From an uncultured Gammaproteobacteria bacterium (GTDB lineage: Bacteria; Patescibacteriota; Patescibacteriia; UBA9570; CAZNEH01): a stretch of DNA of 64,000 bases. The stretch spans positions 9,788 through 73,787 of the forward strand of contig CAZNEH010000001.1 of the NCBI GenBank assembly GCA_964572175.1. The letters run 5' to 3'. The stretch's first letter is position 1. Every line of letters begins with the position of its first letter. Position numbers and translations under genes: made by a program. Below are positions 1 through 64,000 of this stretch, piece after piece. The notes below the pieces were generated by a model. That model saw nothing but the letters and a program-made list of their open reading frames with translations, had not been told where the DNA came from and ran no database searches.

Positions 1-28
1 CGTGCAGTTGCGTAAGCAAATGCCTCGG

Positions 29-68
29 GCCGTTGTAGCTCAGTCGGTAGAGCATTCCCATGGTAAGG
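29..68 (+). tRNA. 5' fragment of a disrupted tRNA-Thr(GGU) (acceptor, D-arm, 5' anticodon stem and loop up to CCATGGTAAGG); tRNA identity breaks after position 68
   Basis: GCCGTTG-TA-GCTCAGTCGGTAGAGC-A-TTCCC-ATGGTAA-GG folds as a canonical tRNA 5' half. Its exact 3' complement (GGGAA-AGGTC-CGCGGTTCGAATCCGCG-CAACGGC-T-CCA) lies at 7219..7254, sharing the 11-bp core CCATGGTAAGG. Confidence 0.7.
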
Positions 69-180
69 AAGTGGTCTATCCAAATAAGTAATATTTTCGC
101 TAAACTTAGATAAGAAATTGCAATTTAACAAGTGAGACCGACCACTTCTATGGTGGAAGGGGTCGTTAAAACAGTCATTT

Positions 181-256
181 GCCGTTGTAGCTCAGTTGGT
201 AGAGCACACGCATGGTAAGCGTGAGGTCTGCGGTTCAATCCCGCACAACGGCTCCA
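181..256 (+). tRNA. tRNA-Thr (anticodon GGU), intact, element-borne
   Basis: Cloverleaf: acceptor GCCGTTG/CAACGGC, D-arm GCTCAGTTGGTAGAGC, anticodon stem CACGC/GCGTG with loop ATGGTAA (anticodon GGT), T-arm TCTGCGGTTCAATCCCGCA, then discriminator T and encoded CCA. Confidence 0.85.
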
Positions 257-293
257 ACTAACCAGAGCATTCATACTTCCACATAAAACAAGT

Positions 294-1196
294 ATGAATA
301 TGAAAATTAAACAAGTCCATGAGCAATTTTGTGAATATCAAATTGCTTTTAAGGGTTTTAGCCCTAAAACTATATTAGGTTATCAGATTGCCCTGGGAAT
401 ATTTCTTAAACATTTTCCTGAGATCAATTCTTTTGAACAGATTACCGAAACAAAAGTACAAAAGTTTTTTTACTGGGGGAGAACTGAAAGAAATTGGTTG
501 CCAGCAACATTTATCACATACCACAAACGCCTTAAGGTGTTTTTTGATTACTTAGTTAAAAATAGCTTTATAGCCAAGAATCCATTTGAGAATATTGATA
601 AGCCTAGTTTGGGCAGAAGACTCCCAAAAGCTTTGACAAAACAACAAGCACAACAAATATTAGACAAAGCCTTACATGAGAGTGCAGTAAAAGAATTCAC
701 CCGTATTCGTAATCATGCAATGTATACCGTGTTTCTACATGCTGGTTTGCGTAAGGGTGAAGTTTTAAAGTTAACTATGCAAGATGTTGACCTAACTAAC
801 AATAGATTGAGCATTCGTGAAGCTAAGGGCGATAAAGACCGCTTTGTGCCAATATCAAGTAAGCTTCATTCAGTTTTAACTCGTTATGTTAATCTCAGAG
901 TAAAAGAGGGGAAATATGCAGAACAGTTTTTTGTATCTTCAAACCGAGATGTTGGGCTTACTGATAATGGCTTGAAGCATGTACAAGATACCATGGAAGC
1001 CTTGGTAGACTTTAAATTTCATCTTCACAAGCTCCGCCATACTTTTGCTACGCTAATGCTTGACGGAGGCTGTAATATCTATACATTATCCAAGATTATG
1101 GGGCATAGTGATATAAAAACGACTACGATATATCTTTCAACATCTACGGAGTTACTTCAGAGCGAGATACATAAACATCCACTTAATTTAATTTGA
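294..1196 (+). CDS. tyrosine site-specific recombinase / integrase (phage integrase family)
   Basis: C-terminal catalytic region has HKLRHTFAT...GHSDIKTTTIYL (R..H..R..Y signature). It lies immediately 3' of the tRNA and is a paralogue of the 4838..5743 product. Confidence 0.85.
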   Translation: MNMKIKQVHEQFCEYQIAFKGFSPKTILGYQIALGIFLKHFPEINSFEQITETKVQKFFYWGRTERNWLPATFITYHKRLKVFFDYLVKNSFIAKNPFENIDKPSLGRRLPKALTKQQAQQILDKALHESAVKEFTRIRNHAMYTVFLHAGLRKGEVLKLTMQDVDLTNNRLSIREAKGDKDRFVPISSKLHSVLTRYVNLRVKEGKYAEQFFVSSNRDVGLTDNGLKHVQDTMEALVDFKFHLHKLRHTFATLMLDGGCNIYTLSKIMGHSDIKTTTIYLSTSTELLQSEIHKHPLNLI

Positions 1197-1235
1197 TATT
1201 GCCAATTTAGTTATATAAGGATATATTATCTTTAT

Positions 1236-2384
1236 ATGCAACAAGAAAAGTATGATGAAAGTGTAGTTAAAAACCAACATTATATACCAGTTGGTTTATT
1301 AAAAAATTTTATTAATTCAGATAATAAAATATTTGAAGCATTATTAAGTGTTCCTAAAATTTATCCCTCAACACCAGAGAAATCAATGTCTGCAAGATTC
1401 ATTTATGAGGATGATCATCTTGATTTAAATGCAGTAGAAAAATATTTTTCGAATATCGATTCAGAAATTGCACCTAAGGTTAAAGATGTTATAGAAGCTA
1501 TAGAAAAGTATAAAAAAAATCAGGTAGAATTTTCATATATACAAGAATTATTTGAAAAACTATTATCTATTTTTGTCGTGTTTTATTATCGTAGCGGAGC
1601 GTTACTAACTGAATTTTCAAGCATAGATTCAAAACATAAAATACCTTTATTAACAAAAAAAATTCATAATCAAAGATACATAAGTTTATTGTCGCAAACT
1701 ATAAAAGAATGTTATAAATTTGCTATTATTGAAAGTGATGAAAACTTCTTAATTAGCGATCAGTTTATTTCTACGGCTGCCTTAAAAATAAAAACTCAAT
1801 TCGCCAATATTTCTAATCGTCATATAGGAATAAAAGAAACTTTAATTTTGATACCAATATCCTCAAAGTATTATGCTGCGTATTGGCATTCTGATAGCTC
1901 ATCACTTTTATCCGAATCGGGCATAAATAAATTAGATGAATCACAAATTCATGAATTTAATGCTGTAATTATTAATAACTCTTATTTAAAATGTGTTGGT
2001 CAAAATGAAAATGATTTAAAAAAAGTTATAGATCGATACAAAATGGAGTTTCCTTCACAAGTATTTATTGGACATAGAGGTGGGGGCAGCTCAGGTTATA
2101 TTAGAAAAAAAGAAATATTTTTTTCAGAAAAAGAGAAAGAAGCATACGAATTTTTAATTCACCCCTCACAAAACATTAACGAATTTTTAAAGGCGAAATC
2201 TAATGATAAATGCCCATGTGGTAAAGAGATAAAATTTAAAAAATGTCATAGAGATATTGTTTCAAGAATAAAAATTCCTATACAAAGTTTTAAGCAGGGC
2301 GTTGATCCAACAGCATATAGAATGCCAAATGTTTCTGCTGTAGAGTTGCCAATAGATGAGTGGGGTCCTTATGCTGGAAATTAA
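1236..2384 (+). CDS. DUF4238-like protein with C-terminal SEC-C-type zinc-binding motif
   Basis: N-terminal HYIPVGLLKNF resembles the DUF4238 HY[IV]PQ..L.NF signature. C-terminus CPCGKEIKFKKCH resembles the SEC-C CPCGSGKK(Y/F)KKCC motif. Confidence 0.5.
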   Translation: MQQEKYDESVVKNQHYIPVGLLKNFINSDNKIFEALLSVPKIYPSTPEKSMSARFIYEDDHLDLNAVEKYFSNIDSEIAPKVKDVIEAIEKYKKNQVEFSYIQELFEKLLSIFVVFYYRSGALLTEFSSIDSKHKIPLLTKKIHNQRYISLLSQTIKECYKFAIIESDENFLISDQFISTAALKIKTQFANISNRHIGIKETLILIPISSKYYAAYWHSDSSSLLSESGINKLDESQIHEFNAVIINNSYLKCVGQNENDLKKVIDRYKMEFPSQVFIGHRGGGSSGYIRKKEIFFSEKEKEAYEFLIHPSQNINEFLKAKSNDKCPCGKEIKFKKCHRDIVSRIKIPIQSFKQGVDPTAYRMPNVSAVELPIDEWGPYAGN

Positions 2385-2393
2385 TATAAATAT

Positions 2394-3101
2394 ATGAATA
2401 TATTAACATTACATGAGAAACGTGAAACACTAAAGGGAACTAAAATTATTAGACTTCTAAAGCACTTAGCTGTAACTCACTATTCTTTTAGGGTTAATTA
2501 TAATGAATTATCAAAACTAATAAATATATTTGAGAAAGATGATGAAATAATATATTTAAAAAATAGAGAAAAAATAGATCGATTACTATATGAATTTTCT
2601 CGTTTATTATTAAATTATATAAGTTCAGTATCGACTTTTGTTGATCACGTTAGACGAGTTAGACATAAATTAAATAATGATAAAATTGATAGGCAGTTTA
2701 AAAAAGAATTAGATAATATATCAAAAGACGAGAATATAATTTTTTTAAAGGATTTACGTAATTACACAATACATGAAAAGTTGCCAGAAGTGGCAGCTAA
2801 TTTTACTCTTAAAAATCAAGTAAATGGTCAAAATAATAATCAGGAATTAGGCATAGTTAAGGAGGCTATACTTGAGTCGACTTATTGGACAAGAGGGTCT
2901 AAAGATTTTTTGTCAAAACAAGCAAAAATGATTCCAATAAAAAAAATATTAAATAGTCATTATCAAGTATTTAATGATTTTCAAGAAAAATTTTATAAAT
3001 TAGTTACAGAAGAATATAAAAATGAAATACAGGATTTAATCGAAGTTGAAAGACAGATGAATAAATGGATGAATAAAAAACAACCAAAAGAGGATAATTA
3101 A
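2394..3101 (+). CDS. hypothetical protein (island cargo)
   Basis: Long ORF in AT-rich coding context with no recognisable motif. Confidence 0.45.
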   Translation: MNILTLHEKRETLKGTKIIRLLKHLAVTHYSFRVNYNELSKLINIFEKDDEIIYLKNREKIDRLLYEFSRLLLNYISSVSTFVDHVRRVRHKLNNDKIDRQFKKELDNISKDENIIFLKDLRNYTIHEKLPEVAANFTLKNQVNGQNNNQELGIVKEAILESTYWTRGSKDFLSKQAKMIPIKKILNSHYQVFNDFQEKFYKLVTEEYKNEIQDLIEVERQMNKWMNKKQPKEDN

Positions 3102-3127
3102 TTCTATTTACCTCATTAGTTTAATTT

Positions 3128-3685
3128 TTAATTTTGAAAAGTTAAGATTAATTTGTTGAGAATAGTTATTAATTCTTCTTTTGCTGGCTCACCATTTAAG
3201 TTTGATATCTCTCCACTATAATACTTATCTTCGTATTTAAAATCAAAAGCAAGTGAAGAATGAGCATTTGTAAGCATAGTTCCATTTAGTTCGTAGTCTT
3301 CTTCGTAGCCAATTTGAACTTCAATGTTATTAATAGTTTTAGTAGATTTTTCCAATGGATAAGTTTCAGCATGTATATCAAGATTTTCATTGCTACTAGT
3401 TAACGCTACAGAGAAATCACTATTACCGGCTGGGCTATAAGTATAAATTCCCGCTTGAGAACTTTTTAAAGTAAAACCAGATAATTTATTTAAATTAACA
3501 CCTTGCTCTACTTCTTCATGGTTTACATTTGAAGTTTGCGAACTAGTTTTATTAGTATTTCCATCTTTTTCATCATCCTTAGGAGTTAACATTAAAATTA
3601 CAACTCCCAAGATAATAATTAGTAAAATAGCGATACCAATTTTTTCAGAAGCAATTAATTTTGGCTTCTTTTTTTCTTCTTTCAT
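3128..3685 (-). CDS. hypothetical membrane-anchored/secreted protein
   Basis: N-terminal hydrophobic helix IGIAILLIIILGVVILML follows a basic N-terminus. Ser/Thr/Asn-rich ectodomain. Confidence 0.5.
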   Translation of the reverse strand: MKEEKKKPKLIASEKIGIAILLIIILGVVILMLTPKDDEKDGNTNKTSSQTSNVNHEEVEQGVNLNKLSGFTLKSSQAGIYTYSPAGNSDFSVALTSSNENLDIHAETYPLEKSTKTINNIEVQIGYEEDYELNGTMLTNAHSSLAFDFKYEDKYYSGEISNLNGEPAKEELITILNKLILTFQN

Positions 3686-3730
3686 TTTGATTGTTCATTA
3701 ATTATTATTTTCTGCCAACCAAAAAAGGCG

Positions 3731-3854
3731 ACAGGATTAGTTGGCACTACGTAATAGTTCCCAAAGGAATTCTTACGCTCCTGCCGCCATCTCTATTCGT
3801 AAGAATAAGAGATAACGACTATGAGTCGTCCTTTGGGTTTAATTACGTAGTGCC
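3731..3854. repeat. long imperfect inverted repeat / branched stem-loop (~125 nt)
   Basis: Arms TGGCACTACGTAAT...ATTACGTAGTGCCA, CCCAAAGGA...TCCTTTGGG and CTTACG...CGTAAG are nested. An internal ACGAC-tatga-GTCGT side hairpin is also present. Confidence 0.6.
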
Positions 3855-3991
3855 ATTTACTATTATAGCAGAAAAGTAAGTAAAGTTAAGTATTTTATCT
3901 ATCTGGCATTATTAGAAGTAAATTTTTCAATTGAATATTATATAATTAATATAGAGGGAAAAAGCATTTTTTTACATATTTTTACACTTTT

Positions 3992-4387
3992 ATGAACGAT
4001 ATTGAGCAAAAAGCCTGTGAATTAAAATACTCGGGCATAAAATATAAGAAAATGTCTGAATTATTGGATGTTAATTACGATACTTTAGTTAGCTGGTTTA
4101 GAAAAGATGGGAAGATATATCAAGATTATCAGGAATATGCCATAGAAACGAATAGGCAAGCTAAATTAAGGGCTATTAATTTACTGACTAATAATGTCGA
4201 AAGAGCAATTGAAGTGCTAGTTAATGAAATGCATAATAGCGATTCTTCACAGGCAAAAATCAAAGCAGCGTGCGAGATACTAAATAGAGTTATTAAAAAT
4301 AATGAAACGCAGGAAAATGAAGAAACTATGACATGGGAGGATTATGTAACATTAAGGGAAAAAGAGATGGGGAATAACGGTAAGTAA
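3992..4387 (+). CDS. small HTH-type DNA-binding protein (putative regulator / terminase-small-like)
   Basis: KYSGIKYKKMSELLDVNYDTLVSWFRK has a helix-turn-helix character. Located within the island. Confidence 0.4.
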   Translation: MNDIEQKACELKYSGIKYKKMSELLDVNYDTLVSWFRKDGKIYQDYQEYAIETNRQAKLRAINLLTNNVERAIEVLVNEMHNSDSSQAKIKAACEILNRVIKNNETQENEETMTWEDYVTLREKEMGNNGK

Positions 4388-4672
4388 ATTTTTAAAGCTT
4401 AAATGCTACCATTATAGTAGAGGGGAAAACGCTAAAATATTAGCAAAAAAATACACTTATAGCGGCAGTGTTTAAACAACCGCTCCGAATACTGGTCTAA
4501 TGGAGAAAAAATAAAAGACCAACTATATAGATGAGGTAGCCCAGCAAGACTTGAGCACAGAGGCCTCTAGAATAAACAATCTGCTGTACCCCAAGGCGAC
4601 AAATAATTCTTTTTTAAGAGTTGTTAGTCTATTTGTCCGGGGGGAGTAATAATACATTATAATATATAATTT

Positions 4673-4834
4673 ATGTCTAAAAGAAAGAATCAATTTAGAA
4701 AACCTAAATTAATACAATATAGATCAGTTTGGTTAACTCAAAAGGGGTATGAATTATTAAGGTTAGCAAAAAAGGAAGAGAAAAAATCTATGATGGCAAT
4801 TGTTAATGAATTAATTAAGGAAAAATATAAATAG
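4673..4834 (+). CDS. ribbon-helix-helix (CopG/Arc-like) small protein, candidate excisionase/regulator (53 aa, not in ORF track)
   Basis: ATG at 4673 after a TATAAT at 4660. Translation MSKRKNQFRKPKLIQYRSVWLTQKGYELLRLAKKEEKKSMMAIVNELIKEKYK has a beta-strand then two helices. It ends 3 nt before the second integrase. Confidence 0.55.
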   Translation: MSKRKNQFRKPKLIQYRSVWLTQKGYELLRLAKKEEKKSMMAIVNELIKEKYK

Positions 4835-4837
4835 TAG

Positions 4838-5743
4838 ATGGAATTAAGAGAAGCTTTTAAACAATTTATTGTTGAAAGTCAAAATGGACGCTTTGCTTAT
4901 AATTCTGATAAAACTATTTTGAAACATAAAAATGTTTTTGAGCTTTTTGTAAAATGGATTCCGACAGAAAGAGTTCAAGATTTAAATGAAGAGCTGTTAT
5001 GGAGATATTTTAATAAAGGAGAAACTACTCGAGACTGGAAACCATCAACCGTGATAACTAATCGTACTAGTCTTTCAAGATTTTTAGATTGGTGCGTGAT
5101 TAATAAATTATTAAAAGAAAATCCTATAAAAAAAATTCCACGACCAAGATTAATTAAAAACACTCCCGACTATTATAGCGAGGAGGAAATTGACAAGATT
5201 TTGTATACTGTCAACAAATTATTTAAACGACAATTAACTAGAGCGAGAAACATGGCAATGATAGGGATTATGTTATTGGCAGGCCTTAGAAAGGGTGAAT
5301 TATTAAAACTAAAAATAACTGATGTTGATTTCAGTAATAAAGTTATAAGAATTAGAGCAGAAAATGCAAAAAATAGGAAGCCTAGGTCTCTGAATATAAG
5401 TCATAAATTAGAAGAACTACTAAAGGTTTATATTTCGTTGAGAGAGAAAAAAGGGATCAAAGCTTATAGCTTATGGGTATCATCAAATAATCATGCTCCA
5501 CTAACTGAAAATGGTTATAATCATATATTAGAAACGTTATCAGAGGGGGTTGGATTTAAGGTTAAATCTCATAAGTGTAGGCATACCTTTGCAACTTACG
5601 CATATAAAGGATGTAAAGATATTATGGCAGTAAAAGATGCCTTAGGACATGCTGATTTAAAAACCACGCTAGTTTATGCTACTCCCTTAGCTGAATCTAC
5701 TAAGTTAACTATAGAAGTTAATCCGATAAATGATTTGTTTTAA
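4838..5743 (+). CDS. tyrosine site-specific recombinase / integrase (second copy)
   Basis: HKCRHTFATYAY...GHADLKTTLVYA catalytic signature. Shares N-terminal blocks with the 294..1196 product. Confidence 0.85.
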   Translation: MELREAFKQFIVESQNGRFAYNSDKTILKHKNVFELFVKWIPTERVQDLNEELLWRYFNKGETTRDWKPSTVITNRTSLSRFLDWCVINKLLKENPIKKIPRPRLIKNTPDYYSEEEIDKILYTVNKLFKRQLTRARNMAMIGIMLLAGLRKGELLKLKITDVDFSNKVIRIRAENAKNRKPRSLNISHKLEELLKVYISLREKKGIKAYSLWVSSNNHAPLTENGYNHILETLSEGVGFKVKSHKCRHTFATYAYKGCKDIMAVKDALGHADLKTTLVYATPLAESTKLTIEVNPINDLF

Positions 5744-5789
5744 TTAAGTTTTTTTAGTATTATATTATTATTAACTAATAATAATATAA

Positions 5790-7055
5790 ATGAAAATATT
5801 TAATAAACACTTACATGACATTACTTATGATGAAATAATATCTTTTTGCAATGAAGGGCATATAGAAAGTTTATATTTAGATTACAAAGAAGATGTGAGT
5901 AGATCAAATTCAGTTGCTAAAACTTCAGCGGCAATGGCAAATTCTTTTGGCGGAATAATAATAATAGGTGTTGCTGATGACAATAATTATCCTAAATTAC
6001 CTGTAAAGGGTCTAGATAAATTAACAGAGGAGCAAATTACTCAAATAATTTCAGATAACACATTTCCACTAATTACACCAGAAATAAAAGTATATAAAAA
6101 AGCTAATCGATATTTAGGTATAGTTAGAGTTAAGCCATCGCAATCTACTCCAATTTTTTTTACTAAAGATAATACTATTCCTGTTAGAGTTAATAATATT
6201 ACAAAAAAATTTGAAGATAATGCAGATTTAAAACAGTTAGATTGGTTATGGAATAATAGAAAAAAATCTATAGAACTTTATGAAAATTGTTTATCATTTG
6301 CCAGGGATACTTTCGAAAAACAACGAAGTAATTTACATGGATTGGAATCTTTAATTGAAGCAAAAAAAGATCCATATTCTCCCCGCATGGTTAACTCTAA
6401 ACGCTTGTTAAGAGATCCGCATTATTTTCCAAATAGAATCGAAATATTTTCTCGACCTATTTATCCTGATATTACCCCCTTGAAAAATCCGAAAGAATTA
6501 AATGATATTTTTCCGAAAATTAATGTAAATGTAGATGAAAATTGCGGAGAGTTTCCAAGAAATATTCACAAAAGACGACGTATTTCCGGTGGTAGTATTA
6601 TTCAAGAATTAAAATCTAGAGGTTTAATTTATACCGAAATTAATCAATATGGATTATATTATCATAATGAAAAAATAATTATGCAAGATTATGATTTAAT
6701 GATTGATGAACATTATAACATTGACCATTTAACAAGCGAAGCTATAGCAGTATTAAAATGGCCAGTATTAAAAGGAGTGTTTATTTCCTTTTTAGAGTCT
6801 TTAAAACTATTTTATAAAGAAATTGAATATTATGGATATATTGAAATTGGTATAAAGCTTTTCTCTGTAAATACTATGCAATTAATTAAGGAGCAAATAG
6901 AAACTGAATTATATGATTCTCCTTTAGGCGCTTACTCAGTTGATGATTATATAAATTGGGATAGTGGAATTATCAATGTTTCAGAAATTGATAATAATTT
7001 AATAAATGATCTCGAAGAATACATTGATGATTTATTCGATTATAAAAAAAGATAA
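5790..7055 (+). CDS. AlbA_2 (Schlafen-like / divergent AAA_4) DNA-binding domain protein
   Basis: ESLYLDYKED...AAMANSFGGIIIIGVADD matches the AlbA_2 E..lEfK...AfaNt.GG.iiiGv.d signature. Confidence 0.6.
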   Translation: MKIFNKHLHDITYDEIISFCNEGHIESLYLDYKEDVSRSNSVAKTSAAMANSFGGIIIIGVADDNNYPKLPVKGLDKLTEEQITQIISDNTFPLITPEIKVYKKANRYLGIVRVKPSQSTPIFFTKDNTIPVRVNNITKKFEDNADLKQLDWLWNNRKKSIELYENCLSFARDTFEKQRSNLHGLESLIEAKKDPYSPRMVNSKRLLRDPHYFPNRIEIFSRPIYPDITPLKNPKELNDIFPKINVNVDENCGEFPRNIHKRRRISGGSIIQELKSRGLIYTEINQYGLYYHNEKIIMQDYDLMIDEHYNIDHLTSEAIAVLKWPVLKGVFISFLESLKLFYKEIEYYGYIEIGIKLFSVNTMQLIKEQIETELYDSPLGAYSVDDYINWDSGIINVSEIDNNLINDLEEYIDDLFDYKKR

Positions 7056-7207
7056 TTATTACTTTCTTTTTATAATATTATTTGTTATTATTTAAGTATT
7101 AATTATTAAGTGGAAGTACCCAGCGGTTAATACTGTTTATACTCACTGAAACAAGTAGTTTAAATCTAACCTTAGCCGAAAAACAAGGATTTTAAAACCT
7201 CGACCTA

Positions 7208-7254
7208 CCATGGTAAGGGAAAGGTCCGCGGTTCGAATCCGCGCAACGGCTCCA
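7208..7254 (+). tRNA. 3' fragment of the disrupted tRNA-Thr(GGU) (anticodon loop, 3' anticodon stem, variable loop, T-arm, acceptor 3' strand, CCA)
   Basis: CCATGGTAAGG-GAA-AGGTC-CGCGGTTCGAATCCGCG-CAACGGC-T-CCA. Perfectly complementary to the 29..68 5' half. Confidence 0.7.
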
Positions 7255-7326
7255 ATAAGCTACCCGAAAGGGTGGTTTTTTTTAACATTGACAAAAGCCA
7301 TAAAAATAGGGTATATTAATAGTACA

Positions 7327-9345
7327 ATGAAACATTTCAAAATATTATTTATCATCACTTGTTTGGCCAGTATTGCGTTTTTTAGCCAGGCAGCCTTAGC
7401 TCAGAATAGAGTTAAGAATTTTCGGGTTACAAATGAAACTTCAGAAACTATTACCCTTAAATGGAAGGCAAATCCTAGAGCTGTAAAATATAAGATTATA
7501 GTAAAAGAACAGGGAGGAGAGTTAGTTAAAAAAGTTTATACTACTAAAAATAGAAAAAAGATAAAGAATTTAAAACCAGATACAGTTTATAAATTTAAAA
7601 TTCGGGCTAAATTCAAAAGAAGATATAGTAAGCATTATAAAATTATTAGAGTTCGAACTGATTCTGCTACGCCAGCTCCGCAGGAACCAGAACCAATTCC
7701 TGAGCCAGAACCTGTTCCAACTCCCGAACCTGAGCCAGAGCCTACTCCCGAGCCTGAACCAACACCAGAGCCAGTTGATAACGACGGCGATGGTTACACT
7801 GAAGAAGAGGACTGTAATGACAATGATGCCACTGTTTATATAAATCAAACATATTACCAAGACTTAGATAGTGATGGGCTAGGTTCAGATACATCTACAT
7901 CAATATGTTCTTCTGTTACTCCAGAAGGTTATGTAACTAATAGTAATGATTCAAACGATAACGACTACGACAACGATGGCGTAGAAACTGGCATTGATTG
8001 TAATGATACCAATTCCGAATTAACCGTACATAATACTTATTATTTAGATAGCGACAACGACAGTTACGGTACTTCTGAAGGAGTTCAATTCTGTGCTAAT
8101 GAACCACCGGCTGGATATGTAACTAATAACACTGATTGTGATGATAGTGATTTAAATGTAAATACAGGCCAAGCATATTACCAAGATTTAGATGGTGATG
8201 GACTAGGTTCAGATATATTTACTTCTGTTTGCTCAAGTACTCCACCGACTGGTTATGTAACAAATAGTAATGATGTAAATGATAACGATTACGACAACGA
8301 CGGCGTAGAAACTGGCACTGATTGTAATGACACAGATGTCGATTTAGCTTACACAAATATTTATTATTTAGACACAGATAGTGATAGTTATGGCGTATCA
8401 ACTGGTACAGAATTATGTGCCACTGAAACACCAGCGGGTTATGTTACTAATGGTGATGACTTAGATGATTATGATCCTGAGATTGGTGATACTGAGCCAG
8501 AACCTGGATTGGATATACCATTTGGTTTTTGGGGCTTGAATGGATACACAGATTCTGATGGACTTGCTTATGTGCAAGATAATTTTGGGGTAAATGTTTA
8601 CCAAGTTTTATCTGATGGGCCAAATTATAATTTAAACACTTTGTTACCTAGGGTTGAAGCCGCGGGAATGAAGGTTAACTTGAATATCACTGGTAATTAT
8701 TATGACTTTAGAGATAGAGATAATAATTTTGATATAAATTTATGGAAACAGTCTTTAGATGATTATTTTAGTGATTCAGATACGGCTGTAGAGACTCAAG
8801 AGTATATTGATAACGGAACGATTGTTGGAATTATGATTTTAGATGATATTTATAATTATAGTTATTCTTATGGAGGAGTTAATCCTACTTCAGCAGAATT
8901 AGAAGAAATGGCTTGTGATTTAAAAGGATATGTTGATGTAACAACTTGGATTAGGGAAGATGTTAGTTATTTAGATCCTTATCAATTTAGCTGTTTAGAT
9001 GCCGCTGGTTTACAATATTCAGCTGTTAAAGGATCAGTGGAAGATTATATTTCAGTACAAGGGCAATTAGCAAGTGATTTAAATCTTGATGTGGTGGCTG
9101 GTTTAAATATTTGTGATGGCGGTGATGGTTCTAGCGGGCAAATTGGTTGGAGAAGTGGTAAGTATACGATGACTCCAGAAGAAATTACTACTTATGGTGA
9201 AGCGATGCTGGGAATGGACAATGTGATTATGTTTTTAATGTGGGAGTATGATGCTAATGAAGTGTGGGCAGATGGGGTAACAGTTGGAGCTGATTATTTT
9301 AATCAAGACGAGTATAAAGAAGCAATATATAATTTAGGTCAATAA
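7327..9345 (+). CDS. large secreted surface protein: signal peptide, Lys-rich FN3-like domain, Pro-Glu-Pro linker, four MopE-like Cys/Asp metal-binding repeats, C-terminal domain
   Basis: The true start is the in-frame ATG at 7327, not 7210 which overlaps the tRNA fragment. A TTGACA-N18-TATATT promoter lies upstream. Signal peptide MKHFKILFIITCLASIAFFSQAALA. Linker PEPEPVPTPEPEPEPTPEPEPTPEP. Repeats of type CNDND..TYYQDLD.DGLGSD. Confidence 0.75.
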   Translation: MKHFKILFIITCLASIAFFSQAALAQNRVKNFRVTNETSETITLKWKANPRAVKYKIIVKEQGGELVKKVYTTKNRKKIKNLKPDTVYKFKIRAKFKRRYSKHYKIIRVRTDSATPAPQEPEPIPEPEPVPTPEPEPEPTPEPEPTPEPVDNDGDGYTEEEDCNDNDATVYINQTYYQDLDSDGLGSDTSTSICSSVTPEGYVTNSNDSNDNDYDNDGVETGIDCNDTNSELTVHNTYYLDSDNDSYGTSEGVQFCANEPPAGYVTNNTDCDDSDLNVNTGQAYYQDLDGDGLGSDIFTSVCSSTPPTGYVTNSNDVNDNDYDNDGVETGTDCNDTDVDLAYTNIYYLDTDSDSYGVSTGTELCATETPAGYVTNGDDLDDYDPEIGDTEPEPGLDIPFGFWGLNGYTDSDGLAYVQDNFGVNVYQVLSDGPNYNLNTLLPRVEAAGMKVNLNITGNYYDFRDRDNNFDINLWKQSLDDYFSDSDTAVETQEYIDNGTIVGIMILDDIYNYSYSYGGVNPTSAELEEMACDLKGYVDVTTWIREDVSYLDPYQFSCLDAAGLQYSAVKGSVEDYISVQGQLASDLNLDVVAGLNICDGGDGSSGQIGWRSGKYTMTPEEITTYGEAMLGMDNVIMFLMWEYDANEVWADGVTVGADYFNQDEYKEAIYNLGQ

Positions 9346-9351
9346 AAAAAA

Positions 9352-9381
9352 CTGCTTTGATAATATCAAGGCAGTTTTTTT
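9352..9381. terminator. bidirectional rho-independent terminator
   Basis: A-run, then hairpin CTGCTTTGATA/TATCAAGGCAG, then T7. Lies between convergent genes. Confidence 0.7.
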
Positions 9382-9396
9382 GTACTTGGAAAAAGG

Positions 9397-9594
9397 TTAG
9401 ACCTTTTGAACGTTTACAGCTCGAGGGCCTTTATCAGAATCCTCAGTTTCGAACTCAACAGTATCACCAGATTTTAGCTCTTCATAAGAAATGCCAACTA
9501 GTGAGTTTGAGTGGAAGAAAAGATCTTTTTCTTCTCCTTCGATAGTGATGAAACCAAATCCCTTGTCTGTAAGGGTTTTAATAACTCCTGTCAT
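9397..9594 (-). CDS. cspA: cold-shock protein (CspA family)
   Basis: KGFGFI RNP1 motif in a 65-aa OB-fold-sized protein. Confidence 0.9.
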   Translation of the reverse strand: MTGVIKTLTDKGFGFITIEGEEKDLFFHSNSLVGISYEELKSGDTVEFETEDSDKGPRAVNVQKV

Positions 9595-9721
9595 AGGTGT
9601 GATTATTTGTTTAATTTTTTTAATTTAGAATTTATATAAGTTCGACGACACTTTTTTGCTCTATGGTTAGGAGTATACCAAATATGCTAAAAAAAGCAAG
9701 TTTTGTGCTATAATTAATAAG

Positions 9722-10789
9722 ATGAGAATTAAATATTACAAAAATATGGAAGGAAGTAGATCAAGAAGGGTGGGGTTAAGAGATGCGGTTAAGAAAACAG
9801 CCGAGGTCGGAGTTAGGTCTATTGTGGCTAAGTTAGAGGGTAAAAGTACTTTTGGGGTGGGCTCTAATTCTATTTTAGCGGCCTGTGCCATGGCTTATCC
9901 AGAAAGATGTGATATTAAACAAGAGGTAGAGCGAGATGCTTTGCCGGTTTTAATGAGATATGTGATGGGTTATAACGATTGGGTAGATGTGGGGGAGGAT
10001 CTTCCAGAAGGAAATGAGTTTAGAGATTATTTTGAAAGTGAATTAGAAAAACATAAAGCAGCTTGGTATGCATATTTGGATCAAATGCCAAATAGAGAAG
10101 AGGCTGATGCCTTAAGACTTCGAACAGACCAGATTATGGGTGATTTAGCGACCATTGAAGGAGCAGCTAAGTGTGTAGAAGGGGCGGATAATCCTTATCG
10201 AGAGGAATTAGACTTAAAAGAATTGGCTAATGGAGTGGACGCTATTTTAGGAATTATTGCTTGTGTGGATCATAATATGTTTGCCGATAGGATGGATACT
10301 GATCATGATACTTCGACTATAGAAGGGGTGAAAGCAAAATATGCCTGGTTAGTTGATTTGGATTATGAAGAGGTGGAAGGCAATGAGTTAACAGAGGATG
10401 AAAAAAGAGCTAGAATGCTTTACTTGGCTTCTATGGCTGCGCAAATGCAAAATGATATTAGTATTTATGATTATGACAAGGCTTTAGGAGTTGTGAAGCC
10501 AATAAACGTGTTAACTGACGTAGTTGGTCTTTCTAAAGAGGACGCAATTGAGAGAACAGAAAGAGAAGAGGCAAGGTATATTAGATTAGCGAAGAAATAT
10601 GGGTTCAAAAGAAGAGTGATTAAAATAGGGGATATTGGTTATAGGGCTGGTAATGATTGGTTGCATGGAATAGTAGACTTGGCTCGGAGCCAAGACCCAG
10701 ATAGTGTTATGAGAAAGTTGATTGCGGCTGGTTTTAAGAAAACTGGTTGTGTGAGGCAGGAGATGATGGTGAATAGAGATGATGAATAA
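9722..10789 (+). CDS. hypothetical protein
   Basis: An extended -10 (TGCTATAAT) lies directly upstream of the ATG at 9722. No recognisable domain. Confidence 0.5.
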   Translation: MRIKYYKNMEGSRSRRVGLRDAVKKTAEVGVRSIVAKLEGKSTFGVGSNSILAACAMAYPERCDIKQEVERDALPVLMRYVMGYNDWVDVGEDLPEGNEFRDYFESELEKHKAAWYAYLDQMPNREEADALRLRTDQIMGDLATIEGAAKCVEGADNPYREELDLKELANGVDAILGIIACVDHNMFADRMDTDHDTSTIEGVKAKYAWLVDLDYEEVEGNELTEDEKRARMLYLASMAAQMQNDISIYDYDKALGVVKPINVLTDVVGLSKEDAIERTEREEARYIRLAKKYGFKRRVIKIGDIGYRAGNDWLHGIVDLARSQDPDSVMRKLIAAGFKKTGCVRQEMMVNRDDE

Positions 10790-10869
10790 TATTTCTTAAT
10801 ATAAAAAAACTCACCGCGCGACTCGCTTGATGACGAATCGCTTGGTGAGGGGTCCCGGGGCTTGGATCC

Positions 10870-11076
10870 CTAGGCGGTCATGGGGAGGTCAGAGTTCAGG
10901 AAGGCCTGGGAGGTCGCCATGAAGGCTTCCATTTCCCCGGAGGCGGCGATGGCACCTAGGTCGACCTGGTGAAGCAGGGCGCTGCCCTCTTGTTTGTTGT
11001 AGACCAGGTTCGGTTGTCCGTCGAGGGTGAGGATGCCCACAGTTCCTTGCATTTCGAACTTCCACTTGTCGTTCAT
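10870..11076 (-). CDS. GC-rich small protein (68 aa) in a solitary cassette
   Basis: Minus-strand promoter TTGACA (11148..11143) - N17 - TAAGGT (11125..11120). The ORF has high GC (~60%, by eye) in a ~35% GC genome. Downstream minus-strand terminator hairpin CTCACC...GGTGAG plus T7 at ~10800..10850. Confidence 0.5.
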   Translation of the reverse strand: MNDKWKFEMQGTVGILTLDGQPNLVYNKQEGSALLHQVDLGAIAASGEMEAFMATSQAFLNSDLPMTA

Positions 11077-11389
11077 GTCGGCTCACTTTCAGGGCTTTGC
11101 CCTTTTGAGATTCACCCCAACCTTACCCATTTATAATGAAATTGTCAACCTATCTACGGTAGACAGGCTTTGTTTGGGGGTATGGAGGGTTTTGGAGGTG
11201 GGGGAGGGGGATTTGGAAGTGGCTCAACAAAAAAGCCGACAGTTTTTGTCGGTGTTTGTGGAGTTGTTGAGGAGTGAAATTGTTTGATATTTGCTAAGCT
11301 TGATTTAAAGTCTTATTAAGTGTTATAATATATTTACTTGTGGATAAACATAGATATTTAATAAATTCATTATTATTTAAATAAATACA

Positions 11390-11411
11390 GCCCTCACTGT
11401 AAAGTGAGGGC
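11390..11411 (-). terminator. rho-independent terminator
   Basis: GCCCTCACT-gtaa-AGTGAGGGC 9-bp stem, followed on the minus strand by TGTATTTATTT. Confidence 0.7.
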
Positions 11412-11431
11412 CATAAATAAGTTCGATAGGA

Positions 11432-11599
11432 TTATTCTGTTAAAGAGTCGGTGATTTCAGGCACTGGCTCTTTTTTTACTTTCTTTTTCTTTGCGTAGAC
11501 TTTGTCTACATAGAAACAAAAAGCATCTTTTCCATAATCTTTAGCGAAAATTCGCTTCCCATTACGGAGAGTAATCCACTTGCGACAAATTTTTGTCAT
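11432..11599 (-). CDS. small basic protein (55 aa, not in ORF track): MTKICRKWITLRNGKRIFAKDYGKDAFCFYVDKVYAKKKKVKKEPVPEITDSLTE
   Basis: Clean ORF followed on the minus strand by a perfect terminator hairpin (11390..11411) and a T-rich tail. Confidence 0.4.
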   Translation of the reverse strand: MTKICRKWITLRNGKRIFAKDYGKDAFCFYVDKVYAKKKKVKKEPVPEITDSLTE

Positions 11600-11913
11600 A
11601 AGTTTTTTGCTTATCCGGTTCTTAGAATTGTCCGGCTAAATGGTAAATACCTTGAATTCTGAGAATTCTGAAAGGATAAAGCAAAAACCACCGAGCGCAG
11701 ACGCCTCACCGTAATCTGTTTACACAGTTTGCGATGAGTGTTCGTAGCACTCAGCAAACCCTAGGGTTGGCAAAGCGACTACGCTCGATGGTTAATCTCT
11801 TTGTAGTAATTTGAGATTAATTTCTGCGCCCCGTCTACGAAACGGGAAAATTGTAATGAACTCTTCTATATTTTATAATTATAGCTCTTTTTTGTCAAGA
11901 GGTAAATTACTAA

Positions 11914-12861
11914 TTAAGCAACTATTCTTGCACCTATAGCATCTGTTAAAATAGTTTCAAGCTCTTGAATTGTTTTGTATTCATGGCATTGATAATGTTT
12001 GACATAGAATTCTAGTCTACTTTTCTCTTCTGTGCTCAGGCTATCATCTTTGTTATAAACGTAGATTATATCTTTTCCTAAGGCATAGGCGAACCCAACT
12101 TCAAAAAATACAGAATGTCTCATGCCTGTTAAATCAGCTATTATGAATTTACTTTTTCGAATTTCACTCAAAGCTTTTAAATATATAGGTTCTGAAAAGT
12201 GTTCTCCTTTTAAACATCGTGCTTCATGACCACTGTCTTTAACAATTTTTTTAATAGCATTTATTTTTTGATTTGTAGAACCCTCAAACCATACAGCAAT
12301 AAAAGCTTGTTTTTTATTATCTTCTTTTAAAGACATTTTAACTGAGTCCCATCCATCAATGGAAAGTTTTATAGACCACGGTCCTGTGGTTTTAGAGGGT
12401 AGCTCAATATAATTAGATGCTTCTAATAATTTTATTAATTCGATAAATTCAATACTATTTTTTGCATAAGCGATAGGATAGTCTCTATCAAGCTCAATTT
12501 GTATATTGTCGCCAAAATGTTCTGTTTTATTTCCTATAAAATTTAGTATTTTTTGAGATTGTTCACGTATGTTATTTTTTTCTGGTAGTAGATAGTGTTT
12601 TTCAATATAATCATCAATATTTGAATTATAAAATTCAGGTGGTTCCTTATCATTTTCATATAGTTCACGAGTAATACCAGAAAGCAAGTGTTTTGATTGA
12701 TTAACTTTGGCTACAATATCTCGATCGCTTACTGTTTTCTTGCTGATTAAATAATTTTTACAGCGAGGGCACTCGACATGATAAATACCTTTTTGAATAT
12801 TAAATCTAGAGATGATGGCGGCAAAATCACAGAGAGGACATTTTTCTAATTCTTTACTCAT
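11914..12861 (-). CDS. zinc-ribbon + nucleoside 2-deoxyribosyltransferase-like domain protein
   Basis: N-terminal CPLC...CPRC zinc ribbon. C-terminal FFEVGFAYALGKDIIYV resembles the NDT-family/TIR-like fold signature (D/E-x-G-x-a-a-G-K-P-v). Confidence 0.45.
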   Translation of the reverse strand: MSKELEKCPLCDFAAIISRFNIQKGIYHVECPRCKNYLISKKTVSDRDIVAKVNQSKHLLSGITRELYENDKEPPEFYNSNIDDYIEKHYLLPEKNNIREQSQKILNFIGNKTEHFGDNIQIELDRDYPIAYAKNSIEFIELIKLLEASNYIELPSKTTGPWSIKLSIDGWDSVKMSLKEDNKKQAFIAVWFEGSTNQKINAIKKIVKDSGHEARCLKGEHFSEPIYLKALSEIRKSKFIIADLTGMRHSVFFEVGFAYALGKDIIYVYNKDDSLSTEEKSRLEFYVKHYQCHEYKTIQELETILTDAIGARIVA

Positions 12862-12872
12862 AATTTTATAAC

Positions 12873-13637
12873 CTAATCAATCTTTTTATATTGTCTCACC
12901 GCGATGGGGAAGGCGAAGGTGAGGATGCCAGCGATCCAGAGGAGGATGTACCAGATAGAGTTTTCGTAGCTGCCGGTGATCATGAGTCCGCGGATGGAGT
13001 CGATGGCATAAGTGACAGGGCTGTGTTCGGCGAACCATTTTAAAGCAGTGGGCATGGAAGCGGTAGGGACAAAGGCAGAGCTAGCAAAGGTCATAGGAAA
13101 CATAAAAACCATTCCAGCCATTTGAGCAGTTTCGGTGTTTTTTACAGATAAGCCAATAATAGTCATGACCCACATAATAGCAAATCCAAAAAGGACGGCT
13201 AAAGCAATGCCAGCGATAGCTTCTAAAGGGCTTTGTTCTATTCGAAAGCCAATAGCATAGCCAACGCCGATCATGATACCAACGGTAAAAAGATTACGTA
13301 AAGAGTCAGCCAAAGTACGGCCAGCAATAACTGCGGATCGAGTCATAGGTAAAGAACGGAAACGATCCATAAGACCCCTAGTCATATCTTGAGACAATCC
13401 CACCGCCGTGTTGACTGCCCCAAAGAGAACAGTCTGGATAATAATAGCTGGAATAAGATAGTTGATGTAAGAGTTACCAGGAACATCAATAGCGCCACCA
13501 AAAACATAAGCAAAGAGAAGAACAAAGATAACAGGCTGGACCGCAGAGAAAAAGATTAAGCGAGGAGAGCGTTTATAGTGAATCAAGTTTCGTTTGGTGA
13601 TTTGCCAAGTGTCTGAAAAAAAGTTTTGTATATTCAT
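12873..13637 (-). CDS. ABC-2 type transporter permease
   Basis: Six predicted TM helices. Translationally coupled to the upstream ABC ATPase. Confidence 0.75.
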   Translation of the reverse strand: MNIQNFFSDTWQITKRNLIHYKRSPRLIFFSAVQPVIFVLLFAYVFGGAIDVPGNSYINYLIPAIIIQTVLFGAVNTAVGLSQDMTRGLMDRFRSLPMTRSAVIAGRTLADSLRNLFTVGIMIGVGYAIGFRIEQSPLEAIAGIALAVLFGFAIMWVMTIIGLSVKNTETAQMAGMVFMFPMTFASSAFVPTASMPTALKWFAEHSPVTYAIDSIRGLMITGSYENSIWYILLWIAGILTFAFPIAVRQYKKID

Positions 13638-13641
13638 ATGT

Positions 13642-14574
13642 TTATTCGGTGGCTTTACCAGTTAAGGATATAAAAACATCGTCTAAAGTAGGGCGGCGCA
13701 GCTGGATATCTAAAATATTAATACCGGCTTGGTCCATTTGGCGGACAACATCGATCAAGACATCAGCTTTACCATCAACTGGAACGCTAAAGCTAAGGCG
13801 GTCTTTGTCAAAGCTAATTGGTTTAGAGCTAGTAGCTTCTAAAATTTTTATAGCCTCAGCAGTATTATTTTTTTCTTTAATAACCACCTCTAAGACATTG
13901 CCTCCAGATTTAGTTTTAAGTTCATCAGCGGTTCCTTCAGCAATAATTTTACCTTCATTAATCACCGTGATAGAATCAGCTAAGTAATCAGCTTCTTCTA
14001 AATATTGAGTAGTTAGTAAAACAGTAGTGCCCTTAGCTTTTAATTCTTCGATCACTTTCCAAAGATCTTTACGGCTAGCAGGGTCTAAGCCAGAAGTAGG
14101 TTCGTCTAAAAATAGAATAGGAGGGTTTACAATTAAACTAGCCCCAAGGTCAAGACGTCGGCGCATTCCGCCAGAGTAATTCTTGGCTTGGCGATGAGCA
14201 GCGTCGGTTAGGCTGAACTGAGCTAATAGATCATCAGTTCGTTTAATGGCGTCTTTTTTACTTAAATGATAAAGACGAGAAAACATTAGTAGGTTTTCAT
14301 ATCCAGTAAGCTCTTCGTCAATAGCCGCATATTGTCCACTTAGGCCGATCTTAGTTCTAAGCTGCTTCTTGTTTTTTAAGGCGTCAGATCCATCAATAGT
14401 CACAGAGCCAGAAGTAGGAGATAAAAGAGTAGCTATAATACGGACTAGAGTGGTCTTACCAGCTCCATTTGGGCCTAGGAGAGCCTTGATAGAGCCCTTG
14501 GGGACGTGAAGGTCAACCCCTTTTAAAGCCTTGACGTTTTTAAAGGTTTTAACAACGTTTTTTACTTGAATCAT
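13642..14574 (-). CDS. ABC transporter ATP-binding protein
   Basis: Walker A GPNGAGKTT, ABC signature SGGMRRR, Walker B ILFLDEPTSGLD. Confidence 0.9.
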   Translation of the reverse strand: MIQVKNVVKTFKNVKALKGVDLHVPKGSIKALLGPNGAGKTTLVRIIATLLSPTSGSVTIDGSDALKNKKQLRTKIGLSGQYAAIDEELTGYENLLMFSRLYHLSKKDAIKRTDDLLAQFSLTDAAHRQAKNYSGGMRRRLDLGASLIVNPPILFLDEPTSGLDPASRKDLWKVIEELKAKGTTVLLTTQYLEEADYLADSITVINEGKIIAEGTADELKTKSGGNVLEVVIKEKNNTAEAIKILEATSSKPISFDKDRLSFSVPVDGKADVLIDVVRQMDQAGINILDIQLRRPTLDDVFISLTGKATE

Positions 14575-14652
14575 ATTGTGTTTTTAGTAGTAAATCTACC
14601 TTAGATTAACATTTATTGAGGGGCGGGTCAATTATGTGGTATAATAAGTGAT

Positions 14653-17600
14653 ATGATATCTCTTAAGGAGTTGATAAATAAAAATGATTTAACCATAGCA
14701 GATAAACTTAAGCTTTCTGCTAATTTAGCCGAGGCTTTAGGAAAAATTCATCAAAATAATATTATTTACAAGGCTTTATCTCCAGAGAATATTTTAGTTG
14801 ATGAAGAGATAAAAAAAGTAAAGATAGCTGATTCTGAGATGTCTTCAGAGTTGCTAATAGGTCAGCGAGAGGCCCCAGAGTCGGATATTCCTAAAGGTGA
14901 TTTAACGTATATTTCTCCAGAGCAAACTGGGAGAATGAACAGAGATATTGATTATCGGACTGATTATTATTCTTTGGGAATAGTTTTATACGAGTTATTT
15001 ACCCAGCAGATTCCGTTCGAGTCTATAGATCCTTTAGAAGTTATTCATGGCCATTTAGCCAAGAAGCCGATTCCGCCGCAACAGATAAATAAAGAAATTC
15101 CAGAGATGGTGGGGGAAATTATTTTAAAGTGTTTAGAGAAAAATCCAGAAGACAGATACCAGAATGCTTATGGACTTAAAGCTGATTTAGAGAATTGTTT
15201 TGAGCAGATAGTGAAAACGAAAAAAATTAAAAAGTTTGAACTAGGTAAAAAAGATGCGCCTTTGGCTTTTTCAGTTTCAGAAAAAGTTTATGGCCGAGAA
15301 GAAGAAATAAAAGAATTAAAAGAAGCATATCAAAGAGTGAGGACAGGTAAGACAGGGTTGGCTTTGGTTACAGGATATGCTGGAATAGGTAAGTCTGTTT
15401 TAGTGAGAGAATTTCAAAAAGAAATTATTGGTAAAGATAATTATTTTTTAACTGGTAAGTTTGATCAATATAAACGTAATGTTTACTACCATGCCTTTAT
15501 TGAGACTTTTAAAGATTTAGTTAATCAGATTTTAGCTGAAAATGAAAAACAAATTACTGAATGGAAAGAGAAAATTTTAAAAGCTTTAGGAGAAAATAGT
15601 CAATTAATGATTGATGTGATTCCAGAGTTAGAGTTAATAATCGGCAAACAGCCGCCAGTTATAGAGTTGACTTCTACAGAAGCGCAAAATCGTTTTCATT
15701 TAGTTATTCAAAAGTTTACTCAGGTTTTTGCTACAGAGGAAAGGCAATTGATTTTCTTTTTTGATGATCTACAGTGGGCTGATTTAGAATCTTTGAAATT
15801 ATTTGAATTATTAACCACTAATATTAATAGTAAGTATTTACTTTTTGTTGGAGCTTATAGAGATAATGAGGTGGATGAGACTCATCCAGTGTCGCTGATG
15901 TTAAAAAATATCCAAAAAGAGAATGTAGAAATAAATACAATTAAGGTTGAGCCGTTAGTTTTTGAGGATATTAACCAGCTTATTGCTGATTCCATAAAAG
16001 GCGATTTAGAATCAGTAAAGCCATTGACTGAGGTGGCTATTAAAAAAACTAATGGAAATCCCTTTTTCTTGATTCAGTTTTTAAATATTCTTTACCAAGA
16101 AGGACTTTTTGAATTTAATGAAGAGACTTATGTTTGGGAATGGGATATTGAAAAAATTAAAGAAAAAGACATTGCTGATAATGTAGTTGATTTAATGACT
16201 AAAAAGTTCAAGGATTTTTCTTTGGAAACTCAAGAAGTTTTAAAATTAGCCTCTTGCATAGGAAATAAATTTAAATTAGAAACTTTAGCCATTATATATC
16301 AGAAAAATAAAGAAGAAACATTTAATGATTTAAGCCAAGCGATTAAAGAGAGTTTAATTCGTCGGTCAGGAGATGATTATATTTTTGCCCATGATAGAGT
16401 TCAGCAAGTGGCTTATTCTTTAATTCCAAAAGAGCGGAAGCAAGAGATTCATTTTAATATCGGAGAATTATTACTTAAGAATACCAAAGAGGAAGATTTA
16501 TCAGAAAATATTTTTGAGGTTATTGATCAATTTAATTTTAATGTTGATCAAATTAAAGATCAGAAGATGAGAGATAGGTTGGCTAATTTAAATTTATTAG
16601 CTGGTAAAAAAGCTAAGGCTTCAGTAGCCCATGATGCGGCCCTAGGTTATTTTAAAATGGGAATAAAGCTTTTATCAAAAGATAGCTGGGAAAAGCAATA
16701 TAAGTTGTCTTTAGATTTGTATATAGAAGCAGCAGAAGGTTCTTTTTTAACATCTAAGTTTAAAGAAGTAGATAAATTTTGTGCCATTGCTTCAAAAAAT
16801 GCCAAAGAATTACTAGCTAAGGCAAAAATTTCAGAAATTAAAGGCCGCAGCTATTATGCTCAAAATAAAATGGTCGAGTCTTTTAAAGAAACATTAGAGG
16901 CTCTTAATTTTTTAGGATGCAAGTTTCCTAAAAAGGCCACCACAGTACATGCTTTAATAAGTGTTTTGAAAATAAAATGGGCTTTATTAGGAAAGTCAAA
17001 CAAAAAGATAGAGCAGATAAAAGACATGACAGATCCTAAGTCTTTGATAATTATGAGTTTGTTGAAATTTTCTTCTCATTCAGTATATCGAGCTAGTCCT
17101 AATTATTTTCCAATTGTAATATCTAAGGCAATTATTCTTTCATTGAAAAGGGGAATAGCTCCATCTACAGGTTTTTTCTTTAGCGCTTACTCAGTAGTTT
17201 TGATTTCTACTTTAGGAGATATTAACGGAGGTTATAAGTATGGCCAATTAGCTACAGCTTTATCTGATCGATCAGTGGCTAAAAAAATGAAATATCGAAC
17301 TTCTGTTATTGTTCATGGTTTTATTAATCATTGGAAAAAACATCTTAAAGAAAGTGTGGATAATCTTTTAGTGTCATATCAAAAACAATTAGAATTTGGA
17401 GATAATGAATTTGCAGCTAGTTCTTTAGTGATGTATTGTTCGTACTTTGGTTTTTCCGGAAAGTCTTTAAACGAAATTAATAAAGAGTTTGAAACATATG
17501 GCCGAGCTTTATGGCAATTAAAGCAAATGGTGGATTTTCAAGATAATAGTATTCATCATCAATTTTCATATAATTTTGTAGAATATGAAGAAAGCCCAGA

Positions 17601-19740
17601 TAAATTAAATGGTAAATATTTTAATGAAGATAAAATGATTCCGGTGTTTGAAAAGTCTGAGAATAGATCAGAGTTGGCAATGATTTATGCTGATAAAACA
17701 ATAGTGGCTAGTATTTTTAATCAGCATTTAGAAGCTATAAAAAGCGGGGATAAGTTTGAAGAATACTCAGATGCTGCTTTGGGATTGTTTCATGTGGTGC
17801 AGCATTATTTTTATGATTCTTTATCTAGGTTGGCAATAATTTCTGAGGTTAGTAAAAAGGATAGAAAGATTTATTTAAAGAAAATATTAAAAGCTAAGAA
17901 GAAATTAAAGAAATGGTCCAAGTATGCCCCGATGAATCATTTGCATAAATTAAAGTTAATAGAAGCGGAATTAGCTAGAGTAAATGGACAAGATAGGCTG
18001 GCTAAGGATTACTATGAGGAGGCAATAAGACTAGCTAAGAAAAATGATTATATTAGGGAAGAGGCTTTGGCTAATGAAGTGGCTGGTAAGTTTTATTTAT
18101 CTCGATCAGACAATAAGTCTAAAGATTATATTAAAGAGGCTTATCAAAAATACTTACAATGGGGAGCTAAAGCCAAGGCAAAACAATTAGAAGAGAAATA
18201 TCCAGAGTTGTTAGGGTTAAAAAAAGAAGATAAGAGTATAGATTTAAATACGGTTATTAAGGCTTCGCAAGCAATTTCAGAAGAAGTAGACTTAGATAAA
18301 CTAAAGCAAAAAATTGTTCAATTGGCTATAGAAAGCGCAGGGGCAGAAAAAGGAAATTTAATATTACTTATAGACAATAAAGTTCAAGATGTTCCAGTGG
18401 CCATAGTTAATTATGTGGCTAGAACTAAAAAAGAATTAGTTTTAAATGATGCTGTTAATGAAGGGCAGTTTACTAAGGATCCCTATGTGATTAAAAATAA
18501 CGTTAGGTCAATTTTATGTATTCCAGTAATGCATCAGGCAGAATTAATCGGGGTTATGTATTTAGAAAATAATATAACTACCCAGGCTTTTACTTCTGAT
18601 CGAGTAGAGTTGTTGGAAATTATTGCTGCCCAAGCTGGGATTTCTTTGGAAAATAGTTTAGACAGAGAGCTGCTTAAAGAAGAAAGAGACAAGGTTAAAA
18701 AGATTTTTGAGTTACTTCCTTTTGGAGTAGTGATTATTGGAAAAGATAAAAAAGTGCAATATGTTAATAGTGAAATTGTAGAACTACTAGGTTATAAATC
18801 AGATAGCGAGCTTTTAAATAAGAATTGCTACGAGGTTTTATGTGGATTCAAGAAAGAAGAATGTCCGGATTGTGATTTTAAACAAGAAGTAAATGAAATG
18901 GAAGGAGTTTTACTTACTAAAGATAAAAAAGAGGTGCCAGTTTTAAAAAGTATTGTTCCTATGGAACTAGAGGGAAAAGAGGTATTATTAGAATCTTTTG
19001 TAGATATTACTGAGCGAAAGAAAGCCAGGAAGCATGTGGAAGAAATGAATGCGTTGCGGAACAAGTTTGTGATGTTGCTTTCTCATCAATTGAGAACACC
19101 TTTAACTTCTATTCGATGGAATTTGGAAACTTTAATTAATGAGAGGTTGGGCAAGATTGGAGATTCGCAAAAAGAATTTTTAAAGTCTGCTTATCAGGCA
19201 GATTTAGAAATTATTCGACGTTTAGATGATATGTTGACAATTATTAATATTAGGGAGGGGCGTAGCGCCTTGGAAAAGGAAGATTCTTCTCTAGAAGTTA
19301 TTTGGAAGTCGTTGTTAGTGGAATTAAAGAAAGAAGCTCAGTTAAAAAATATAGATTTTATTTATGAACCTTCTCCAGAGCCTTTGCCGAATTCATTGCT
19401 TGATCCTAGAGTAATGAGAAAGGTTTTATTTAATTTGGCTACTAATGCCATTATTTACAATAAAGAAGGTGGTAAAGTTTTTGTAAAATTAGAAAAGAAA
19501 GAGAATGTTATTAGATTTGAAGTTAAAGATAATGGAATTGGGATTCCAGCTGCGGAACAGAAAAATATTTTTAAAGAGTTTTTTAGGGCGACTAATGCCT
19601 ATGTTATGATGACTGATGCTACTGGAATTGGGCTGGCTATTTCGAAATACTATGTAGAAGAACATGGGGGAAATATTGGATTTACTAGTAAAGAGGGAGT
19701 GGGTAGTACCTTTTGGTTTGAAATACCTGTTAATAACTAA
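14653..19740 (+). CDS. 1695-aa multi-sensor signalling protein: degenerate Ser/Thr kinase-like C-lobe, STAND/AAA NTPase, TPR-like, GAF, PAS, histidine kinase (HisKA + HATPase_c)
   Basis: The kinase catalytic loop reads YKALSPENIL (Asp lost) and a DLTYISPEQ APE-like motif is present. Walker A GYAGIGKS. H-box LSHQLRTPL. G-boxes DNGIGIP / GIGLAISK. Extended -10 TGGTATAAT upstream. Confidence 0.8.
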   Translation: MISLKELINKNDLTIADKLKLSANLAEALGKIHQNNIIYKALSPENILVDEEIKKVKIADSEMSSELLIGQREAPESDIPKGDLTYISPEQTGRMNRDIDYRTDYYSLGIVLYELFTQQIPFESIDPLEVIHGHLAKKPIPPQQINKEIPEMVGEIILKCLEKNPEDRYQNAYGLKADLENCFEQIVKTKKIKKFELGKKDAPLAFSVSEKVYGREEEIKELKEAYQRVRTGKTGLALVTGYAGIGKSVLVREFQKEIIGKDNYFLTGKFDQYKRNVYYHAFIETFKDLVNQILAENEKQITEWKEKILKALGENSQLMIDVIPELELIIGKQPPVIELTSTEAQNRFHLVIQKFTQVFATEERQLIFFFDDLQWADLESLKLFELLTTNINSKYLLFVGAYRDNEVDETHPVSLMLKNIQKENVEINTIKVEPLVFEDINQLIADSIKGDLESVKPLTEVAIKKTNGNPFFLIQFLNILYQEGLFEFNEETYVWEWDIEKIKEKDIADNVVDLMTKKFKDFSLETQEVLKLASCIGNKFKLETLAIIYQKNKEETFNDLSQAIKESLIRRSGDDYIFAHDRVQQVAYSLIPKERKQEIHFNIGELLLKNTKEEDLSENIFEVIDQFNFNVDQIKDQKMRDRLANLNLLAGKKAKASVAHDAALGYFKMGIKLLSKDSWEKQYKLSLDLYIEAAEGSFLTSKFKEVDKFCAIASKNAKELLAKAKISEIKGRSYYAQNKMVESFKETLEALNFLGCKFPKKATTVHALISVLKIKWALLGKSNKKIEQIKDMTDPKSLIIMSLLKFSSHSVYRASPNYFPIVISKAIILSLKRGIAPSTGFFFSAYSVVLISTLGDINGGYKYGQLATALSDRSVAKKMKYRTSVIVHGFINHWKKHLKESVDNLLVSYQKQLEFGDNEFAASSLVMYCSYFGFSGKSLNEINKEFETYGRALWQLKQMVDFQDNSIHHQFSYNFVEYEESPDKLNGKYFNEDKMIPVFEKSENRSELAMIYADKTIVASIFNQHLEAIKSGDKFEEYSDAALGLFHVVQHYFYDSLSRLAIISEVSKKDRKIYLKKILKAKKKLKKWSKYAPMNHLHKLKLIEAELARVNGQDRLAKDYYEEAIRLAKKNDYIREEALANEVAGKFYLSRSDNKSKDYIKEAYQKYLQWGAKAKAKQLEEKYPELLGLKKEDKSIDLNTVIKASQAISEEVDLDKLKQKIVQLAIESAGAEKGNLILLIDNKVQDVPVAIVNYVARTKKELVLNDAVNEGQFTKDPYVIKNNVRSILCIPVMHQAELIGVMYLENNITTQAFTSDRVELLEIIAAQAGISLENSLDRELLKEERDKVKKIFELLPFGVVIIGKDKKVQYVNSEIVELLGYKSDSELLNKNCYEVLCGFKKEECPDCDFKQEVNEMEGVLLTKDKKEVPVLKSIVPMELEGKEVLLESFVDITERKKARKHVEEMNALRNKFVMLLSHQLRTPLTSIRWNLETLINERLGKIGDSQKEFLKSAYQADLEIIRRLDDMLTIINIREGRSALEKEDSSLEVIWKSLLVELKKEAQLKNIDFIYEPSPEPLPNSLLDPRVMRKVLFNLATNAIIYNKEGGKVFVKLEKKENVIRFEVKDNGIGIPAAEQKNIFKEFFRATNAYVMMTDATGIGLAISKYYVEEHGGNIGFTSKEGVGSTFWFEIPVNN

Positions 19741-19824
19741 TCATAGTTGACTAATTTTTATAAATGTTATATATTATAGGGGCATTAAATGTATGTAAAA
19801 AGTACATTTTTTGGTTAAAAATAG

Positions 19825-19909
19825 GGGTCGGTACCAAAGCGGTCAAATGGGGCAGACTGTAAATCTGCTGGCATCGCCTTCGCTGGTTCGAATCCAGCCC
19901 GGCCCACCA
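19825..19909 (+). tRNA. tRNA-Tyr (anticodon GUA), class II with long variable arm, CCA encoded
   Basis: Acceptor GGGTCGG/CCGGCCC. Anticodon stem-loop GCAGA-CTGTAAA-TCTGC. T-arm GCTGGTTCGAATCCAGC. TTGACT-N17-TATATT promoter upstream. Confidence 0.85.
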
Positions 19910-19949
19910 GTGGCGTTTGCTACGCAACCGCACTGGCACGCCTCCCCGC

Positions 19950-20023
19950 GCCACCCTAGCTCAGCTGGTCAGAGCAACTGTTTTGTAAACAGTAGGTCGT
20001 CGGTTCGACTCCGACGGGTGGCT
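19950..20023 (+). tRNA. tRNA-Thr (anticodon UGU)
   Basis: GCCACCC-TA-GCTCAGCTGGTCAGAGC-A-ACTGT-TTTGTAA-ACAGT-AGGTC-GTCGGTTCGACTCCGAC-GGGTGGC-T. No encoded CCA. Confidence 0.85.
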
Positions 20024-20123
20024 CAGAAATATAATTAAGTAGATCTGGACAAGCCAGATCATAACAGCACTGTTAAGATGGGCTGTTGTGACCGAGCTTG
20101 CCTAGGTCATAAAAAAGTAAAAT

Positions 20124-20279
20124 ATGTCTCAAGATCGATTGATCAAACTGGAATGCACTGAATGCAAACGAGTAACTCATCATTCTTTTAAGAACAAAAA
20201 GATTCATAAGGAAAGATTAGAGTTAAGTAAGTTCTGTAAATTCTGTAAAAAGCATACCCCTCACAAAGAAACTAAATAA
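20124..20279 (+). CDS. rpmG: 50S ribosomal protein L33 (51 aa, not in ORF track)
   Basis: [51 protein letters not shown]: CxxC...CxxC zinc ribbon with the KN.K..PEKLELKK(Y/F)C..C.KHT.HKE L33 signature. Confidence 0.9.
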
Positions 20280-20285
20280 TTTTAT

Positions 20286-20723
20286 ATGGAGGATAAAAAT
20301 TGTGTCTTTTGTAACGAGGAACAAATAGCGGCTCATCAGATTTATGAGACCAAGCTTTTTAGGATTTTAATTGATAAGAAGCCGATTGCGGCCGGACATT
20401 GTTTAATTGTTACTAAGCGACATACTCCATCTTTTAGCTATTTGAATCAAGACGAAGTAGAAGAATTTGCCTATCTAATTAAAAAGTTGGGCTTAGCGTT
20501 GATGCGGGCAGTTCGTGCTGAAGGATACAATGTGTTGTTTAATGAAGGAACTGCGGCCGGACAAACAGTAAATCATTTTCATATTCACGTAATTCCTCGC
20601 CAGCAAGAAACAGCGGATATTAATCCTAAAGATGTTTTAGCTAAAGCCTTAAAAGCAAGAAAAGAATTAAGTATAGAAGAAGTAAAAGAAGCTCGAGAAA
20701 ATCTTTCCAAAGAGATTTATTAA
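20286..20723 (+). CDS. HIT family hydrolase
   Basis: Histidine triad VNHFHIHVIP. Confidence 0.85.
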   Translation: MEDKNCVFCNEEQIAAHQIYETKLFRILIDKKPIAAGHCLIVTKRHTPSFSYLNQDEVEEFAYLIKKLGLALMRAVRAEGYNVLFNEGTAAGQTVNHFHIHVIPRQQETADINPKDVLAKALKARKELSIEEVKEARENLSKEIY

Positions 20724-20728
20724 AATAT

Positions 20729-20803
20729 GGGGGCGTAGCTCCAATTGGCTAGAGCACTGGTCTCCAAAACCAGGTGTTGCAGGTTCGAATCCTGCCGCCC
20801 CCG
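20729..20803 (+). tRNA. tRNA-Trp (anticodon CCA)
   Basis: Acceptor GGGGGCG/CGCCCCC. Anticodon stem-loop CTGGT-CTCCAAA-ACCAG. T-arm GCAGGTTCGAATCCTGC. Confidence 0.85.
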
Positions 20804-20807
20804 CAGT

Positions 20808-21416
20808 ATGAATATAGTGCACAGAAAATTATTCCACATCGGAACTATCTTGCCTTTTGCTATTTTAATCTTTTTTATTGATGACCAAATTCCGCGGTCA
20901 TTTTTTATTTGGATAGGAGCAGCCTTGTTTATAATTTTTGCTTTATTTGAATATTATAGATTTAAAGAAAGGAAAATTCAAGAGATGTTAATGAAGAATT
21001 TTTCTAGCTTGTTTAAGGAAAAGGAAAAGGAAAATATTACGGCTTTGATATTTGGGCCAGTGGCTTTGATTATTTTGGTTTTGTTTTTTAGTAAGTTTGC
21101 CGTGGTGTCTGCGGTATGGGTGGGATGCATTAGTGATTCTGTGGCGGCGATTGTGGGGACTAAATATGGGACTAAGAAAAATCATTTAGGAAAAACTTGG
21201 GAAGGAACTGCTGGTTATTTTGTGTCTGCGTTTATTTTGTTGATTTTGCTTAATATTTTATTAAGCAGCCCAATTAGTTGGTTTTTCTTGTTGGGAGTGG
21301 CCCTGCTGGCGGCGTTAGTAGAGCGGGTAACTAGTATTTTAGATGATAATTTGGTAGTGCCAGTTGTAGTAGCAATAGCTATTGAATTGTTGTATAATAT
21401 AAGTGTAATATTTTAA
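20808..21416 (+). CDS. CTP_transf_1-family membrane protein (phosphatidate cytidylyltransferase / dolichol-kinase-like)
   Basis: Start trimmed to the ATG after the tRNA (track start 20745 overlaps tRNA-Trp). Multi-TM protein. SDSVAAIVGTKYGTKKNHLGKTWEGTAGYF resembles the CdsA-family SD..A...G...GK.K..P.KTWEG block. Confidence 0.5.
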   Translation: MNIVHRKLFHIGTILPFAILIFFIDDQIPRSFFIWIGAALFIIFALFEYYRFKERKIQEMLMKNFSSLFKEKEKENITALIFGPVALIILVLFFSKFAVVSAVWVGCISDSVAAIVGTKYGTKKNHLGKTWEGTAGYFVSAFILLILLNILLSSPISWFFLLGVALLAALVERVTSILDDNLVVPVVVAIAIELLYNISVIF

Positions 21417-21426
21417 CTTAAAATAT

Positions 21427-22707
21427 ATGGCTAGAAGACATGGGGCGAAAAGAAATTTACCAGGAGGTGCTTTCCCAACTGGTTATGGACGAGAAGCTCA
21501 CTTAAGAGGTGGGGATTTTGATGCAGACGGAGCTGTTAAAAAAGGAAAGAAAGACTCTTTAGAAGAAGCAGGGGGGAGAACTGGTAGAGTTAGAGAATTA
21601 GATAGAAGAGGTTCTAAAGAAAAACAAGAGTTAACTCCAGATCAAGAATTGGTAGCAATGTGGAGGACTGTTGATAATGCGGCTCATATGGGAGGGTATA
21701 ATATTAGTTCGTTAAAGGATAGAATAAAAGCAGAGTTGCAGAGAAGGTATGAAGAAGATGGTTTAAGATCTGCTGATTTTGGAATTAAAGAAGCATTGGA
21801 GTTAATAAAAAATCCTCCAGAGCAACCAGTAACTGAAGAAAGTGTATTTGGTCATGAGCCCAGCGATGAAGCTAGGGACAGGTTTTGGCAGAGATTAAAA
21901 GAATTAAATGATGCTGGAGATTATGAAATACTTGGTAGAAAAGGGGGCCTTGAGCAAATAGCTAGAGAAGTAGAAAGAAAGATTGAGGGTGAGAAAATAG
22001 CCCTTGAACAGTTTAGGGGTTTTTATGAAAGAGTAGTTGGTGATCCAGAAGAGAATCCAGAGGTCGTAAAAGAGGGGGCTAAGTTATTAGCGAAATGGTT
22101 ATCAGAAGGAAATGATGTAAACGATATAACTACAGAGCTTTTAAGCGGAATGGCTATGAATGCAGAGGCTGAGGTTCAGTATAGGGAGTATGAGGAGGGC
22201 TTAGATAAGGTAGAAATAGATCCAAAATTTAAAATAACTACCATTGAAAATCTTACCCCGATTAATCTTTGGGCAGATTTACGAGGAATTGAAGAAAGAG
22301 ATGATGATTTTATTAGAGAATTAGCCAGAGACATAGAGGTAATTCACGCTAGTCCAGAAGCAGTTTCTTTATTGAATGATCATATAGTAGAAATTAGGAG
22401 TTTTTTAGAAAAGTATAAAGATGAATTAGATGAGGATGTTCCGAGATTGGATGGAGAAGATGAGGTAGATTCTTTTTTAAGATCTTATTTGCGGGCAGCC
22501 TTTGGGCAGTTTAATGTTGAGACCCCAGGAATAAGACTATCTGATCTTTCTTTAATATTAAAAGGCTCTTTTAGTGATTATGCTCGTCAGATCTTAGCTG
22601 TTTTTTTTGGAAATAGAGGCTTATTAAGAAATGAGATAAAAGAAGAGTTGGATAGAATTTATAATAGCTTTGACGCTAGACTTGATCAAGATTTTAAAGA
22701 TAGATAA
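21427..22707 (+). CDS. hypothetical acidic protein
   Basis: Long ORF, Glu/Asp-rich, no recognisable motif. Confidence 0.5.
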   Translation: MARRHGAKRNLPGGAFPTGYGREAHLRGGDFDADGAVKKGKKDSLEEAGGRTGRVRELDRRGSKEKQELTPDQELVAMWRTVDNAAHMGGYNISSLKDRIKAELQRRYEEDGLRSADFGIKEALELIKNPPEQPVTEESVFGHEPSDEARDRFWQRLKELNDAGDYEILGRKGGLEQIAREVERKIEGEKIALEQFRGFYERVVGDPEENPEVVKEGAKLLAKWLSEGNDVNDITTELLSGMAMNAEAEVQYREYEEGLDKVEIDPKFKITTIENLTPINLWADLRGIEERDDDFIRELARDIEVIHASPEAVSLLNDHIVEIRSFLEKYKDELDEDVPRLDGEDEVDSFLRSYLRAAFGQFNVETPGIRLSDLSLILKGSFSDYARQILAVFFGNRGLLRNEIKEELDRIYNSFDARLDQDFKDR

Positions 22708-22712
22708 AATAT

Positions 22713-24164
22713 ATGGCTAGAAGAACAAGGGCTCAACAAAGAGCAAGAAAAGCAAGAATTAGAAAAGAGGTTGCCGGAACTAGGGCGGCTTTGCCGACTT
22801 TGGATAGTTCTGTTGAGCCAGAAAAAAAACCGGTTAAACTCACTAAACCAGTTCATGTCTCAGAATCAGCTTCCTACACTAAAGACACACAAGAAGAATA
22901 TAATTCAGATGAAGGAATAGAGGGTTCTTTTTTAGTCTCTGATGATTCTGAAGCAGAGCCTAAATTTGTTGGCATTCCTCAGCGAACTGAATCTAGATAT
23001 GGAGCAAGAAAAGGTTCTAAAACCAGGGTTAAGTCTAGTACAGCTATGACTAGAGGTATAACTGATCATGGAATTGGTAAAAGAGTATGGCCAGCACAAG
23101 GAAGAGTTAGAGATGAGGCGCAGACTAGTAAGTATCAAAAACAAGTTAATGAAGAACGTTATGGTTTAAAAGAAGACAATGATGAGTTAATGGAGCAATA
23201 TCATCAATGGAAAATTCAGGGTCATCAAGAAGATGATTTTCCAAAGTTTAAACAAGAATTAAATCCCGAGCCAGTTCGAGAAGAATTTTTACCGCCTCAG
23301 CCAAGAGACATAAGCGAGTCTCCTTATGAGATTAGAATAAGTCGAGAAGAAATGGAGGAGATGAAAAAGAATCTAGCTGAGGCTCAGTTTTTATTGCGGC
23401 GAAAACCAGATCAAGGAATTACAGGTAGCGGATTAAAAGAGAGTATGGCGGTGAGTCAAGATAGTAAAAAGAAGTTGAGAGGCGAGAAGCTTAGGGGTAT
23501 TAGAAGAAAGTTGCGTGAATCTTCAGAAAGAGACAGGCAATCATCAGAAGAGCATCAACGAGTAGAAGAAGTTAAAAATATTATTAGAGAATTAAAAGAT
23601 ATTCAGGCAGGAATAGATCTTAAAGCTTTAATAAGTGATTCAGTTGAAGATGCTATTGAAGATTTAATAAGAAGGGCTAAGCTTGTTTTTAGAGACCTAG
23701 AAAATATAAAAGAAATTGATCGTTTAAGTGGACTAATGGAAAATTATAGATATGGAGATGCTCCAAAATTGGATCTTAGTATAATTAAGTATTTAAAATT
23801 TAAAGACGAGTTTTTAGATGTCACAAAAGTTCCTGTTTCGGAAAGAACAGGTAATTTAGAAGTTGAGTATACTGATGTATCATCAAAATATGAGTTGCAA
23901 GATGTTCGCCCTTCTTATGAAGAAAGAAAGGGTAAAAGAGATGAAAAAAAGGCTGATTCAGGAAGACAAAGAGCGCGTCGAGAAAGAGAAATGATGAAAG
24001 AGCCTTCAATGATGGCAATGAAAATTGCTGAAGAAAGAGATTTAAGTTTAGAGGAGGAAAGAAAATTAGAAAGTATATTAACTGGCTTAAATAGAAAAGG
24101 TCTTTCTTTAGAAGATCTAGGAAGAAGAGATATTGATCAGATTTTAGAATTAGCTGCGAAATAA
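22713..24164 (+). CDS. hypothetical highly charged (K/E/R-rich) protein
   Basis: Long ORF 6 nt after the previous gene. No recognisable motif. Confidence 0.5.
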   Translation: MARRTRAQQRARKARIRKEVAGTRAALPTLDSSVEPEKKPVKLTKPVHVSESASYTKDTQEEYNSDEGIEGSFLVSDDSEAEPKFVGIPQRTESRYGARKGSKTRVKSSTAMTRGITDHGIGKRVWPAQGRVRDEAQTSKYQKQVNEERYGLKEDNDELMEQYHQWKIQGHQEDDFPKFKQELNPEPVREEFLPPQPRDISESPYEIRISREEMEEMKKNLAEAQFLLRRKPDQGITGSGLKESMAVSQDSKKKLRGEKLRGIRRKLRESSERDRQSSEEHQRVEEVKNIIRELKDIQAGIDLKALISDSVEDAIEDLIRRAKLVFRDLENIKEIDRLSGLMENYRYGDAPKLDLSIIKYLKFKDEFLDVTKVPVSERTGNLEVEYTDVSSKYELQDVRPSYEERKGKRDEKKADSGRQRARREREMMKEPSMMAMKIAEERDLSLEEERKLESILTGLNRKGLSLEDLGRRDIDQILELAAK

Positions 24165-24179
24165 ACTTTAAATAAAATT

Positions 24180-24205
24180 CCCCCTCTCCAGACGTGGAGA
24201 GGGGG
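24180..24205. terminator. terminator hairpin between convergent genes
   Basis: Perfect 11-bp stem CCCCCTCTCCA-gacg-TGGAGAGGGGG. T-rich on the minus-strand side. Confidence 0.65.
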
Positions 24206-24222
24206 CTAGGGGGAGAGGAAGT

Positions 24223-25860
24223 CTAGTCTATCCTAAGTTTGTGGATATATCGAGAATTTTTAATTTTATTGCCATCTTGCCAAAGTTGGAAGGTTAGGGT
24301 GTTTTTCTTTTTCTTTAAACCAGAAATGTCTTGAAGATTGAAAGTAAAATGTCCGCGAGAAGGGTTGTCGACTTTAGCGTCGTCGAGGTAAGTTAAGAAT
24401 TCTCCATTAACATATAAGGCAGTGTCATCAGCGCGCCAAGTAGAGGTGCCTTTGTTTTTATAGTTTAAAGTTACTTCTGGGTTCCAGCCTTCTTGAATAG
24501 CGGTGGGTAAATTTTGGTTTTTTAAGACCGCGTGGTAAGGACTGTCGACACGATAGGTGATGTAGGTGCGGGACTTGGAAATATACTGATCCTCGTCGCG
24601 GAAAAGACGTAAGGAAATAGTGTGTTCGCCGCGAGTATCAAAATCCCATTTAAAATTAAAAGTATATTCTTCTCCTACAGCGACTTTTTCTTTAATGTAG
24701 ATTTTTTTCTTTTGTAAAGTTTCAGGGTCGCGGACTTTTAAGTAGACTTTGTTTTTTGGAAAGTTTCGTTCTCCAGTATTTTTATATTTAACAGTAATAG
24801 TTTCTTGGGTGTCGATTAAGTAAGCAGTATCGAAAGAGTGTTCTTTTAGCTTGGCCTTACGGGCTTTAGCCACTTGTAAAGAAGAATATTTGTTTTTAGA
24901 TTTACTTATAATAGTATCTAGTTGGTCGTAGATTAGATTGCCCGGACAAGCAGTGTAATCAATATCTTTGTGGCCAATAACCGCATCAACCATAGAGCCT
25001 TGTAAGTTTCGTTGACCGTTTAAAGAAATACTTAGGTCAGAGGCTTTGTTAGAAATTAGATTAGTTAAAGCACTTTGGATTTGAGAAGTGTATTCATCAG
25101 GTTCTGAACAAGCAGTTTCGTCGTAGCAGCCCATAACAGAGATGCCAATGGTGTACTGGTTGTAATCTATATTAGTGTAATCATTATAAGCATGAGCTCC
25201 GATAACTTTGTCGCCTCCGTAGCGGCCTTCGTAGATGTTTCCGCTTTTGTCGATAAGGTAATTATAACCAATGTCGCCCCAGCCTAGGATTTGAGCGTGA
25301 TAATAGTAAATACCACGAACTGTGGCCATTGGGTCGTCTCCGCCATCAGAGCCGGCAGTGTGGTGAATAACAAAAGTTGTAGGCTCGGTATAGCTTGGTT
25401 CCCAAAAACGATAGCTATCATCAGCGCCCCATTCGTCGCGAGTAACTACGTCGATGCTGTATTTGGTTTGGAGTAATTCTAATTCTGTGGAAACAGAGTT
25501 GGTTAGAGATGGCTCTGGAGCTGGACGAGAATCGAAATAAGAAATTTCTAAAGGAACGTTAGTTGAGATATTTAGCTGAGTGCTTATTTCAAAGATAGGA
25601 TCAGAGAAATAATGACCAGGATTACCAGGATAAGCTCCTTCCATTGCCTCTATTAAAGTATTATTTATTGTTATTTTAGGATTTGAGTATTCTTTAGACC
25701 ATTTTACGCCAAAGCCGTTGAATTCAAAGTCTGTAGTGATTTGATAGTCACCTGGGTCTATATTTATTGTGTTAGAAGTAGTTTCGGCTAAAACTGTGGA
25801 AGAAAATAAAAAACTTGCTAAAAGCAAGAATGAAATTATTAAGAAAGTATTTTTTTTCAT
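24223..25860 (-). CDS. secreted N-acetylmuramoyl-L-alanine amidase (Amidase_2/PGRP domain) with C-terminal beta-rich domains
   Basis: Signal peptide. Motifs VIHHTAG, GWGDIGYNYLIDKSGNIYEGR and ACPGN are typical of Amidase_2. Confidence 0.75.
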   Translation of the reverse strand: MKKNTFLIISFLLLASFLFSSTVLAETTSNTINIDPGDYQITTDFEFNGFGVKWSKEYSNPKITINNTLIEAMEGAYPGNPGHYFSDPIFEISTQLNISTNVPLEISYFDSRPAPEPSLTNSVSTELELLQTKYSIDVVTRDEWGADDSYRFWEPSYTEPTTFVIHHTAGSDGGDDPMATVRGIYYYHAQILGWGDIGYNYLIDKSGNIYEGRYGGDKVIGAHAYNDYTNIDYNQYTIGISVMGCYDETACSEPDEYTSQIQSALTNLISNKASDLSISLNGQRNLQGSMVDAVIGHKDIDYTACPGNLIYDQLDTIISKSKNKYSSLQVAKARKAKLKEHSFDTAYLIDTQETITVKYKNTGERNFPKNKVYLKVRDPETLQKKKIYIKEKVAVGEEYTFNFKWDFDTRGEHTISLRLFRDEDQYISKSRTYITYRVDSPYHAVLKNQNLPTAIQEGWNPEVTLNYKNKGTSTWRADDTALYVNGEFLTYLDDAKVDNPSRGHFTFNLQDISGLKKKKNTLTFQLWQDGNKIKNSRYIHKLRID

Positions 25861-25909
25861 GTTTTTATTTTAGGGCGTTATTCTATTATAGCAAAAAAAA
25901 GAGCCCTCG

Positions 25910-26166
25910 TCAAGATGAATCGAGGAGGGCGAGAGGATCGTCCTGGCGGACGTGTTGTGATCGCTTGAGGGTCGGCAGCCAGTTGGGTACCTCGCGAAGC
26001 TGGGTGATGGTTCGTTGCCCAGAGATGCCGTGGTAGCCTTGGAGTGGTCCAGAGCGAATCTTGGTCCACCGGGGATGGTTGGTGAAGACCCACCAGCCAC
26101 GTTCGTTTTTGACTCGCAAGAAGATGATGGTGTGTCCGTCTTTGCGAGAGACGTAGGATTCGAACA
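25910..26166 (-). CDS. GC-rich small protein (85 aa) in a solitary cassette
   Basis: Minus-strand promoter TTGACT (26223..26218) - N17 - TATAAG (26200..26195), GGAG ribosome-binding site, ATG at 26166 (MFESYVSRKDGHTIIFLRVKNERGWWVF...). High local GC. The 123-aa track ORF is trimmed to this start. Confidence 0.5.
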
Positions 26167-26241
26167 TGAGTTTCTCCGGGTTGAGGTGTAGTTTTCTTAT
26201 ATCATTGATTTTAACTTGAGTCAAGGGTATAATAAAGACAT

Positions 26242-26934
26242 ATGAAAATAAAACAAGATTTAAAAAAATTAGCTGATCCAAAAAGAGCGAAAAGCTCTCA
26301 AGGGTTTTTTAAGACTGGGCCAGGGGAATATGGAGAAGGTGACAAGTTTTGGGGAATTAGAGTTCCTCAACAAAGAGAAGTGGCTAAGAAGTATAAGGAT
26401 TTACCACTAAAGCAAGTAGAAAAATTATTACAAGATAAAGTGCATGAAGTTAGATTAACAGCCTTGTTTATTTTACGGCACCAGTTTAAGAATAACCCAG
26501 ATGAGGCTTATAAGGTTTACATGAAAAATGCTAAGTATTGTAATAACTGGGATTTAGTGGACTCATCTGCGCCGTATATTTCTGGGCCGTATTTATTAGA
26601 TAAAGATCGTAAGGTTTTGTATAAATTTGCTAAGTCGAAGAATTTATGGGAAAAGAGAATTGCCATTATTTCTACTTTTGCTTTTATTAGAGAAAATGAT
26701 TATAAGGATGCCTTGAAATTGGCAGAGATCTTATTAAAAGACGAGCATGATTTAATGCATAAGGCCATTGGATGGATGTTGCGGGAAGTGGGGAATCGAG
26801 ATTTAGCAGTTGAAGAAAAATTTTTGAAAAAACATTATCAAAAAATGCCGCGAACCATGTTGCGGTATGCCATTGAGAAGTTTTCCCCAGCTAAGCGTAA
26901 ATTTTACATGAAAAAGACCCTTGCTAAGAAGTAG
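26242..26934 (+). CDS. DNA alkylation repair protein (AlkD/AlkC-like HEAT-repeat glycosylase family)
   Basis: Overall similarity to the DNA_alkylation family (KRAKSSQGFFKTGPGEYGEGDKFWGIRVP...). TTGATT-N17-TATAAT promoter. Confidence 0.7.
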   Translation: MKIKQDLKKLADPKRAKSSQGFFKTGPGEYGEGDKFWGIRVPQQREVAKKYKDLPLKQVEKLLQDKVHEVRLTALFILRHQFKNNPDEAYKVYMKNAKYCNNWDLVDSSAPYISGPYLLDKDRKVLYKFAKSKNLWEKRIAIISTFAFIRENDYKDALKLAEILLKDEHDLMHKAIGWMLREVGNRDLAVEEKFLKKHYQKMPRTMLRYAIEKFSPAKRKFYMKKTLAKK

Positions 26935-26971
26935 GGACTCTGTTATACTTGGCTAAATTAAATGTAAAAAA

Positions 26972-27298
26972 ATGGAATTAGAAGTAAAAATTTTAGAAAA
27001 TGGGAGCGGGGAAAAAGAATCTAAGAATGGTGATCTATTAACAGTTCATTATACTGGAACTTTAAAGGATGGAACTAAATTTGATTCAAGTTTAGATCGT
27101 AAACAGCCGTTTTCTTTTAAAGTTGGTGAAGGTCAAGTTATCGAAGGATGGGACCAAGGATTATTAAGAATGAAGATAGGAGAAAAAAGAAAATTAACTA
27201 TTCCTTCAGAACTTGGTTATGGGCAATCCGGAGCTGGAGATGTGATTCCTCCGGGAGCAGTTTTAATTTTTGAAGTAGAGTTAATCTCTATTAACTAG
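26972..27298 (+). CDS. FKBP-type peptidyl-prolyl cis-trans isomerase
   Basis: GDLLTVHYTGTLKDGTKFDSS...GWDQGLLRMKIGEKRKLTIP..YG canonical FKBP fold motifs. Confidence 0.9.
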   Translation: MELEVKILENGSGEKESKNGDLLTVHYTGTLKDGTKFDSSLDRKQPFSFKVGEGQVIEGWDQGLLRMKIGEKRKLTIPSELGYGQSGAGDVIPPGAVLIFEVELISIN

Positions 27299-27843
27299 AA
27301 AAAAGATACGCCGTAAGTAATTAAAGTAATAAAAATAATATTACCCAGAATAAGAGGAATAATAATTAGACGAAAAGGAACTTTGATAGCGGCTAAAAAG
27401 GCAGTAACTACGTCATTAGGCAGGGGGGTAAAGGCAGAGTAGAAAAATAAAAATATAGGAACAGTCCAAAGATGTTTTTGATGGACCCACTTATCAATCG
27501 GGTCTATTTTTTTATCTAAATATTCAGGCAAGGCATGGCGGCCTTTTTTACCCAAAAAGAAAAAGATTATATCACCAGAGCCGATGCCCAAACCTCCAAG
27601 AATACCTAAGGCCAGGGGATTAAGGCCTCCAGCGCCTAAAGTGGCGATAGTGGCGTAAAAAAAGCTAGTGGTTAAGAGCGAGCTACCGCCGATTACTGCT
27701 GAGACAAAAGCTAGAATATATCCGTTTTGAACACCAATTAAGTTAACAAAGTTTTCCGGGCCATAATAAAAAACAAATAAGCTCCAGATAATTAAAGCTA
27801 TTAAAATTATAAAAAAGGCTAGATATTTTATATTTTTTTTCAT
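27295..27843 (-). CDS. integral membrane protein (possible DedA/TVP38-like)
   Basis: Four or five TM helices. Family assignment is weak. Confidence 0.5.
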   Translation of the reverse strand: MKKNIKYLAFFIILIALIIWSLFVFYYGPENFVNLIGVQNGYILAFVSAVIGGSSLLTTSFFYATIATLGAGGLNPLALGILGGLGIGSGDIIFFFLGKKGRHALPEYLDKKIDPIDKWVHQKHLWTVPIFLFFYSAFTPLPNDVVTAFLAAIKVPFRLIIIPLILGNIIFITLITYGVSFF

Positions 27844-27889
27844 TGTTATAAGTATAGCCTAATTCTTGAATAAAAAAAAGCAGCCCCCA

Positions 27890-28111
27890 CTAGTGGCAGA
27901 TCTCGGAGATCGTTTCGCCACAGCGAGGGCAGTAGAAGGGATAGATGCCAGACGGACGCCAGGCCTTGGTGACACTTCCACGAAGAGCAGTGATGCATTG
28001 GCGGCATCCACGAACCTTGACTTGAAGGACTTGCTTGTCATGGAGCTTGGTTCCGCAGCCGATGCAGAACTTGTTGTCGTTCTGAGAGCTGAATTGGCAG
28101 CATGGCTTCAT
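27890..28111 (-). CDS. GC-rich Cys-rich zinc-ribbon small protein (73 aa) in a solitary cassette
   Basis: Minus-strand TTGACT (28171..28166) - N16 - TAAACT. Ribosome-binding site GGGGGA, then ATG at 28111. MKPCCQFSSQNDNKFCIGCGTKLHDKQ...CRQC...CPRCGETISEICH has multiple CxxC pairs. Confidence 0.5.
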   Translation of the reverse strand: MKPCCQFSSQNDNKFCIGCGTKLHDKQVLQVKVRGCRQCITALRGSVTKAWRPSGIYPFYCPRCGETISEICH

Positions 28112-28242
28112 GAGTTCCCCCTGAAAGAGCTTGAGTTGTACCAAGTTTACTAGAAATAGAGATAAAGTCAAATTGTGGATAAGATTTTGGGGATATGGTA
28201 TACTAAAAGAGTATTAATTTAAAATAATTAACTTAAAAAATT

Positions 28243-30378
28243 ATGTGGAGGAAAGCATTGTTTTTAGGCGCTATTCTTAGCGTTGTTTTTGTATTTCCCT
28301 TTGCCATGCAAGCAGCGGTAAGCACATCTGTTGATTTGTATGGAGGGTATGTAGAAGACGTAGTAATTGGGCCTAGTGGGGAGTTTATGGTCTTAACTAT
28401 GTCTCCTAATGGAGCGTGGCTTAGCACAGATGGATCTTCTTATACAGGTCCAGACAGTTCGACTCATGATATGGGTAATTGTACAGCTGGAGGAGCAGAT
28501 GCAAATTATTTTTATGCTGATTGCGGAATCGAGCTTTGGCAAAGTGGTGACGGTCTTATTTGGACAGATACAGGTCTAAGTAATGTTGGGCAATATGTCT
28601 ATGTTGATGACAATAGAATTATTCAGGTAATGAGAGGTAGTGACGAATATATGACTTTGGCGATTTCTGAAGATCAAGGAGCAACCTGGACAGAAGCAAC
28701 TGTTACTGGAGTAGAAAATATAGTAGACATGTCTTTTGCTGGAGATGTTGGCTATATGGTGGCTACTTTAAGTAGTGAATATGAAATTTATAAGACTACT
28801 GACGGAGGAGCTACTTGGTCTGGAACTGGCTATACTATTAGCAGTGGAACAAATTTTAGTATTGCCACTAAAGCATCTGATGATAGCTATGTAGGTTTAA
28901 GAGTTGATGATAGCGGTTATCTTTCTACTGATGGAGGTAGTAGTTTTACTGATTTAGGATTATCTATGGCTGGAGAGATGCAGTTTGTAGGAGATACTTT
29001 ATGGTCTGGTTTAGATTCTACAGATGATGATGGAGCTACTTGGACCCAAAGAGACGGAGGAGATGTGGCTGTAGGTGTAAATGATGTGGCGATTAGCGGA
29101 AGCACAATTTTAGCAGGAACAGGCTTAGGAACAGCCATTTCTACAGATGATGGAACTACTTGGACTGAGGCAACCGATGGTATTGAGGCTTTGGAAGTTG
29201 AGCAAATTGCTCAAAAAACAGGAGATAGAGACAAGGTTATTTTAGCAATTTATGGAGGAGTAGCTAGAACAGAGAATTTTACAGATAGCAATCCAACTTG
29301 GGTCTTAGATACTGAAGTTGGTTCTTCCACAGCTGTATTTTATGGAACAGATATAGCCTTAGTCGGAGCTTCAGAAAATATTTATTATTCTACTGATGAT
29401 GGAGTTACCTGGACTTCTGCAGGGCCAGCCGGAGGAACAGTTACTGACTTTATTAGAAGCGACAGTGTTTATTATGCGGCTTATAATGGAGGGGTTCTTT
29501 CTAGCGCAGATGGAATTACTTGGACAGATTTTGGGTTAAATGGTTATGCAGTTAATGCCATAGCTAAGACTAGTAATGAAAGATTTTATGCTGTAATTGG
29601 AGGAGAGGCAAATACTACTGGAGCTAATTCAGGGATTTATAAATACAATGGTAGTAGCTGGAGTCAAGTATATAGCGGAGGTTTTTATACTGATATAGAA
29701 GTAGTTGATAATATCAAAGGAAGTAATGTGGTTTATGCTGTATCTGCAGTTTCTGGAGATAGTGAATTCGGAGAAGTAATTATGTCTACTGATTATGGAA
29801 CAAGCTGGGATGATATAACAGCTAATGGCTTGGCTACAGATGGATGGTTTCATCAAGTAGTGGCCCAAGGAAACAATAAAGATGTTTTATATGTTTCTAC
29901 AGCTCGACCAGCGGGAACAGGAACTATTTATAAAACTTTAGATGGTGGTGATACTTGGAGTTTATTTCTTACTGGTTTAAGAGATGAAACTTTCCAAGCT
30001 ATGTATTGGGATGATCTAATGGTTGGGTCTAACGCTGGATTAATGAATGTTAATTCTGAAGCAAAGATTGCAGTAACTAGAACTAAGAAAAAAGTTAAAT
30101 CTGGAAATAAGTCTAGATTAAAAGTAACTTTGACTGATAAAGACACTGGAGATGCTTTAGCTAATAAGCCAGTTAAGCTTTATAGAAGATATAAAACTAC
30201 TGGAACTTGGAAATTATTAAAAACAAAGAAAACTGGAGCTAAAGGAAAAACTAATTTTTACAGAAAGATAACTAAGAAGACTTACTTTAAAGTAAGTTGG
30301 AAACCAGTTAAGGCAGCGGTTAAGAGAGCTTATGGCTCTAGTGCTTATAAAAAGTTGACTAATGTGAAGATTAAATAA
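28243..30378 (+). CDS. secreted BNR/Asp-box repeat beta-propeller protein with Lys-rich FN3-like C-terminal domain
   Basis: Signal peptide. Repeated S/T-x-D-x-G-x-T-W motifs (TTDGGATWS, STDDGTTWT, STDDGVTWT, TLDGGDTWS). Basic C-terminal tail. Confidence 0.75.
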   Translation: MWRKALFLGAILSVVFVFPFAMQAAVSTSVDLYGGYVEDVVIGPSGEFMVLTMSPNGAWLSTDGSSYTGPDSSTHDMGNCTAGGADANYFYADCGIELWQSGDGLIWTDTGLSNVGQYVYVDDNRIIQVMRGSDEYMTLAISEDQGATWTEATVTGVENIVDMSFAGDVGYMVATLSSEYEIYKTTDGGATWSGTGYTISSGTNFSIATKASDDSYVGLRVDDSGYLSTDGGSSFTDLGLSMAGEMQFVGDTLWSGLDSTDDDGATWTQRDGGDVAVGVNDVAISGSTILAGTGLGTAISTDDGTTWTEATDGIEALEVEQIAQKTGDRDKVILAIYGGVARTENFTDSNPTWVLDTEVGSSTAVFYGTDIALVGASENIYYSTDDGVTWTSAGPAGGTVTDFIRSDSVYYAAYNGGVLSSADGITWTDFGLNGYAVNAIAKTSNERFYAVIGGEANTTGANSGIYKYNGSSWSQVYSGGFYTDIEVVDNIKGSNVVYAVSAVSGDSEFGEVIMSTDYGTSWDDITANGLATDGWFHQVVAQGNNKDVLYVSTARPAGTGTIYKTLDGGDTWSLFLTGLRDETFQAMYWDDLMVGSNAGLMNVNSEAKIAVTRTKKKVKSGNKSRLKVTLTDKDTGDALANKPVKLYRRYKTTGTWKLLKTKKTGAKGKTNFYRKITKKTYFKVSWKPVKAAVKRAYGSSAYKKLTNVKIK

Positions 30379-32302
30379 TCTTTTTCACAATATCTTCCGG
30401 AGTAAATCCGGCTAGCTGGAAAACATCATCTGGTTGGCCGGATTTTAAGTATGTGTTAATACCTAAGGTTCTTTTCTGGTAATTATTTGGAAGAATAAAT
30501 GGATTTAAGAAGTCTTTCCAGCCGTTATGAAGAGTGATTAAGGTTTTTCTTTCTTGGTCAGTAATGATTTTTGGTTTGTGTTCTAAGTAAAGCTCAGGAG
30601 AGGTGACGGCAATAATTTTAATGTTTTTCTTTTTTTCTATAGCTGGTAAAGCTTTTAAAAGATTATCCATCATTTTACCTCCGCAGACAGCAATTACTTG
30701 TTTAGGTTTATTATTTTTTTTGTAATTTTTAAGAATATAAGCTCCTTGAGTGGCAAGTTTAGCGTTGTGTTTGAAAACAGGAGTATCGACGCGGCTAAGA
30801 GATAGGATCACTGGCTCTTGTTTGGCGATAGCGTGAAACATCATGGTCACTAGATCATTAGCGTCTAAAGGTTTGTAAACTTTAATGCCTGGATAAGCTT
30901 GAAATAGAGACATCCAATACATTCCTTGGTGAGTAGGGCCGTCTTCACCTGTTTCAGGGCCGTCATGAGAGGCTAGGGCCACGAAAAAGCCTTTATTTTC
31001 AATTAAGCTCATGCGAATAGAGTTAGCCATCATGGGAGTAAAGACAGCAAAAGTGCCGAACACGCTCATTGGTTTAAAACCGCCTGGTAAAGTGTCTTGA
31101 GTTAGAGCAGAGGAGAACATGGCCATGTTTTGTTCGGCAATGCCAAATCTAATACCTCGGCCATATTTATTTTTTTTGTTGATTAGGCCGTAAACTTCTT
31201 CGGCGGCAGTAGTGTAAGTAGACTTAGCTACGTCTCCAGAACCAGTGTATAAAAATCCAGTTTGTTCCATTAACCATTTGAAAAATATTTTACTGGCTTT
31301 ACGAGTAGCAGTTGGCTCGGTAAAAATTAATTCTTTTGGTAATTTTTTAGGACGCTTAATGTCTTGAGGATTTACTAAGGGCTTATTTTTTAGTTTAATT
31401 TTTTGTTTTGGAAGTTTTTTATTAATTAAATTAATAAAGTAATCTGTATCGTCTGATGATGTTTTTAATTTTTTTATAATTTTTTTGTATTCTTTGGTGT
31501 CGATGGCTTTGCCATGAGAGTCAGCGGTGTTAGCTAGGCTGCCGTAATGCTTTCCTTTGATGGTGTGACATATAACAACGCAGGGGCCTTTTATTTTTAC
31601 AGCTTGTTTGTAAGCGTGGATAAGTTGGAGGATGTTATGGCCGTCGACTTCAATAACATTCCAGCCCAAGCCAAGCCAATGCTCGACATAATCAGAGCTA
31701 ATAACTTCGTTGATGTTTCCGTCAATGCCATAGTGATTATAATCTAAAGAAACAAATAAATTTTTTAAGTCTAAAGACTTGGCCAAGTTGCGAGCTTCGT
31801 AAGTGATTCCTTCTTCTGATTCAGCGTCGCCCATCATAACGAAAACTTTAGTATCAAGGCCGCAAGATTGATGAGTTGTGGCTAGGCCGCAAGCTCCGGC
31901 AAAACCATGGCCAGAAGAGCCAGTGGATAAATCTGATAAAGGGTATTGTGATTCAGCGTGTCCGGGTAATCCATCGACAGTGCGAAAACTTTTTAAATCA
32001 ATATTTTTATCCCATAAAGCCAGGGTGCTATATAAAAGAGGAGTGCAATGGCCGGCAGACCAAACTAAGCGGTCGCGGTTAGGGTTTTTAGGATCCTTAG
32101 GATCGAATTTAATAACACCGCTAGCTAGTAAGGCGATTAGTTGTTCGGTTTTAGATGAAGACCCGCCTGGATGGCCAGACTTAGCTGCTTCTACGGCCAT
32201 AAAAGAGTTTTGACGAATAAGCTTGGCAATGTTTTTTAGCTTATTAATGTCTATTCCCTTAATAGGCTTTAGTTTTTGTTTTTTGAGGTTAATATGTTTC
32301 AT
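30371..32302 (-). CDS. tkt: transketolase
   Basis: TPP-binding GHPGGSSS motif. Length and overall similarity. Confidence 0.85.
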   Translation of the reverse strand: MKHINLKKQKLKPIKGIDINKLKNIAKLIRQNSFMAVEAAKSGHPGGSSSKTEQLIALLASGVIKFDPKDPKNPNRDRLVWSAGHCTPLLYSTLALWDKNIDLKSFRTVDGLPGHAESQYPLSDLSTGSSGHGFAGACGLATTHQSCGLDTKVFVMMGDAESEEGITYEARNLAKSLDLKNLFVSLDYNHYGIDGNINEVISSDYVEHWLGLGWNVIEVDGHNILQLIHAYKQAVKIKGPCVVICHTIKGKHYGSLANTADSHGKAIDTKEYKKIIKKLKTSSDDTDYFINLINKKLPKQKIKLKNKPLVNPQDIKRPKKLPKELIFTEPTATRKASKIFFKWLMEQTGFLYTGSGDVAKSTYTTAAEEVYGLINKKNKYGRGIRFGIAEQNMAMFSSALTQDTLPGGFKPMSVFGTFAVFTPMMANSIRMSLIENKGFFVALASHDGPETGEDGPTHQGMYWMSLFQAYPGIKVYKPLDANDLVTMMFHAIAKQEPVILSLSRVDTPVFKHNAKLATQGAYILKNYKKNNKPKQVIAVCGGKMMDNLLKALPAIEKKKNIKIIAVTSPELYLEHKPKIITDQERKTLITLHNGWKDFLNPFILPNNYQKRTLGINTYLKSGQPDDVFQLAGFTPEDIVKKII

Positions 32303-32347
32303 AGTTTTATTATAGCATAAGTAATCATTTTATGTTATAATATTTTT

Positions 32348-33247
32348 ATGTGGATTATTATTGTTATCATTGCGCATTTTTTAAATGCCATTAACTATGT
32401 TATAGACAAGCTTTTGTTAAATAAGTTTGTCCGCAGTCCGATTGTGTATGCTTTTATGATCGGAGTGCTGGGAATGTTAGCTATGGGGGCTTTGCCTTGG
32501 GCTTGGTACTTGCCGACTTTAAGTCAGTTTATCGTTGATGCTTTAGCTGGGGTGGCTTTGATTTTGGCCTTGTTGTTTTTCTTTAAATCTTTACAAATCG
32601 GAGAGACTTCTAGAGTAGTGCCTTTGATTGGTGGGCTTATTCCTGTTTTTACTTTTATATTGTCTTATATATTTTTAGCTGAAAGACTAGCTACTAAAGA
32701 ATTAATTGCTTTTGGATTATTATTAGTCGGGAGTATTTTAATTAGCTTAATGGAAGGTGGTAGTAAGAAAAAACGTGAGATGATTCGACTAGGTTATATT
32801 TATGGAGTGGCTGCGGCGTTGTTATTTGCGGCTTCTTTTGTGCTAACAAAATATGCTTATATAGAACAAGAGTTTTTAAGCGCCTTTATTTGGATTAGAG
32901 TAGGGTCGTTTATGGTGGTGCTGGCTTTTTTAGTGTCTAAGAAGAAAAGAAAAATGATTTTAAGCAGTTTTAAGGGGGTAAGTAATAAAGTGCGTTTAGT
33001 TTTTGTTGGTAATCAGGCTATCGGAGCGGCAGCTTATGTGTTGCTGAATTATGCTATTTCTTTGGCTAGTGTGTCGTTGATTAATGCTTTACAAGGAATT
33101 CAGTATGTTTTCTTAGTAGTGGCCATGGCTATTTTAGTAAAAGTTTTTCCAAAATATTTCAAAGAAAAAATAACTGCCGGAATTGTGATTCAGAAAGTAA
33201 TCGCTATAATATTAATTGGCGGTGGTTTATTTTTCTTAGCTTATTAA
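32348..33247 (+). CDS. DMT/EamA-like 10-TM transporter
   Basis: Ten hydrophobic helices arranged as two 5-TM repeats. Confidence 0.55.
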   Translation: MWIIIVIIAHFLNAINYVIDKLLLNKFVRSPIVYAFMIGVLGMLAMGALPWAWYLPTLSQFIVDALAGVALILALLFFFKSLQIGETSRVVPLIGGLIPVFTFILSYIFLAERLATKELIAFGLLLVGSILISLMEGGSKKKREMIRLGYIYGVAAALLFAASFVLTKYAYIEQEFLSAFIWIRVGSFMVVLAFLVSKKKRKMILSSFKGVSNKVRLVFVGNQAIGAAAYVLLNYAISLASVSLINALQGIQYVFLVVAMAILVKVFPKYFKEKITAGIVIQKVIAIILIGGGLFFLAY

Positions 33248-33250
33248 AAT

Positions 33251-34264
33251 ATGAAACATCATTTTAAAGTTCGGAGGAGATTTTTGTTGATAGTTATGGT
33301 TTCTTTTTGTTCTATAATTATTTTAGGCTGTTTTTTCTTAACTGGTTTTAAATTAGAAGAAAAAGACAATGAGCCGATTTACGGAGCTAATTTAAGTCGG
33401 ATTCAAGCTCAAGAGTATGGTTTAGATTATGGAGAGCTTTATTTAGCAGTGCTAGATGATTTAAAGGTTAAGAAGTTAAGATTGCCAAGCTATTGGTCTC
33501 AGATCGCGGCTACAGAAGGAGAGTATCATTGGGGAGATTTGGACTGGGAACTGCAAGAAGCAAGTAAGCGAGGAGTGGAAGTAATTTTAGTAGTTGGTAA
33601 ACGTCAGCCGCGGTGGCCAGAGTGTCATCTTCCAGGGTGGGCAGAAGAATTAAGTGAAGAAGAATTAAATAGCGAGACTTTAAAATTTGTTGAGGCAACT
33701 GTAGAAAGATATAAATATCATGATGCCATTAAAATTTGGCAAGTAGAAAATGAGCCATTGTTAAACATATTTGGAGAATGTCCCTATCGAGGAACCACGG
33801 AAGTTTTAGAAGAAGAAGTAGAATTGGTTAAGCGCTTAGATCCAAGTCGGCCAGTGCTGGTGACGGAGAGTGGGGAGCTTAGTAGTTGGCAAAGATCAAC
33901 TAAACATAGTGATATTTTAGGAATTAGTGTTTATCGATTGGTTTGGAATAAATATTTAGGATTTTTACGTTGGCCGATTACTCCTGGGCATTACGGCAGA
34001 AAATACGATTTAGTGAGTTGGAAGTCTGATGATTTTATTGTTACAGAGTTGCAAACAGAGCCTTGGGCGCCGGAAAGCGTGTTAAATTTAAGTATATATG
34101 ATCAATTAGGGCAGATTGATGCTCAAGAATTATCAGAAAGGGCTGAGTTTACCAGATTAACTGGAGCTAGTGAGATATATTTTTGGGGAATAGAATGGTT
34201 TTATTGGTTAAAGACAACCCATGATAATGATTCTTTATGGGAAGAAGCTAGACAATATTTTTAA
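33251..34264 (+). CDS. glycoside hydrolase, clan GH-A TIM-barrel-like (GH5/GH113-like), membrane-anchored
   Basis: N-terminal TM. IWQVENEPL contains the GH-A NEP acid/base motif. Confidence 0.4.
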   Translation: MKHHFKVRRRFLLIVMVSFCSIIILGCFFLTGFKLEEKDNEPIYGANLSRIQAQEYGLDYGELYLAVLDDLKVKKLRLPSYWSQIAATEGEYHWGDLDWELQEASKRGVEVILVVGKRQPRWPECHLPGWAEELSEEELNSETLKFVEATVERYKYHDAIKIWQVENEPLLNIFGECPYRGTTEVLEEEVELVKRLDPSRPVLVTESGELSSWQRSTKHSDILGISVYRLVWNKYLGFLRWPITPGHYGRKYDLVSWKSDDFIVTELQTEPWAPESVLNLSIYDQLGQIDAQELSERAEFTRLTGASEIYFWGIEWFYWLKTTHDNDSLWEEARQYF

Positions 34265-34287
34265 ATTCTTGTATAATTGCTTAAAAT

Positions 34288-36777
34288 ATGGATGAAGGAA
34301 TGTTATTTTTTGGCCTAGTTTTAGTGGCTTTTACTTGCTACGCTGGGTTTAAGTTTAAATCTCGAGCCATGCGTTATATTGGCTTGTTTTTTAGTATTGT
34401 TATCGCTTTATTTTTTCTTTTGAATAATATTGCCTTTGCTCAAACTGATTTTGATTTAAGTGAATTAAATCAGTTTACAGGAGAGGATTTAGCTGATTTT
34501 GCAGGAAAAAGCGTTAGTTATGCTGGGGACGTAGATGGTGATGGATATAATGATTTTATAGTTGGGGCTGATCAGAATGATGATGGCGGAAATCAAGCCG
34601 GAGCAGCTTATTTAATTTATGGGCAGTCTGAAGAATATTCTTCATTAACTGATTTATCAACGGTAGCTAAATTTATTGGAGAAGCAGGTGGTGATTATGC
34701 TGGAAAAAGCGTTAGTTATGCTGGGGACGTAGATGGTGATGGATATGATGATTTTTTAATTGGAGCTTATTTAAATGATGATGCCGGAAGTCAGGCCGGA
34801 GCAGCTTACTTAATTTATGGGCAAAGCGATAAGTATACAGGAGATATTGATTTGTCTACTAAGGCACAATTTACCGGAGAGGCAATTGATGATTATGCGG
34901 GGGTAAATGTATCCTCGGCTGGTGATGTAGATGGTGATGGATATGATGACTTTTTAGTTGGGTCTAGTAGAAATGGAGATGGAGCAAGTAAAGCTGGTGC
35001 AGCTTATTTAATTTATGGACAAAGCGCTGATTATACTGGAACAATTAGCTTGTCTACTAGGGCACAATTTACTGGAGAGGCAATTGATGATTATGCTAGT
35101 AAGGTTTCAGCAGCTGGAGACGTAGACAATGATGGGTATGATGATTTTTTAGTTGGATCTAAAGATAATGATGACGGAGGAAGCGGTGCTGGTGCAGCTT
35201 ATTTAATTTATGGACAAAGCGCTGATTATACTGGAACAATTAGCTTGTCTACTAGGGCACAATTTACCGGAGAGGCAGCTGGTGATTCTTCGGGAGTATC
35301 TGTTGCTGCGGCCGGTGATGTTGATAATGACGGATACGATGATATTTTAATTGGAGCATTTTTAAATGACGATGGTGGAAGTCAAGCTGGAGCAGTTTAT
35401 TTAATATATGGCCAAAGCGCCGATTATACTGGAACGTCTAACTTGTCTACTAAAGCACAATTTACCGGAGAGGCAGCTGGTGATGACGCAGGGGTAAGTG
35501 TAGCTTCGGCTGGAGATGTTGATAATGATGGGTACGATGATTTTTTAGTAGGAGCTTATTTAAATGATGCTGGTGGAGATATTGCCGGAGCAGCTTATTT
35601 AATTTATGGGCAAAGCGCGGATTATACAGGAACAGCTAGTTTGTCTACTAAGGATAAGTTTATTGGAGAAGAATCATTGGATTATGCAGGAATAAGCGTA
35701 TCGACAGCTGGTGATATTAATAATGATGGTTATAGTGATATTTTAATAGGGGCTTATCAAAATAGTGAGGGTGGAAGTCTGGCTGGAGCAGCTTATGTGG
35801 GTTATTTGCATATTGATTTAGATGGAGACGGGGTAACAGCTACTACTAGCTTAATTGCCGGAACTGATTGTAATGATAATGACGCAGCAATTTCTGCTAA
35901 TCAAACTTATTATCAGGATTCAGATGGCGATGGTTATGGCTCAGACACTACTACTTCGGTTTGTTCTTTAACAGCGCCGACAGGCTATGTGGCTAACTCA
36001 GATGATGCTAATGACAATGATTATGATAATGATGGCTCAGAAACCGGAACTGATTGCGATGATACTGATGATACTATTAGTGAGAATCAAACTTATTATC
36101 TAGATTCAGATGGAAATGGGTATGGTGATCCAGCAGAGACCACAGAGGTTTGTTCTTATACTGTGCCAGATGGTTATGCGTCTGAGGCTCGACTAGATGT
36201 GCCAGAAAATTTAGTTAATACAGACAGAGGAATTTATAAGGCTACTTTAGGTTGGGATGAAGTTAGTGATGTAGAAAGTTATAATATTAGATATAGAAAG
36301 TCTTCTGAATCAAGCTATACGACTACTACTAGTTCTATAAATAGTGTGGAGTTGGAAGATTTAGAAAATGCGGGAAAATATTATTGGCAAGTACAGGGGG
36401 TATCTGGTAGTTATACTTCAGAATGGACAGATGGAAAAAGATTAGTAACTTATCCAAGAAAGATAACTAAGTCTGAATTTACTTTTCCTAAGTCTGATAG
36501 AAAAGCAAAGAAGCTTAGAATAAAAATAGAGACTATGGCTAAAAGAGTGACTGGTTTTAATATTTTAGTTTATAAAAAGAAGAGTGGAAAGTGGAGTAAA
36601 ATAGAAACAGTTAAAAGATCTAATGATAGTTCTAAGAATTATGTTTATAAATATATTACTGGGTTAAAGCCAGATACTAAATATAAGTTTGAAGTAAAAG
36701 CTAGGAGAACTATTGGTTCAACTAAATACTTAAGTCAGAACGTAGCCACCAGATATATTACGACTAAATCGCTATGA
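34288..36777 (+). CDS. secreted FG-GAP (integrin-alpha-like) repeat beta-propeller protein with MopE-like Cys repeats and Lys-rich FN3-like C-terminal domain
   Basis: Seven or more repeats of AGDVDGDGYDDFL(I/V)GA...AGAAYLIYGQS. CNDND/CDDTD Cys motifs. Basic C-terminus. Confidence 0.8.
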   Translation: MDEGMLFFGLVLVAFTCYAGFKFKSRAMRYIGLFFSIVIALFFLLNNIAFAQTDFDLSELNQFTGEDLADFAGKSVSYAGDVDGDGYNDFIVGADQNDDGGNQAGAAYLIYGQSEEYSSLTDLSTVAKFIGEAGGDYAGKSVSYAGDVDGDGYDDFLIGAYLNDDAGSQAGAAYLIYGQSDKYTGDIDLSTKAQFTGEAIDDYAGVNVSSAGDVDGDGYDDFLVGSSRNGDGASKAGAAYLIYGQSADYTGTISLSTRAQFTGEAIDDYASKVSAAGDVDNDGYDDFLVGSKDNDDGGSGAGAAYLIYGQSADYTGTISLSTRAQFTGEAAGDSSGVSVAAAGDVDNDGYDDILIGAFLNDDGGSQAGAVYLIYGQSADYTGTSNLSTKAQFTGEAAGDDAGVSVASAGDVDNDGYDDFLVGAYLNDAGGDIAGAAYLIYGQSADYTGTASLSTKDKFIGEESLDYAGISVSTAGDINNDGYSDILIGAYQNSEGGSLAGAAYVGYLHIDLDGDGVTATTSLIAGTDCNDNDAAISANQTYYQDSDGDGYGSDTTTSVCSLTAPTGYVANSDDANDNDYDNDGSETGTDCDDTDDTISENQTYYLDSDGNGYGDPAETTEVCSYTVPDGYASEARLDVPENLVNTDRGIYKATLGWDEVSDVESYNIRYRKSSESSYTTTTSSINSVELEDLENAGKYYWQVQGVSGSYTSEWTDGKRLVTYPRKITKSEFTFPKSDRKAKKLRIKIETMAKRVTGFNILVYKKKSGKWSKIETVKRSNDSSKNYVYKYITGLKPDTKYKFEVKARRTIGSTKYLSQNVATRYITTKSL

Positions 36778-39512
36778 AGTTTAGATATTTATTAATTTTA
36801 TGTGTAGTTTTTTTCCCGCTGGCCGGGCAAGCGTTGACTTTGGATTATGATGGGTGTTGGGAAAAAGAAAGTAGTGCCTCGGCGATAGTCTTGAACATGC
36901 AGGGTTTTGAATGTGAGATTACGGTAGCTGGAAATGTGAATGAACAAATTTCTTTTACAGTAGAGCATGTGGATCCGGATTATTTTTTAGTAGATAATTA
37001 TGATTCTATAACTCGGGATGGAAATGAACTAAGCTTTACTAAAGTTTTAACAGCTAATGAAGAGGTGATAAATATTTCACCTTGGGAAGAGTTGGATGAT
37101 TTTTATTTTGTGGGAATGAGTGATCCGCAGCCAGACTCTGATCAATTATATGATCCGACTCATAAAGGAATTTTACAGCAAGTAGATATTATTAATCCTT
37201 ATTTTACTCTAATAGCCGGAGACCTTACTTTTGGTAGTAACACTGAAGCAGAAGTTCAAATTGATGCTGAGGGTTTTTTGACTGTGATGGAAGAAAATTT
37301 AAATACTTCTTGGTTTACAGCAGTGGGTAATCATGATGTAGAAGTAAGTATGGATTTATATACAGATTATTTTGGGTCAACTTATTATTCTTTTGATTTT
37401 GGAGGGGCGCATTTTATGAGTCTTTCTACAGAAGAAGATGGAGAAGAAAATAGCATAGAAGGAACGCAGTACACTTGGTTGCAGTCTGATTTGGCTAATT
37501 CTAGTGCAGACAAGAAAATTGCTTATTATCATCGGCCGTTAGTACCTCCATCTTGGGCTAGTTACACAGGCTGGGATGACCCTGACCAAGCCACTACTGT
37601 AGCGGGTTTATTTGACCAAAACGGGGTAGATTTGGTGTTAAATGGGCATTCTCATGGTTATGATTACGAGTTAATAGATAGTAGTGATTTTTCTAGTGTC
37701 AGTAACGGATTTTATCAGTTGGTTTCTGCGGGAGCTGGAGGGACTTTAGTTAGCGGAGAGAATCATTATGTATTAGTTCATGTTTCCGATGATGGGGTAG
37801 AGTATGAGAAAATTGATTATGATAGTTTTTATATTACTAAAAGCACAGAAGATTTAAATGACGGTACCGAAGATGAGGTGACAATTACAGTAACTAACTC
37901 TGGAGAAATAGATTGGGACTGGGCTAGAACTAAATTTTTATTAAGTGGATCTTATGTTCATGCTGAGGATCAAGATGGAAATTATTTAGACCATAGTGAT
38001 TATCAATTTGATGATTATCATGTAGTTTACGTAACCAGTGATATTCCAGCGGGAACATCTAAGGAAATTACAGTTAAGAAAAATCATAAAGCTCATACTG
38101 GAGTGACTAATACTTATAATAATGAAGGAAATGTTTCTTATTCAGAAAACCCAGAGAGCAGCGAGACTCAGATAGACTTAGAAGCTCAGACTTCTAAGGG
38201 AACAGCAGCTGTAACTGTTACAGATTGGGAGGGTAAAAGTTGGCAAGAAGTGGCGAGTAAAAAAAGTGTTCAAACAACTTATACAGTCGGTGATTTAACG
38301 GCTGATTATTGCTATGTGGTAAAAGTTAATGATTCTAATTTTGGTCGGTATTGCGCAGATGATGACGGGGCGATTAGTTTTACTTATGATAAAGAAGTTA
38401 AAAACAGAACTTATGAGATTACGGCTGAAACTGATTGGTACCCTGGAAAAGTGGCGGTAGCGCCTTATTCTGATGGTGGGGCACAGGTGAGAATGTTTAA
38501 TTCTAACGGAAAAACATTAGATCAATTTAGAATTTATAAAAATACTTGGGAAGGCGGGTTTAATTTAGCTTGGGGAGACTTAGATGGAGATAGAGAGGGC
38601 GAGTTGATTACTTTACCTAAAGAAGGAAATAGAGCCTTACTGCAAGCGTTTACAGATAGCGGAAGCTTATTAGCTAAGAAGCGAGTTTTTTCTAAAGATT
38701 TTAAAAGTGGAGCGCGGATAGCCGTGGGTGATATTGATGGAAATGGAAAAGACGAGATAGTAGTAGCTGGACCTAAAAGAATTAAAGTTTATAGGTATCG
38801 ATCTAAAAAAGATGATTTTAAATTAATTACTTCAAAAAGTGTTTATGGAGATGATTTTGAAGGAGACTTGCAGGTAGTTTTAGGGCAAGTTAATGATAAT
38901 GATAAGCTAGAAATTTTAGTGGGACCAAATACTGGGCAAGGTAATTTAAAGATTTATAAATTTACTAGCAGTAAATTAAGTTTAATTGGTCAAGAAGAGA
39001 CTCATGTAAATGAATTTGATGGCTTGAGCATAGCCGTAGGTGATATTAATAATAAGGGTAGAGCAGAAATAGCCGTAGCCGCCAATGGGTTAATTAAGTT
39101 TTATAGATTTACTAGTAGTAAAGAGGTAAAGTTTGTTAAGAAAAAAAGACCATATAAAAATTATTACGGAGATTTAGATATAGCTTTGGGAGATTTAAAT
39201 GGTAAGCCAAAAACAGAATTAGTAGTAGCTCCACAAGGAGGTCAAGATTTATTAAAAGTTTATAAGTTTAAGAGTAATAACACTTTTGAGCTACTAGATA
39301 AAAAAGAGCCTTATGGAGAGGGTTATAATTATGGAATGCAGGTGGAATTAGTGGATACTGATGATGATTGTGACATGGAAATAGTTTTAACTCCTTTACA
39401 AGGAAGCCCTAATACTAGGTTATATGATTTTGGGACAGACCTGGATTTAGAGGACTGGTGGTGGGCTTATGACACCGACTTTACAGGTGGGGTAAATGCT
39501 GCTACATTGTAG
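36774..39512 (+). CDS. secreted calcineurin-like metallophosphoesterase fused to FG-GAP-like repeats
   Basis: GDLTFGS and VGNHD phosphoesterase motifs, LNGHSHGY. Later GDLDGD/VGDIDGNGKDEIVVAG repeats. 4-nt overlap with the upstream gene. Confidence 0.7.
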   Translation: MKFRYLLILCVVFFPLAGQALTLDYDGCWEKESSASAIVLNMQGFECEITVAGNVNEQISFTVEHVDPDYFLVDNYDSITRDGNELSFTKVLTANEEVINISPWEELDDFYFVGMSDPQPDSDQLYDPTHKGILQQVDIINPYFTLIAGDLTFGSNTEAEVQIDAEGFLTVMEENLNTSWFTAVGNHDVEVSMDLYTDYFGSTYYSFDFGGAHFMSLSTEEDGEENSIEGTQYTWLQSDLANSSADKKIAYYHRPLVPPSWASYTGWDDPDQATTVAGLFDQNGVDLVLNGHSHGYDYELIDSSDFSSVSNGFYQLVSAGAGGTLVSGENHYVLVHVSDDGVEYEKIDYDSFYITKSTEDLNDGTEDEVTITVTNSGEIDWDWARTKFLLSGSYVHAEDQDGNYLDHSDYQFDDYHVVYVTSDIPAGTSKEITVKKNHKAHTGVTNTYNNEGNVSYSENPESSETQIDLEAQTSKGTAAVTVTDWEGKSWQEVASKKSVQTTYTVGDLTADYCYVVKVNDSNFGRYCADDDGAISFTYDKEVKNRTYEITAETDWYPGKVAVAPYSDGGAQVRMFNSNGKTLDQFRIYKNTWEGGFNLAWGDLDGDREGELITLPKEGNRALLQAFTDSGSLLAKKRVFSKDFKSGARIAVGDIDGNGKDEIVVAGPKRIKVYRYRSKKDDFKLITSKSVYGDDFEGDLQVVLGQVNDNDKLEILVGPNTGQGNLKIYKFTSSKLSLIGQEETHVNEFDGLSIAVGDINNKGRAEIAVAANGLIKFYRFTSSKEVKFVKKKRPYKNYYGDLDIALGDLNGKPKTELVVAPQGGQDLLKVYKFKSNNTFELLDKKEPYGEGYNYGMQVELVDTDDDCDMEIVLTPLQGSPNTRLYDFGTDLDLEDWWWAYDTDFTGGVNAATL

Positions 39513-39551
39513 CCTGAAATAAATAATAAATACGTGCGTATTATATAGTAT

Positions 39552-40100
39552 ATGGACCAAAAATTGGTGTTAGCTGCTTTGAAAAACCCTGATGATTATA
39601 CCCAAATAGTTCAAAAGTACGAAAAGCCTATTTTAAGCTATATTATGCGGATTTCGGGTGTTAGCTACCAAGAGGCCGAAGACATTGGGCAGGAAATATT
39701 TTTAAAAGCATATACTAATTTAAATGATTACGACCAGCGGAGGAAGTTTTCGACTTGGCTTTTTTCGATTGCTCATAACGAGACTATTTCTCATTGGCGA
39801 AAGAATAAAAAGCGTTTAAAAGACTTGGACATAGAAGATGATGTGCTGCAGAATATTTTGCCAGATGAATTTGACATGGTTAAAAATATTGATGATAAAG
39901 TTTTAAAACAAGAAATAAAAGAAGCTATTAAAAAGTTGGATATTAAATATCGGGAAGTTTTGCAGTTGAAGTATTATGATGATTTATCTTATGAAGAGAT
40001 TTCTGATATTATTAAAAAGCCAGTTAATACTGTAGGGACGTTGTTGAATCGAGCCAAGAAGAAGTTAGAAAAGTTATTAGCCAATAAAAAATATGACTAA
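39552..40100 (+). CDS. ECF-type RNA polymerase sigma factor (sigma-70 regions 2 and 4)
   Basis: Region 2 blocks (FLKAYTNLNDYD...FSTWLFSIAHNETISHWR) and region 4 HTH (SYEEISDIIKKPVNTVGTLLNRAKKKL). Confidence 0.85.
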   Translation: MDQKLVLAALKNPDDYTQIVQKYEKPILSYIMRISGVSYQEAEDIGQEIFLKAYTNLNDYDQRRKFSTWLFSIAHNETISHWRKNKKRLKDLDIEDDVLQNILPDEFDMVKNIDDKVLKQEIKEAIKKLDIKYREVLQLKYYDDLSYEEISDIIKKPVNTVGTLLNRAKKKLEKLLANKKYD

Positions 40101-40764
40101 CATAGCCGAAGAGATTAAGAAAAAAATAGAAGAAAAAAAGCTCAAGCCAAAGCCAAGAGTGTGGTTTGTAATTAAGCATGTTTTGTTATTGGCTGGAGCA
40201 GTTGTTTCTCTAATATTTATTAGTTTAGCTTTAAGTTTAAGCTGGGAGATTTTAGAGGATCAAGAAATTTGGGCTTTACGTCGAAAGATATTTTTAATGG
40301 TTGAAGCGATTCCTTATTTTTGGATTGGAATAGCTGTGATTGTGGGAGTCCTTGGTTATTTGGATTTAAAAAAGACTAAGCGAGGGTATAAAGTGCGGCT
40401 ATGGAAGGTTTTAGGAGGAATGGCTTTAGTTTGTTTATTTTTAGCGAGTATATTTTATTTTGTGGGAGTAGCTGAAAAAGCAGAAGAAAGATTAGAAAAG
40501 AGAATGAAGGGGTATCATAAAGTAGTGCCATTTTCCGAACATCATTGGATGCAGCCAGAACGTGGTTTATTAATGGGAGATGTTTTAGATATTTCAGAGG
40601 AAGAAATAGAATTAGAAGATTTAGAAGAAAATTATTGGATAGTAATAATTGAAGAGGATACTAGATTTGGGAAAAAAGGAAAACCAGAAAAAGGCCATAG
40701 AATTAAAGTTTTAGGTGAAGAAGAGGAGGAAGAGTTTAGATTTAAGGCTGAGTTTGTGAAATAA
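40093..40764 (+). CDS. membrane protein, candidate anti-sigma factor
   Basis: Overlaps the sigma factor gene by 8 nt. Three TM helices. Confidence 0.45.
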   Translation: MTNIAEEIKKKIEEKKLKPKPRVWFVIKHVLLLAGAVVSLIFISLALSLSWEILEDQEIWALRRKIFLMVEAIPYFWIGIAVIVGVLGYLDLKKTKRGYKVRLWKVLGGMALVCLFLASIFYFVGVAEKAEERLEKRMKGYHKVVPFSEHHWMQPERGLLMGDVLDISEEEIELEDLEENYWIVIIEEDTRFGKKGKPEKGHRIKVLGEEEEEEFRFKAEFVK

Positions 40765-40820
40765 TATTTTTTAATTGTCGTATTACTTAGTGTCTAGACA
40801 AGATTATTAAAAAAATTATT

Positions 40821-41186
40821 ATGACTAAAAAAAGTAAAGTAATTAGTATTTCATCATTATTAGCAGTAGTTGGGATCGTTGGAGCCCTAGGCTTTGCCGG
40901 AGTCAGCTATGCTCATGAAAGAAATGATGTTGATCATCAAGAGCATCGAGCAGAAATGGATCAAATTTTTGCTGATCGTGACTACGAAGCTTGGAAAGAA
41001 GTAATTGAATCTAAGCCAAAGATCACTGATTATGTAAATGAAGAAAACTTTGATCGTTTTGCAGAGATGCATGAGTTAATGCAAAGCGGCGATAAAGAAG
41101 CAGCTGATGAGATTCGTAAAGAACTAGGCTTGCCTGAGAAAATGGGAAAGAAAGGAAAGGGCATGCACGGAAAAAGATTTCAATAA
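40821..41186 (+). CDS. small secreted hypothetical protein
   Basis: Signal peptide. Followed by the terminator ATCCCC-N14-GGGGAT plus T-run. Confidence 0.5.
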   Translation: MTKKSKVISISSLLAVVGIVGALGFAGVSYAHERNDVDHQEHRAEMDQIFADRDYEAWKEVIESKPKITDYVNEENFDRFAEMHELMQSGDKEAADEIRKELGLPEKMGKKGKGMHGKRFQ

Positions 41187-41195
41187 CATATAAAA

Positions 41196-41228
41196 ATCCC
41201 CCGACTCCTCCGCCAGGGGATTTTTTAT
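41196..41228. terminator. bidirectional rho-independent terminator
   Basis: A5-ATCCCCC...GGGGAT-T7, between convergent genes. Confidence 0.65.
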
Positions 41229-41238
41229 TTACAGATAA

Positions 41239-42129
41239 TTATCTAATGAATTCGCTTTGATATTCAGGGTTTATTTTTTTAGTGAAGCAAATTTCACCAG
41301 TGTCGTGCTCCCAGGTGTTTGCGGGAATGGTCATGTCGTACTTATTACTGAATTCGTAGCCATAGCTAGGGAAGTTGAACTCGGTACAGATTTGATAATG
41401 GGTTTCGTCAGTAATAGTGTATTGATAAGCTTCTTTGTAATCGTCGAAATCAGTAATATTTTCTGGGAGAGCTTTTTGATTATTATAGTAAGAGCTAATA
41501 CTGTAGTCTAGAGATTCTAGGTCATTAATTTTATCTTGGTCGATGTTGCGAAGTCTTTGATTAGCTGGAGAGCCAACAAAGAAGAATCCGGCGATTATAG
41601 CAGCTAGAACAACTATAGAGGTAAAGATAAATAAAAAGCGAAGTTGTTTGTCGTATTTATTTTTTAAGTCAACAATATAGTAACCGAAAACAATTCCGGC
41701 GACAAAGAAGACGGTTAAAACTTTTAAGGCAAAAGCCATGGTTAGGCCGCCGTATAAGAAGCCGATTAATAAGGCAATTAAGTTTCCGATAATTAATAGG
41801 GCAGTAACAAATAAAGTGAAGTAAACTAACCACTTACGTAAAAACATTTCTTTTTTCCAAGCATCTTTGGCATAGCTTTTTTTAATTAGCCAGGTGCTGA
41901 TTACATAAACAGGGTAGGTGATAATTAAAAAGGCCAGTCCACTGCGAATGAGGTCGTAAGCTCCTTCGATTTGATAGGAGTGGATGTAGTCCTCGGCTAA
42001 TAGGTCTGGCATTAATAGGTTGATAATTTGGAAGATAACCACCATAAAGCTGATAGCACTGGCATACAGCATAATGACGGAAAGGAGGTGCATAAACACG
42101 TCCTTGGCGGAGATTGGTTTTTGTTGCAT
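41239..42129 (-). CDS. integral membrane hypothetical protein
   Basis: Multiple TM helices. Confidence 0.55.
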   Translation of the reverse strand: MQQKPISAKDVFMHLLSVIMLYASAISFMVVIFQIINLLMPDLLAEDYIHSYQIEGAYDLIRSGLAFLIITYPVYVISTWLIKKSYAKDAWKKEMFLRKWLVYFTLFVTALLIIGNLIALLIGFLYGGLTMAFALKVLTVFFVAGIVFGYYIVDLKNKYDKQLRFLFIFTSIVVLAAIIAGFFFVGSPANQRLRNIDQDKINDLESLDYSISSYYNNQKALPENITDFDDYKEAYQYTITDETHYQICTEFNFPSYGYEFSNKYDMTIPANTWEHDTGEICFTKKINPEYQSEFIR

Positions 42130-42191
42130 ATTTTTTTATTTTAATGATTCTTTAATTATAACACAATATCTATAAAATAAATAAATTTTAG

Positions 42192-42220
42192 TTGACAGGG
42201 GTAGTTTATTTAGGTAAGAT
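42192..42220 (+). promoter_or_regulatory. sigma-70-type promoter TTGACA-N17-TAAGAT (first cassette)
   Basis: TTGACA 42192..42197, GGGG-containing spacer, TAAGAT 42215..42220. AGGAGG ribosome-binding site at 42241. Confidence 0.6.
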
Positions 42221-42252
42221 ATTTACGAATCCACAAGCAAGAGGAGGAAATC

Positions 42253-42507
42253 TTGCAAGGACAGACACAGAGAGACAAGCATCCGGCCAAGCATGGCTGG
42301 GTCAAGGTCAAGAAGCTGGTGAACAACTCTCGTGGCCGACGGCGCCCGAAGCGCGTCTGGGTCCAGAGCGGCGATGCTCCTGGTAAGAAGGAGGAGCGCA
42401 TCAGGGCCAAGAAGAAGCGCGAGGCTCAGCAGAGAGCGGCAGCTCAAGAGGCCCGGAGGAAAAGGGATGAAGAGGAGCGCCGAGCAGCACGCCGCCGCTG
42501 GTGGTAG
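42253..42507 (+). CDS. highly basic Lys/Arg-rich small protein (84 aa), TTG start
   Basis: AGGAGG lies 6 nt upstream of the TTG start. KRK/RRR-rich sequence. GC-rich codons. Confidence 0.45.
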   Translation: MQGQTQRDKHPAKHGWVKVKKLVNNSRGRRRPKRVWVQSGDAPGKKEERIRAKKKREAQQRAAAQEARRKRDEEERRAARRRWW

Positions 42508-42533
42508 CTGGTTTTCAGCGACGAGTGTGAATA

Positions 42534-42578
42534 CCCCCCCCTGCAGCTCTACGGAGTTGACAGGGGTTATTTTTTTAT
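42534..42578 (+). terminator. terminator hairpin CCCCTG-N17-CAGGGG plus T-run, with the next promoter's -35 (TTGACA) embedded in the 3' arm
   Basis: CCCCCCCTG cagctctacggagttga CAGGGG TTATTTTTTT, followed by TATACT 18 nt after TTGACA. Confidence 0.55.
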
Positions 42579-42624
42579 TCTATACTTACATTACAATTTT
42601 TCAAACCGACGAAGGAAGATTCCC

Positions 42625-42834
42625 ATGAAGATGCTCAAGTGCGAGAACTGTGGATACCCTATGCCAGTATCTGGCAAAATCAACGAAGATGATGGCCTGC
42701 GGTGCCCGATCTGCAACGGGCTGATGAAGAAGCCTGGGGCCGGGGAGCCGACGACCGAGGTGGACATCACCGAACGTCCCTTCATTCCGCCGCGGCCACT
42801 GCCGCCGCCGACCGAGATCCCGGCCTACGCTTAG
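42625..42834 (+). CDS. zinc-ribbon small protein (69 aa)
   Basis: CENC...CPIC pairs. Ribosome-binding site GAAGGAAG. Pro-rich C-terminus. Confidence 0.5.
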   Translation: MKMLKCENCGYPMPVSGKINEDDGLRCPICNGLMKKPGAGEPTTEVDITERPFIPPRPLPPPTEIPAYA

Positions 42835-42961
42835 GCCAAGGACAACTTCGCGGGCATTAGCCCCACGACCCTAGGATGAGATTCATCTGATGGGTCGCTT
42901 TTTTTGACTAAAACAGGGTGGGGTGGTAGGCTAAAGTTAGCGTAAACCAAGGGAGGTACGC

Positions 42962-43348
42962 ATGTGTGAGAAAAGGTATTTCTTCGATGATCGTCAGTCC
43001 ACCCAGTTCAAGTGCGTCTGCGGGGGATCGGTCGTGGTTCTGGAGCATGATGCTCAGGCCGAGAAGATCGGGTGTCAGTCCTGCGGCAAGACGGCTCGGG
43101 TTCGTCCGAGTGCTTCTCCAGACACTCTGATCGAGTGCCAGCCGGAGAAGTGGTCGGGGACGAACTTCTACCTCGAGAACCATGGGCCCGACAAGGGCTG
43201 GACTCACTGCGGCCAGCCCATGGTGATCATCGGTCGTCTGGATGCTCACCTGTGGCCAGTTGGCTGCCAGGTCTGTGGAGCCATGGGCCATGTCGGACAC
43301 AACTCCACGCCCGAGGACTGGCCGCCCGACGGCAGCTGCTCTGGCTAG
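42962..43348 (+). CDS. Cys-rich small protein, family A member 1 (128 aa)
   Basis: Ribosome-binding site AAGGGAGG. Shares HCG(Q/R)(P/T)MVIIG...GCQVCG...H.G.N...W.P with the 45593..45934 product. Confidence 0.55.
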   Translation: MCEKRYFFDDRQSTQFKCVCGGSVVVLEHDAQAEKIGCQSCGKTARVRPSASPDTLIECQPEKWSGTNFYLENHGPDKGWTHCGQPMVIIGRLDAHLWPVGCQVCGAMGHVGHNSTPEDWPPDGSCSG

Positions 43349-43370
43349 AGCACACAACGACTTGTTCGAT

Positions 43371-43404
43371 GACCTATATTGGGGGATATAGGTCATATTT
43401 TTTT
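43371..43404 (+). terminator. rho-independent terminator (GACCTATAT family)
   Basis: GACCTATAT-tggggg-ATATAGGTC plus T-run. Confidence 0.7.
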
Positions 43405-43486
43405 CCGCCTTCGCAGACTGCGGCGGACAAGTTTGACTCTAATGGGGTGGGATGGTAGGGTTAAATTAACAAGGGAGGATTTAGAA

Positions 43487-43882
43487 ATGTCTAAGAGAAG
43501 TGAACCTTTTGACGCTTGCTTGGCTGGCTGGATGGAGTTGGAAGAGATGATGCTTCGGGATCGGCCCCCAGTTCGAGCGAGGAAGCTCAAGAAAGGGATG
43601 CTGAAGCGCTGGTCCTGGGTGACCAATTCCCGCGGGAAAAAGGTTCGGCGTAAGACCTGGGGTAAGCCTGGTCCGCCGCCGAAGCCTCGTTCGGGTAATC
43701 TAGTGGCCTTCAACGCTTCGGATCAGTGGCGGCTGCACCGGGCGGCTGGAGTTAAGAGCCGGAGGGACTGGGATAGGCTGACCACTTGCCAACAGGACGA
43801 GGTTTTTATGAAGGCCCTGGAAGATGGTTTGGAGCCCTTTAGCCTGGTCGATGGCTATCGGCACTTCTGCCGTGGCGACTAA
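43487..43882 (+). CDS. basic small protein (131 aa), start trimmed to the ATG with a ribosome-binding site
   Basis: AGGGAGG lies 7 nt upstream of the ATG at 43487. Promoter TTGACT-N17-TAGGGT at 43433..43461. Confidence 0.5.
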   Translation: MSKRSEPFDACLAGWMELEEMMLRDRPPVRARKLKKGMLKRWSWVTNSRGKKVRRKTWGKPGPPPKPRSGNLVAFNASDQWRLHRAAGVKSRRDWDRLTTCQQDEVFMKALEDGLEPFSLVDGYRHFCRGD

Positions 43883-43991
43883 CCCCTGTTCAACCCGAGT
43901 GGTTGACAGGGGGTATTTTTATTTGGGTTGACCCGGGGAGGGTTTTGTGCTAAGGTTAGGGCGCCTAATTCACAAAGGGAGGGCACACAAA

Positions 43992-44462
43992 ATGCTCGGT
44001 TTGATTTCCAGAGGCTGGCATATGTTCATGGGTCTGTGGGTGGAAGATATCGAGACGGTTCGCGGTGTTCCGCTGAAGCCTGGAGTGGTTCACGACCTCT
44101 TCATCTGCGGTGGCTGGCCGTTCAAGGCCGAGATCGTGCCGGAGTACGTGGCGATCAGGCCCAGGGGCGAGACCTGGCCGCTGGACTACGGTATGATGTC
44201 CAAGAGCTTCCGGCACCGTGACTCCAAGGCGCTGCAGGCCTACAACTGGTCCATGGTGCGTCGGACCGATGGCGGTCCCATGTTCGAGTGCGACCACAAC
44301 ATCTTCGTCCTCCGCGTCCACAAGGGTGAACTTCCTCGACATGATCACTTCATCGCACGCGAGGGGCGTGATTTCTCTGAGGCCCAGGTCTTAGAGGTCA
44401 TCGACGACGAGAAGGATCTGATCATGTGCGTCTGGATCCGCGAGGCCGGGCTCGTCGAGTAG
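43992..44462 (+). CDS. small protein, family B member 1 (156 aa)
   Basis: AGGGAGG ribosome-binding site. N-terminus MLGLISRGWHMFMGLWV is paralogous to MLSWLARPWNSFIGLWV of the 45252..45554 product. The ~70-bp promoter/5'UTR is near-identical to the one at 45182..45251. Confidence 0.55.
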   Translation: MLGLISRGWHMFMGLWVEDIETVRGVPLKPGVVHDLFICGGWPFKAEIVPEYVAIRPRGETWPLDYGMMSKSFRHRDSKALQAYNWSMVRRTDGGPMFECDHNIFVLRVHKGELPRHDHFIAREGRDFSEAQVLEVIDDEKDLIMCVWIREAGLVE

Positions 44463-44484
44463 CGGCGAAGACAACTAGTTCGAT

Positions 44485-44518
44485 GACCTATATCGGGGGG
44501 ATATAGGTCGTTTTTTTA
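44485..44518 (+). terminator. rho-independent terminator (GACCTATAT family)
   Basis: GACCTATAT-cgggggg-ATATAGGTC-G-T7. Confidence 0.7.
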
Positions 44519-44586
44519 TTGACTTAGAGTGGGGGAGATGTTAGGGTAAAAATAGTGTTCAACTTCAACCCCGAGCTCGAGGTGAG

Positions 44587-44799
44587 ATGATGAAAGGTGC
44601 TGCTCTCAGCTGTGTTCCCTGTGACTGGACGGCGACTGATGTGTCCAATGCAAGGTTCTGTCCGTTCTGTGGAGATGATCTGGAGAAGAAGGGAGTCCTG
44701 GGCAAGAAGGTTCCCTTCCGGGTGAAGCTCTTGGCCCGCGTGCCCGTGACCGCGAGGCTCAGGCGCCTGGCTTCTATCTTCGGGGAAGACAAGCGCTAG
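44587..44799 (+). CDS. zinc-ribbon small protein (70 aa)
   Basis: CVPC...CPFC pairs. Promoter TTGACT-N17-TAGGGT at 44519..44547. Confidence 0.5.
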   Translation: MMKGAALSCVPCDWTATDVSNARFCPFCGDDLEKKGVLGKKVPFRVKLLARVPVTARLRRLASIFGEDKR

Positions 44800-44927
44800 A
44801 CAGCGACGACGAGGTAAGTGTGGGCCGTGCCCGCCATAGTCCTGATTCATATCGGGACGACGGCGGGTCTATTTTTTTGACTAAAAAAACAGGGGATGTT
44901 AGAGTATTATTATCAAGGGGGAAAGAC

Positions 44928-45143
44928 ATGGATTTTAGTATTTTTCTAGTGGCAATGATCGTGGCTTCACTGGGCCTGGGTAAACACTTCGTTTTCAGGG
45001 GCGCAGAAAAAATGGATCGCTTCAAAAAGAATACGGGGCGCACCGTTACAGAGCGAGAAGAGGTACACGAGGCAGAGGGCCTTCTTCTGGCAGGGGGCAT
45101 CCTGATTTTCTTGGCGTTCAATGCCGCGATGTTCATTCTTTAG
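44928..45143 (+). CDS. small two-TM membrane protein (71 aa)
   Basis: Ribosome-binding site AAGGGGGA, ATG at 44928. Two hydrophobic helices. Promoter TTGACT-N17-TAGAGT at 44877..44905. Confidence 0.45.
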   Translation: MDFSIFLVAMIVASLGLGKHFVFRGAEKMDRFKKNTGRTVTEREEVHEAEGLLLAGGILIFLAFNAAMFIL

Positions 45144-45251
45144 CCCGCTACAGTCTTCGGACCACGGCGGGTTCTTTTTTTATTTGGGTTGACTCGGGAG
45201 GGTTTTGGTGCTAAGGTAAGGGCGCCTAATTCACAAGGGAGGGCATGTAAG

Positions 45252-45554
45252 ATGTTGTCATGGTTGGCTAGACCGTGGAATTCATTCATTGGTCTGTGGG
45301 TTCATGGTGCCCCTCAGATCGAGGATCAGCAGGTTTCCGAGCCGCTGCAGGTCGACGAGGTCGAGCTGGTGGTCGGGGAGACCTTCTTTTTCCAGAGGGA
45401 CAAGTTCTTCATCGTGATCACCTGGAGTGCTCGCAGCGCGCGGCGTCCGGTGGTCGGCGATCGGATCAAGGGATCGTCTGGGCAGGACGCGATCGTGCTG
45501 TCGACCATTCCTGGAGAGAAGAACAAGTACCTCTGCCGGATCATGATCGACTAG
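45252..45554 (+). CDS. small protein, family B member 2 (100 aa)
   Basis: AGGGAGG ribosome-binding site. Paralogue of the 43992..44462 product. Co-transcribed with the downstream family A gene, with no intervening terminator. Confidence 0.55.
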   Translation: MLSWLARPWNSFIGLWVHGAPQIEDQQVSEPLQVDEVELVVGETFFFQRDKFFIVITWSARSARRPVVGDRIKGSSGQDAIVLSTIPGEKNKYLCRIMID

Positions 45555-45592
45555 GCAGAGCAGAACTACACGAATCACACGAGGAGGTGTGC

Positions 45593-45934
45593 ATGTCGGA
45601 AGCGAGGTACCACAAGAACCACTTCGGTCTGAAGGAGGGCTTCGAGCACTGCGGCCGGACCATGGTGATCATCGGATGTGGCGATCGTCTGGAGACGCTC
45701 GGCTGCCAGGTCTGCGGTCACACGCAGCACTCTGGCATGAACACGGAAAACTGGACGCCCACGTCGACGGATGACGAGGACGACGATCCGGAGGAGGAGT
45801 CAGCGCCTCGGCCCTGGCTTCGAGATTCGGGTCCCAGCTCCTGCGAAGGGTGTACTCGTTACGGGGAGACCTGTTCCGGGTCTACCTTCGGAGAATCGTG
45901 CACCGACGCAGATGATGGACACCGTAGCTGGTGA
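45593..45934 (+). CDS. Cys-rich small protein, family A member 2 (113 aa)
   Basis: AGGAGG ribosome-binding site, ATG at 45593. Motif EHCGRTMVIIGCGDRLETLGCQVCGHTQHSGMN is paralogous to the 42962..43348 product. Confidence 0.55.
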   Translation: MSEARYHKNHFGLKEGFEHCGRTMVIIGCGDRLETLGCQVCGHTQHSGMNTENWTPTSTDDEDDDPEEESAPRPWLRDSGPSSCEGCTRYGETCSGSTFGESCTDADDGHRSW

Positions 45935-45940
45935 TTCCAT

Positions 45941-45976
45941 GACCTACACCGGGGGGATGTAGGTCGTATTTTTTTA
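45941..45976 (+). terminator. rho-independent terminator (GACCTA family)
   Basis: GACCTACA-ccgggggga-TGTAGGTC plus T-run. Confidence 0.7.
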
Positions 45977-46036
45977 TTTTGACTAATTTGGGGTGGGGTG
46001 TTAAGGTTAAATTGAAAATAGTAACTTAGAACACTT

Positions 46037-46714
46037 ATGAAAAAATTATCCCTCGCGATCTTGGTATTAGCGTTTTTTGCGTTGACTATGCCAAGTAGCT
46101 CGTCCGCAGCTGTTAGAACTGTGACGACAATTAAAAAAGCTTCAGGTTTAAAAGCTGATATCTCCGCAGACTCTGATTCCAAACTTAGATGGACCAAGGT
46201 TTCCAAGACCAAGTATTATAAAGTTCAGCTTAAAAAGAAAAACGGTAAAAAAGTTAAGACTTGGACAAAGCGGAAAAAGAATTGGGTAAAGATTACGGAT
46301 AATGTAAAAGAGGGGAAGAAGTATAAGTATAGAGTGAGGGGTTGTAAAAAGAATAAATGTGGGAAGTGGTCGAAATATAAATATTTTAATACTAATGATT
46401 TAGTTGAAGAAACTGAAGAAGAGGTAGTTGTTAGTGAAGAGAGTAATGAACAATCAGAAGAGGTGGTTACTACGCCAGTAGTTGAGCCTACTCCAGATCC
46501 GACTCCTGATCCTGAGCCAACGCCTGAGCCGGAACCCACTCCTGAGCCAGAGCCAGTTAGCTATGAGTGTAGCGCAAATATTTATAATTGTAGTGACTTT
46601 AATTATCAGTCAGAGGCACAAGATGCTTATGAGCAGTGTTTAGCTGAAGTGGGGGATGATATTCATGATTTGGATAGGGATGGGAATGGGTTGGCTTGCG
46701 AGAGTTTAAAATAG
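46037..46714 (+). CDS. secreted protein: signal peptide, Lys-rich FN3-like domain, PEPTPEP linker, C-terminal Excalibur calcium-binding domain
   Basis: Driven by a promoter TTGACT-aatttggggtggggtgt-TAAGGT identical in style to the GC-rich cassettes, but the gene itself is low-GC. C-terminal CSDF...DRDGNGLACE matches the Excalibur motif. Confidence 0.7.
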   Translation: MKKLSLAILVLAFFALTMPSSSSAAVRTVTTIKKASGLKADISADSDSKLRWTKVSKTKYYKVQLKKKNGKKVKTWTKRKKNWVKITDNVKEGKKYKYRVRGCKKNKCGKWSKYKYFNTNDLVEETEEEVVVSEESNEQSEEVVTTPVVEPTPDPTPDPEPTPEPEPTPEPEPVSYECSANIYNCSDFNYQSEAQDAYEQCLAEVGDDIHDLDRDGNGLACESLK

Positions 46715-46719
46715 AAGAT

Positions 46720-47448
46720 ATGAAAAAAAATAAATTTGAAGATAATTTATTTTATAAAAATTTTTATGGTAAAAATGGTTTTTTAACCCCTATAATGATT
46801 AAAATGGTTAAGGAGGGGCGTGGAAAAGATTCTGTTAATTTAGAAAAAGATGAACAGTCTACAGTAGATTGTTTTAAATTAGTAAAAGAAATTGATTTAA
46901 AAATAAGAGATTTAAATTATTGTATATACTTGATTAAATATTATCCTAGTAATAAAAAATTACGAGATAATATAACTAGGCACGATTACATAATTTATCA
47001 TTTAGAATATTTTTATATAAATGTAGTAGCGTTATTTGATAGGATTTTAAAATTATCAAATTTTGTACATGACATTGGCTTGTCTGATAAATATGTTAAA
47101 TTAGATATTCTTATTACAAATAAGAAGATAAGTAAGCAGCACGTTAGTGCATTAAAAAAGTTCAATAAGTCGATAGAAGAAATAAGAGGTATACAAAATA
47201 ATATAAAGCACAAAGAAAAATTGAAAGACCCAGGAATAAAGAACGCACAGTTACTAGAGTCTCTTTATAGGGTTAATAATTTAGACAAAAAAAGTGCAGC
47301 ATACTTGGGTTCTAAAAAAGAGTATAATAAATATATAAAAGATAAAGTGCAAAAAATAAAAGAATTTAACGATACTATAGAAGTAGTAGTTTTTGATTTA
47401 GTCGATTCTTTTTACAGCACGTATGAATCTAATTTTATTAATAAGTAA
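46720..47448 (+). CDS. hypothetical protein
   Basis: ATG at 46720 preferred over the upstream TTG. No recognisable domain. Confidence 0.45.
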   Translation: MKKNKFEDNLFYKNFYGKNGFLTPIMIKMVKEGRGKDSVNLEKDEQSTVDCFKLVKEIDLKIRDLNYCIYLIKYYPSNKKLRDNITRHDYIIYHLEYFYINVVALFDRILKLSNFVHDIGLSDKYVKLDILITNKKISKQHVSALKKFNKSIEEIRGIQNNIKHKEKLKDPGIKNAQLLESLYRVNNLDKKSAAYLGSKKEYNKYIKDKVQKIKEFNDTIEVVVFDLVDSFYSTYESNFINK

Positions 47449-47454
47449 TTTTTC

Positions 47455-47709
47455 ATGCCCACATTCCGAGAAAAAGTACTAAAAGTAGTGTCTCAGATTA
47501 CGAAAGGGAAGGTTTTGACGTATAAGGAAGTAGCTAAGAAGGCGGGGAGTGCGGGAGCGTCGCGGGCAGTGGGGAATATCCTGAATAAAAATTACGATAA
47601 AAAAATACCCTGTCATAGGGTGGTTCGATCTGATGGGAAGATAGGTGGCTATAATCGAGGAGAGGCTAAGAAGAGAAATCTGTTAAAAGAAGAGGGAGTT
47701 ATCCTTTAG
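47455..47709 (+). CDS. ogt: methylated-DNA-protein-cysteine methyltransferase, DNA-binding/catalytic domain only (MGMT/Ogt C-terminal domain)
   Basis: Active-site PCHRVV motif with Cys retained. 84 aa. Helix-turn-helix-like region. Confidence 0.8.
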   Translation: MPTFREKVLKVVSQITKGKVLTYKEVAKKAGSAGASRAVGNILNKNYDKKIPCHRVVRSDGKIGGYNRGEAKKRNLLKEEGVIL

Positions 47710-47781
47710 TGTTTTAAATTTGACTAGGGATAGCGGAAAATGTTATCCTTTAAAAAAGGAAGTATATTAATTTAAAAAAAT

Positions 47782-47940
47782 ATGCCAACAGAAAAAACAA
47801 AAAAAGCCAAAAAGAGGCATCGTAGCTGCATTAGCGGCAAGTATGTTTCAAAAAGCTCAGTTAAGCGCCATCCTAAAAGAAGCGTATCTGAGGTTGCAAA
47901 GAAACGTAAAACTGCGACTAAGAAAAAAGCAAAAAAGTAA
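47782..47940 (+). CDS. small Lys-rich basic protein (52 aa, not in ORF track)
   Basis: MPTEKTKKAKKRHRSCISGKYVSKSSVKRHPKRSVSEVAKKRKTATKKKAKK. Followed by terminator hairpins. Confidence 0.4.
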   Translation: MPTEKTKKAKKRHRSCISGKYVSKSSVKRHPKRSVSEVAKKRKTATKKKAKK

Positions 47941-48012
47941 AACTACTAGAAAAAGAAAGAATTAAATAAGTGTTTAGTATACGGAGGGGAGGGCCGTCGG
48001 TGAGTTTTTTAT

Positions 48013-48039
48013 ACACAGGCTTTAAAGCCTGTTTTTTTA
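48013..48039 (+). terminator. rho-independent terminator
   Basis: ACAGGCTTTAAAGCCTGT plus T7. Confidence 0.75.
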
Positions 48040-48155
48040 TTATTTTATAGGGTGTTGAGCTTGTTTGTCGGTAGATGAGCCGTCGCGTTTTTTGTATTAA
48101 CAAAATTGAGAGGTAGTTTATAGTTAAAAGTGAATATAAAAATTTAATAAAAATT

Positions 48156-48965
48156 ATGAAAAAAGAAAAAATGAAAAGAAATAATAAGATAGTATTATTT
48201 CAAAGTAAAAAAATAAGGCGGGTTTGGCATAAAGAAGAATGGTATTATTCGGTTATTGATATCATTGATATTTTAACTGATAGCGCAAACTCAAGGGATT
48301 ATTGGTATCAAATGAAGAAAAGAGTTGGTGATGAAGAAAAAATTGAACTATCGACAATTTGTCGACAGTTGAAATTAAAGGCACTAGATGGAAAGATGAG
48401 ACTTACAGATTGTGCTAGCACAGAAGGAATTTTTAGGATTATTCAGTCAATTCCATCTCCTAAGGTCGAGCCATTTAAGAGATGGTTAGCTAAAGTTGGA
48501 AAAGAAAGATTAGACGAGATAGAGAATCCAGAACTAGCTCAAGAAAGAATGAAGAGAATATATGAACAAAAAGGATATTCTAAAGAATGGATTGATAAAC
48601 GATTAAGGGGAATTGCTATTAGACAGAATTTAACAGATGAGTGGAGAGAAAGAGGGGTTAAGAGACCTAATAATTACGCTATTTTAACAGCTGAGATTTC
48701 TAAGGCGACTTTTGGATTAACTCCAAGTGAATATAGAAGCGTAAAAGGATTAGATAAAAAGAATTTACGTGATTACATGACAGATCTTGAGTTAATATTT
48801 ACTATGTTAGGAGAAAGAGTGACGACGGAAATTTCTAGCCAAGAAAAACCAAAAAATATGCCGTCGCATAAAAAAGTTGCTAAGCGCGGAGGTGGCGTAG
48901 CTGGTAAGGCAAGAAAAGATACGGAAAAAGAATTAGGGCGAAGTGTTATTTCTGGAAATTTATAA
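48156..48965 (+). CDS. dinD: DinD-like DNA-damage-inducible protein (Bro-N/DinD family)
   Basis: N-terminal block KIRRVWHKEEWYYSVIDIIDILTDS and C-terminal block LTAEISKATFGLTPSEYRSVKGLDKKNLRDYMTDLELIFTMLGE align with E. coli DinD blocks recalled from memory. Confidence 0.55.
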   Translation: MKKEKMKRNNKIVLFQSKKIRRVWHKEEWYYSVIDIIDILTDSANSRDYWYQMKKRVGDEEKIELSTICRQLKLKALDGKMRLTDCASTEGIFRIIQSIPSPKVEPFKRWLAKVGKERLDEIENPELAQERMKRIYEQKGYSKEWIDKRLRGIAIRQNLTDEWRERGVKRPNNYAILTAEISKATFGLTPSEYRSVKGLDKKNLRDYMTDLELIFTMLGERVTTEISSQEKPKNMPSHKKVAKRGGGVAGKARKDTEKELGRSVISGNL

Positions 48966-49955
48966 TTCCAACTCATCATCCTGAAGCCTGTCATAAGCAC
49001 AACCAGCAGCAACGGTCATAGAATCTTCATCATAAATAGAGTTATCACCCTTGTAATCTTCCCAGTCTTCCATGTGCTGGAGGATTTTATCTTCGTATTC
49101 GTCTTTTAAGTCAGGGTCAAAATAGTTAAAGGGACATTCATACCCCTCACTAGAGGCGACCATTAACTCCACACGCCCAAGGCTAGAGGTCCAGGTGCCG
49201 GCGCGGCCGATGAAGTCGCCAGCTTTAACTTCGTCGCCTTCAGAAACTTGAAGACTTTTAACATGGTCTATGTAAACTTGAACATCATTGCCCTCATATT
49301 TATTAATAATCAACTCATAATCATTAGTTGAGTTTTGAAAGACAGCGCTTTGAATAGTTCCGTTTACAGGGGAGTAAACTCTAGCATTGGGGCCGGTGCG
49401 ATATTCAAAAGTAGGCAACATTTTATATCCTCCGCTGCCAGTGGGGACAACAGCGCCGAATTCGTAAAAAAGTTTGTCTTCGTTATAACCAGAGGCAAAG
49501 TCAAAGGCTCCGGCGCGGTCGGTTGTTGAGCTATATCGTTTAAAATTAACAATTAAATTTTTTACTACTGGGGGAGGGGTGTCAGTAGTGGCTCGTAGTT
49601 TTTCACTCCAAGGGCCACAATTAAGCTTAGTCCGGCAGGCGCGGGCTTTAAAATAATAAGTGTATCCAGGAGATAGGTTTTTTAAAGTTTTTTTATAATT
49701 ATTGTCTTTAGTCCGGTTTCTAGTTACCCATTTTAATTTTCCTGACCTTCTTTCACGATAAGTTTTAACTTGATAAAAGTTGACCCCACTGTCTGTTATT
49801 TTTTTCCAGCGAACAGTAATTTTTTTGTTATAAGTTTGTAAAACCCTAAATTGATCAATAGTAGGGATGCTATAATCAGGAACAGCCAGAGCTGGTTTTA
49901 AATTAACACACAAAAAAGACACTATAATTATAAGCGAAGAAATTATAATTTTCAT
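48960..49955 (-). CDS. secreted M23-family peptidase with N-terminal Lys-rich FN3-like domain
   Basis: Signal peptide. VYSPVNGTI...YIDHVKSLQVSEGDEVKAGDFIGRAG matches the LytM/M23 pattern. Confidence 0.7.
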   Translation of the reverse strand: MKIIISSLIIIVSFLCVNLKPALAVPDYSIPTIDQFRVLQTYNKKITVRWKKITDSGVNFYQVKTYRERRSGKLKWVTRNRTKDNNYKKTLKNLSPGYTYYFKARACRTKLNCGPWSEKLRATTDTPPPVVKNLIVNFKRYSSTTDRAGAFDFASGYNEDKLFYEFGAVVPTGSGGYKMLPTFEYRTGPNARVYSPVNGTIQSAVFQNSTNDYELIINKYEGNDVQVYIDHVKSLQVSEGDEVKAGDFIGRAGTWTSSLGRVELMVASSEGYECPFNYFDPDLKDEYEDKILQHMEDWEDYKGDNSIYDEDSMTVAAGCAYDRLQDDELEL

Positions 49956-49956
49956 T

Positions 49957-50457
49957 TTATTTTATGCTAATGATTTTGTATTCGATTTGGCGTCCGTTGA
50001 TGGTAACCTTAACTAAGTCACCTATTTTGTGTCCGAGTAGGGCAGAGCCAAGAGGTGAGGAGTGAGAAATAACGCCCTTGCCAGGATCAGTCTCAGCCGA
50101 GCCAAGGATTTGGAAAGTCGCTTCTTTATCGTTTACAGAAATAGTAACAGTGTGGCCGAGTTGGATAGAGTCAGTGTCAGTAGAGGCTTTGATAATAGTA
50201 ACATCTTTGAGCTGTTCTTCAATATCGTCGATAGCGCGGTTGAGTCCGCGGAGACGGGACTTTGCATTTTGGTATTCGGCGTTTTCGGAAAAGTCTCCGT
50301 TTTCTGCGGCGATTCGCATTTCTTTAATAGTGCGGGGGCGGGAAACCTTAATAATGTGCTCCAGTTTAGACTTGAGCTCGTCGTATTTTTCTTGGGTTAA
50401 ATTTTTGTCGTATTTTTTAACCGCGTATTTACCCGGTTTTCGATATGGTGTTTGCAT
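49957..50457 (-). CDS. greA: transcription elongation factor GreA
   Basis: N-terminal coiled-coil (EYQNAKSRLRGLNRAIDDIEEQL) and C-terminal FKBP-like domain. 166 aa. Confidence 0.85.
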   Translation of the reverse strand: MQTPYRKPGKYAVKKYDKNLTQEKYDELKSKLEHIIKVSRPRTIKEMRIAAENGDFSENAEYQNAKSRLRGLNRAIDDIEEQLKDVTIIKASTDTDSIQLGHTVTISVNDKEATFQILGSAETDPGKGVISHSSPLGSALLGHKIGDLVKVTINGRQIEYKIISIK

Positions 50458-50516
50458 AGGCCTATTATAGCAAATATGCTATAATAAATATATAGTTAAA
50501 AATTAAATATAAAAAT

Positions 50517-51191
50517 ATGAGTATTGGAATTTGGCCTTGGGTAGTCTTAGGACTAGGGTTGTTCGTAGGCTTTGTGGCCTTATTAGTAACTATTATTGTA
50601 GTTATTAAAATTAAAAAGTTTTTAGTGCCGATATTAATTTATCTGCCGTTTTTATTAGTTAGTTTAGTTTTAATTGGACTTTTTGTTTATCAAGTAGTGG
50701 TTTATTATGCCGATGATTACACAGATGATGATTGGTATTACAATTACAATACTAATACTGATTATGATTATAACTATAATACTAACACTAGTTATTATGA
50801 TGAATATGATTATTATGATGGGTTGGTAAAAAATACTGATTATGGATTTATTATCGACGTTGGAGCAGAGAATGAGATTAATTTTTGGGAAACTCCAGAG
50901 TATTATCCTTTAGAAGGGGTAACAGCCACTTATTATTATTGTTATCTGACAGATGACTATGATTATGAGGATTATTATTGTGGAACTGGCTGGGTAAATT
51001 CTTTTTCTATCCAAGTATATACTGAATCACAATGGCAGGTAGTTAGAGATTTGATAACTGGAACTTTAATGGGCCAAGATGGAGGATATTACTTTGTCTT
51101 AACTCATCCCAATGGTTTCTTACCGGATGATGTGCCAAGTACTCAAACATTTTATGATAGCGTAATTTATAGTATTGATTTTGCTGATTAA
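50517..51191 (+). CDS. membrane-anchored Tyr/Asn/Asp-rich low-complexity protein
   Basis: Two TM helices followed by YYADDYTDDDWYYNYNTNTDYDYNYNTNTSYYDEYDYYDG. Confidence 0.5.
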   Translation: MSIGIWPWVVLGLGLFVGFVALLVTIIVVIKIKKFLVPILIYLPFLLVSLVLIGLFVYQVVVYYADDYTDDDWYYNYNTNTDYDYNYNTNTSYYDEYDYYDGLVKNTDYGFIIDVGAENEINFWETPEYYPLEGVTATYYYCYLTDDYDYEDYYCGTGWVNSFSIQVYTESQWQVVRDLITGTLMGQDGGYYFVLTHPNGFLPDDVPSTQTFYDSVIYSIDFAD

Positions 51192-51702
51192 ACATAAAAG
51201 ACACAAAAGAGCTAAGAATTTAACTCTTAGAATAGAAGGCGATGGCCTAGTTGTAGTGACTAGGCCGTGGTTTGTGCCGAAAAAATTAGCTGAGATATTT
51301 TTTCAAGAACAGCGAGAGTGGATACAGAAAAAGATTGAAGACATGAAAAAGAGCCAGCGAGTGGTTTTAGGCGGTAGTAGAGAGCATTATTTAAAACACA
51401 AAGAAGAGGCTAGGCAGTTAATTTGTGAAAGGCTGGAATATTATAATCAATTTTATGGTTTTAAGTATCAGCGAGTGAGTGTGCGTAATCAAAAATCTAG
51501 ATGGGGGAGTTGTTCGCAAGATGGTAATTTAAACTTTAATTATAAGGTTCTATTCTTGACAAAAGAGGCTAGAGACTATATTGTAATCCATGAGCTTTGC
51601 CACTTAAAAGAACTGAATCATTCACATAGATTCTGGGCTTTAGTAGAGCAACAAGTGCCTAATTATAAACAATTAAGAAGAAAAATACGTGGAGTTGAGT
51701 AA
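51175..51702 (+). CDS. YgjP-like (DUF45/WLM) zinc metallohydrolase
   Basis: HELCHLKELNHSHRFW HExxH motif near the C-terminus. Confidence 0.7.
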   Translation: MILLIKHKRHKRAKNLTLRIEGDGLVVVTRPWFVPKKLAEIFFQEQREWIQKKIEDMKKSQRVVLGGSREHYLKHKEEARQLICERLEYYNQFYGFKYQRVSVRNQKSRWGSCSQDGNLNFNYKVLFLTKEARDYIVIHELCHLKELNHSHRFWALVEQQVPNYKQLRRKIRGVE

Positions 51703-52654
51703 ATTAGAAGAAGTATTAAAAGATGAGCCTAAGTTTCGTTTAAAACAAATAGACGAGGCGATTTATGATAAAGCAATTGCTGGCTGGGATGAAGCAACGA
51801 CTCTTAGTAAACCTCTGAGAGAGAAGTTGAAAAAAGAATGTCCTTTAGGAATTAAAGGAAAAATATTTAAATCTGAAGACGGGAAAACAGAAAAAGCATT
51901 AATTGGAAAGGTAGAAGCTGTATTAATGAAGCATAAAGATGGCCGAGCCACGGTTTGCGTTTCTTGCCAAGAAGGATGCCCAATGGGATGTAGTTTTTGT
52001 GCTACTGGTAAGATGGGATTTTGTCGAAATTTAACAGCTGAGGAAATGGTGAGCCAAGTTTTATTTTTTAAACGCCAAGGTGAAGATATTTCTAATGTCG
52101 TGTTTATGGGAATGGGTGAGCCGTTTTTAAATTATGATGAAGTTTTAAAAGCAGTAAGGATTTTAAATAGTAAGATGGGCTTAGGAGCGCGTCGGATTTC
52201 TATTTCTACTTGTGGAATTATTGACGGAATTAAAAAATTAGCTAAAGAGGATTTACAAGTTAATTTAGCTTTAAGTTTGCATGCTCCGAATAATAAATTA
52301 CGGAGTCAATTAATGCCGGTAAATAATCGTTATAGTTTAGACAAAGTTTTGTCTGCGATTAATGATTATATTAAGCGGACAAATCGTCGAGTAATGCTAG
52401 AGTATGTAATGCTTGATAAAGTAAATGATAGCGAAGAACATGCCAAGGAGTTGGCTTGGTTATTGAAAAATAGTTTAAGTGGTTTATACATGGTTAATTT
52501 GATTAATTATAATCAAACTGGAAAGTATAAGCCGTCTGAAAATATTGAAAAATTTAAAGAAGTCTTGGAGCAAGAACATGTTCCAGTGACTCGTAGATAT
52601 AGTTTTGGGCAAGATATTAAAGGGGCTTGCGGGCAACTTGCTACGAAGAAATAA
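51689..52654 (+). CDS. rlmN: 23S rRNA (adenine2503-C2)-methyltransferase RlmN (radical SAM)
   Basis: CVSCQEGCPMGCSFCATG radical-SAM cluster motif. C-terminal GACGQL. Confidence 0.85.
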   Translation: MELSKLEEVLKDEPKFRLKQIDEAIYDKAIAGWDEATTLSKPLREKLKKECPLGIKGKIFKSEDGKTEKALIGKVEAVLMKHKDGRATVCVSCQEGCPMGCSFCATGKMGFCRNLTAEEMVSQVLFFKRQGEDISNVVFMGMGEPFLNYDEVLKAVRILNSKMGLGARRISISTCGIIDGIKKLAKEDLQVNLALSLHAPNNKLRSQLMPVNNRYSLDKVLSAINDYIKRTNRRVMLEYVMLDKVNDSEEHAKELAWLLKNSLSGLYMVNLINYNQTGKYKPSENIEKFKEVLEQEHVPVTRRYSFGQDIKGACGQLATKK

Positions 52655-55037
52655 TTTTAGTAACAGCGTTGATTAAGCTATTGGTGCGGACAATTATAGT
52701 TCCATCTTTAAAGGTTTTATAATCTTTGTCCATTTTTACTTGCTCGCGGACATGATCGGTACGCATATGGCTAGGAACATAAGTTTGTGTTTCTCTCATT
52801 CTTTCGCCTGGGTCAGCGTATTCTATTTCTACATGAAGACCTTCTTCCTCTAGGTCTTTTTTAAATTTAGCAATACTTGCATTTTCTTCAGCTCGGGCTT
52901 CAGTGATGTGGCTGACTTGAGGTAGGCGAAGAGTTATTCCTTCGTCTCTGGCTAAAGCTCGGCCTTCTTTTTCTGCGGCTTCAACAGCCTCTCGGTATTT
53001 TTCTCGATAGGCTTCTAGGTTTACTAAAGATTGCTGGTTAACTTCGTCTAAATCTATTTTTTCTGTGCCAGTATATTTGTTTAAAAGGTCAACGTAAATA
53101 TTATCAATAGTTTGTTGGACTAGTTCAGCAACTTGTTGGCGAATAGTAGGGTCGTCGATTTCACAAAAGCGTTCAACTATTTCTTGAGCAGAAAAACGAT
53201 GAGAGTTTTTAGCAGTGATTAGGGTTTCTATATTTTCTTGTTGCTCCGGAGCTAAAGCTTGCCAAGCTGGTGGAAGATTTTCTTGAATATCTACTAAAGC
53301 GTTTATTCTGGATTCCATTACTAGAGAGGTGGATAGCTCTCTCCAATGAGCTCGAACAAAGCGGACCAACTCTAAGGTTCCTTTTTTGGGGTTTTCAATA
53401 GAGGCTATGCTTTCAGCTGGCTTATCTTTTTTATTTTCTGGATCAATAATAAGATAAGTTTCTAATTGGTGAATTGCGGACTGCTCTTGTCTTTCTACTT
53501 CTTCTCCTTCTTGATTTTCTGGAGAGCGTTCTTTTTGCTTAGAGATACTTAGTTGACGAACAGTTTGACCATGGATTAAAGCTAGGGCATAGGCTTTAAG
53601 AATTAAAGACCTGTCATTATCAGGACTTACTAATAGATTATAATCGAGATCAAAACTTTCGGTTACAATGACATCACTATTTTCATCTAAAGCATAAAAA
53701 CCAGCTTCTCTAGAAGGGTGTTTTTTTGTAGGTGGGACAAGATGAATGGTTAATCCAGGTGAGACTCGATAAGTTCCTTTTTTAATACCTAAAGACGGGT
53801 ATTTTTTAATTTCTTCAGTTAAGCGATCACAGAATTGGGTTAAAGTAGTTTTTTGCTCAGGCGATAATTCTTGATTTTCCATAAATTCTTCTGGGAGAAC
53901 ATTTTTTTCATCAATGTAAACGATTCTAGACGGATCAATTGGGATTGATAATTCTTCAGAATGTATTATTCCTTCCCTTGGCTGTAAATTATTTTTTGTT
54001 TGCCAGTCATCACCAAAGACAAAGTCTGCTTGTTTATTGAGAGAGTCTAGAAGTTTTTTCTTTTTATCAGCGGATTTTTTATGTTTAATAGCGGCGTCTA
54101 AAAAAGAATTAATGTCTTCAGGGGTATTTTCGCTGATAAATAATTTTTTTCTAATTAAGCGTTGAGTTCTGGGTTTATTAGGGTTGTCTTCTATGGGAAA
54201 CATTAACTCATCAGGAGATTTGTCTATTTTTGGTATTTTTTGATCTGTAATTTGATTCATTATGCCGTAAAATTTTTCCTGTGAATCATTCATTATTCTA
54301 TTTTTTCCTAAGCCTAAAGCAATTATTCTAGCTTCATCTTTGTGCCCCATTTTGTATAATTGATAAGCTACTTCAGTAGAGTACTCCTCAATGATTAATT
54401 GGGCTTCAGGAGATTTTTTACCCCCTGGGTTTTCTGAAAAAGCCATTTTCATAGCAGTGGGATAAAATCCATACTTAATAACTTCGTCCATATTTAAATT
54501 TTTTTCAGGATGTTTTTGTATTTCTAATTTGGCGGCCTCTATTAATTCATTAAAAAAATTGGCGCAGTGTTCAGGGGTGTTTTTTCCTTCAGGAAATTCT
54601 CCCATTTTAGAAAGACCCTTAGCCATGGCTTCATGGATTCGTTTGTGCACTAATAATAATTGAGATTCTATACGACTATCTGGTTCTGCTTGGGATATTT
54701 CATAAAAAGATGCTTCTAGTTGAACCCAAAAAGCCAAAAAGGCGCCAGCTTTAGTAGATTTTTTTTTAGAAGTAAAAGCAGGTTCAAAAATAGCTTCAAT
54801 ATCCCGCTTCATTTTCTTATTAGCTAGGGTCAATTTTTTATATCCATCCGGGTCTTGTTGAAGGGTTTCTCTAAGAGCTATTCCGTCTTCGTTTATTTTT
54901 CTAAGTTGTTCAGTGAGGTTATCGGCGACTTCATTAGTAGGTAAGGAGTCTAATTCATTTATTGCGCGTTCTGGTCTAGTAGCAGCCCGTTGTTGTTTTC
55001 TTTTTCTGCGACGACGACTCGGGTTTTTTTTAGCCAT
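52641..55037 (-). CDS. large hypothetical protein (798 aa) with basic N-terminus
   Basis: Long ORF with no recognisable motif. Confidence 0.5.
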   Translation of the reverse strand: MAKKNPSRRRRKRKQQRAATRPERAINELDSLPTNEVADNLTEQLRKINEDGIALRETLQQDPDGYKKLTLANKKMKRDIEAIFEPAFTSKKKSTKAGAFLAFWVQLEASFYEISQAEPDSRIESQLLLVHKRIHEAMAKGLSKMGEFPEGKNTPEHCANFFNELIEAAKLEIQKHPEKNLNMDEVIKYGFYPTAMKMAFSENPGGKKSPEAQLIIEEYSTEVAYQLYKMGHKDEARIIALGLGKNRIMNDSQEKFYGIMNQITDQKIPKIDKSPDELMFPIEDNPNKPRTQRLIRKKLFISENTPEDINSFLDAAIKHKKSADKKKKLLDSLNKQADFVFGDDWQTKNNLQPREGIIHSEELSIPIDPSRIVYIDEKNVLPEEFMENQELSPEQKTTLTQFCDRLTEEIKKYPSLGIKKGTYRVSPGLTIHLVPPTKKHPSREAGFYALDENSDVIVTESFDLDYNLLVSPDNDRSLILKAYALALIHGQTVRQLSISKQKERSPENQEGEEVERQEQSAIHQLETYLIIDPENKKDKPAESIASIENPKKGTLELVRFVRAHWRELSTSLVMESRINALVDIQENLPPAWQALAPEQQENIETLITAKNSHRFSAQEIVERFCEIDDPTIRQQVAELVQQTIDNIYVDLLNKYTGTEKIDLDEVNQQSLVNLEAYREKYREAVEAAEKEGRALARDEGITLRLPQVSHITEARAEENASIAKFKKDLEEEGLHVEIEYADPGERMRETQTYVPSHMRTDHVREQVKMDKDYKTFKDGTIIVRTNSLINAVTKIISS

Positions 55038-55049
55038 ATTTTTATTTAT

Positions 55050-55988
55050 CTAAGCTTGTTCGATAAGATATTTGATAATTGCTTTTTGGGCGTGCATCCT
55101 GTTTTCAGCTTGGTCGAAGATTAAAGCGCTAGGATGGTCAACAGCGTCGCGAGTGATTTCATAACCCAAGTGACAAGGCATACAGTGCATGATCTTAGCT
55201 TGAGGGCAATATTTTTCGATTAATCCAGCGTTTAATTGAAAAGGTTTGAATTTTTCAATCCGAGCGTCGTATTCTGCTTTGAATTCTGGTTTTACTTCAC
55301 CGTCTTCAAAAAATTCCATGTCCATCCAAGTGTCGGTATGAACATAGTTAGTGTCTTTTAAGGCTTCTTCTAAATCAGTAGTGTAGGTAACTAGGCCAGT
55401 GTCGTTAGCTTGTTTGTTTAATTCTTCGTCTACACTAGCTTCGTTTACTTCTGGAGCGCAAATAGCTACTTCAATACCTAGTTTAGCGCAAATAAGTTTT
55501 AAAGTATTAGAAACATTATTTTCGATTCCGAGCCAAGTTACTTTTTGGATGTTTTCAATTCCACCGGCGTCTTCGGCCATGGTTAGAACATCAGCAAAAG
55601 ATTGGCAAGGATGATATTTTTCAGAGCAAGCGTCAATAACTGGGATTTGGTTTTGGGCAGCGGCAGTAACTACATCGTCTGCTTTTACAGCTCTAAACAT
55701 TAAACATTGGCCATATCTCATTACGGCTTTGATTTCGTCTTTAAATTCTGTTAAAGCAAATTGAGTGGTTCGAGAATCTAGGAAGATTCCGTGTCCTCCT
55801 AGCTCGGTCATTCCAGCTTCAAAAGAAAGACGAGTTCTAGTAGAAGTTTTTTGGAAAAGCATTACTAGAGTTTTGTTTTTTAATAACCCGCCATACTTTT
55901 CTTTGTCTGCCTTAATAGCCATGGCTTGGTTAATAACGTCTTTGATTTCCTCCGCGCTCCAGTCTTTTAGTGAAATTAAATGTTTCAT
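55050..55988 (-). CDS. arcB: ornithine carbamoyltransferase (catabolic type likely)
   Basis: STRTR carbamoyl-phosphate binding motif and HCMP(C) (HCLP-like) motif. Adjacent to carbamate kinase. Confidence 0.75.
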   Translation of the reverse strand: MKHLISLKDWSAEEIKDVINQAMAIKADKEKYGGLLKNKTLVMLFQKTSTRTRLSFEAGMTELGGHGIFLDSRTTQFALTEFKDEIKAVMRYGQCLMFRAVKADDVVTAAAQNQIPVIDACSEKYHPCQSFADVLTMAEDAGGIENIQKVTWLGIENNVSNTLKLICAKLGIEVAICAPEVNEASVDEELNKQANDTGLVTYTTDLEEALKDTNYVHTDTWMDMEFFEDGEVKPEFKAEYDARIEKFKPFQLNAGLIEKYCPQAKIMHCMPCHLGYEITRDAVDHPSALIFDQAENRMHAQKAIIKYLIEQA

Positions 55989-56032
55989 GTTTTTATTGAG
56001 ACGCGATGAATCGTGTCTTTACTAATTATTAT

Positions 56033-56923
56033 TTATTTTATTATATGGGTTCCGGTTTGGTTTTGCAAGGCTTCTAAAAGTTTAAATGGGTGAGTGATGA
56101 TTACTTTTTGGCCGCCAGCTTTAATAAAGTTTATAGCGGCTTCTATCTTGGGTAACATACTGCCAGGAGAAAAATGATTTTCTGAAATATATTTTTCTAA
56201 TTGAGTTAGATTTATTTCTCCTAAGCATTCTTGGTCCGGAGTGTTGAAATTTAAGCAAACTTGTTCTATGTCAGTTAAGATTACAAAGATGTCGGAATTG
56301 GTTTCATTAGCCAGTAATTGGCCGGCGCGGTCTTTGTCAATTACGGCGTCAACGCCTTTTAATTTATCATCTTCTTTGATTACGGGAATTCCGCCGCCTC
56401 CGCAAGCAATAGTTAAAATATTTTGGTCAATTAATTTTTTAATGGTCTCTATCTCGATTATTTCTTGAGGCAGGGGAGAGGCAACTATTTTTCGATAGCC
56501 GCGACCAGCATCTTCGATCATGGTTTCCCCTTTTACAGGTTCTTTATAAAAAGGGCCCACTGGTTTAGAAGGTTTTTTAAAAGACGCATCTTCTTTATTA
56601 ACTAAGACTTGAGTAACTATAGTAGCGGCTTTGATGTTTTGGTTGGTTAGAGATTGTTGAATTAAATAACCGATTTGTCCTTGGGTTTGGGCTCCGCACA
56701 TAAACATAGGTAAGGCAGGGACTTGTTTTTTTCCAGCTTCGTGTTGGATAAGTAAGTTTCCAACTTGAGGGCCGTTTCCATGAGCAATGATTATTTGGTG
56801 ATTTTGGTGAAGCTCCGCGATTTGAGCCATAGTTTTATCAATGTTTTCGGCTTGTTCTTGATAAGTGCCCTTTTGTTTAGCGCTAATAATGGCGTTTCCG
56901 CCTAAAGCAATTGTAATCCTCAT
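56033..56923 (-). CDS. arcC: carbamate kinase
   Basis: MRITIALGGNAI N-terminus and amino-acid-kinase fold blocks. Confidence 0.85.
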   Translation of the reverse strand: MRITIALGGNAIISAKQKGTYQEQAENIDKTMAQIAELHQNHQIIIAHGNGPQVGNLLIQHEAGKKQVPALPMFMCGAQTQGQIGYLIQQSLTNQNIKAATIVTQVLVNKEDASFKKPSKPVGPFYKEPVKGETMIEDAGRGYRKIVASPLPQEIIEIETIKKLIDQNILTIACGGGGIPVIKEDDKLKGVDAVIDKDRAGQLLANETNSDIFVILTDIEQVCLNFNTPDQECLGEINLTQLEKYISENHFSPGSMLPKIEAAINFIKAGGQKVIITHPFKLLEALQNQTGTHIIK

Positions 56924-56988
56924 ATAATTTTATTAAAAATAGAAAACACCCTGAATGGGTGTCTTCTATTATATCAAACGATATAGGG

Positions 56989-58119
56989 TTAGTAAACTCT
57001 AAGGCGGACGCGGTTAGAGATTGTTTCTCCACCGCTATTTTTTACTTTAAAGTAGTAAATTCCTTTTTTATTTGGCTTTACTTTACGATAATAATAGCCG
57101 TTATCGTTTAAAGTTTCTAAATCAGCTTTTTGAATTAAGTTATATCCTTTAACACCTAGTTTTTTACGATAAAGCTTTAATTCTTCCCCGGCTTCTTGAT
57201 TTTTATACCATCCGTATAATTTAGCGGTTTGGCCTTTTAGTTGAGCCTTGCGCTTTAGGGCGGCGCTCATCTCAGAAGCTTGTTTAGCAAAAGCAGTTTT
57301 AGAAACAGTGGTTGAGGACATAGTGCTGCTAGATACAGAAGTAGCGGTGCTTCCAGAAAAAGTTACATTAATATCAAAGATTATTCCACCGTCATCTGTA
57401 ATAGTGTTGTTGATATTGGCTTGATAATCATCAATGTAAAGAGCTAGATCTTCAGCAGTGATGGTTTCACCACTCATGGTGCTCATTAGATCAAGCATAG
57501 TAGAAGGCATGTAAATACCGAAGTATCCAGTTTCTCCAGCAGGTCCATTTAAAGTTAGGCCAAATCCCATTTCTTCTGGTCCAGAGGGAGGAAAGATTTC
57601 CCAATCATTAATATCACAGTAGATGTAGCCGCCAGCCATAGATGCTGGAGGACCTACTGTTTCTGGGCTTTCTAGGGTTGGGTCTGCAACTGGGTCTATG
57701 AATACAAAGGCAGATTCGCTGCTTTCAGTGGTTTGTCCAGGAATCATGAATTGATCTGCTTCCCAAACAACAGTGGCTTGGGAGGTTGTAGAATCCCAGG
57801 TGTAAGAACTTATTTTCCCTCCGCTAATTAAAAGCATTGGGGCATAAGTGTAATCAGAAACAGTAAATACGCCGGTCATCACAGTGCCGACTAATGCATC
57901 GGCATAGCTTACTCCAAAGGTGTCTTCGGTAATTCCAGCTTCAGGCGGCATAGATGGGGTGTCAGCCACGGTTAGGGCGTCGGCGACTCCATCAGAGTCT
58001 AGGTCAGCAGAGCCAGTATAGGTGATACTGTCTACACTAACTTCATAGGCATAAGCGCCCATGGGAGCTAATAATAAAACAAAAGCTCCGATAGCCATAA
58101 TAAAGAGAGCTTTTTTCAT
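56989..58119 (-). CDS. secreted surface protein with Lys-rich FN3-like C-terminal domain (paralogue of the 60604..61686 product)
   Basis: Signal peptide. Shared blocks WEIFPPSGPEEMGFGLTLNGPAGETGYFGIYMPS and IFDINVTFSGSTA. Confidence 0.65.
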   Translation of the reverse strand: MKKALFIMAIGAFVLLLAPMGAYAYEVSVDSITYTGSADLDSDGVADALTVADTPSMPPEAGITEDTFGVSYADALVGTVMTGVFTVSDYTYAPMLLISGGKISSYTWDSTTSQATVVWEADQFMIPGQTTESSESAFVFIDPVADPTLESPETVGPPASMAGGYIYCDINDWEIFPPSGPEEMGFGLTLNGPAGETGYFGIYMPSTMLDLMSTMSGETITAEDLALYIDDYQANINNTITDDGGIIFDINVTFSGSTATSVSSSTMSSTTVSKTAFAKQASEMSAALKRKAQLKGQTAKLYGWYKNQEAGEELKLYRKKLGVKGYNLIQKADLETLNDNGYYYRKVKPNKKGIYYFKVKNSGGETISNRVRLRVY

Positions 58120-58183
58120 AGGTTTCTCCTTTAATTTTTAGATGTTTTTATTATATCATATTTTGTGCTATAATATAAACATT

Positions 58184-59230
58184 ATGGAGGAAATCTTAAA
58201 TTATTATTTGTGGCAAGAAGAGGTACTAGGTAATTTAGTGCAAAATTATTTATTTTGTTTTATCACTTTATTTTGTTTGGTTTTATTTTTTGGGGTATTT
58301 AAAAAGTATTTAGTTCATCGTTTAGAGAAGTGGGCTCAAAAAACAGAGACAGAATTTGATGATATTATAGTTGATCTAGCCGGGTCTATTAAGATTTGGT
58401 TTTATTTTTATACAGCTTTATGGCTGAGTTTGTTTTGGCTGGAAATAAACACCACAGCGCAAAGAGTGTTGAATGTTTTATTTATAATTTTAGTTTTTTA
58501 TCAAGGAGTAAAATTTGTGCAGGCGTTGATAGAGTATTTTGCTAGCCAGAAATTTGATCAAGAAAAAGAATATAAGAAAAAAGTTGATTTATTAAGTAAG
58601 TTGGCTCAAGGGGTAATGTGGGCTTTGGGATTGTTGTTAATTTTATCTAACTTAGGAATTGATATTAATGCTTTGATCGCGGGTCTGGGAATTGGAGGGA
58701 TTGCTATAGCTTTAGCTTCACAAAATATTTTAGGAGATTTATTTGCTTCGTTTACAGTTTATTTGGACCAGCCGTTTGAATTAGGAGATTTTATCGTAGT
58801 GGGCAAGGAGTCTGGAACTGTAGAAAAAATAGGAATAAAAACAACTCGTTTAAAAGCAATGACTGGAGAGGAAATTATTATTGCCAACAAAGATGTTACT
58901 AGTGCCCGGATCAAGAATTATCGTAAGATGAAAACTAGGTTTGTGACTTTTGATTTAACTCTAGATTATAAAACTAAAAAAATAGAAAAAATACCTGATT
59001 TAATTACTCAATCTGTAAAAGGGATTAAGGATGTGAAGTTTAATAGGGCTTTATTAAAAGAATTGGGAAGTTCTGGAATTGTTTTTAATATTGCCTATAC
59101 GGTTCAGTCTCGAGATTGGCAAAAATACTTGGAGATAAATCAAGAGGTATTATTTAAAATAAAACAAGCTCTGGATAAAGAAAAGATTAAATTAGCTTAT
59201 CCAACTCAAACTATAAATATTAATAAATAA
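58184..59230 (+). CDS. small-conductance mechanosensitive channel (MscS family)
   Basis: Start moved to the ATG at 58184, downstream of a TATAAT at ~58167. MscS core GIGGIAIALASQNILGDLFASF...GDFIVVG...GTVEKIGIKTTRL. Confidence 0.8.
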   Translation: MEEILNYYLWQEEVLGNLVQNYLFCFITLFCLVLFFGVFKKYLVHRLEKWAQKTETEFDDIIVDLAGSIKIWFYFYTALWLSLFWLEINTTAQRVLNVLFIILVFYQGVKFVQALIEYFASQKFDQEKEYKKKVDLLSKLAQGVMWALGLLLILSNLGIDINALIAGLGIGGIAIALASQNILGDLFASFTVYLDQPFELGDFIVVGKESGTVEKIGIKTTRLKAMTGEEIIIANKDVTSARIKNYRKMKTRFVTFDLTLDYKTKKIEKIPDLITQSVKGIKDVKFNRALLKELGSSGIVFNIAYTVQSRDWQKYLEINQEVLFKIKQALDKEKIKLAYPTQTININK

Positions 59231-59234
59231 AATT

Positions 59235-60560
59235 ATGCGTGGAGGAAAAATTTTAGGCCTAATAATAATTATGGCTTTTGTTTTTTGTTTAGCCCCGACT
59301 GCTATTTACGCGGCAGATTTAGATGGAGATGGTATAAATAACGCTGACGATCTAGACGATGACGGAGATGGGTATCTAGATTCTATAGAAAAGAAAAAAT
59401 ATCGCAAAGATACTGATAATGACGGAATTAAAAATTCTAAAGATAAAGATGATGACGGAGATGGTATTAAAGACACAAAGGAGGATGATGGAGAGGAATT
59501 AGATGGGGACAATGATGGTATTTTAGACGAAAAAGAAAACAGAAAGACTAAATCTAAGAATGATGAGGATGCTGACGGTATTCCAGATTGGATAGAATTG
59601 AAAAAATATCAGAATAATCATGATAATGATAAATACAAGGACAAAAAAGATACAGATGATGATCAAGATGGAATAAAAGATTCAAAAGAATCTAAAAGTA
59701 ATAGGCTTAATCATGATAATAATGGGAAAAAAGATAAATTAGATACCGATGATGATAATGATGGATTTGATGATTATGAAGATACTGCTGGGCATTTTAA
59801 TCATGATAATGATAAAAAAGATGATAAAGCAGACACTGATGATGATAATGATGGAATAAGTGATAAAAACGATGATTATTCTTGGGATCATGATAATGAT
59901 GGATTATCTGACTTAAAAGACACAGACGATGACAATGATGGGATTAGTGATGAGGATGAGCCAGAAGGTTATGCTTGGGATCATGATAATGATGGACTAA
60001 AAGATAAAAAAGACACAGATGATGATAATGATGGTATTTATGATTGGGAAGATGAGTATTTCTGGGACCATGACAATGATGGAATGGATGATTATGATGA
60101 CTGGGATGATGATGGAGATGGAATCCCAGATTGGGAAGATGAGTATTTTTGGGATCATGATAATGATGGGACTGATGACTGGCTAGATGATGACGATGAC
60201 AATGATGGGATTTATGATTGGGAAGATATGTATTCTTGGGATGAGGATAATGATGGAACAGATGATTGGATGGATGAAGATTATGAGGGAAATGATGAAT
60301 GGGAAGACTATGATTATGAAAATTATAATCCAGAAGAAGACGGAATGCCAGATTGGGATGGTGAATGGGAAGAAGATGGAGTAGAAGTTCCCGGAGATGA
60401 TGAAGAGGGTGAGATGCCTGAGGATGATACAGAAGAAGTGCCAGGTGATGACACAGAAGAGGATCCTGGAGACTACCCAGATGATGAAGATCCTGGAGAT
60501 TATCCTGATGAAGATCCTGGAGATTATCCTGAAGATCCAGAAATACCAATAAGTTTATAA
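59235..60560 (+). CDS. secreted Asp-rich calcium-binding protein with thrombospondin type-3-like repeats
   Basis: Signal peptide. More than 15 D-x-D-x-D-G-x-x-D motifs (DTDDDNDGISD, DHDNDGLSD). Confidence 0.7.
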   Translation: MRGGKILGLIIIMAFVFCLAPTAIYAADLDGDGINNADDLDDDGDGYLDSIEKKKYRKDTDNDGIKNSKDKDDDGDGIKDTKEDDGEELDGDNDGILDEKENRKTKSKNDEDADGIPDWIELKKYQNNHDNDKYKDKKDTDDDQDGIKDSKESKSNRLNHDNNGKKDKLDTDDDNDGFDDYEDTAGHFNHDNDKKDDKADTDDDNDGISDKNDDYSWDHDNDGLSDLKDTDDDNDGISDEDEPEGYAWDHDNDGLKDKKDTDDDNDGIYDWEDEYFWDHDNDGMDDYDDWDDDGDGIPDWEDEYFWDHDNDGTDDWLDDDDDNDGIYDWEDMYSWDEDNDGTDDWMDEDYEGNDEWEDYDYENYNPEEDGMPDWDGEWEEDGVEVPGDDEEGEMPEDDTEEVPGDDTEEDPGDYPDDEDPGDYPDEDPGDYPEDPEIPISL

Positions 60561-60565
60561 AACAA

Positions 60566-60597
60566 AAGACCCTGATCTATTCAGGGTCTTTTTTGTT
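60566..60597. terminator. bidirectional rho-independent terminator
   Basis: AAGACCCTG-atctatt-CAGGGTCTT flanked by an A-run and a T-run, between convergent genes. Confidence 0.75.
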
Positions 60598-60603
60598 TGA
60601 GTA

Positions 60604-61686
60604 TTATTTAGTAACTCTAACTTTTTTAACGTTAGTGTACTTCTTTTTCTTTGGCCAATAAACTTTATAAGAAGCAGTTTTCTTTTTCATGGCTGGCCTG
60701 AATTTGAAGTAGCCATTATTGTTTTTTAGAGTAGAAACGTCTTGTTTTACCCATTTTTTCTTACCCAAGGCTTTTCGCCATAAAGACACTTTTTGGTTTT
60801 TCTTACCGTTTTTAATCCATCCAAAACAAGTGAATTTATCACCCTTAGCTTTGCGATAGCTTTTACAAGCAAAGGTACGAGCAGCTTGTTCGCGAACTTT
60901 TACTTGTTTAGTGATTTGTTCTTCTTCTCCGCCAGTACGGCTAGCTAAAGAAGAAATTTTAGTAGTGTTTTCGGAAAAAGTCACTTGGATATCTACTAAA
61001 GCTCCGCCAGTTGTTTCAGTAATAGATAAAGAAGCTTGGTCATCATCTAAGTAAACGGCTAAGTCTGTCCAGTCTAATTCTTCGTCAGCCATTTCACTGA
61101 GCATGTCTTTAGTTCCATCAGACATAAACATTTGAAAAAATCCAGATTCTCCAGTAGTTCCTGAAAGTTGGTATCCGAAGTAAGGAGTGCCTCCATTTTC
61201 ATCAGAGGGAGGAATAAGATTCCAGTTCATTAAATTAGTAGCCATCCAAGAGCCATTCATATCTGTTGGGGGTCCATCTTCTTCTTCAGTTTCAGCAGCC
61301 CAGACAATGGCAATGCCAAAGGGGCTATAAGGGGTAAAATCTCCAGAGCCTTCAATGTACCCAGTATGCTCGGTGCTAACAGTAATAGTTTCGGCAGTAG
61401 AATCGTAAGACCAGTCTTCCATAGTTCCGCCAGTGATTACTACCATGACTGGCTCCTCTGAAACAGAGTAGACTGCAGTGTAGACTTGACCAATGGTGCC
61501 GCTAAATACGTCTAAAGATACTCCTTCAGGAGCATCGTCGTCTTGCCCGGCTAAATCGTTGATGTTAGTAGCATCTGGGGTGATGCTGACTAGCTCTGCG
61601 GTTTCATCTCCAAAAGCTAGGGCTGATCCAGGAAGGATCAAAAAAGCCATCATTAAAACCAATAATGGCAAAATAAACTTTTTCAT
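60604..61686 (-). CDS. secreted surface protein with Lys-rich FN3-like C-terminal domain (paralogue of the 56989..58119 product)
   Basis: Signal peptide. Shared blocks WNLIPPSDENGGTPYFGYQLSGTTGESGFFQMFMS and LVDIQVTFSENTT. Confidence 0.65.
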   Translation of the reverse strand: MKKFILPLLVLMMAFLILPGSALAFGDETAELVSITPDATNINDLAGQDDDAPEGVSLDVFSGTIGQVYTAVYSVSEEPVMVVITGGTMEDWSYDSTAETITVSTEHTGYIEGSGDFTPYSPFGIAIVWAAETEEEDGPPTDMNGSWMATNLMNWNLIPPSDENGGTPYFGYQLSGTTGESGFFQMFMSDGTKDMLSEMADEELDWTDLAVYLDDDQASLSITETTGGALVDIQVTFSENTTKISSLASRTGGEEEQITKQVKVREQAARTFACKSYRKAKGDKFTCFGWIKNGKKNQKVSLWRKALGKKKWVKQDVSTLKNNNGYFKFRPAMKKKTASYKVYWPKKKKYTNVKKVRVTK

Positions 61687-61749
61687 AGTTTTCTCCTTTA
61701 ATTGTTATAAATATTATGTTATTATTAGTATATCATTAAATATAAAAAT

Positions 61750-62589
61750 ATGAAAAAATTGTTACTAATTTTGCCTTTAGTTGTTTTGTTATTAATGGGG
61801 GCAAGTTGTACTGATCAAGATGATCAAACTGGAGATACAAGTGAATTAAAAGCAGAAAAATTTGAATTAGGCCAAGGACAGACTTTATTAAATTTAAGTG
61901 ATGGTTGGGATTCTGTAGTAGATGAATCTGCAGAGCAAGAAGCAGTGGGTCAAGAAGAGACTTTAGACGAAGACGAGTGGAAAGGGGATCCAGCTCAAGT
62001 GTTAAAAGAAATTTATTTTTCTGGGCCAGTTTCTGGGCAAGTAATGAACCAGGCGCATCATTTAGAAAACTTAGGAGCGACTTTAAAAGGAATAATGGTG
62101 GTTTATCAAGACGGGTCTATTGGTGGAACAGGGACTATTACTTATAACGATGCTAATAGAGTTTGTAAGATAGATATGGGAACAGAAGGAGTTATAGAGT
62201 GTAAATATGCTGGAGTTACAGACGGGACCTTTAATTTAACTGGTGAGATAGTAGATTCTGAGCAGGCTTGTGATTATAGTGAAGAGTGGCTAGGCAATGA
62301 GAATTATCGTTTTAAAACATTTTTTAGCTCAGACCAGAATCCTACAGAAAAAATTAGCTATATAAATAATATTTCTGGGTTAATCCAAGATTTAGATAAT
62401 TATGAGCTACATCAGATTTTACATGCGGGATTATTTGGTCGCAGTCATATGATTTGTCCAATTTTATATGATCCACAGACTTTAAATTTATCAAGTAGCC
62501 AGGCTTCTGGAGAGTTTACTATTGAATTTACTGATGATTTTGGGCAGTTTCAGGATTTACGAGAGACAATGGGCTTAACTGTGCAATAA
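61750..62589 (+). CDS. lipoprotein, hypothetical
   Basis: Signal peptide with lipobox LMGASC. Confidence 0.55.
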   Translation: MKKLLLILPLVVLLLMGASCTDQDDQTGDTSELKAEKFELGQGQTLLNLSDGWDSVVDESAEQEAVGQEETLDEDEWKGDPAQVLKEIYFSGPVSGQVMNQAHHLENLGATLKGIMVVYQDGSIGGTGTITYNDANRVCKIDMGTEGVIECKYAGVTDGTFNLTGEIVDSEQACDYSEEWLGNENYRFKTFFSSDQNPTEKISYINNISGLIQDLDNYELHQILHAGLFGRSHMICPILYDPQTLNLSSSQASGEFTIEFTDDFGQFQDLRETMGLTVQ

Positions 62590-62593
62590 TTAT

Positions 62594-63484
62594 ATGAAAA
62601 AAGTATTAATATTAGCTATATTTTTACTGTTGGTTGGAGCTAGTTGTGGAAAAGAGGTGGGGGAAGAGTATAATTGGTCAACCATGGACGAAGGACCTTA
62701 TAAAGATAAGGTTTCTTATGCTACGAGCGCGGATTTGCTGCATTGGACAGATTCTGAAGTAATTTTAGCAGAGCATGCCTCAGTACCAGGAGTTATTTAT
62801 AAAGATGGAGTAATTTATGTTTATTTTACTGATGTATCTACAGATGGGATTGTTGAGCAATTAGGAATGATAAAATCTGAGGATGAGGGTAAGAATTGGA
62901 GTGAGAAAAAGATTATTGATATCCAAGGCATTGAAGATAGGGTCGCTATTGATCCGGCGCCACTAGTAACCGAAGATGGAAAAATTAGATTATATTATTT
63001 TGATGGAGAGGGAGCTAAAACTTCTTCAGAGCATAAAATATATTCGGCTATTTCTGAAGATGGAGAGAATTTTATTCAGGAAGATGGGGTGCGCTTAACA
63101 AATGATTTTGTTTATGATCCAGATGTTCAAAAAGTAGGCGACAAGTATTACATGTATATTGGTGATATTCAAGGAAATGTGGTGGCTTATGCAGAATCTA
63201 GTAATGGACTTGATTTTGAGTTTAAAGGAGTTGTTTACGAAGGAGGAGCAGTGCCAGATGTTTATTTTGATGGTCAAAAATATTATTTATACATTTCTGG
63301 AATTGATATTTTAACCTCAGAAGATGGATTGAATTTTCAAAAAAATGGTTACTTATTCAGGTCTAATATTGGCGAGGTTACATCTGATGCATCAGTGATA
63401 AAATTAAAAGACGGAACCTACATGATGTTGTATAAAACTAAAACAGATCCGATTCCAAGGAAAATGTTTGAGGAAAATAACTAA
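62594..63484 (+). CDS. lipoprotein, beta-propeller-like (GH43/sialidase-like fold suspected)
   Basis: Lipobox LVGASC. Repeated hydrophobic-Y-Y-F-D/G blade-like motifs. Confidence 0.4.
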   Translation: MKKVLILAIFLLLVGASCGKEVGEEYNWSTMDEGPYKDKVSYATSADLLHWTDSEVILAEHASVPGVIYKDGVIYVYFTDVSTDGIVEQLGMIKSEDEGKNWSEKKIIDIQGIEDRVAIDPAPLVTEDGKIRLYYFDGEGAKTSSEHKIYSAISEDGENFIQEDGVRLTNDFVYDPDVQKVGDKYYMYIGDIQGNVVAYAESSNGLDFEFKGVVYEGGAVPDVYFDGQKYYLYISGIDILTSEDGLNFQKNGYLFRSNIGEVTSDASVIKLKDGTYMMLYKTKTDPIPRKMFEENN

Positions 63485-63529
63485 ATATGTTATAATAAAT
63501 TTGATTTTATAATAATAAATTTTTAAGTT

Positions 63530-63892
63530 ATGGCAAAAAAAATACTGATTGCTGAAGATGAGCGGCCGATTGCTAAAGCAATCGAGTTAAAACTTAAAGG
63601 AGCGGGTTATGAGGCGGTGGTGGTGAATGATGGAGAGGCAGCTTTAAGAATATTAGAAGAACAAAAATTTGATTTAATAATGTTAGACTTGGTTATGCCC
63701 AAGAAAACTGGATTTGATGTTTTAGAGGATTTAAAAGAAAAAGGTGATAAAACCCCAGTAATTGTGACATCTAACTTGAGCCAAGAAGAAGATTTGAAAA
63801 AATCTAAAGAATTAGGAGTAGTTGATTATTTTGTAAAATCTGATACACCATTAGTAGAGATTATTCAAAAGGTTTCCAATTACTTAAAATAA
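63530..63892 (+). CDS. stand-alone response regulator receiver (CheY-like)
   Basis: ILIAEDE...DLIMLDLVMP (phospho-acceptor Asp)...VIVTS...K REC signature. Confidence 0.85.
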   Translation: MAKKILIAEDERPIAKAIELKLKGAGYEAVVVNDGEAALRILEEQKFDLIMLDLVMPKKTGFDVLEDLKEKGDKTPVIVTSNLSQEEDLKKSKELGVVDYFVKSDTPLVEIIQKVSNYLK

Positions 63893-63923
63893 AAAATAGT
63901 TCGATAAACTCACTATAAATATA

Positions 63924-64000
63924 TGGAGGAACAACAAATAAGAGAGATTTTAGTTCAAGGAAACTATGTTTCAGCAGAAGATATGAAAGCTGCTGATACC
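63924..64000 (+). CDS. 5' end of an ORF running off the window (MEEQQIREILVQGNYVSAEDMKAADT...)
   Basis: ATG at 63924 with an upstream A-rich leader. Truncated by the window edge. Confidence 0.3.

Follow-up and report, generated by a model that had tools for sequence, protein, structure and literature searches.

A 7.1-kb integrative element of a Patescibacteria bacterium that likely splits a host tRNA-Thr(GGU) gene and compensates with its own copy

How did one tRNA-Thr(GGU) gene come to lie in two pieces, 7.1 kb apart, with a second, complete gene for the same isoacceptor between them? In the window (the whole 64-kb stretch of DNA that was analyzed; features are on the forward strand unless stated otherwise), positions 29 to 68 (GCCGTTGTAGCTCAGTCGGTAGAGCATTCCCATGGTAAGG) contain an orphan 5' half consisting of the acceptor strand, D-arm, 5' anticodon stem, and loop, and positions 7219 to 7254 (GAAAGGTCCGCGGTTCGAATCCGCGCAACGGCTCCA) contain a 3' half that includes the CCA. 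The original prediction had assigned both halves to a single gene, and ARAGORN indeed called the joined sequence a tRNA-Thr(ggt), with a 76-nt cloverleaf and the anticodon stem TTCCC/GGGAA. The DNA between the halves is GC poor (25 to 31%, versus 34 to 43% in the flanks). The 11-bp core that had been reported at both junctions, CCATGGTAAGG, occurred exactly twice in the window, at 58 to 68 (the attL core, with the 5' half forming the left part of attL) and at 7208 to 7218, where it is followed by the displaced 3' half to form attR (7208 to 7254). Reading through attL (29 to 104) gave no tRNA call and a weak fold of -14 kcal/mol, versus -30 kcal/mol for the joined halves. We consider it likely that positions 69 to 7207 constitute an integrative element, hosted by a Patescibacteria (CPR) bacterium, that splits the host tRNA-Thr(GGU) gene and compensates with its own copy.

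The surroundings of the halves supported the earlier view that the split gene was the host's own. The 5' half lies 36 nt after a TPR gene, and the 3' half is followed by the intrinsic terminator of the original gene (7257 to 7288; terminator scan, a 9-bp stem and then a T-run). The original prediction had also proposed searching for an empty site and had held that a lack of both an empty site and recombinase relatives would speak against it; both were found. In a related genome (L004), an uninterrupted tRNA-Thr(GGU) gene lies between tsf-PSP1-TPR and csp, as at the window locus, and a terminator is likewise located downstream; the amino acid identities of the neighbors to those in the window were 68% (tsf), 62% (PSP1), 38% (TPR), and 83% (csp), and the intact tRNA was identical to that of the window 5' half at 73 of 76 positions. 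Furthermore, all 81 genome matches to a 23-mer from the 5' half were uninterrupted tRNAs, and no Int1 or Int2 homologues (see below) were detected beside them in up to 8 kb per locus.

The complete tRNA-Thr(GGU) gene inside the element (181 to 256; CCA encoded) was the sole complete tRNA detected in this region by ARAGORN and Rfam (66.9 bits). As had been proposed, it is intact and differs from the split gene, both in the anticodon stem (CACGC/GCGTG) and in the T-arm. A tRNA-Thr(UGU) gene is also present in the window (19950 to 20024). Islands that integrate into tRNA genes usually restore their target, and two distant relatives with Int proteins about 43 to 44% identical, L106 (Thr-UGU) and L120 (Met), do so: the reconstituted target gene lies beside the recombinase, together with a displaced 3' half, and neither an orphan 5' half nor a second copy of the target tRNA was found upstream. 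If the same had happened here, 181 to 256 would be the reconstituted target, 7208 to 7254 its displaced 3' half, and 29 to 68 an unrelated leftover. This is extremely improbable and was rejected on stem complementarity: GGGAA, in the 3' half at 7219, is the complement of TTCCC in 29 to 68 and does not pair with CACGC in 181 to 256. In addition, the acceptor stems of one relative (L095) discriminate in the same way, the junction repeat is just 11 bp and includes no 3' half, and the intact gene of L004 occupies the position of 29 to 68, directly after the TPR gene.

Because both halves are intact and broken within the anticodon loop, they might alternatively form a functional split tRNA gene whose separate transcripts are united in trans, an arrangement known from Nanoarchaeum equitans. 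The chance of this appears very small. No complementary leader and trailer were seen between the 40 nt that follow the 5' half and the 40 nt that precede the core, the longest perfect complement being 6 AT-rich nucleotides; the organism is bacterial, as indicated by an 85-nt class II tRNA-Tyr and the encoded CCA; the break coincides with a recombinase-bounded insertion that is absent from L004; and a complete isoacceptor adjoins the split gene.

Likely integration by the element is consistent with its two recombinase genes. The prediction of two paralogous tyrosine recombinases was upheld by PF00589 matches in Int1 (300 to 1196; 298 amino acids as called in public data, with the ORF open from 294; E = 3.5e-30) and Int2 (4838 to 5743; 301 amino acids; E = 4.1e-29), which were 36% identical to each other (BLASTP, 6e-59). 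Int1 also has a SAM-like N-domain, matches a PHROG integrase, and gave a 100% match to P0001. Both ORFs are full length and retain the R-K-HxxR-H-Y catalytic set, and one or both of the enzymes presumably act in integration. Known systems with two tyrosine recombinases include XerC/XerD at dif and Tn554 TnpA/TnpB. The element resembles them in having two paralogous, catalytically complete enzymes and an asymmetric core (see below), and differs in that the genes are far apart (300 to 1196 and 4838 to 5743) and that it targets the anticodon loop of a tRNA.

At least eight other metagenomic loci share the layout of an orphan 5' half, a complete tRNA-Thr(GGU), and a recombinase, with different cargo, and where the contigs reach far enough, they add a second recombinase and a matching 3' half. 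The orphan 5' and distal 3' anticodon stems are complementary in L084/L085 (CCACC/GGTGG), L087 (TTTCC/GGAAA), and L095 (ACTCC/GGAGT), and the L095 halves additionally share an acceptor stem, GCCCGGG/CTCGGGC, unlike that of the inner tRNA. A second recombinase lies between Int1 and attR in L083, L084/L085, L087, and L095, the last an element of just 3.7 kb; in L109 it lies downstream of Int1, and attR was not found. One relative (L246; Int1, 68%) repeats the layout at the corresponding rpsB-tsf-TPR locus.

These loci also bear on whether the insertion is a fixed fossil that entered once, is now immobile, and left its tRNA domesticated as the host's tRNA-Thr(GGU). Neither an excised circle nor an attP-bearing contig nor a same-strain empty site was found for the exact element, which is known from one sample only, and in two loci (L095 and L248), additional orphan 5' halves and decayed junctions are stacked as remnants, suggesting in situ decay of elements with retention of their tRNA. 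We nevertheless regard this reading as unlikely, since the ORFs of both recombinases are full length with intact catalytic motifs, the complementarity between the host halves is still perfect, and the two core repeats do not differ. Moreover, recombinases 69 to 74% identical to Int1 sit in split tRNA-Thr(GGU) genes beside their own complete tRNA-Thr(GGU) with completely different cargo, which implies that the family was recently mobile. The element is probably still able to excise.

Compensation by the carried tRNA is the second part of our interpretation. A tRNA-Thr(GGU) gene lies 36 to 130 nt upstream of a recombinase gene in at least 14 related loci. Stem differences among the tRNAs carried by the elements are compensatory, and every carried tRNA folds as tRNA-Thr, which indicates that their function is under selection. 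Their 5' exons were closer to the local host gene than to host genes of other loci (3.3 versus 6.5 mismatches per 36 nt; permutation P of ~5e-5). It could be argued that the carried tRNA is not compensatory, the host having another tRNA-Thr(GGU) or its tRNA-Thr(UGU), present in the window, reading all four codons; the carried tRNA might then, for example, counter anticodon nucleases or match codon usage, roles discussed for phage-borne tRNAs (PMC10865867). This seems quite improbable, given that the carried anticodon is always that of the destroyed gene in every Thr(GGU)-targeting relative and that the restoring relatives L106 and L120 have no second copy of the target tRNA upstream, as compensation predicts. 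The tRNA sets of Patescibacteria genomes are usually single copy, which also counts against it. Under the compensatory interpretation, the carried tRNA is probably expressed and needed by the host.

The proposed sequence of events is as follows. The element would have entered the host tRNA-Thr(GGU) gene by tyrosine-recombinase site-specific recombination, with strand exchange between imperfect inverted half-sites within the 7-nt anticodon loop ATGGTAA (60 to 66), the probable crossover. This would leave the host gene in two halves, the 5' one at attL and the 3' one at attR. Because attP has nothing in common with the tRNA beyond the loop and a few bases beside it (11 bp in total here), neither junction rebuilds the gene. 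The complete tRNA-Thr(GGU) located between attP and the first recombinase gene would then compensate, so that ACC/ACU codons would still be decoded in carriers, which probably become dependent on the element.

The attachment-site arms contain several candidate binding sites. The P' arm starts with the right core half-site GGAAGTGGTC (67 to 76), spaced as the tRNA variable-loop AGGTC; the same 10-mer adjoins the core in L084/L085, and in other relatives this position reads NNNNN-(A/T/C)(G/A)GTC. The P' arm also contains, shortly before the carried tRNA, a palindrome, GACCACTTC-TATGGTG-GAAGGGGTC (140 to 164), whose half-sites resemble the core half-site and which has the same 17-nt GACC..GGTC spacing as the attP core. 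It is overlapped by a promoter-like TTAACA-18-TATGGT (125 to 154). Analogous palindromes in L084, L246, and L248 have half-sites that track the core half-site of their own element, and the palindrome may, judging from its sequence, be a recombinase binding or regulatory site. The P arm (7056 to 7207) carries the left core half-site GACCTACC (7202 to 7209) and, ~100 nt before the core, the arm-type repeat GTGGAAGTACC (7110 to 7120); in L083 and L084, the arm repeat TGTGGAAGTGGTCGA is conserved equally far from the core. The asymmetric core, GACCTACC on the left and GGAAGTGGTC on the right, could bind different recombinase subunits. The core common to both junctions is shorter in relatives: CATGGTAAGG (L084), CATGGTAA (L087), and ATGGTAA (L095).

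The cargo, which is different in every relative, includes genes for a DUF4238 protein (1236 to 2384), a 235-amino-acid protein (2394 to 3101), a probable membrane or secreted protein of 185 amino acids (3128 to 3685, reverse strand), a 131-amino-acid protein (3992 to 4387), and a 421-amino-acid protein with a Schlafen/AlbA_2 domain (5790 to 7055; PF04326, E = 5.4e-19) for which PADLOC gave no hit. No phage structural, replication, or conjugation families were detected in the cargo, and the copy of the element in the window yielded no genes for transfer or packaging. Directly upstream of Int2 lies a gene for a 53-amino-acid basic protein (4673 to 4834). Its earlier designation as an RHH gene was not confirmed: there was no Pfam hit, and the best PDB match, the RHH regulator AvtR, had an E value of 2.3. 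The single-sequence AlphaFold model contained helices only (pLDDT, 74). A homologue with 53% identity occurs in L083 (6670 to 6798), where the second recombinase gene (7234) follows after ~430 nt, and the protein is possibly a DNA-binding or directionality factor.

In eight relatives (L084, L087, L092, L095, L103, L105, L109, and L248), the replacement tRNA gene contains a group-I-like intron of ~195 nt, missed by Rfam RF00028, exactly inside the 7-nt crossover; the carried tRNA of the window has none. The intron might shield the carried gene from integration. Divergent group I introns at position 36/37 of tRNA-Thr(GGU) have been described in Patescibacteria (Nakagawa et al., mSystems 2026, PMC13011429; tFind, Williams 2020 bioRxiv). 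They share with the introns of the relatives the host gene, the position, a similar size, and being missed by RF00028; the intron-bearing genes of the relatives, for their part, adjoin a recombinase and lie inside elements that split an intron-less host copy. The words "integrase," "recombinase," and "genomic island" are absent from PMC13011429, and the Results and Discussion of the tFind report do not tie the introns to recombinases.

Among known systems, the anticodon-loop class of tRNA-integrating islands and phages (sublocation classes of Williams 2002; Islander database, PMC4383910) resembles the element in using as crossover the 7-nt anticodon loop, with the symmetric anticodon stem on either side, and in having a tyrosine integrase gene beside the attachment site. 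The classic signature of this class, a displaced 3' half accompanied by an intact tRNA at attL, is shown by L106 and L120. In that class, attP carries the 3' part of the tRNA and the gene is regenerated, whereas in the attP of the element the loop is accompanied only by a vestige, NNNNN-GGTC (L084 also has an AACGGC remnant), and the gene is not regenerated.

The closest parallel is the experimentally demonstrated tRNA-dependent lysogeny of actinobacteriophages, including Fionnbharth/K4, Cluster L, Cain, BrutonGaster, OneUp, Mollymur, and Gaia (Guerrero-Bustamante & Hatfull, mBio 2024, PMC10865867). Like the element, these phages have a tyrosine integrase, an attB inside a host tRNA gene, a common core of 8 to 17 bp, no functional tRNA at attL or attR, a carried tRNA with the same anticodon, and close integrase-family relatives that use the ordinary restoring mode. 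They are, however, 40- to 75-kb temperate phages of Actinobacteria with one recombinase, whereas the element, targeting tRNA-Thr(GGU) in Patescibacteria, is 7.1 kb with no phage genes detected, has two recombinases, and carries its tRNA immediately between attP and int; the group-I-like intron in the carried tRNA gene of the eight related loci is a further difference. Dependence on the carried tRNA is a prediction for the element. The arrangement is unusual, as the original prediction held, in that the host gene is not restored; it is less so in that anticodon-loop targets are known and destroying and replacing the target has a precedent (PMC10865867). This split-and-replace strategy has so far been shown only in actinobacterial phages, and what is new here is its occurrence in this phylum, in a small element in which no phage genes were found, and with paired recombinases.

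As read from the sequence, the host tRNA-Thr(GGU) gene was split in two. The 5' half, at window positions 29-68, comprises the acceptor strand and D-arm together with the TTCCC 5' anticodon stem and the loop; the 3' half, at 7219-7254, comprises the GGGAA 3' stem along with the variable loop, the T-arm, the other acceptor strand, and the CCA end. Joined in silico, the halves formed a 76-nt gene that ARAGORN identified as tRNA-Thr(ggt), and the TTCCC/GGGAA stems paired, in agreement with the original prediction of a split tRNA-Thr(GGU). The 11-mer CCATGGTAAGG, which had been claimed as an identical core at both junctions, had exactly two copies in the 64-kb window, one at 58-68 and the other at 7208-7218, both lying within tRNA-Thr(GGU) sequence. 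ARAGORN and Rfam called no tRNA at attL (29-104) or attR (7180-7254), the fold obtained by reading through attL reached -14 kcal/mol versus -30 kcal/mol for the joined halves, and the sequence after the attL core, AAGTGGTCTATCC..., had no T-arm or acceptor strand. A possible trans-splicing complement after the 5' half and before the 3' half had a longest perfect match of 6 nt, and this feature of the Nanoarchaeum type was therefore absent.

Between the host halves, the only complete tRNA detected by ARAGORN and Rfam was a tRNA-Thr(ggt) at 181-256 (Rfam, 66.9 bits), and its anticodon stem (CACGC/GCGTG), D-loop, and T-arm differed from those of the host halves; the element does, as had been proposed, contain an intact and different tRNA-Thr(GGU). 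The ordinary reading, that 181-256 was restored as the target while its 3' half was displaced to 7208-7254, fails because GGGAA is complementary to the stem of 29-68 but not to the CACGC stem of 181-256. Element-borne tRNA-Thr(GGU) genes were likewise found in at least 14 related loci, and across the elements compensatory changes in the carried tRNAs affected the acceptor stem, the anticodon stem, and the T stem, each tRNA remaining a canonical tRNA-Thr(GGU). The altered anticodon stem of the carried tRNA was also considered as a form of immunity; this was rejected in view of the diverse stems of the hosts targeted by the family (TTCCC, CCACC, CGTCC, TTTCC, CATCC, ACTCC, and GCTCC), and the other intron-less carried tRNAs had ordinary anticodon stems.

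The genes rpsB-tsf-PSP1-TPR lay directly to the left of the 5' half on the source contig L082, in which window position 1 corresponds to position 9702. In the Patescibacteria metagenome-assembled genome (MAG) contig L004, tsf, PSP1, and TPR were followed by an uninterrupted tRNA-Thr(GGU) with the stem TTCCC/GGGAA, a terminator, and, downstream, a cold-shock gene, with amino acid identities to the window of 68% for tsf, 62% for PSP1, 38% for TPR, and 83% for the cold-shock gene csp (window 9400-9594). Since the same neighboring genes surround an intact tRNA there, L004 represents the empty site, in a related and not conspecific genome; the uninterrupted tRNA-Thr that was to be sought in related genomes is thus present with the same neighbors. 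An exact look-up of csp for a same-strain empty site matched only the same sample. When one genome per species was scanned with a 23-mer of the 5' half that runs from the D-stem into the loop, all 81 loci obtained had uninterrupted tRNAs (81/81), and homologs of the element's recombinases, Int1 and Int2, were found near none of them (0/81; up to 8 kb per locus). The observation in the window is real, and the interpretation first placed on it is supported.

Between the tRNA 3' half and csp, the window also contained a gene for a 672-aa secreted protein (7327-9345) that has a fibronectin-III domain as well as a linker rich in proline, threonine, and glutamate; as the tRNA and csp are adjacent in L004, this gene represents a separate insertion or a loss. 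Farther along (19825-20804), a cluster of tRNA-Tyr(GUA), tRNA-Thr(UGU), a 145-aa ORF, and tRNA-Trp(CCA) was present; a bacterial (Patescibacteria) origin is consistent with the encoded CCA ends and with the tRNA-Tyr being of class II (85 nt). Inside the element, at about window 4560-5800, the Logan assembly of SRR8146440 was broken (the ends of contigs L082 and L253): one contig stopped near 4560, another started within the Schlafen-domain gene, and the Int2 region was unassembled there; a repeat or a change in coverage may be the cause.

The two recombinase genes, Int1 (300-1196) and Int2 (4838-5743), both matched PF00589 (E values of 3.5e-30 and 4.1e-29, respectively) and PHROG integrase families. 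Their products were 36% identical, and the R, K, HxxR, H, and Y motifs were complete in both translations, as expected for the two paralogous tyrosine recombinases originally proposed. Int1 corresponded to a 298-aa call (P0001) on L082, and an exact look-up of the 300-aa ORF returned no record. The RHH label given to the 53-aa ORF at 4673-4834 did not hold up, since an RHH fold was not demonstrated by Pfam, a PDB match, or a structure model. The interval further encoded a DUF4238 protein, a Schlafen/AlbA_2-domain protein (5790-7055), and four ORFs without an assigned function, and its GC content was 25-31%, versus 34-43% outside.

Among the eight ORFs of the element, PHROG matches with an annotated function at E values of <1e-3 were limited to both integrases and one "DNA helicase" family, the latter matching the Schlafen/AlbA_2 protein (E = 1.2e-5); a "transposase" family matched the 131-aa ORF at 3992-4387 with an E value of only 0.0057. 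Pfam and PHROG yielded no capsid, tail, portal, or large-terminase families among these ORFs, no replication gene was recognized in the element, and on present evidence the element does not appear to be a prophage. The relatives L083, L084/85, and L248 encoded Terminase_2-like (small-terminase-like) proteins, and no virion genes were found in them. The window ORF at the equivalent position, 3992-4387, had no similarity to these proteins and no Pfam match, and a phage-satellite (PICI-like) reading of the window copy is not supported. A defense reading is likewise not supported, PADLOC having returned only a short zinc-motif match. Viral contigs scanned with the recombinase alignment contained only distant recombinases (≤32% identical). 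Amid the cargo of a related element, a LOOT RNA (RF03000) was detected on the minus strand of L084 (13147-13265) with 63.8 bits, above the gathering score.

Int1 had many relatives, whose contexts were obtained by exact look-up and a metagenome scan. Nine independent loci (the window, L084/85, L087, L092, L095, L100, L103, L109, and L246) had a common left end, in which an orphan tRNA-Thr(GGU) 5' half was followed by a complete tRNA-Thr(GGU), roughly 70-175 nt away, and then by Int1 after about 40-70 nt. The orphan 5' halves ended in ATGGTAA, except in L109 (TTGGTAA). Where the contigs reached far enough (the window, L084/85, L087, and L095), the second recombinase and then the matching 3' half followed, the distal 3' half pairing with the orphan 5' half (CCACC/GGTGG in L084/85, TTTCC/GGAAA in L087, and ACTCC/GGAGT in L095); in L095, the acceptor stems of both halves agreed, unlike that of the inner tRNA. 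For L083, only the right end was covered. The window, L084/85, and L246 contained related elements with unrelated cargo, each after the same tsf-TPR neighborhood. The smallest element, that of L095 (3.7 kb), consisted of the tRNA, Int1, three small ORFs, Int2, and one further small ORF, and given this minimal gene content, both recombinases and the tRNA look like the core of the element.

Two of these contigs showed repeated tRNA remnants. In L095, two successive orphan tRNA-Thr 5' halves were present (9418-9456 and 9526-9562), only the second of which had a downstream mate (13291-13336). An intron-less tRNA just downstream of an orphan half was itself split, which suggests that an earlier replacement tRNA was split by the later 3.7-kb element and that tRNA genes were replaced serially. 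Contig L248 (1-1130) began inside an intron-bearing tRNA-Thr(GGU), followed by a 117-aa ORF and a decayed tRNA-like stretch; next came a core junction, CTCTTCC-ATGGTAAGG-AAGTGG, without a tRNA 5' half, and then an intron-less tRNA-Thr(GGU) and Int1. A tandem array, a secondary site, and stacked remnants are candidate explanations of this arrangement. An unintegrated attP form was also considered; to the left of the core, no alignment was obtained with the P arms (the element sequence before the attR core) of L083, L084, or the window.

Restoring integration, in which attP brings the 3' part of the tRNA and the target gene is regenerated, was found in the anticodon loop of tRNA-Thr(UGU) in L106 (intact tRNA, 9838-9913; displaced 3'-half repeat, 18643-18682) and of tRNA-Met in L120 (intact tRNA, 2268-2344; displaced 3'-half repeat, 4605-4644). 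The recombinases of L106 and L120 were distant members of the same family (about 43-44% identical), and the intact tRNA adjoined the recombinase gene. These target-restoring relatives had no extra tRNA, and compensation for the split host gene is therefore the best, if unproven, explanation of the carried tRNA in the window, the genome being covered by these 64 kb plus about 10 kb.

The core was centered on the anticodon loop ATGGTAA (60-66 and 7210-7216). The sequence shared by attP and attB was 11 bp in the window and 10, 8, and 7 bp in relatives, the minimum being the 7-nt loop itself, equal in length to the overlap region used by tyrosine recombinases. In the element sequence, the loop was followed by NNNNN-(A/T/C)(G/A)GTC, spaced like the tRNA stem and the variable-loop AGGTC, and preceded by an imperfect inverted half-site, GACCTACC in the window. 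The P arm contained a repeat of the right half-site about 100 nt before the core (GTGGAAGTACC, 7110-7120; TGTGGAAGTGGTCGA in L083 and L084), and a palindrome of two such half-sites, with analogs in L084, L246, and L248, was located just 5' of the carried tRNA (window 140-164), overlapping a promoter-like site. The P' arm of L084, which follows the attL core, retained AACGGC, a remnant of the acceptor strand. The predicted empty-site junction is ...GAGCATTCCCATGGTAAGGGAAAGGTCCGCGG..., and the predicted circular attP junction is ...AACCTCGACCTACCATGGTAAGGAAGTGGTCTATCC....

In the mechanism that we propose, an ancestral attP would have carried a tRNA 3' half; upon acquisition of a complete tRNA-Thr(GGU), this half would have decayed to the bases required by the recombinase. 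One or both recombinases would act at the core, and we infer that the 53-aa protein might control direction.

The 5' exon of the carried tRNA resembled the adjoining host 5' half more closely (3.3 mismatches per 36 nt) than host genes at other loci (6.5), a difference with a permutation p value of about 5e-5 over the window, L084, L087, L092, L095, L100, L103, L109, and L246. Oddities were common to the host half and the carried tRNA, namely, CTCATTTGG in L103 and the TTGGTAA loop in L109. The local resemblance fits selection for the local translation machinery or gene conversion between neighboring repeats, and co-diversification or local capture could also be its cause.

In eight relatives, the carried tRNA-Thr(GGU) contained a group-I-like insertion of 193 to 211 nt that separated U36 from A37 within the 7-nt crossover: L084/85 (L084 9728-9921), L087 (9729-9923), L092 (1634-1835), L095 (9722-9914), L103 (5652-5862), L105 (365-565; mislabeled by ARAGORN as tRNA-Pro), L109 (9701-9895), and L248 (24-219). 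The eight insertions aligned well with one another, with a 5' exon ending in ..GGU, an insert ending in G, and a UGCC guide sequence opposite GGU. They had a common GACUG...AAGAUACAGUC core of the group I P7/J8-7 type, in which the P7-like GACUG/CAGUC was invariant, and 21 of the 46 predicted pairs in their consensus fold showed compensatory changes. Rfam group I models gave no match on L084 9670-9980 at E values of ≤10, so the group I assignment rests on splice-site rules, core motifs, and covariation; RF00028 misses the divergent group I introns of Patescibacteria tRNA-Thr (PMC13011429), in agreement with this null result. The insertions are probably group-I-like introns, with predicted splicing. 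The window's carried tRNA (181-256) was uninterrupted according to ARAGORN and Rfam, and Rfam detected no intron or RNA family besides tRNAs in window 1-8000 (E ≤ 1) or in the whole window (gathering score).

"Divergent group I introns" at position 36/37 of Patescibacteria tRNA-Thr(GGU) were described, for example in GCA_001029635.1, GCA_016700375.1, and GCA_030583745.1, by Nakagawa et al. (PMC13011429), in whose text the words "integrase," "recombinase," and "genomic island" are absent; the Results/Discussion of the tFind report makes no link between introns and recombinases. The intron core GCCCGAACGACTGACAAGG...GATACAGTCTAC was also found in four IMG/VR viral contigs, L249 (~1820), L250 (~4137), L251 (3495), and L252 (~1785; coordinates for L249, L250, and L252 are reverse-complemented), with no tRNA or recombinase near it. 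The core is therefore not exclusive to these elements, and the viral copies are presumably related introns in phage genes.

Lying in the middle of the crossover, the intron may keep the tRNA gene of the element from being used as an attachment site, and we hypothesize that it blocks integration into the carried tRNA gene. A self-splicing group-I-like intron between U36 and A37 would destroy the attB-like site in that gene; neither the element nor its competitors could then integrate there, and splicing would restore the tRNA at the RNA level. Through decay in place, such elements would supplant host tRNA genes step by step, a process suggested by the stacked orphan halves of L095 and L248. The full proposal, which we advance only tentatively and regard as rather unlikely, is that the intron is a DNA shield, that the elements are both the vehicle of and the selective reason for the tRNA-Thr introns of Patescibacteria, and that decay in place replaces host genes. 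Bearing on this hypothesis, the window's carried tRNA is intron-less, intron-less carried tRNAs look like good targets, one intron-less tRNA (in L095) has been split, and phage contigs contain the intron core at a distance from any tRNA.

The wider interest lies in the family, with its paired recombinases, vestigial attP, and intron-bearing replacement tRNAs. At the loci examined, divergent introns sit in element-borne replacement genes at the base where the recombinase would cut, a position that makes it possible to test a new idea directly, the protection of a gene against site-specific integration by a self-splicing intron. These loci would be mishandled both by estimates of MAG completeness based on tRNA counts and by island finders that seek a restored tRNA with a displaced 3' fragment. 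Destroying the host tRNA and bringing a replacement, for which actinobacteriophages are the only experimental case, is here extended to Patescibacteria, with their reduced genomes, and to a small element that has two recombinases and in which no phage genes were found. This strategy may thus be a general means by which mobile DNA resists loss. Full-text literature searches returned no paper describing such elements in Patescibacteria.

Compared with known systems, the crossover within a loop flanked by the anticodon stem is shared with anticodon-loop islands, a classical tRNA target class (Islander, PMC4383910); these islands regenerate the target through the 3' portion of attP, whereas the window element does not. 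The presence of two tyrosine recombinases, both with complete catalytic motifs, makes the element a candidate for a two-recombinase (XerC/D-like or Tn554-like) system, and a second recombinase also accompanies Int1 in L083, L084/85, L087, L095, and L109. Group I intron-containing tRNA genes have putative counterparts in the carried tRNAs of the eight relatives but not in that of the window. In some groups of actinobacteriophages, a tyrosine integrase has been shown experimentally to use an 8- to 17-bp core inside a tRNA gene, close relatives of these phages restoring the tRNA instead (Guerrero-Bustamante and Hatfull, mBio 2024, PMC10865867). The window element shows every sequence-level feature of this tRNA-dependent lysogeny (an integrase, a short core, no rebuilt tRNA, and its own tRNA) and would work in the same way, yet no phage genes were found in it and it is not classed as a prophage; it also differs from these phages in phylum and size, in its second recombinase, and in the tRNA adjoining attP. 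The arrangement had been called unusual, which holds for the lack of restoration but not for integration into the anticodon loop, which is classical, or for destruction with replacement, which is published for actinobacteriophages. It is a variant of a recently described kind and not unprecedented.

Follow-up and report, generated by a model that had tools for sequence, protein, structure and literature searches.

The question raised by this locus is whether the cargo of a tRNA-integrated island serves its host as anti-phage defence. The first-pass annotation of the window, i.e. the whole 64-kb stretch of DNA analysed here, had called this cargo defence-like, naming a 382-aa product with DUF4238 and SEC-C signatures, a 421-aa product with an AlbA_2/Schlafen signature and, as possible partners, the two ORFs between them. 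This proposal stands in part: both domain calls are significant, the island is genuine and both families include validated anti-phage members, but the PADLOC models and the fate of the partner idea speak against it. On balance, we lean towards an ordinary integrative island, the cargo of which comprises two or perhaps three anti-phage candidates, each an independent single gene, and not one multi-gene system. In particular, it is plausible, judging from the sequences, that the copies in the window are anti-phage members of known families.

A mobile island in a split tRNA-Thr(GGT) gene

A mobile island of approximately 7 kb sits in a tRNA-Thr(GGT) gene (Table 1), which both confirms and sharpens the earlier claim of tRNA integration. 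Namely, ARAGORN calls no tRNA at 29-67 or 7218-7255 taken singly, while the two halves, when joined, form a valid 76-nt tRNA-Thr(GGT), in which the anticodon-stem strand TTCCC of the 5' half complements GGGAA of the 3' half. The crossover core CATGGTAAG occurs three times in the 64 kb as against 0.26 expected copies, and none of 100 shuffles contained at least three. The GC content is 0.23-0.33 within the island versus 0.37-0.47 in its flanks. It is the combination of reconstitutable tRNA halves, two integrases, a low-GC block and ordinary chromosomal genes outside it on which the island call is based, and the best explanation for its extent is from approximately 68 to 7208. At the right junction, the 11-nt core matches 58-68 exactly, the 47-nt repeat D5 is 83% identical to 211-257, and a terminator-like hairpin (7257-7278) follows on the 3' side. 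We searched for an empty site and for a second copy of the island and found neither; in the 10 kb beyond the island, nothing looks defence-like except a weak TIR/deoxyribosyltransferase-like ORF.

Table 1. Features of the island and its junctions (positions in the window)
Feature	Position	Strand	Evidence
attL, left junction: 5' half of the disrupted host tRNA-Thr(GGT), including the core CATGGTAAG at 59-67	29..67	+	ARAGORN on joined halves; core statistics; repeats D4/D5
Intact island-borne tRNA-Thr(GGT)	181..256	+	ARAGORN; Rfam tRNA 66.9 bits
Tyrosine integrase 1	294..1196	+	Pfam Phage_integrase E 3.5e-30 and SAM-like N domains; phrog_1 integrase E 1e-50
DUF4238 protein with C-terminal SEC-C zinc knuckle (C326, C328, C337, H338), candidate single-gene defence protein	1236..2384	+	Pfam
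ORF235, 235 aa, helical-bundle protein, HEPN-like RNase candidate	2394..3101	+	near-invariant R122-x4-H127
ORF185, 185 aa, N-terminal membrane anchor, convergent with ORF235	3128..3685	-	translation
Long imperfect intergenic hairpin	3738..3858		inverted repeat I3, 27-nt arms, 85% complementary
ORF131, small, faint HTH/small-terminase-like similarity	3992..4387	+	weak PHROG matches, E 0.006-0.05
53-aa basic ORF, stops 3 nt ahead of the integrase 2 start	4673..4834	+	read from sequence
Tyrosine integrase 2	4838..5743	+	Pfam Phage_integrase E 4e-29
Prokaryotic Schlafen-type (AlbA_2) nuclease candidate, N-terminal Slfn domain aa 26-141	5790..7055	+	PF04326; motif in translation
attR, right junction: 11-nt core CCATGGTAAGG, then 3' half of the disrupted host tRNA-Thr(GGT)	7208..7255	+	repeat D5; ARAGORN on joined halves

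Surveys of tRNA integration sites have described a class of tRNA-targeting integrative islands and prophages, the tyrosine integrases of which cross over in the anticodon loop. The present island shares with them a tyrosine integrase by the tRNA, an anticodon-loop core that is short and identical, low-GC cargo and, at either end, direct repeats of the 3' part of the tRNA. It differs from them as follows: on the island side of the left junction the tRNA is not rebuilt, only about 10 nt past the core being tRNA-like; instead, 113 nt into the island there is a second, complete tRNA-Thr(GGT), the anticodon stem of which is different; and two integrases accompany a single pair of junctions. The stem of this second tRNA (CACGC/GCGTG) pairs consistently with itself and has none of its five pairs in common with the host halves, and the tRNA probably replaces the disrupted host copy. 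In other words, the island would have recombined into the anticodon loop of the host gene, splitting it, and would have supplied an intact replacement, along with its pair of tyrosine integrases and a handful of small accessory genes. The integrases share 36% identity over 300 aa (BLASTP, E 6e-59), and both are full-length, with complete catalytic-domain matches in Pfam.

The DUF4238/SEC-C protein and its contexts

The 382-aa product does carry both signatures ascribed to it. It matches PF14022 (DUF4238) over residues 13-252 (Pfam E 6.1e-17, 62.4 bits, cutoff 27), and the N-terminal signature is present as QHYIPVGLLKNF. The SEC-C match of the single sequence is weak (E 0.01, 16.1 bits, under the 20.4-bit cutoff); the knuckle is nevertheless real, since C326, C328 and C337 are invariant across 59 homologues and the family profile matches the SecA C-terminal zinc finger and YchJ-C with an E of 3e-6. 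What is more, the DUF4238 core contains many invariant polar residues (H15, E58, E68, R119, E126, D175, K186, R195, K291 and E293), and this suggests, at the level of sequence, that it is an enzyme, for which the SEC-C knuckle would be a module for docking to protein or nucleic acid.

How close is this protein to a known defence system? The sole DUF4238 protein tested, Rst_DUF4238, is a prophage-borne single-gene system from an E. coli P2-prophage hotspot, located next to the variable hotspot, and blocks T7 (Rousset et al. 2022, PMC9122126). Like it, the window protein has the PF14022 domain and the N-terminal motifs H-[HY]-x-[PS]-x3-L-K-x-F (HHFLSQCYLKGF in E. coli, QHYIPVGLLKNF here) and S-D-[NQ] (SDNP and SDQF, respectively), is encoded by a single gene lacking a conserved partner, and is carried by an integrating mobile element beside recombination genes. 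Its only viral fold match is also a DUF4238 protein, that of the P2-like phage Smp131 (E 3.8e-9), the gene of which likewise lies directly downstream of an integrase. That said, the profile similarity between the window family and the validated protein is confined to 76 N-terminal columns (probability 47%). In contrast to the 309-aa E. coli protein, members of the window clade are some 70 aa longer, adding the C-terminal knuckle and a helical tail, and they occur in Patescibacteria and Bacillota as opposed to Enterobacteria. The PADLOC model DUF4238-Pers, which is built on the validated protein, matches it with an E of 2.5e-217, whereas the window protein does not reach 0.1; PADLOC matches in the latter are to E2-type models and fall on the SEC-C knuckle only. 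Since no PADLOC model matches either the 382-aa or the 421-aa protein via its main domain, this check went against the defence call. The 382-aa protein is a distant relative of the anti-T7 system and probably acts alone.

The clade has 197 matches, and the genes of its members are not part of conserved housekeeping operons but occur in varied surroundings, rich in recombinases and close to tRNAs; in this respect, the gene-neighbourhood comparison upholds the earlier reading. The 116 flanking genes of 33 loci include no conserved neighbour, the commonest families being Phage_integrase (4), Resolvase (2) and Cthe_2314-like HEPN (2), with single occurrences of defence-type neighbours (DRT UG13b, DUF1848, PDC-S01, PDC-S31 and PycTM). 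A tRNA lies directly upstream in five Patescibacteria loci, a mobilizable Paenibacillus plasmid carries the gene adjoining a resolvase, and three Clostridia genera have an element with it in common at 94-96% nucleotide identity. Against the defence reading, solitary homologues also occur amid housekeeping genes, one (L003) by pilus genes and another (L009) between a sigma-factor/TPR pair and Tol-Pal genes.

Could the cargo work for the island itself and not for host immunity, its products being regulators, exclusion factors or toxins for addiction or stabilisation? If so, the recombinase association would stem from the selfish biology of mobile elements and not from anti-phage defence; the DUF4238/SEC-C protein could be a maintenance or transfer factor, ORF235 an element-stabilising RNase toxin and the AlbA_2 protein a DNA-binding regulator. 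We regard this as unlikely, albeit deserving of serious attention: integrases, resolvases or transposases directly adjoin DUF4238/SEC-C genes in many loci, the curated defence HMMs go unmatched, and the island breaks up the host tRNA and brings a copy of its own. However, the one tested family member is a phage-defence gene, no antitoxin-like partner is conserved beside either DUF4238/SEC-C or ORF235, and defence on mobile elements can coexist with selfish stabilisation.

ORF235 and the question of partners

The ORF positions given in the first-pass annotation are exact, and the strand of 3128-3685, which it had left unstated, is minus; the suggestion that ORF235 and ORF185 are partners of the main proteins does not hold up. 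ORF235 belongs to a large family of its own, outside Pfam coverage (1,034 cluster representatives), in which the Rx4H motif is near-invariant and which is found on plasmids of bacteria and an archaeon, in one case adjoining a tyrosine recombinase. It may be a HEPN-type RNase, i.e. a further toxin or abortive-infection module. Unlike known HEPN RNases (the HEPN/MNT toxins PDB 5yep and 8xdj; Cthe_2314-like and LA2681-like proteins), it matches no HEPN Pfam model, as is true of its family except for one weak case in 70; it has no adjacent MNT-type antitoxin, its bundle contains a beta-hairpin insert and extra helices, and generic and designed four-helix bundles outscore HEPN structures in structure comparison.

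One might still envisage a single system encoded in an integrase-proximal operon, with the DUF4238/SEC-C protein as sensor, ORF235 as RNase effector and perhaps ORF185 as membrane component. Such a system would agree with the 9-nt gap between the first two genes, which share a strand, with the HEPN-like Rx4H of ORF235 and with HEPN-family neighbours at other DUF4238/SEC-C loci (two Cthe_2314-like, one LA2681-like). We consider it very improbable, given that an ORF235-family HMM finds no member in 35 other DUF4238/SEC-C loci, and that the family (more than 1,000 clusters) is far bigger and more widespread than the DUF4238/SEC-C clade and occurs on plasmids without DUF4238. Moreover, HEPN neighbours are present in just 3 of the 33 loci, and in the only one inspected for arrangement (L002) the HEPN gene is upstream of DUF4238, whereas ORF235 is downstream; ORF185 is on the opposite strand, and the validated DUF4238 system consists of one gene. 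With independent single-gene candidates, as we prefer, ORF235 would be co-transcribed with DUF4238 here by accident of island assembly only. As for ORF185, it contains the hydrophobic stretch IGIAILLIIILGVVILML and has no match in Pfam or PADLOC; such similarity as it shows is weak and confined to the N-terminal anchors of other proteins (FliL, with an E of 1.5e-5 and far under the cutoff).

The AlbA_2 protein and the remaining cargo

The AlbA_2/Schlafen signature quoted for the 421-aa product, ESLYLDYKED...GGIIIIGV, was found as described. The protein matches PF04326 (SLFN_AlbA_2; E 5.4e-19, 69.3 bits, cutoff 25.3) over profile positions 1-117 of 118, and retains the Schlafen catalytic motif Ex4(E/D)xK as E26-x4-D31-x-K33. 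A full-length PF04326 domain and this motif define prokaryotic Schlafen nucleases (pSlfns) in PMC13056530, and the 421-aa protein is thus, by its sequence, such a nuclease, with a C-terminal fusion domain that carries no annotation. When triggered by phage, pSlfns cleave tRNA (Perez Taboada et al. 2026, PMC13056530); namely, RorSlfn5 cuts tRNA anticodon arms once triggered by a phage protein. With RorSlfn5 and EcoSlfn7 the window protein also has in common an N-terminal nuclease joined to a longer C-terminal region, a single-gene layout and a mobile-island location beside another defence-family gene. It differs from them in its C-terminal region of approximately 280 aa, which has no Pfam family and no matching protein in the databases searched; at best, the protein falls into the heterogeneous class of unannotated fusions (17% of pSlfns, PMC13056530). 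A word-index search of 5.8 billion proteins returned no full-length homologue, matches in a plasmid tblastn span aa 5-125 only, and no sequence relative is found in the PDB.

By homology, this orphan domain would sense a phage component and thereby activate the N-terminal Ex4DxK nuclease, which would cut tRNA anticodon arms, stall translation and lower phage yield. A sensor role for the C-terminal region is argued purely by analogy, as the domain has no detectable relatives. The island-serving reading would here point to ATP-binding or HTH regulators, as parts of which AlbA_2 domains are most often annotated, to the 30% of pSlfn genes outside defence neighbourhoods and to the failure of five of the seven pSlfns tested, only two being protective (PMC13056530). 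On the other hand, the intact Ex4(E/D)xK argues for a nuclease over a mere DNA binder.

The orphan status of this protein could also mean that the cargo is inert or decaying, i.e. that fast-evolving genes on an old, possibly immobile island have kept domain matches without current function. The missing empty site and second copy are in keeping with this, as is at least one DUF4238/SEC-C homologue (L012, Dojkabacteria) broken into two ORFs. Such decay strikes us as hardly probable, even a shade less so than the single system: all ORFs are intact, as are both integrases, the 382-aa protein retains every invariant residue of its family and the 421-aa protein its catalytic motif, and a promoter-like site (1199-1227) precedes the DUF4238 gene.

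Finally, the rest of the island consists of small features. The hairpin at 3738-3858 (RNAfold z of -6.9 on the plus and -9.3 on the minus strand) has no Rfam match, its arms have no further copy in the window, and it is a candidate ncRNA or island DNA site. ORF131, with nothing above Pfam cutoff, may regulate the island by binding DNA or act as its excision factor, and the 53-aa basic ORF, which has no Pfam match, is possibly a small DNA-binding protein.

The island and its target tRNA gene

The first-pass annotation had treated the genes considered here as the cargo of a tRNA-integrated island, and this holds, since a recombinase gene adjoins a tRNA gene and tRNA-derived direct repeats lie at both ends. 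Likewise, the four open reading frames (ORFs) that it had named as cargo were found again at the same positions (see table). The island ends share a 47-nt repeat, 83% identical, and an 11-nt exact core. The core sequence CATGGTAAG occurs three times in the window (59, 211 and 7209) against an expectation of 0.26. In particular, when 29-67 and 7218-7255 are joined, ARAGORN calls a canonical 76-nt tRNA-Thr(GGT), neither half being called by itself. The anticodon-stem strands of these two host halves, TTCCC and GGGAA, pair with each other and mismatch the CACGC/GCGTG stem of the intact tRNA-Thr(GGT) that ARAGORN calls within the island, 38 nt upstream of a tyrosine integrase gene. Because the halves join into a tRNA with matching stem strands, we conclude that an insertion of approximately 7.15 kb in the anticodon loop split the host tRNA-Thr gene and carried in a complete tRNA-Thr(GGT). 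GC content is 0.23-0.33 within the island versus 0.37-0.47 outside, where ribosomal-protein, EF-Ts and RF-1 genes lie upstream and genes for an fn3 surface protein, CspA, an ABC transporter and a giant kinase lie downstream.

Features of the island and its surroundings (positions in the window)
Feature	Position	Strand	Length	Remarks
5' tRNA half	29-77			repeat search
Inverted repeat	68-76 / 141-149		9 nt	GAAGTGGTC / GACCACTTC
Intact tRNA-Thr(GGT)	181-256			ARAGORN
Integrase 1	294-1196	+		tyrosine integrase
DUF4238/SEC-C protein	1236-2384	+	382 aa	
ORF235	2394-3101	+	235 aa	
ORF185	3128-3685	-	185 aa	small membrane-anchored protein
Automatically called ORF	3691-3879		62 aa	probably no gene
Imperfect hairpin	3738-3858		~120 nt	two inner hairpins
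ORF131	3992-4387	+		faint HTH or small-terminase-like similarity
Basic ORF			53 aa	directly before integrase 2
Integrase 2	4838-5743	+		
AlbA_2/Schlafen protein	5790-7055	+	421 aa	
3' tRNA half	7209-7255			repeat search
Terminator-like hairpin	7257-7278			native tRNA terminator
Promoter-like site	7288-7317			strong, near-consensus
TIR-like protein	11914-12861	-	315 aa	
Signalling protein	14653-19740		1,695 aa	

The island does not rebuild its target. Namely, the host tRNA-Thr(GGT) stays as two halves 7.1 kb apart, and the second, complete copy stands 113 nt inside the island. The acceptor stem and anticodon loop of the island tRNA are those of the host gene and its D-arm departs from the host version by 1 nt, but all five of its anticodon-stem pairs are changed. 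At the right end, a 711-aa ORF called from 7210 opens by translating the tRNA 3' half (MVRERSAVRIRATAP...). Given the terminator-like hairpin and the promoter-like site that follow this half, the start at 7210 is an artefact of reading through the tRNA remnant, and the true start of the fn3 surface protein is probably the ATG at 7327.

Is the island one element or two? Integrase 2 is 36% identical to integrase 1. This population has been assembled independently as well (L001; SRR8146440); that assembly is identical to the window over 4,562 bases and ends between the two integrase modules, and the AlbA_2 protein is on record from the NCBI assembly only. The half with integrase 2 and the Schlafen gene may be polymorphic or an element in its own right, and the island as a whole may be a single composite or a pair of nested or tandem elements. 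We rejected an internal att site between two tandem elements, as there is no third tRNA-like fragment and no significant repeat in 4388-4840. An uninterrupted tRNA sequence was found in six metagenome contigs, none of which has the flanking genes of the window, and there is therefore no empty site to compare. The circular junction of the excised island is predicted to read …CTCGACCTAC-CATGGTAAG-GAAGTGGTC….

Two structured stretches within the island deserve mention. Close to the left junction on its island side, a perfect 9-nt inverted repeat separates the att core from the island tRNA and may serve as an arm site for the integrase or form a small hairpin. The larger imperfect hairpin, which lies between ORF185 and ORF131 and overlaps the 62-aa ORF, has RNAfold z-scores of -6.9 on the plus and -9.3 on the minus strand; it has no Rfam match and no further copy in the window. 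Across the island, Rfam gave no match besides tRNA.

A DUF4238/SEC-C protein and the question of partners

The assignment of the 382-aa product to DUF4238 is borne out by a match to PF14022 (E 6.1e-17; 62.4 bits against a cutoff of 27), in which residues 13-252 correspond to profile positions 1-274 of 281. The SEC-C zinc knuckle proposed for the same protein is confirmed as well. Namely, C326-P-C328...C337-H338 fits the CxC-x8-C[HC] knuckle of the SecA C-terminus (SEC-C, PF02810), its three cysteines are invariant across 59 homologues, and the family profile matches the SecA and YchJ zinc fingers at E ~3e-6; the single sequence by itself scores below the Pfam cutoff (16.1 versus 20.4 bits, E 0.01). 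Membership of the PADLOC "E2 / E1-E2" systems was rejected, as the matches are confined to the knuckle region (residues ~280-346).

At E<=1e-3 the protein has 197 homologues, most of them of 370-400 aa and with the same DUF4238 plus SEC-C layout. Those with named hosts, including the best relatives, are mostly from Patescibacteria, and a genome scan adds Bacillota, namely Paenibacillus, Bacillus and several Clostridia. Among viral contigs the gene occurs in 3 of 2.9 million, and tblastn against phage records gave no match. The closest genome homologue, at 52% identity (1031-2164 of L012, a locus in a Dojkabacteria MAG), lies in two adjacent ORFs of 231 and 142 aa, and being so broken it is probably a pseudogene or a sequencing frameshift. 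The structural model has a high-confidence fold, to which no solved structure is related. The numerous invariant polar residues of the family suggest an enzyme, and the knuckle suggests a docking module. Since the clade is well populated and has a high-confidence model without a solved relative, it offers a practical entry point to DUF4238 function.

How close does this bring the protein to an established defence system? A single DUF4238 protein from a P2-prophage hotspot of E. coli confers strong resistance to T7 by a mechanism that is not known (PMC9122126). Its sequence, taken from the supplement of that paper, matches the PADLOC model DUF4238-Pers (PDLC03000) at E 2.5e-217, whereas the window protein does not match that model at E<=0.1. 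With hhalign, a profile of 59 sequences from the window clade aligns to the E. coli protein over 76 N-terminal columns only (probability 47%, E 2e-4). The two proteins have in common an N-terminal H-[HY]-x-[PS]...L-K-x-F motif and an S-D-[NQ] motif. With its Pfam match and its PADLOC miss, the window protein is thus, by sequence, a member of the Pfam DUF4238 superfamily outside the narrow validated Rst_DUF4238 family. Foldseek relates its model to the DUF4238 protein of the P2-like Stenotrophomonas phage Smp131 (E 3.8e-9; TM 0.41/0.51), and the order of integrase followed by DUF4238 gene is common to this phage and the window. In Smp131 (L056, 29458-31835) the DUF4238 gene comes immediately after the integrase, and the next gene encodes an SOS-response-associated peptidase.

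The first-pass annotation had further suggested that the ORFs at 2394-3101 and 3128-3685 could be partners of the defence genes, and here the evidence went the other way. We inspected eight neighbourhoods of the clade gene by gene and 33 loci in bulk, taking two genes on each side and comparing the resulting 116 proteins with Pfam and PADLOC. No family occurred more than four times among these flanking genes and no conserved partner emerged, the commonest Pfam families being Phage_integrase (4), Resolvase (2) and Cthe_2314-like HEPN (2), with one terminase. Nor did an HMM of the ORF235 family find a member at any of 35 other DUF4238/SEC-C loci. Both scans being negative, we dropped the operon or partner idea, and the reading of the cargo as one multi-gene system is disfavoured, its genes showing no co-occurrence. 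The lack of recurrent neighbours is consistent with a single-gene DUF4238 system.

What the neighbourhoods do contain varies. A tRNA gene lies directly upstream of the DUF4238/SEC-C gene in five Patescibacteria loci, and a mobilizable plasmid of Paenibacillus carries the DUF4238/SEC-C gene beside a resolvase. Defence-type neighbours appear as single cases (DRT UG13b with DUF1848, PDC-S01, PDC-S31 and PycTM). In Caloramator, Geosporobacter and Lutispora (L020, L022, L023), 4.6-8.7 kb around the gene are common at 94-96% nucleotide identity, with flanking ORFs of 293, 163 and 116 aa, none of which has a Pfam family; by such identity across three genera of Clostridia, the segment looks like a recently transferred element. 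Homologues do not consistently sit in housekeeping contexts, their surroundings being variable and linked to recombinases or tRNA genes; some copies do stand alone amid housekeeping genes. Taken together, the pattern is that of a mobile, stand-alone accessory gene, with which single-gene defence is compatible, though the pattern is no proof of it. The main rival to defence is that the cargo genes serve the element itself, through stabilisation or regulation.

ORF235 starts 9 nt past the stop of the DUF4238 gene, and the two are therefore probably co-transcribed. A word-index search returned no relatives, an exhaustive HMMER search returned 1,034 cluster representatives across bacteria and archaea, and ORF235 itself has no Pfam match. 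In 70 members, R122 and H127 reach a conservation of 90% or more, with a consensus, LRNYxQH, of the HEPN Rx4-6H type; one of the 70 has a weak match to HEPN pEK499_p136 (E 0.0057). Ten long members (316-844 aa) contain no fused Pfam domain. A likeness to the Cthe_2314-like HEPN protein encoded beside one DUF4238 homologue was rejected (BLASTP negative; hhalign probability 0.2%). The family is found on plasmids of the archaeon Haladaptatus, of Miltoncostaea and of Micromonospora, in the last of these beside a tyrosine recombinase; phage records gave no tblastn match to ORF235, and the genomic contexts retrieved for the family were contigs of 0.9-1.3 kb only. We read ORF235 as an independent HEPN-like candidate, a tentative proposal to which we would give slightly less than an even chance, and not as a partner. 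Irrespective of this, it leads to a very large family outside Pfam, with more than 1,000 clusters and a HEPN-like Rx4H signature.

A putative Schlafen nuclease

Prokaryotic Schlafen nucleases (pSlfns) have been defined by a full-length PF04326 domain (>100 aa, E<0.001) and a conserved Ex4(E/D)xK active site (PMC13056530; 2026). The 421-aa product, in which an AlbA_2 domain had been noticed already from the sequence, has both. Namely, its match to SLFN_AlbA_2 (PF04326; E 5.4e-19) extends over 116 aa and profile positions 1-117 of 118, and the active-site motif is read from the translation as E26-SLYL-D31-Y-K33. The approximately 280 aa C-terminal to this domain match no Pfam, NCBIfam or PADLOC family and no PDB sequence. 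Among 5.8 billion proteins, a word-index search found no full-length relative but the protein itself; viral contigs hold no homologue, the exact sequence is absent from the contig index, and plasmid matches are confined to the N-terminal domain (residues 5-125). Among pSlfns at large, 97% are fused to other domains, 17% of these domains being unannotated (PMC13056530), and the window protein fits best among the pSlfns of this "unannotated fusion" class, with a putative function that follows from homology.

According to the same study, 70% of pSlfns have known defence genes no more than 10 kb away, and two of the seven tested pSlfn genes protected E. coli (PMC13056530). Within 10 kb of the Schlafen gene of the window there are the DUF4238-domain gene, 3.4 kb upstream and PADLOC-negative, and a TIR-like ORF that reaches E 4e-5 only. 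For one member, RorSlfn5, it was found that tRNA anticodon arms are cut once a phage tail-assembly chaperone binds the C-terminal sensor (PMC13056530). By homology, the Schlafen protein of the island would likewise act as a trigger-activated tRNase.

Readings of the cargo

The best-supported reading is that the island would be an integrative element carrying independent single-gene defence candidates. In this scheme the Schlafen protein would provide the tRNase activity, the role of the DUF4238/SEC-C protein would follow by analogy with a validated relative of unsolved mechanism, and ORF235 would possibly be a HEPN-type RNase. On a tRNA-integrated island one expects to find defence genes; the members are new, their kind is unsurprising. 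If they are active, small-genome uncultured bacteria join the hosts of two single-gene immune families whose recognition is recent, namely DUF4238 and the Schlafen tRNases of bacteria. What is more, current defence-finding HMMs miss both architectural variants, a DUF4238 with a SEC-C zinc knuckle and a Schlafen whose C-terminal domain is an orphan.

It is unusual that a replacement tRNA with its whole anticodon stem swapped lies on an island that also codes for a putative anticodon-arm nuclease. This combination allows another reading, in which the island is a self-contained module of a tRNase and a protected tRNA that, as it enters, destroys the host gene for tRNA-Thr(GGT) and brings a copy of its own. 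On a further reading, independent of this one, the DUF4238/SEC-C clade could be a new class of enzymatic effector. We regard both as very improbable. That said, if the island tRNA does resist or regulate the island nuclease, the tRNA would be a working part of an immune or addiction system and not a mere repair of the target site.

Two genes outside the island may be added. The TIR-like protein, encoded 4.7 kb past the island in a gene adjoining an ABC transporter, has a CxxC...CxxC zinc ribbon at its N-terminus and, C-terminally, a nucleoside 2-deoxyribosyltransferase or TIR-like domain (Pfam E 2.3e-7; PADLOC TIR effector E 4e-5), and is possibly a further defence-type gene. For a Patescibacterium with a small genome, a host assignment that comes only from the best homologues and is to be taken with caution, the signalling protein would be unusually large; it combines Ser/Thr kinase, AAA_16 ATPase, GAF, PAS, HisKA and HATPase_c domains.

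What the first reader, a model, noticed from the sequence alone, without database searches (positions are those of the whole stretch)
7327..61686. A shared Lys-rich FN3-like beta-sandwich module on at least seven secreted proteins
An ~85-residue module appears in several proteins with the pattern (K/R)-x-T-x-x-W-x-K-V-x4-YYKVQ/YKI...K-x-(K/R)-x3-K-x3-K-N-L-K-P-x-T-x-Y-K-F-K-(V/I)-R-A, with pI obviously very high. It is N-terminal in 7327..9345, 46037..46714 and 48960..49955(-). It is C-terminal in 28243..30378, 34288..36777, 56989..58119(-) and 60604..61686(-). The catalytic or binding parts of these proteins are unrelated (MopE repeats, BNR propeller, FG-GAP propeller, M23 peptidase, Excalibur). 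This is the signature of a lineage-specific cell-surface anchoring or sorting domain, possibly binding an anionic wall polymer or host surface.
Basis: seen in the sequence. Interest (0 to 1): 0.55.

Follow-up and report, generated by a model that had tools for sequence, protein, structure and literature searches.

The report
Supercharged basic end-domains on acidic exoproteins
Seven secreted, very acidic proteins of an uncultured Patescibacteria (CPR) bacterium each carry one extremely lysine-rich beta-sandwich domain at one end. These domains belong to two unrelated sequence families, and they most likely hold the proteins on the negatively charged cell envelope by charge, taking the place of a lipid or transmembrane anchor.

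Summary
All seven ORFs exist at the stated coordinates. Each has a signal peptide and one 85-114-residue module at the stated end. The modules have net charge +16 to +30 (pI 10.1-10.9). The rest of each mature protein has pI 4.1-4.2 (net -21 to -106).

They are not one module. A, C, D and E carry FN3 domains (Pfam PF00041). B, F and G carry a different Ig-like sandwich with no Pfam or NCBIfam model. What the seven share is charge and terminal position, not sequence.

That property is conserved and depends on position:
- Orthologues at 33-57% identity keep the basic module and the acidic passenger.
- In multi-copy relatives only the last copy is basic.
- Relatives with a C-terminal transmembrane helix have a neutral last copy.
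- Distant M23 homologues have a lipobox where protein E has the FN3.
- A related genome has five such proteins within 21 kb.

Best reading (confidence about 0.5): a fold-independent electrostatic anchor to a polyanion of the cell envelope. Lactobacillus S-layer wall-binding regions work the same way. Binding to extracellular DNA or to the host surface remains possible.

It is a new variant of a known principle, and of moderate interest.

The parts
7327..9345 (+). Gene A (672 aa from the signal-peptide-consistent start; the longest ORF starts at 7210). Order: signal peptide, basic FN3, Pro/Glu linker, Asp-rich Cys-containing repeats, C-terminal acidic domain.
7405..7659 (+). A module: basic FN3, aa 27-111, net +23, pI 10.9 (Pfam fn3 34.6 bits)
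7660..7776 (+). A linker: (Pro-Glu/Thr)n spacer, aa 112-150, between the basic FN3 and the acidic passenger
   Evidence: sequence; low-complexity hits to TonB/ClfB/InlK spacers
28243..30378 (+). Gene B (711 aa): signal peptide, BNR/Sortilin-Vps10 propeller, C-terminal basic class-2 Ig-like module
30034..30375 (+). B module: class-2 Ig-like sandwich, aa 598-711, net +30, pI 10.7. No Pfam hit. Broadened family HMM E = 7e-11.
34288..36777 (+). Gene C (829 aa; the true start is probably Met28). Order: signal peptide, 7 FG-GAP repeats, Asp-rich repeats, acidic FN3, terminal basic FN3.
36199..36429 (+). C internal FN3, aa 638-714; a 90-residue segment around it (aa 633-722) has pI 4.5. This is the built-in control: a non-terminal copy of the same fold is not basic.
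36502..36774 (+). C module: terminal basic FN3, aa 739-829, net +20, pI 10.4
46037..46714 (+). Gene D (225 aa): signal peptide, basic FN3, acidic Glu/Pro/Thr linker, Excalibur-like Ca-binding motif (marginal)
46133..46396 (+). D module: basic FN3, aa 33-120, net +27, pI 10.4 (Pfam fn3 23.2 bits, just under the 25-bit cut-off). It shares the C..KCG.WS loop with E.
46397..46558 (+). D linker: aa 121-174, acidic then (Pro-Thr/Glu/Asp)n
48960..49955 (-). Gene E (331 aa): signal peptide, basic FN3, short Pro linker, M23 peptidase
49581..49862 (-). E module: basic FN3, aa 32-125, net +18, pI 10.4. Conserved and even more basic in orthologues P0008-P0011: N-terminal part +23 to +30. In P0012 the same part is +7 because it includes an acidic linker.
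56989..58119 (-). Gene F (376 aa): signal peptide, acidic region homologous to the two N-terminal beta-sandwich domains predicted for paralogue G (F itself was not modelled), Ser/Thr linker, C-terminal basic class-2 module. Paralogue of G.
56992..57315 (-). F module: class-2 Ig-like sandwich, aa 269-376, net +16, pI 10.1
60604..61686 (-). Gene G (360 aa): signal peptide, two acidic beta-sandwich domains, disordered linker (pLDDT < 50 at 241-254), C-terminal basic class-2 module
60607..60924 (-). [not shown]
24226..24843 (-). Possible weaker eighth case: the C-terminal CARDB-like half (aa 340-545, pI 9.2, net +6) of the secreted Amidase_2 protein 24223-25860(-). Its N-terminal part has pI 4.5.

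Best explanation
These are charge-polarised exoproteins. Each is exported by Sec. The functional passenger is strongly acidic (pI about 4.1). One terminal beta-sandwich domain has nearly all its exposed positions occupied by Lys or Arg (net +16 to +30 in about 100 residues).

The domain is either an FN3 or an unrelated Ig-like domain of the Big_3_5/transthyretin-like kind.

The most likely role of the basic domain is a non-covalent electrostatic anchor. It would stick to a polyanion of the cell's own envelope: anionic membrane lipids, or a teichoic-acid-like or other anionic wall polymer. It does this in place of a lipid, transmembrane or sortase anchor. The acidic passenger, often behind a Pro/Glu/Thr spacer, would be repelled outward.

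Shown here: the anatomy, two independent fold families, conservation of the charge polarity, its restriction to terminal copies, and its mutual exclusivity with other anchors.

Inferred: that the module binds anything, and what it binds.
For: 1. Extreme, localised charge contrast in all seven proteins. An internal FN3 in C is acidic.
2. Two sequence-unrelated families show the same property. This points to selection on charge rather than ancestry.
3. Conservation. G-family orthologues at 33-79% identity have C-termini of +11 to +30 and remainders of -26 to -42. E orthologues at 48-57% identity have N-terminal parts of +23 to +30 (+7 in the 41% orthologue, whose part includes an acidic linker), and M23 domains of -22 to -32 in all five.
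4. In the exhaustive search, 70 of 82 single-copy family members have the domain within 5 residues of the C-terminus; median domain charge over all 82 is +19 per 100 aa, against -8.5 for the rest.
5. In multi-copy proteins the terminal copies have a median of +11.2 per 100 aa and the internal copies +2.5 (Mann-Whitney p = 1.5e-8).
6. Anchor substitution:
   - 6 of 8 family members with a 34-42-aa tail after the last copy have a C-terminal TM helix and a near-neutral last copy. None of 104 with a terminal basic copy has one.
   - Distant M23 homologues P0013, P0014 and P0019 have lipobox-like N-termini exactly where E has the FN3.
   - In the window, the two lipoproteins and the three proteins scored as N-terminally TM-anchored lack such a module.
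7. None of the seven has LPXTG or a known wall-binding Pfam domain.
8. Multi-copy relatives are peptidoglycan hydrolases (GH25, Amidase_2, NlpC/P60). C-terminal repeats on such enzymes usually target the wall (the last point is general knowledge).
9. It recurs in relatives: five such proteins in 21 kb of a related genome, up to +36 in 87 aa and +51 in 129 aa, and one in a Kerfeldbacteria MAG.
10. Precedent: Lactobacillus S-layer proteins have high-pI wall-binding regions, N- or C-terminal, that bind teichoic acids electrostatically (PMC3666127).
Against: - There is no experimental or direct computational evidence of binding.
- The ligand is unknown. No teichoic-acid, sortase or S-layer genes are seen in the window, and only 64 kb of the genome is available.
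- The family profile used for the terminal-versus-internal test was itself built from basic sequences. Detection is therefore biased, though not in a way that creates the positional pattern.
- The TM-exclusivity test rests on only 8 tailed proteins.
- A very basic domain right after a signal peptide should hinder Sec export. Export is assumed, not shown.
- Some secreted proteins in the window have no basic module and no other recognised anchor: the 912-aa FG-GAP protein and the 441-aa hyper-acidic protein.
- In 1.0 Mb of OTCase-centred loci from 65 relatives, only one further case was found. The trait is patchy.
Confidence: 0.5

Rival explanations
1. The basic modules bind extracellular DNA. 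The proteins would then decorate or capture eDNA (matrix building, or DNA scavenging by a nucleotide-auxotrophic CPR cell) rather than attach to the envelope.
For: [quoted passage not shown] Its LPXTG-less homologues are electropositive and its LPXTG-bearing ones are not (bioRxiv 10.64898/2026.05.25.726231). That is the same anchor-or-charge logic as. Net charges of +16 to +30 would bind any polyanion.
Against: - No known DNA-binding fold or motif was found.
- The modules are folded sandwiches with charge spread over the whole domain, not a tail or a cradle.
- The substitution is for membrane anchors (lipobox, TM), which points to the cell surface.
- An M23 peptidoglycan hydrolase and the GH25/amidase relatives need the wall, not DNA.
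Confidence: 0.12
2. The basic modules are the adhesive tips. They would bind the anionic surface of a host or partner cell (LPS, teichoic acids, capsule) and mediate the epibiotic attachment typical of Patescibacteria.
For: FN3 and integrin-like (FG-GAP) domains on large surface proteins of Patescibacteria are routinely proposed as host-attachment factors (PMC13059738). The organism is a Patescibacterium. Passengers include FG-GAP, BNR and Ca-binding repeats.
Against: - If the basic module binds the host, the proteins have no recognisable attachment to their own cell: no lipobox, TM or LPXTG.
- Anchor-substitution evidence places the module in the role of the self-anchor.
- Non-specific charge binding would give little host specificity.
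Confidence: 0.15
3. There is no binding function. The modules would be generic spacer domains whose charge is a by-product. Possible causes are intramolecular charge compensation that keeps very acidic proteins soluble or foldable, or Lys enrichment from AT-rich codon bias.
For: - The genome is AT-rich (GC 0.30-0.38), and module DNA is 26-36% GC with Lys far exceeding Arg.
- There is no conserved motif beyond fold-defining residues.
- FN3/Ig domains are common spacers.
Against: - The same AT-rich genes encode passengers of pI 4.1, and one of them (C) also encodes an acidic FN3.
- Charges do not balance: A is -106 against +23, C is -95 against +20.
- Strict terminal position, terminal-copy specificity and exclusivity with TM or lipobox anchors are not expected from drift or solubility compensation.
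Confidence: 0.15
4. The modules are sorting or secretion signals recognised by a dedicated export or processing machine. The analogy is the C-terminal beta-sandwich domain of type IX secretion substrates.
For: B, C, F and G have a roughly 100-residue beta-sandwich at the extreme C-terminus, like T9SS CTDs.
Against: - A, D and E, and an N-terminal class-2 module in L067, carry it right after a cleavable signal peptide.
- There is no Pfam or NCBIfam T9SS CTD hit.
- Two unrelated families would need one receptor.
- Patescibacteria are considered to lack an outer membrane (general knowledge; not tested here).
Confidence: 0.03

Closest known systems
Cell-wall-binding regions of Lactobacillus S-layer proteins (SlpA/CbsA type; SLAP-domain proteins)
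   Same: A high-pI region at either the N- or the C-terminus of a secreted protein. It attaches non-covalently and electrostatically to anionic wall polymers, the (lipo)teichoic acids. There is no sortase signal (PMC3666127; PMC11181022 listed).
   Different: - Different folds and no sequence relation: no SLAP or other wall-binding Pfam hit.
- Here the passengers are enzymes, propellers and Ca-binding repeats of pI about 4, not a self-assembling lattice.
- The phylum is Patescibacteria.
- The ligand is unknown.
GW modules of Listeria InlB/Ami and similar cationic non-covalent anchors of Firmicutes (own knowledge, not tested here)
   Same: Basic C-terminal modules hold an otherwise anchorless surface protein or autolysin on lipoteichoic acid by charge and are released by polyanions.
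   Different: GW modules are SH3-like repeats, used in tandem. Here a single FN3 or Ig-like sandwich is used, and it can be N-terminal. No GW Pfam match.
Lysine-rich C-terminal tail of the streptococcal protease ScpH (eDNA-scaffolded filament)
   Same: Loss of a covalent or membrane anchor goes together with gain of an electropositive terminus that binds a polyanion. FN3 and Ig domains are present in the same protein (bioRxiv 10.64898/2026.05.25.726231).
   Different: In ScpH the basic element is a FIVAR domain plus a 14-residue tail, and the ligand is dsDNA. Here whole beta-sandwich domains are supercharged, they can sit at either end, and the ligand is untested.
Ordinary bacterial FN3 (PF00041) and Big_3_5/CarboxypepD_reg/transthyretin-like Ig domains
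   Different: Typical copies are near-neutral spacers or binding modules. Internal copies in the same families are about +2 per 100 aa, or acidic. The terminal copies here carry +16 to +36.
Type IX secretion C-terminal domain (CTD)
   Same: A beta-sandwich of about 80-100 residues at the extreme C-terminus of diverse secreted proteins.
   Different: No sequence match. The modules here also occur N-terminally, are defined by charge, and belong to a phylum not known to have an outer membrane or T9SS.

Membership tests
Fibronectin type III domain (Pfam PF00041) | Whole-protein score at or above Pfam's gathering cut-off (25 bits) over the module | tested here: met
   A 34.6 bits (aa 29-100), C 45.3 bits (two stretches, plus an FN3_DSCAM hit at 755-821), E 26.2 bits (aa 35-121). 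D is 23.2 bits, just below the cut-off, but aligns with E's FN3 (BLASTP 2.8e-5).
Fibronectin type III domain (Pfam PF00041) | The same criterion applied to the B, F and G C-terminal modules | tested here: not met
   No fn3 hit at E <= 0.1. An FN3 HMM built from A, C, D and E finds none of them. hhalign of the F/G profile against the FN3 profile gives probability 0.2%.
Big_3_5 / CarboxypepD_reg / transthyretin-like bacterial Ig-like domains | Significant match to one of these Pfam models, or a clear fold match | tested here: inconclusive
   - B, F and G themselves give no hit.
- Multi-copy relatives found with the F/G profile: nearly all hits are below the cut-offs (Big_3_5 23.5, CarboxypepD_reg 24-31, Big_1 27 bits); Big_3_5 passes its cut-off in P0055 (50.3 vs 35.5) and PITM1-3 in P0046 (43.4 vs 27.7).
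- The model pLDDT is only 74.
   There are two groups: A/C/D/E and B/F/G. No cross-group signal was found.
Known non-covalent wall-binding modules (SLH, LysM, SH3b, GW, CW_binding_1/2, WxL, SLAP) | Pfam match to any of these | tested here: not met
   None at E <= 0.1, except a noise-level Choline_bind_1 hit in C (E = 0.083, 13.7 bits against 20.5) that lies outside the module.
Sortase substrates | C-terminal LPXTG motif, hydrophobic stretch and basic tail | tested here: not met
   No LP.TG anywhere in the seven proteins. The C-termini end in the folded module.
Type IX secretion CTD | Match to the Por_Secre_tail/TIGR04183 models; exclusively C-terminal position | tested here: not met
   No Pfam or NCBIfam hit. 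Three of the seven modules are N-terminal.
Electrostatic wall-anchor regions (Lactobacillus SLP type): functional class, not a sequence family | A terminal region of high pI on a secreted protein that lacks other anchors | tested here: met
Electrostatic wall-anchor regions (Lactobacillus SLP type): functional class, not a sequence family | Salt- or LiCl-extractable binding to teichoic acids or another anionic envelope polymer | not testable with these tools
   This needs binding assays. No wall-polymer genes are visible in the 64-kb window.

The most novel reading that the evidence does not exclude
A clade of Patescibacteria may use a general, fold-independent 'charge tag' to display its surface proteome. 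Any terminal beta-sandwich (FN3, Big/transthyretin-like Ig, and at least one further type) would be supercharged to +20 to +50. It would then replace lipid, TM and sortase anchors by binding a still-unidentified polyanionic envelope component. That component might be unusual, for example a hyper-acidic protein such as the 441-aa Asp-rich repeat protein encoded between F and G. If so, the cell-retained exoproteome of these uncultured episymbionts could be predicted from sequence by charge polarity alone.
Probability: 0.3. Interest if true: 0.65.

Novelty: new variant of a known kind. Interest (0 to 1): 0.5.

Why it matters
Patescibacteria (CPR) make up a large share of bacterial diversity. They live attached to other cells and depend on surface proteins, yet how most of their exoproteins stay on the cell is unknown.

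A simple rule that can be computed from sequence would do three things:
- It would help sort CPR secretomes into retained and released proteins. The rule is: acidic passenger, plus one supercharged terminal beta-sandwich, and no other anchor.
- It would point to an anionic envelope component that has not yet been characterised.
- It would give a portable display tag for synthetic use.

It also shows convergent supercharging of two unrelated domain families, which is an example of selection on a bulk physical property rather than on sequence.

The principle itself, a cationic non-covalent anchor, is already established in Firmicutes. The advance is therefore one of scope and implementation, not of kind.

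Tried and rejected
1. A profile of the four basic FN3 modules against the 5.8-billion-protein word-indexed database returned nothing, not even the query proteins. The profile was too weak and the word index too strict. One of three capped searches was lost.
2. A metagenome-contig scan with the E-type FN3 alignment matched 244 pattern stretches, none confirmed.
3. PDB sequence search with the class-2 profile gave only chance-level antibody VH matches, E > 0.1.
4. Foldseek of the full G model against the PDB gave only generic tandem Ig/FN3 matches with poor global TM scores. This shows three beads on a string and no enzyme fold.
5. The idea that the high-GC 42-46 kb stretch was an rRNA or a large ncRNA is rejected. 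There is no Rfam hit, and reading the sequence shows small genes with promoters, RBS and terminators.
6. Recent module shuffling is rejected. There is no DNA similarity between module-coding segments beyond A-rich runs.
7. Taxonomic assignment of class-2 relatives through cluster names failed, because the sources give no organism names.
8. An exact look-up of P0012 and of one cassette protein found no record.
9. Literature searches found no description of this charge polarity in Patescibacteria within the held library. Absence there is not proof of novelty.

Full report
WHAT IS IN THE WINDOW

The window comes from an uncultured Patescibacteria (CPR) bacterium.
- GC content is 0.30-0.38.
- It encodes DUF5671.
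- Its ornithine carbamoyltransferase is at most 72-73% identical to those of Patescibacteria MAGs of the Magasanikbacteria/Kerfeldbacteria neighbourhood in GTDB representative genomes.
- The same contig is present in a Logan assembly of SRR8146440 and in NCBI as a 92-kb contig.

All begin with a signal-peptide-like hydrophobic N-terminus. A, D and E have AxA-type cleavage sites (ALA|QN, SSA|AV, ALA|VP) directly ahead of the module.

THE OBSERVATION, CHECKED

Each protein has one module of 85-114 residues at the stated end, with an extreme positive charge.

| Protein | Module (aa) | Net charge | pI |
|---|---|---|---|
| A | 27-111 | +23 | 10.9 |
| B | 598-711 | +30 | 10.7 |
| C | 739-829 | +20 | 10.4 |
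| D | 33-120 | +27 | 10.4 |
| E | 32-125 | +18 | 10.4 |
| F | 269-376 | +16 | 10.1 |
| G | 255-360 | +29 | 10.6 |

- Lys far exceeds Arg in the modules.
- The mature remainder of every protein is strongly acidic, net -21 to -106 and pI 4.1-4.2.
- This is not genome composition. The window proteome has 8.6% K, 3.7% R, 7.3% D and 7.5% E. The mean 90-residue window carries -3.4, and only 2.6% of such windows reach +14.
- Apart from the seven, the windows that reach +14 lie in cytoplasmic proteins (integrases, kinase, transketolase) and in spurious ORFs of a high-GC stretch.
- Protein C provides an internal control. The FN3 at aa 638-714, just upstream of the terminal basic FN3, is acidic (pI 4.5).

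ONE MODULE OR SEVERAL?

Class 1 is FN3.
- Pfam fn3 matches A (34.6 bits), C (45.3 bits, two stretches) and E (26.2 bits).
- D scores 23.2 bits, just under the 25-bit cut-off.
- D and E share a Cys-x5-Cys-Gly-x-Trp-Ser loop.

Class 2 is a different Ig-like sandwich.
- The C-termini of B, F and G get no Pfam or NCBIfam hit.
- An HMM of the four FN3 modules does not find them.
- F_C and G_C are clearly homologous (BLASTP 3e-8).
- A profile of the F/G family compared with the FN3 profile gives hhalign probability 0.2%.
- B_C is only weakly similar to the narrow F/G profile (hhalign E = 0.0012; hmmsearch E = 0.06).
- B_C is recovered at E = 7e-11 by a profile broadened with 160 family domains.

So 'FN3-like beta-sandwich' is acceptable as a description of shape for all seven. 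There it is the generic FN3 strand pattern with Lys or Arg at the outward-facing positions; the five-sequence alignment has just two invariant columns.

The module-coding DNA segments share nothing beyond A-rich runs, so these are not recent duplications.

IS THE CHARGE MEANINGFUL? FOUR LINES OF EVIDENCE

1. Conservation in orthologues.
- G-family proteins at 33-79% identity all keep a basic C-terminus (+11 to +30 in the last 95 residues) and an acidic remainder (-26 to -42, pI 4.1).
- E orthologues at 48-57% identity keep an N-terminal part of +23 to +30. The 41% orthologue P0012 has +7, because its part includes an acidic linker. All five keep an acidic M23 domain, -22 to -32.

2. Position dependence.
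- An exhaustive HMMER search with the class-2 profile found 282 cluster representatives.
- 82 of the best 150 are single-copy, mostly G-like proteins of about 350 aa.
- In 70 of those 82 the domain ends within 5 residues of the C-terminus. Its median charge over all 82 is +19 per 100 aa, against -8.5 for the rest of the protein.
- 65 are multi-copy proteins. Their non-repeat parts include GH25 lysozyme, Amidase_2 and NlpC/P60.
- In these, terminal copies have a median of +11.2 per 100 aa and internal copies +2.5 (Mann-Whitney p = 1.5e-8). Across all proteins the medians are +16.2 and +1.9 (p = 3e-28).
- Typical charge strings along a protein are [+2, +2, +3, +16], [-4, 0, +18] and [-8, +12].

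3. Anchor substitution.
- Eight family members have a tail of 20-60 residues after the last copy. Six of them have a C-terminal transmembrane helix with a basic stop-transfer tail, and their last copy is near neutral (-3 to +3 per 100 aa).
- None of the 104 proteins whose domain is the extreme C-terminus has such a helix.
- More distant M23 homologues of E lack the FN3. They start with lipobox-like sequences (…LSGC, …MASC, …ASGC) just ahead of the conserved PPVLKNL start of the catalytic domain.
- Inside the window, the two lipoproteins (61750-62589, 62594-63484) have no basic module. Neither do the three proteins scored as N-terminally membrane-anchored (33251-34264, 3128-3685, 50517-51191; the last has three predicted hydrophobic segments).
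- None of the seven has LPXTG or any known wall-binding domain.

4. Recurrence in relatives.
- A 21-kb locus around the E orthologue of a related genome (L067; GCA_964344485.1, contig CAYFNF010000002.1) encodes five such proteins:
  - the E orthologue;
  - a 406-aa FN3/Calx-beta/PBP protein whose N-terminal FN3 carries +36 in 87 residues (pI 11.4), against -48 for the rest;
  - a 475-aa protein with an N-terminal class-2 module (+25), which shows that class 2 can also be N-terminal;
  - a 1272-aa protein of net -122 that ends in two FN3 domains of +14 and +27, after a -23 segment;
  - a 929-aa Big_5 protein whose last 129 residues carry +51 (pI 11.8) and match neither profile, so probably a third type.
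- A Kerfeldbacteria MAG has a 577-aa acidic protein ending in a +24 FN3 (L052).
- The trait is patchy. That L052 protein was the only further case in 1.0 Mb of OTCase-centred loci from 65 relatives.

MECHANISM

The best-supported reading is a fold-independent electrostatic anchor. After Sec export, the supercharged terminal sandwich would adhere to a polyanion of the producer's own envelope. Candidates are anionic phospholipids and a teichoic-acid-like or otherwise anionic wall polymer. The acidic passenger would be repelled outward.

In A and D a 39-54-residue acidic and Pro-rich (Pro/Glu/Thr) spacer lies between anchor and passenger. It resembles the rigid spacers of TonB and of Gram-positive wall-spanning regions, but only at the level of low-complexity similarity.

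The anatomy, the conservation, the positional rule and the anchor exclusivity are shown. Binding, and the identity of the ligand, are inferred.

I put this at about 0.5. The rivals are as follows.
- Binding to extracellular DNA (0.12). There is a direct precedent in the lysine-rich tail of the LPXTG-less streptococcal protease ScpH.
- Adhesion to an anionic host surface (0.15). FN3 and integrin-like domains are commonly proposed for this in Patescibacteria. It would leave the proteins with no attachment to their own cell.
- No binding role, with the charge as a by-product of solubility compensation or AT bias (0.15). The unbalanced charges, the acidic sister FN3 and the positional rules argue against it.
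- A sorting signal of the T9SS-CTD kind (0.03). The N-terminal occurrences and the lack of any model match argue against it.

COMPARISON WITH WHAT IS KNOWN

It works like the cationic non-covalent anchors of Firmicutes. The closest is the wall-binding region of Lactobacillus S-layer proteins. That region may be N- or C-terminal, always has a high predicted pI, and binds teichoic acids electrostatically (PMC3666127). GW modules of Listeria are a further analogue (own knowledge).

It is not a member of any of those families; every sequence-based membership test failed. As domains, class 1 modules are ordinary FN3 members. Class 2 modules belong to an unmodelled branch of the Big_3_5/CarboxypepD_reg/transthyretin-like Ig superfamily; that membership is inconclusive.

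Three things appear to be new:
- the implementation, in which whole FN3 or Ig sandwiches are supercharged;
- the convergence of at least two families on the same solution;
- the phylum.

I found no description of this in the held literature. That is weak evidence of novelty.

VERDICT

- The finding is real, but it is two or more things rather than one.
The claim of one shared lineage-specific module is not supported.
- Novelty: a new variant of a known kind.
- Interest: 0.5. A specialist would find the terminal-copy rule and the anchor exclusivity neat and testable, but not shocking.

SIDE OBSERVATIONS

Positions 42.2-46.0 kb, inside the finding's span, looked like non-coding high-GC DNA.
- It is not an RNA gene.
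- It is an array of nine small ORFan genes with GC3 of 0.54-0.80 (seven of the eight measured at 0.66 or above), against 0.20-0.43 for the neighbouring genes.
- Most of the genes have their own promoter-like box, and several are followed by a hairpin terminator. A 40-nt promoter-like repeat occurs six times; five copies lie within the array, and the sixth is the one upstream of gene D. A terminator hairpin occurs three times.
- There are no Pfam, PHROG, viral-contig or related-locus matches.

Further items are listed separately.

Noticed in passing
window 42200-46000 (+): An array of nine small genes (53-156 aa) with coding GC of 0.49-0.61 and GC3 of 0.54-0.80 (seven of the eight measured at 0.66 or above). 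The neighbouring genes have GC3 of 0.20-0.43. Several are zinc-ribbon-like, with CxxC..CxxC motifs, and there are two paralogue pairs. Most genes have their own promoter-like box and AGGGAGG RBS, and several are followed by a hairpin + T-run terminator. A 40-nt promoter-like repeat (TTGAC-N17-TAAGGT) occurs six times, and a terminator hairpin occurs three times. It is not an RNA gene (no Rfam hit). There are no Pfam, PHROG, viral-contig or related-locus matches. High-GC ORFan cassettes under native-looking AT-rich signals are unexplained.
   Followed up: partly
window 45974-46013, upstream of gene D (46037): Gene D (basic FN3 + Excalibur-like) is preceded by the sixth copy of the same 40-nt promoter-like repeat that serves the high-GC cassette array. 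D may therefore be expressed as the last member of that array.
   Followed up: partly
window 181-7055: A probable integrated element next to tRNA-Thr (181-256). It has two tyrosine-recombinase genes (294-1196, 4838-5743), a DUF4238 protein, a Schlafen AlbA_2 protein and several ORFans. GC is 0.30, the lowest in the window. Gene A starts just downstream.
   Followed up: no
window 59235-60560 (+): A secreted 441-aa hyper-acidic protein (pI 4.1; 40-residue windows down to -22). It is made of Asp-rich DxDxDG-type repeats, has no Pfam or NCBIfam match, and is encoded between F and G. It could be a Ca-binding matrix or a polyanionic partner for the basic modules. This is speculation.
   Followed up: partly
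L067 7112-9901 (-), related genome GCA_964344485.1: A 929-aa Big_5 protein of net -52 whose last 129 residues carry +51 (pI 11.8). These residues match neither the FN3 profile nor the class-2 profile, so this is probably a third type of basic terminal module. A Sulfotransfer_2 gene and a GT2 gene lie next to this cluster.
   Followed up: partly
window 14653-19740 (+): A 1695-aa cytoplasmic signalling protein that fuses a Ser/Thr kinase, an AAA_16 ATPase, GAF, PAS, HisKA and HATPase_c. This is unusually large and complex for a reduced CPR genome.
   Followed up: no
window 24223-25860 (-): The secreted Amidase_2 + CARDB protein shows the same charge polarity in weaker form. The N-terminal catalytic part has pI 4.5 and the C-terminal 206 residues have pI 9.2.
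   Followed up: partly
window 20729-20804 / 20745-21416; 34288; 7210: Start-codon issues. The listed TTG start of ORF 20745 lies inside tRNA-Trp. Gene C probably starts at Met28, at the second hydrophobic segment.
   Followed up: no
L023/L067 and many other loci: Several assemblies whose record titles say 'uncultured Gammaproteobacteria', 'Methanosarcinales' or 'Woesearchaeota' carry OTCase genes 62-71% identical to this Patescibacteria window, and one (L067) has a Patescibacteria-like E-orthologue neighbourhood. These are likely mislabelled bins.
   Followed up: no
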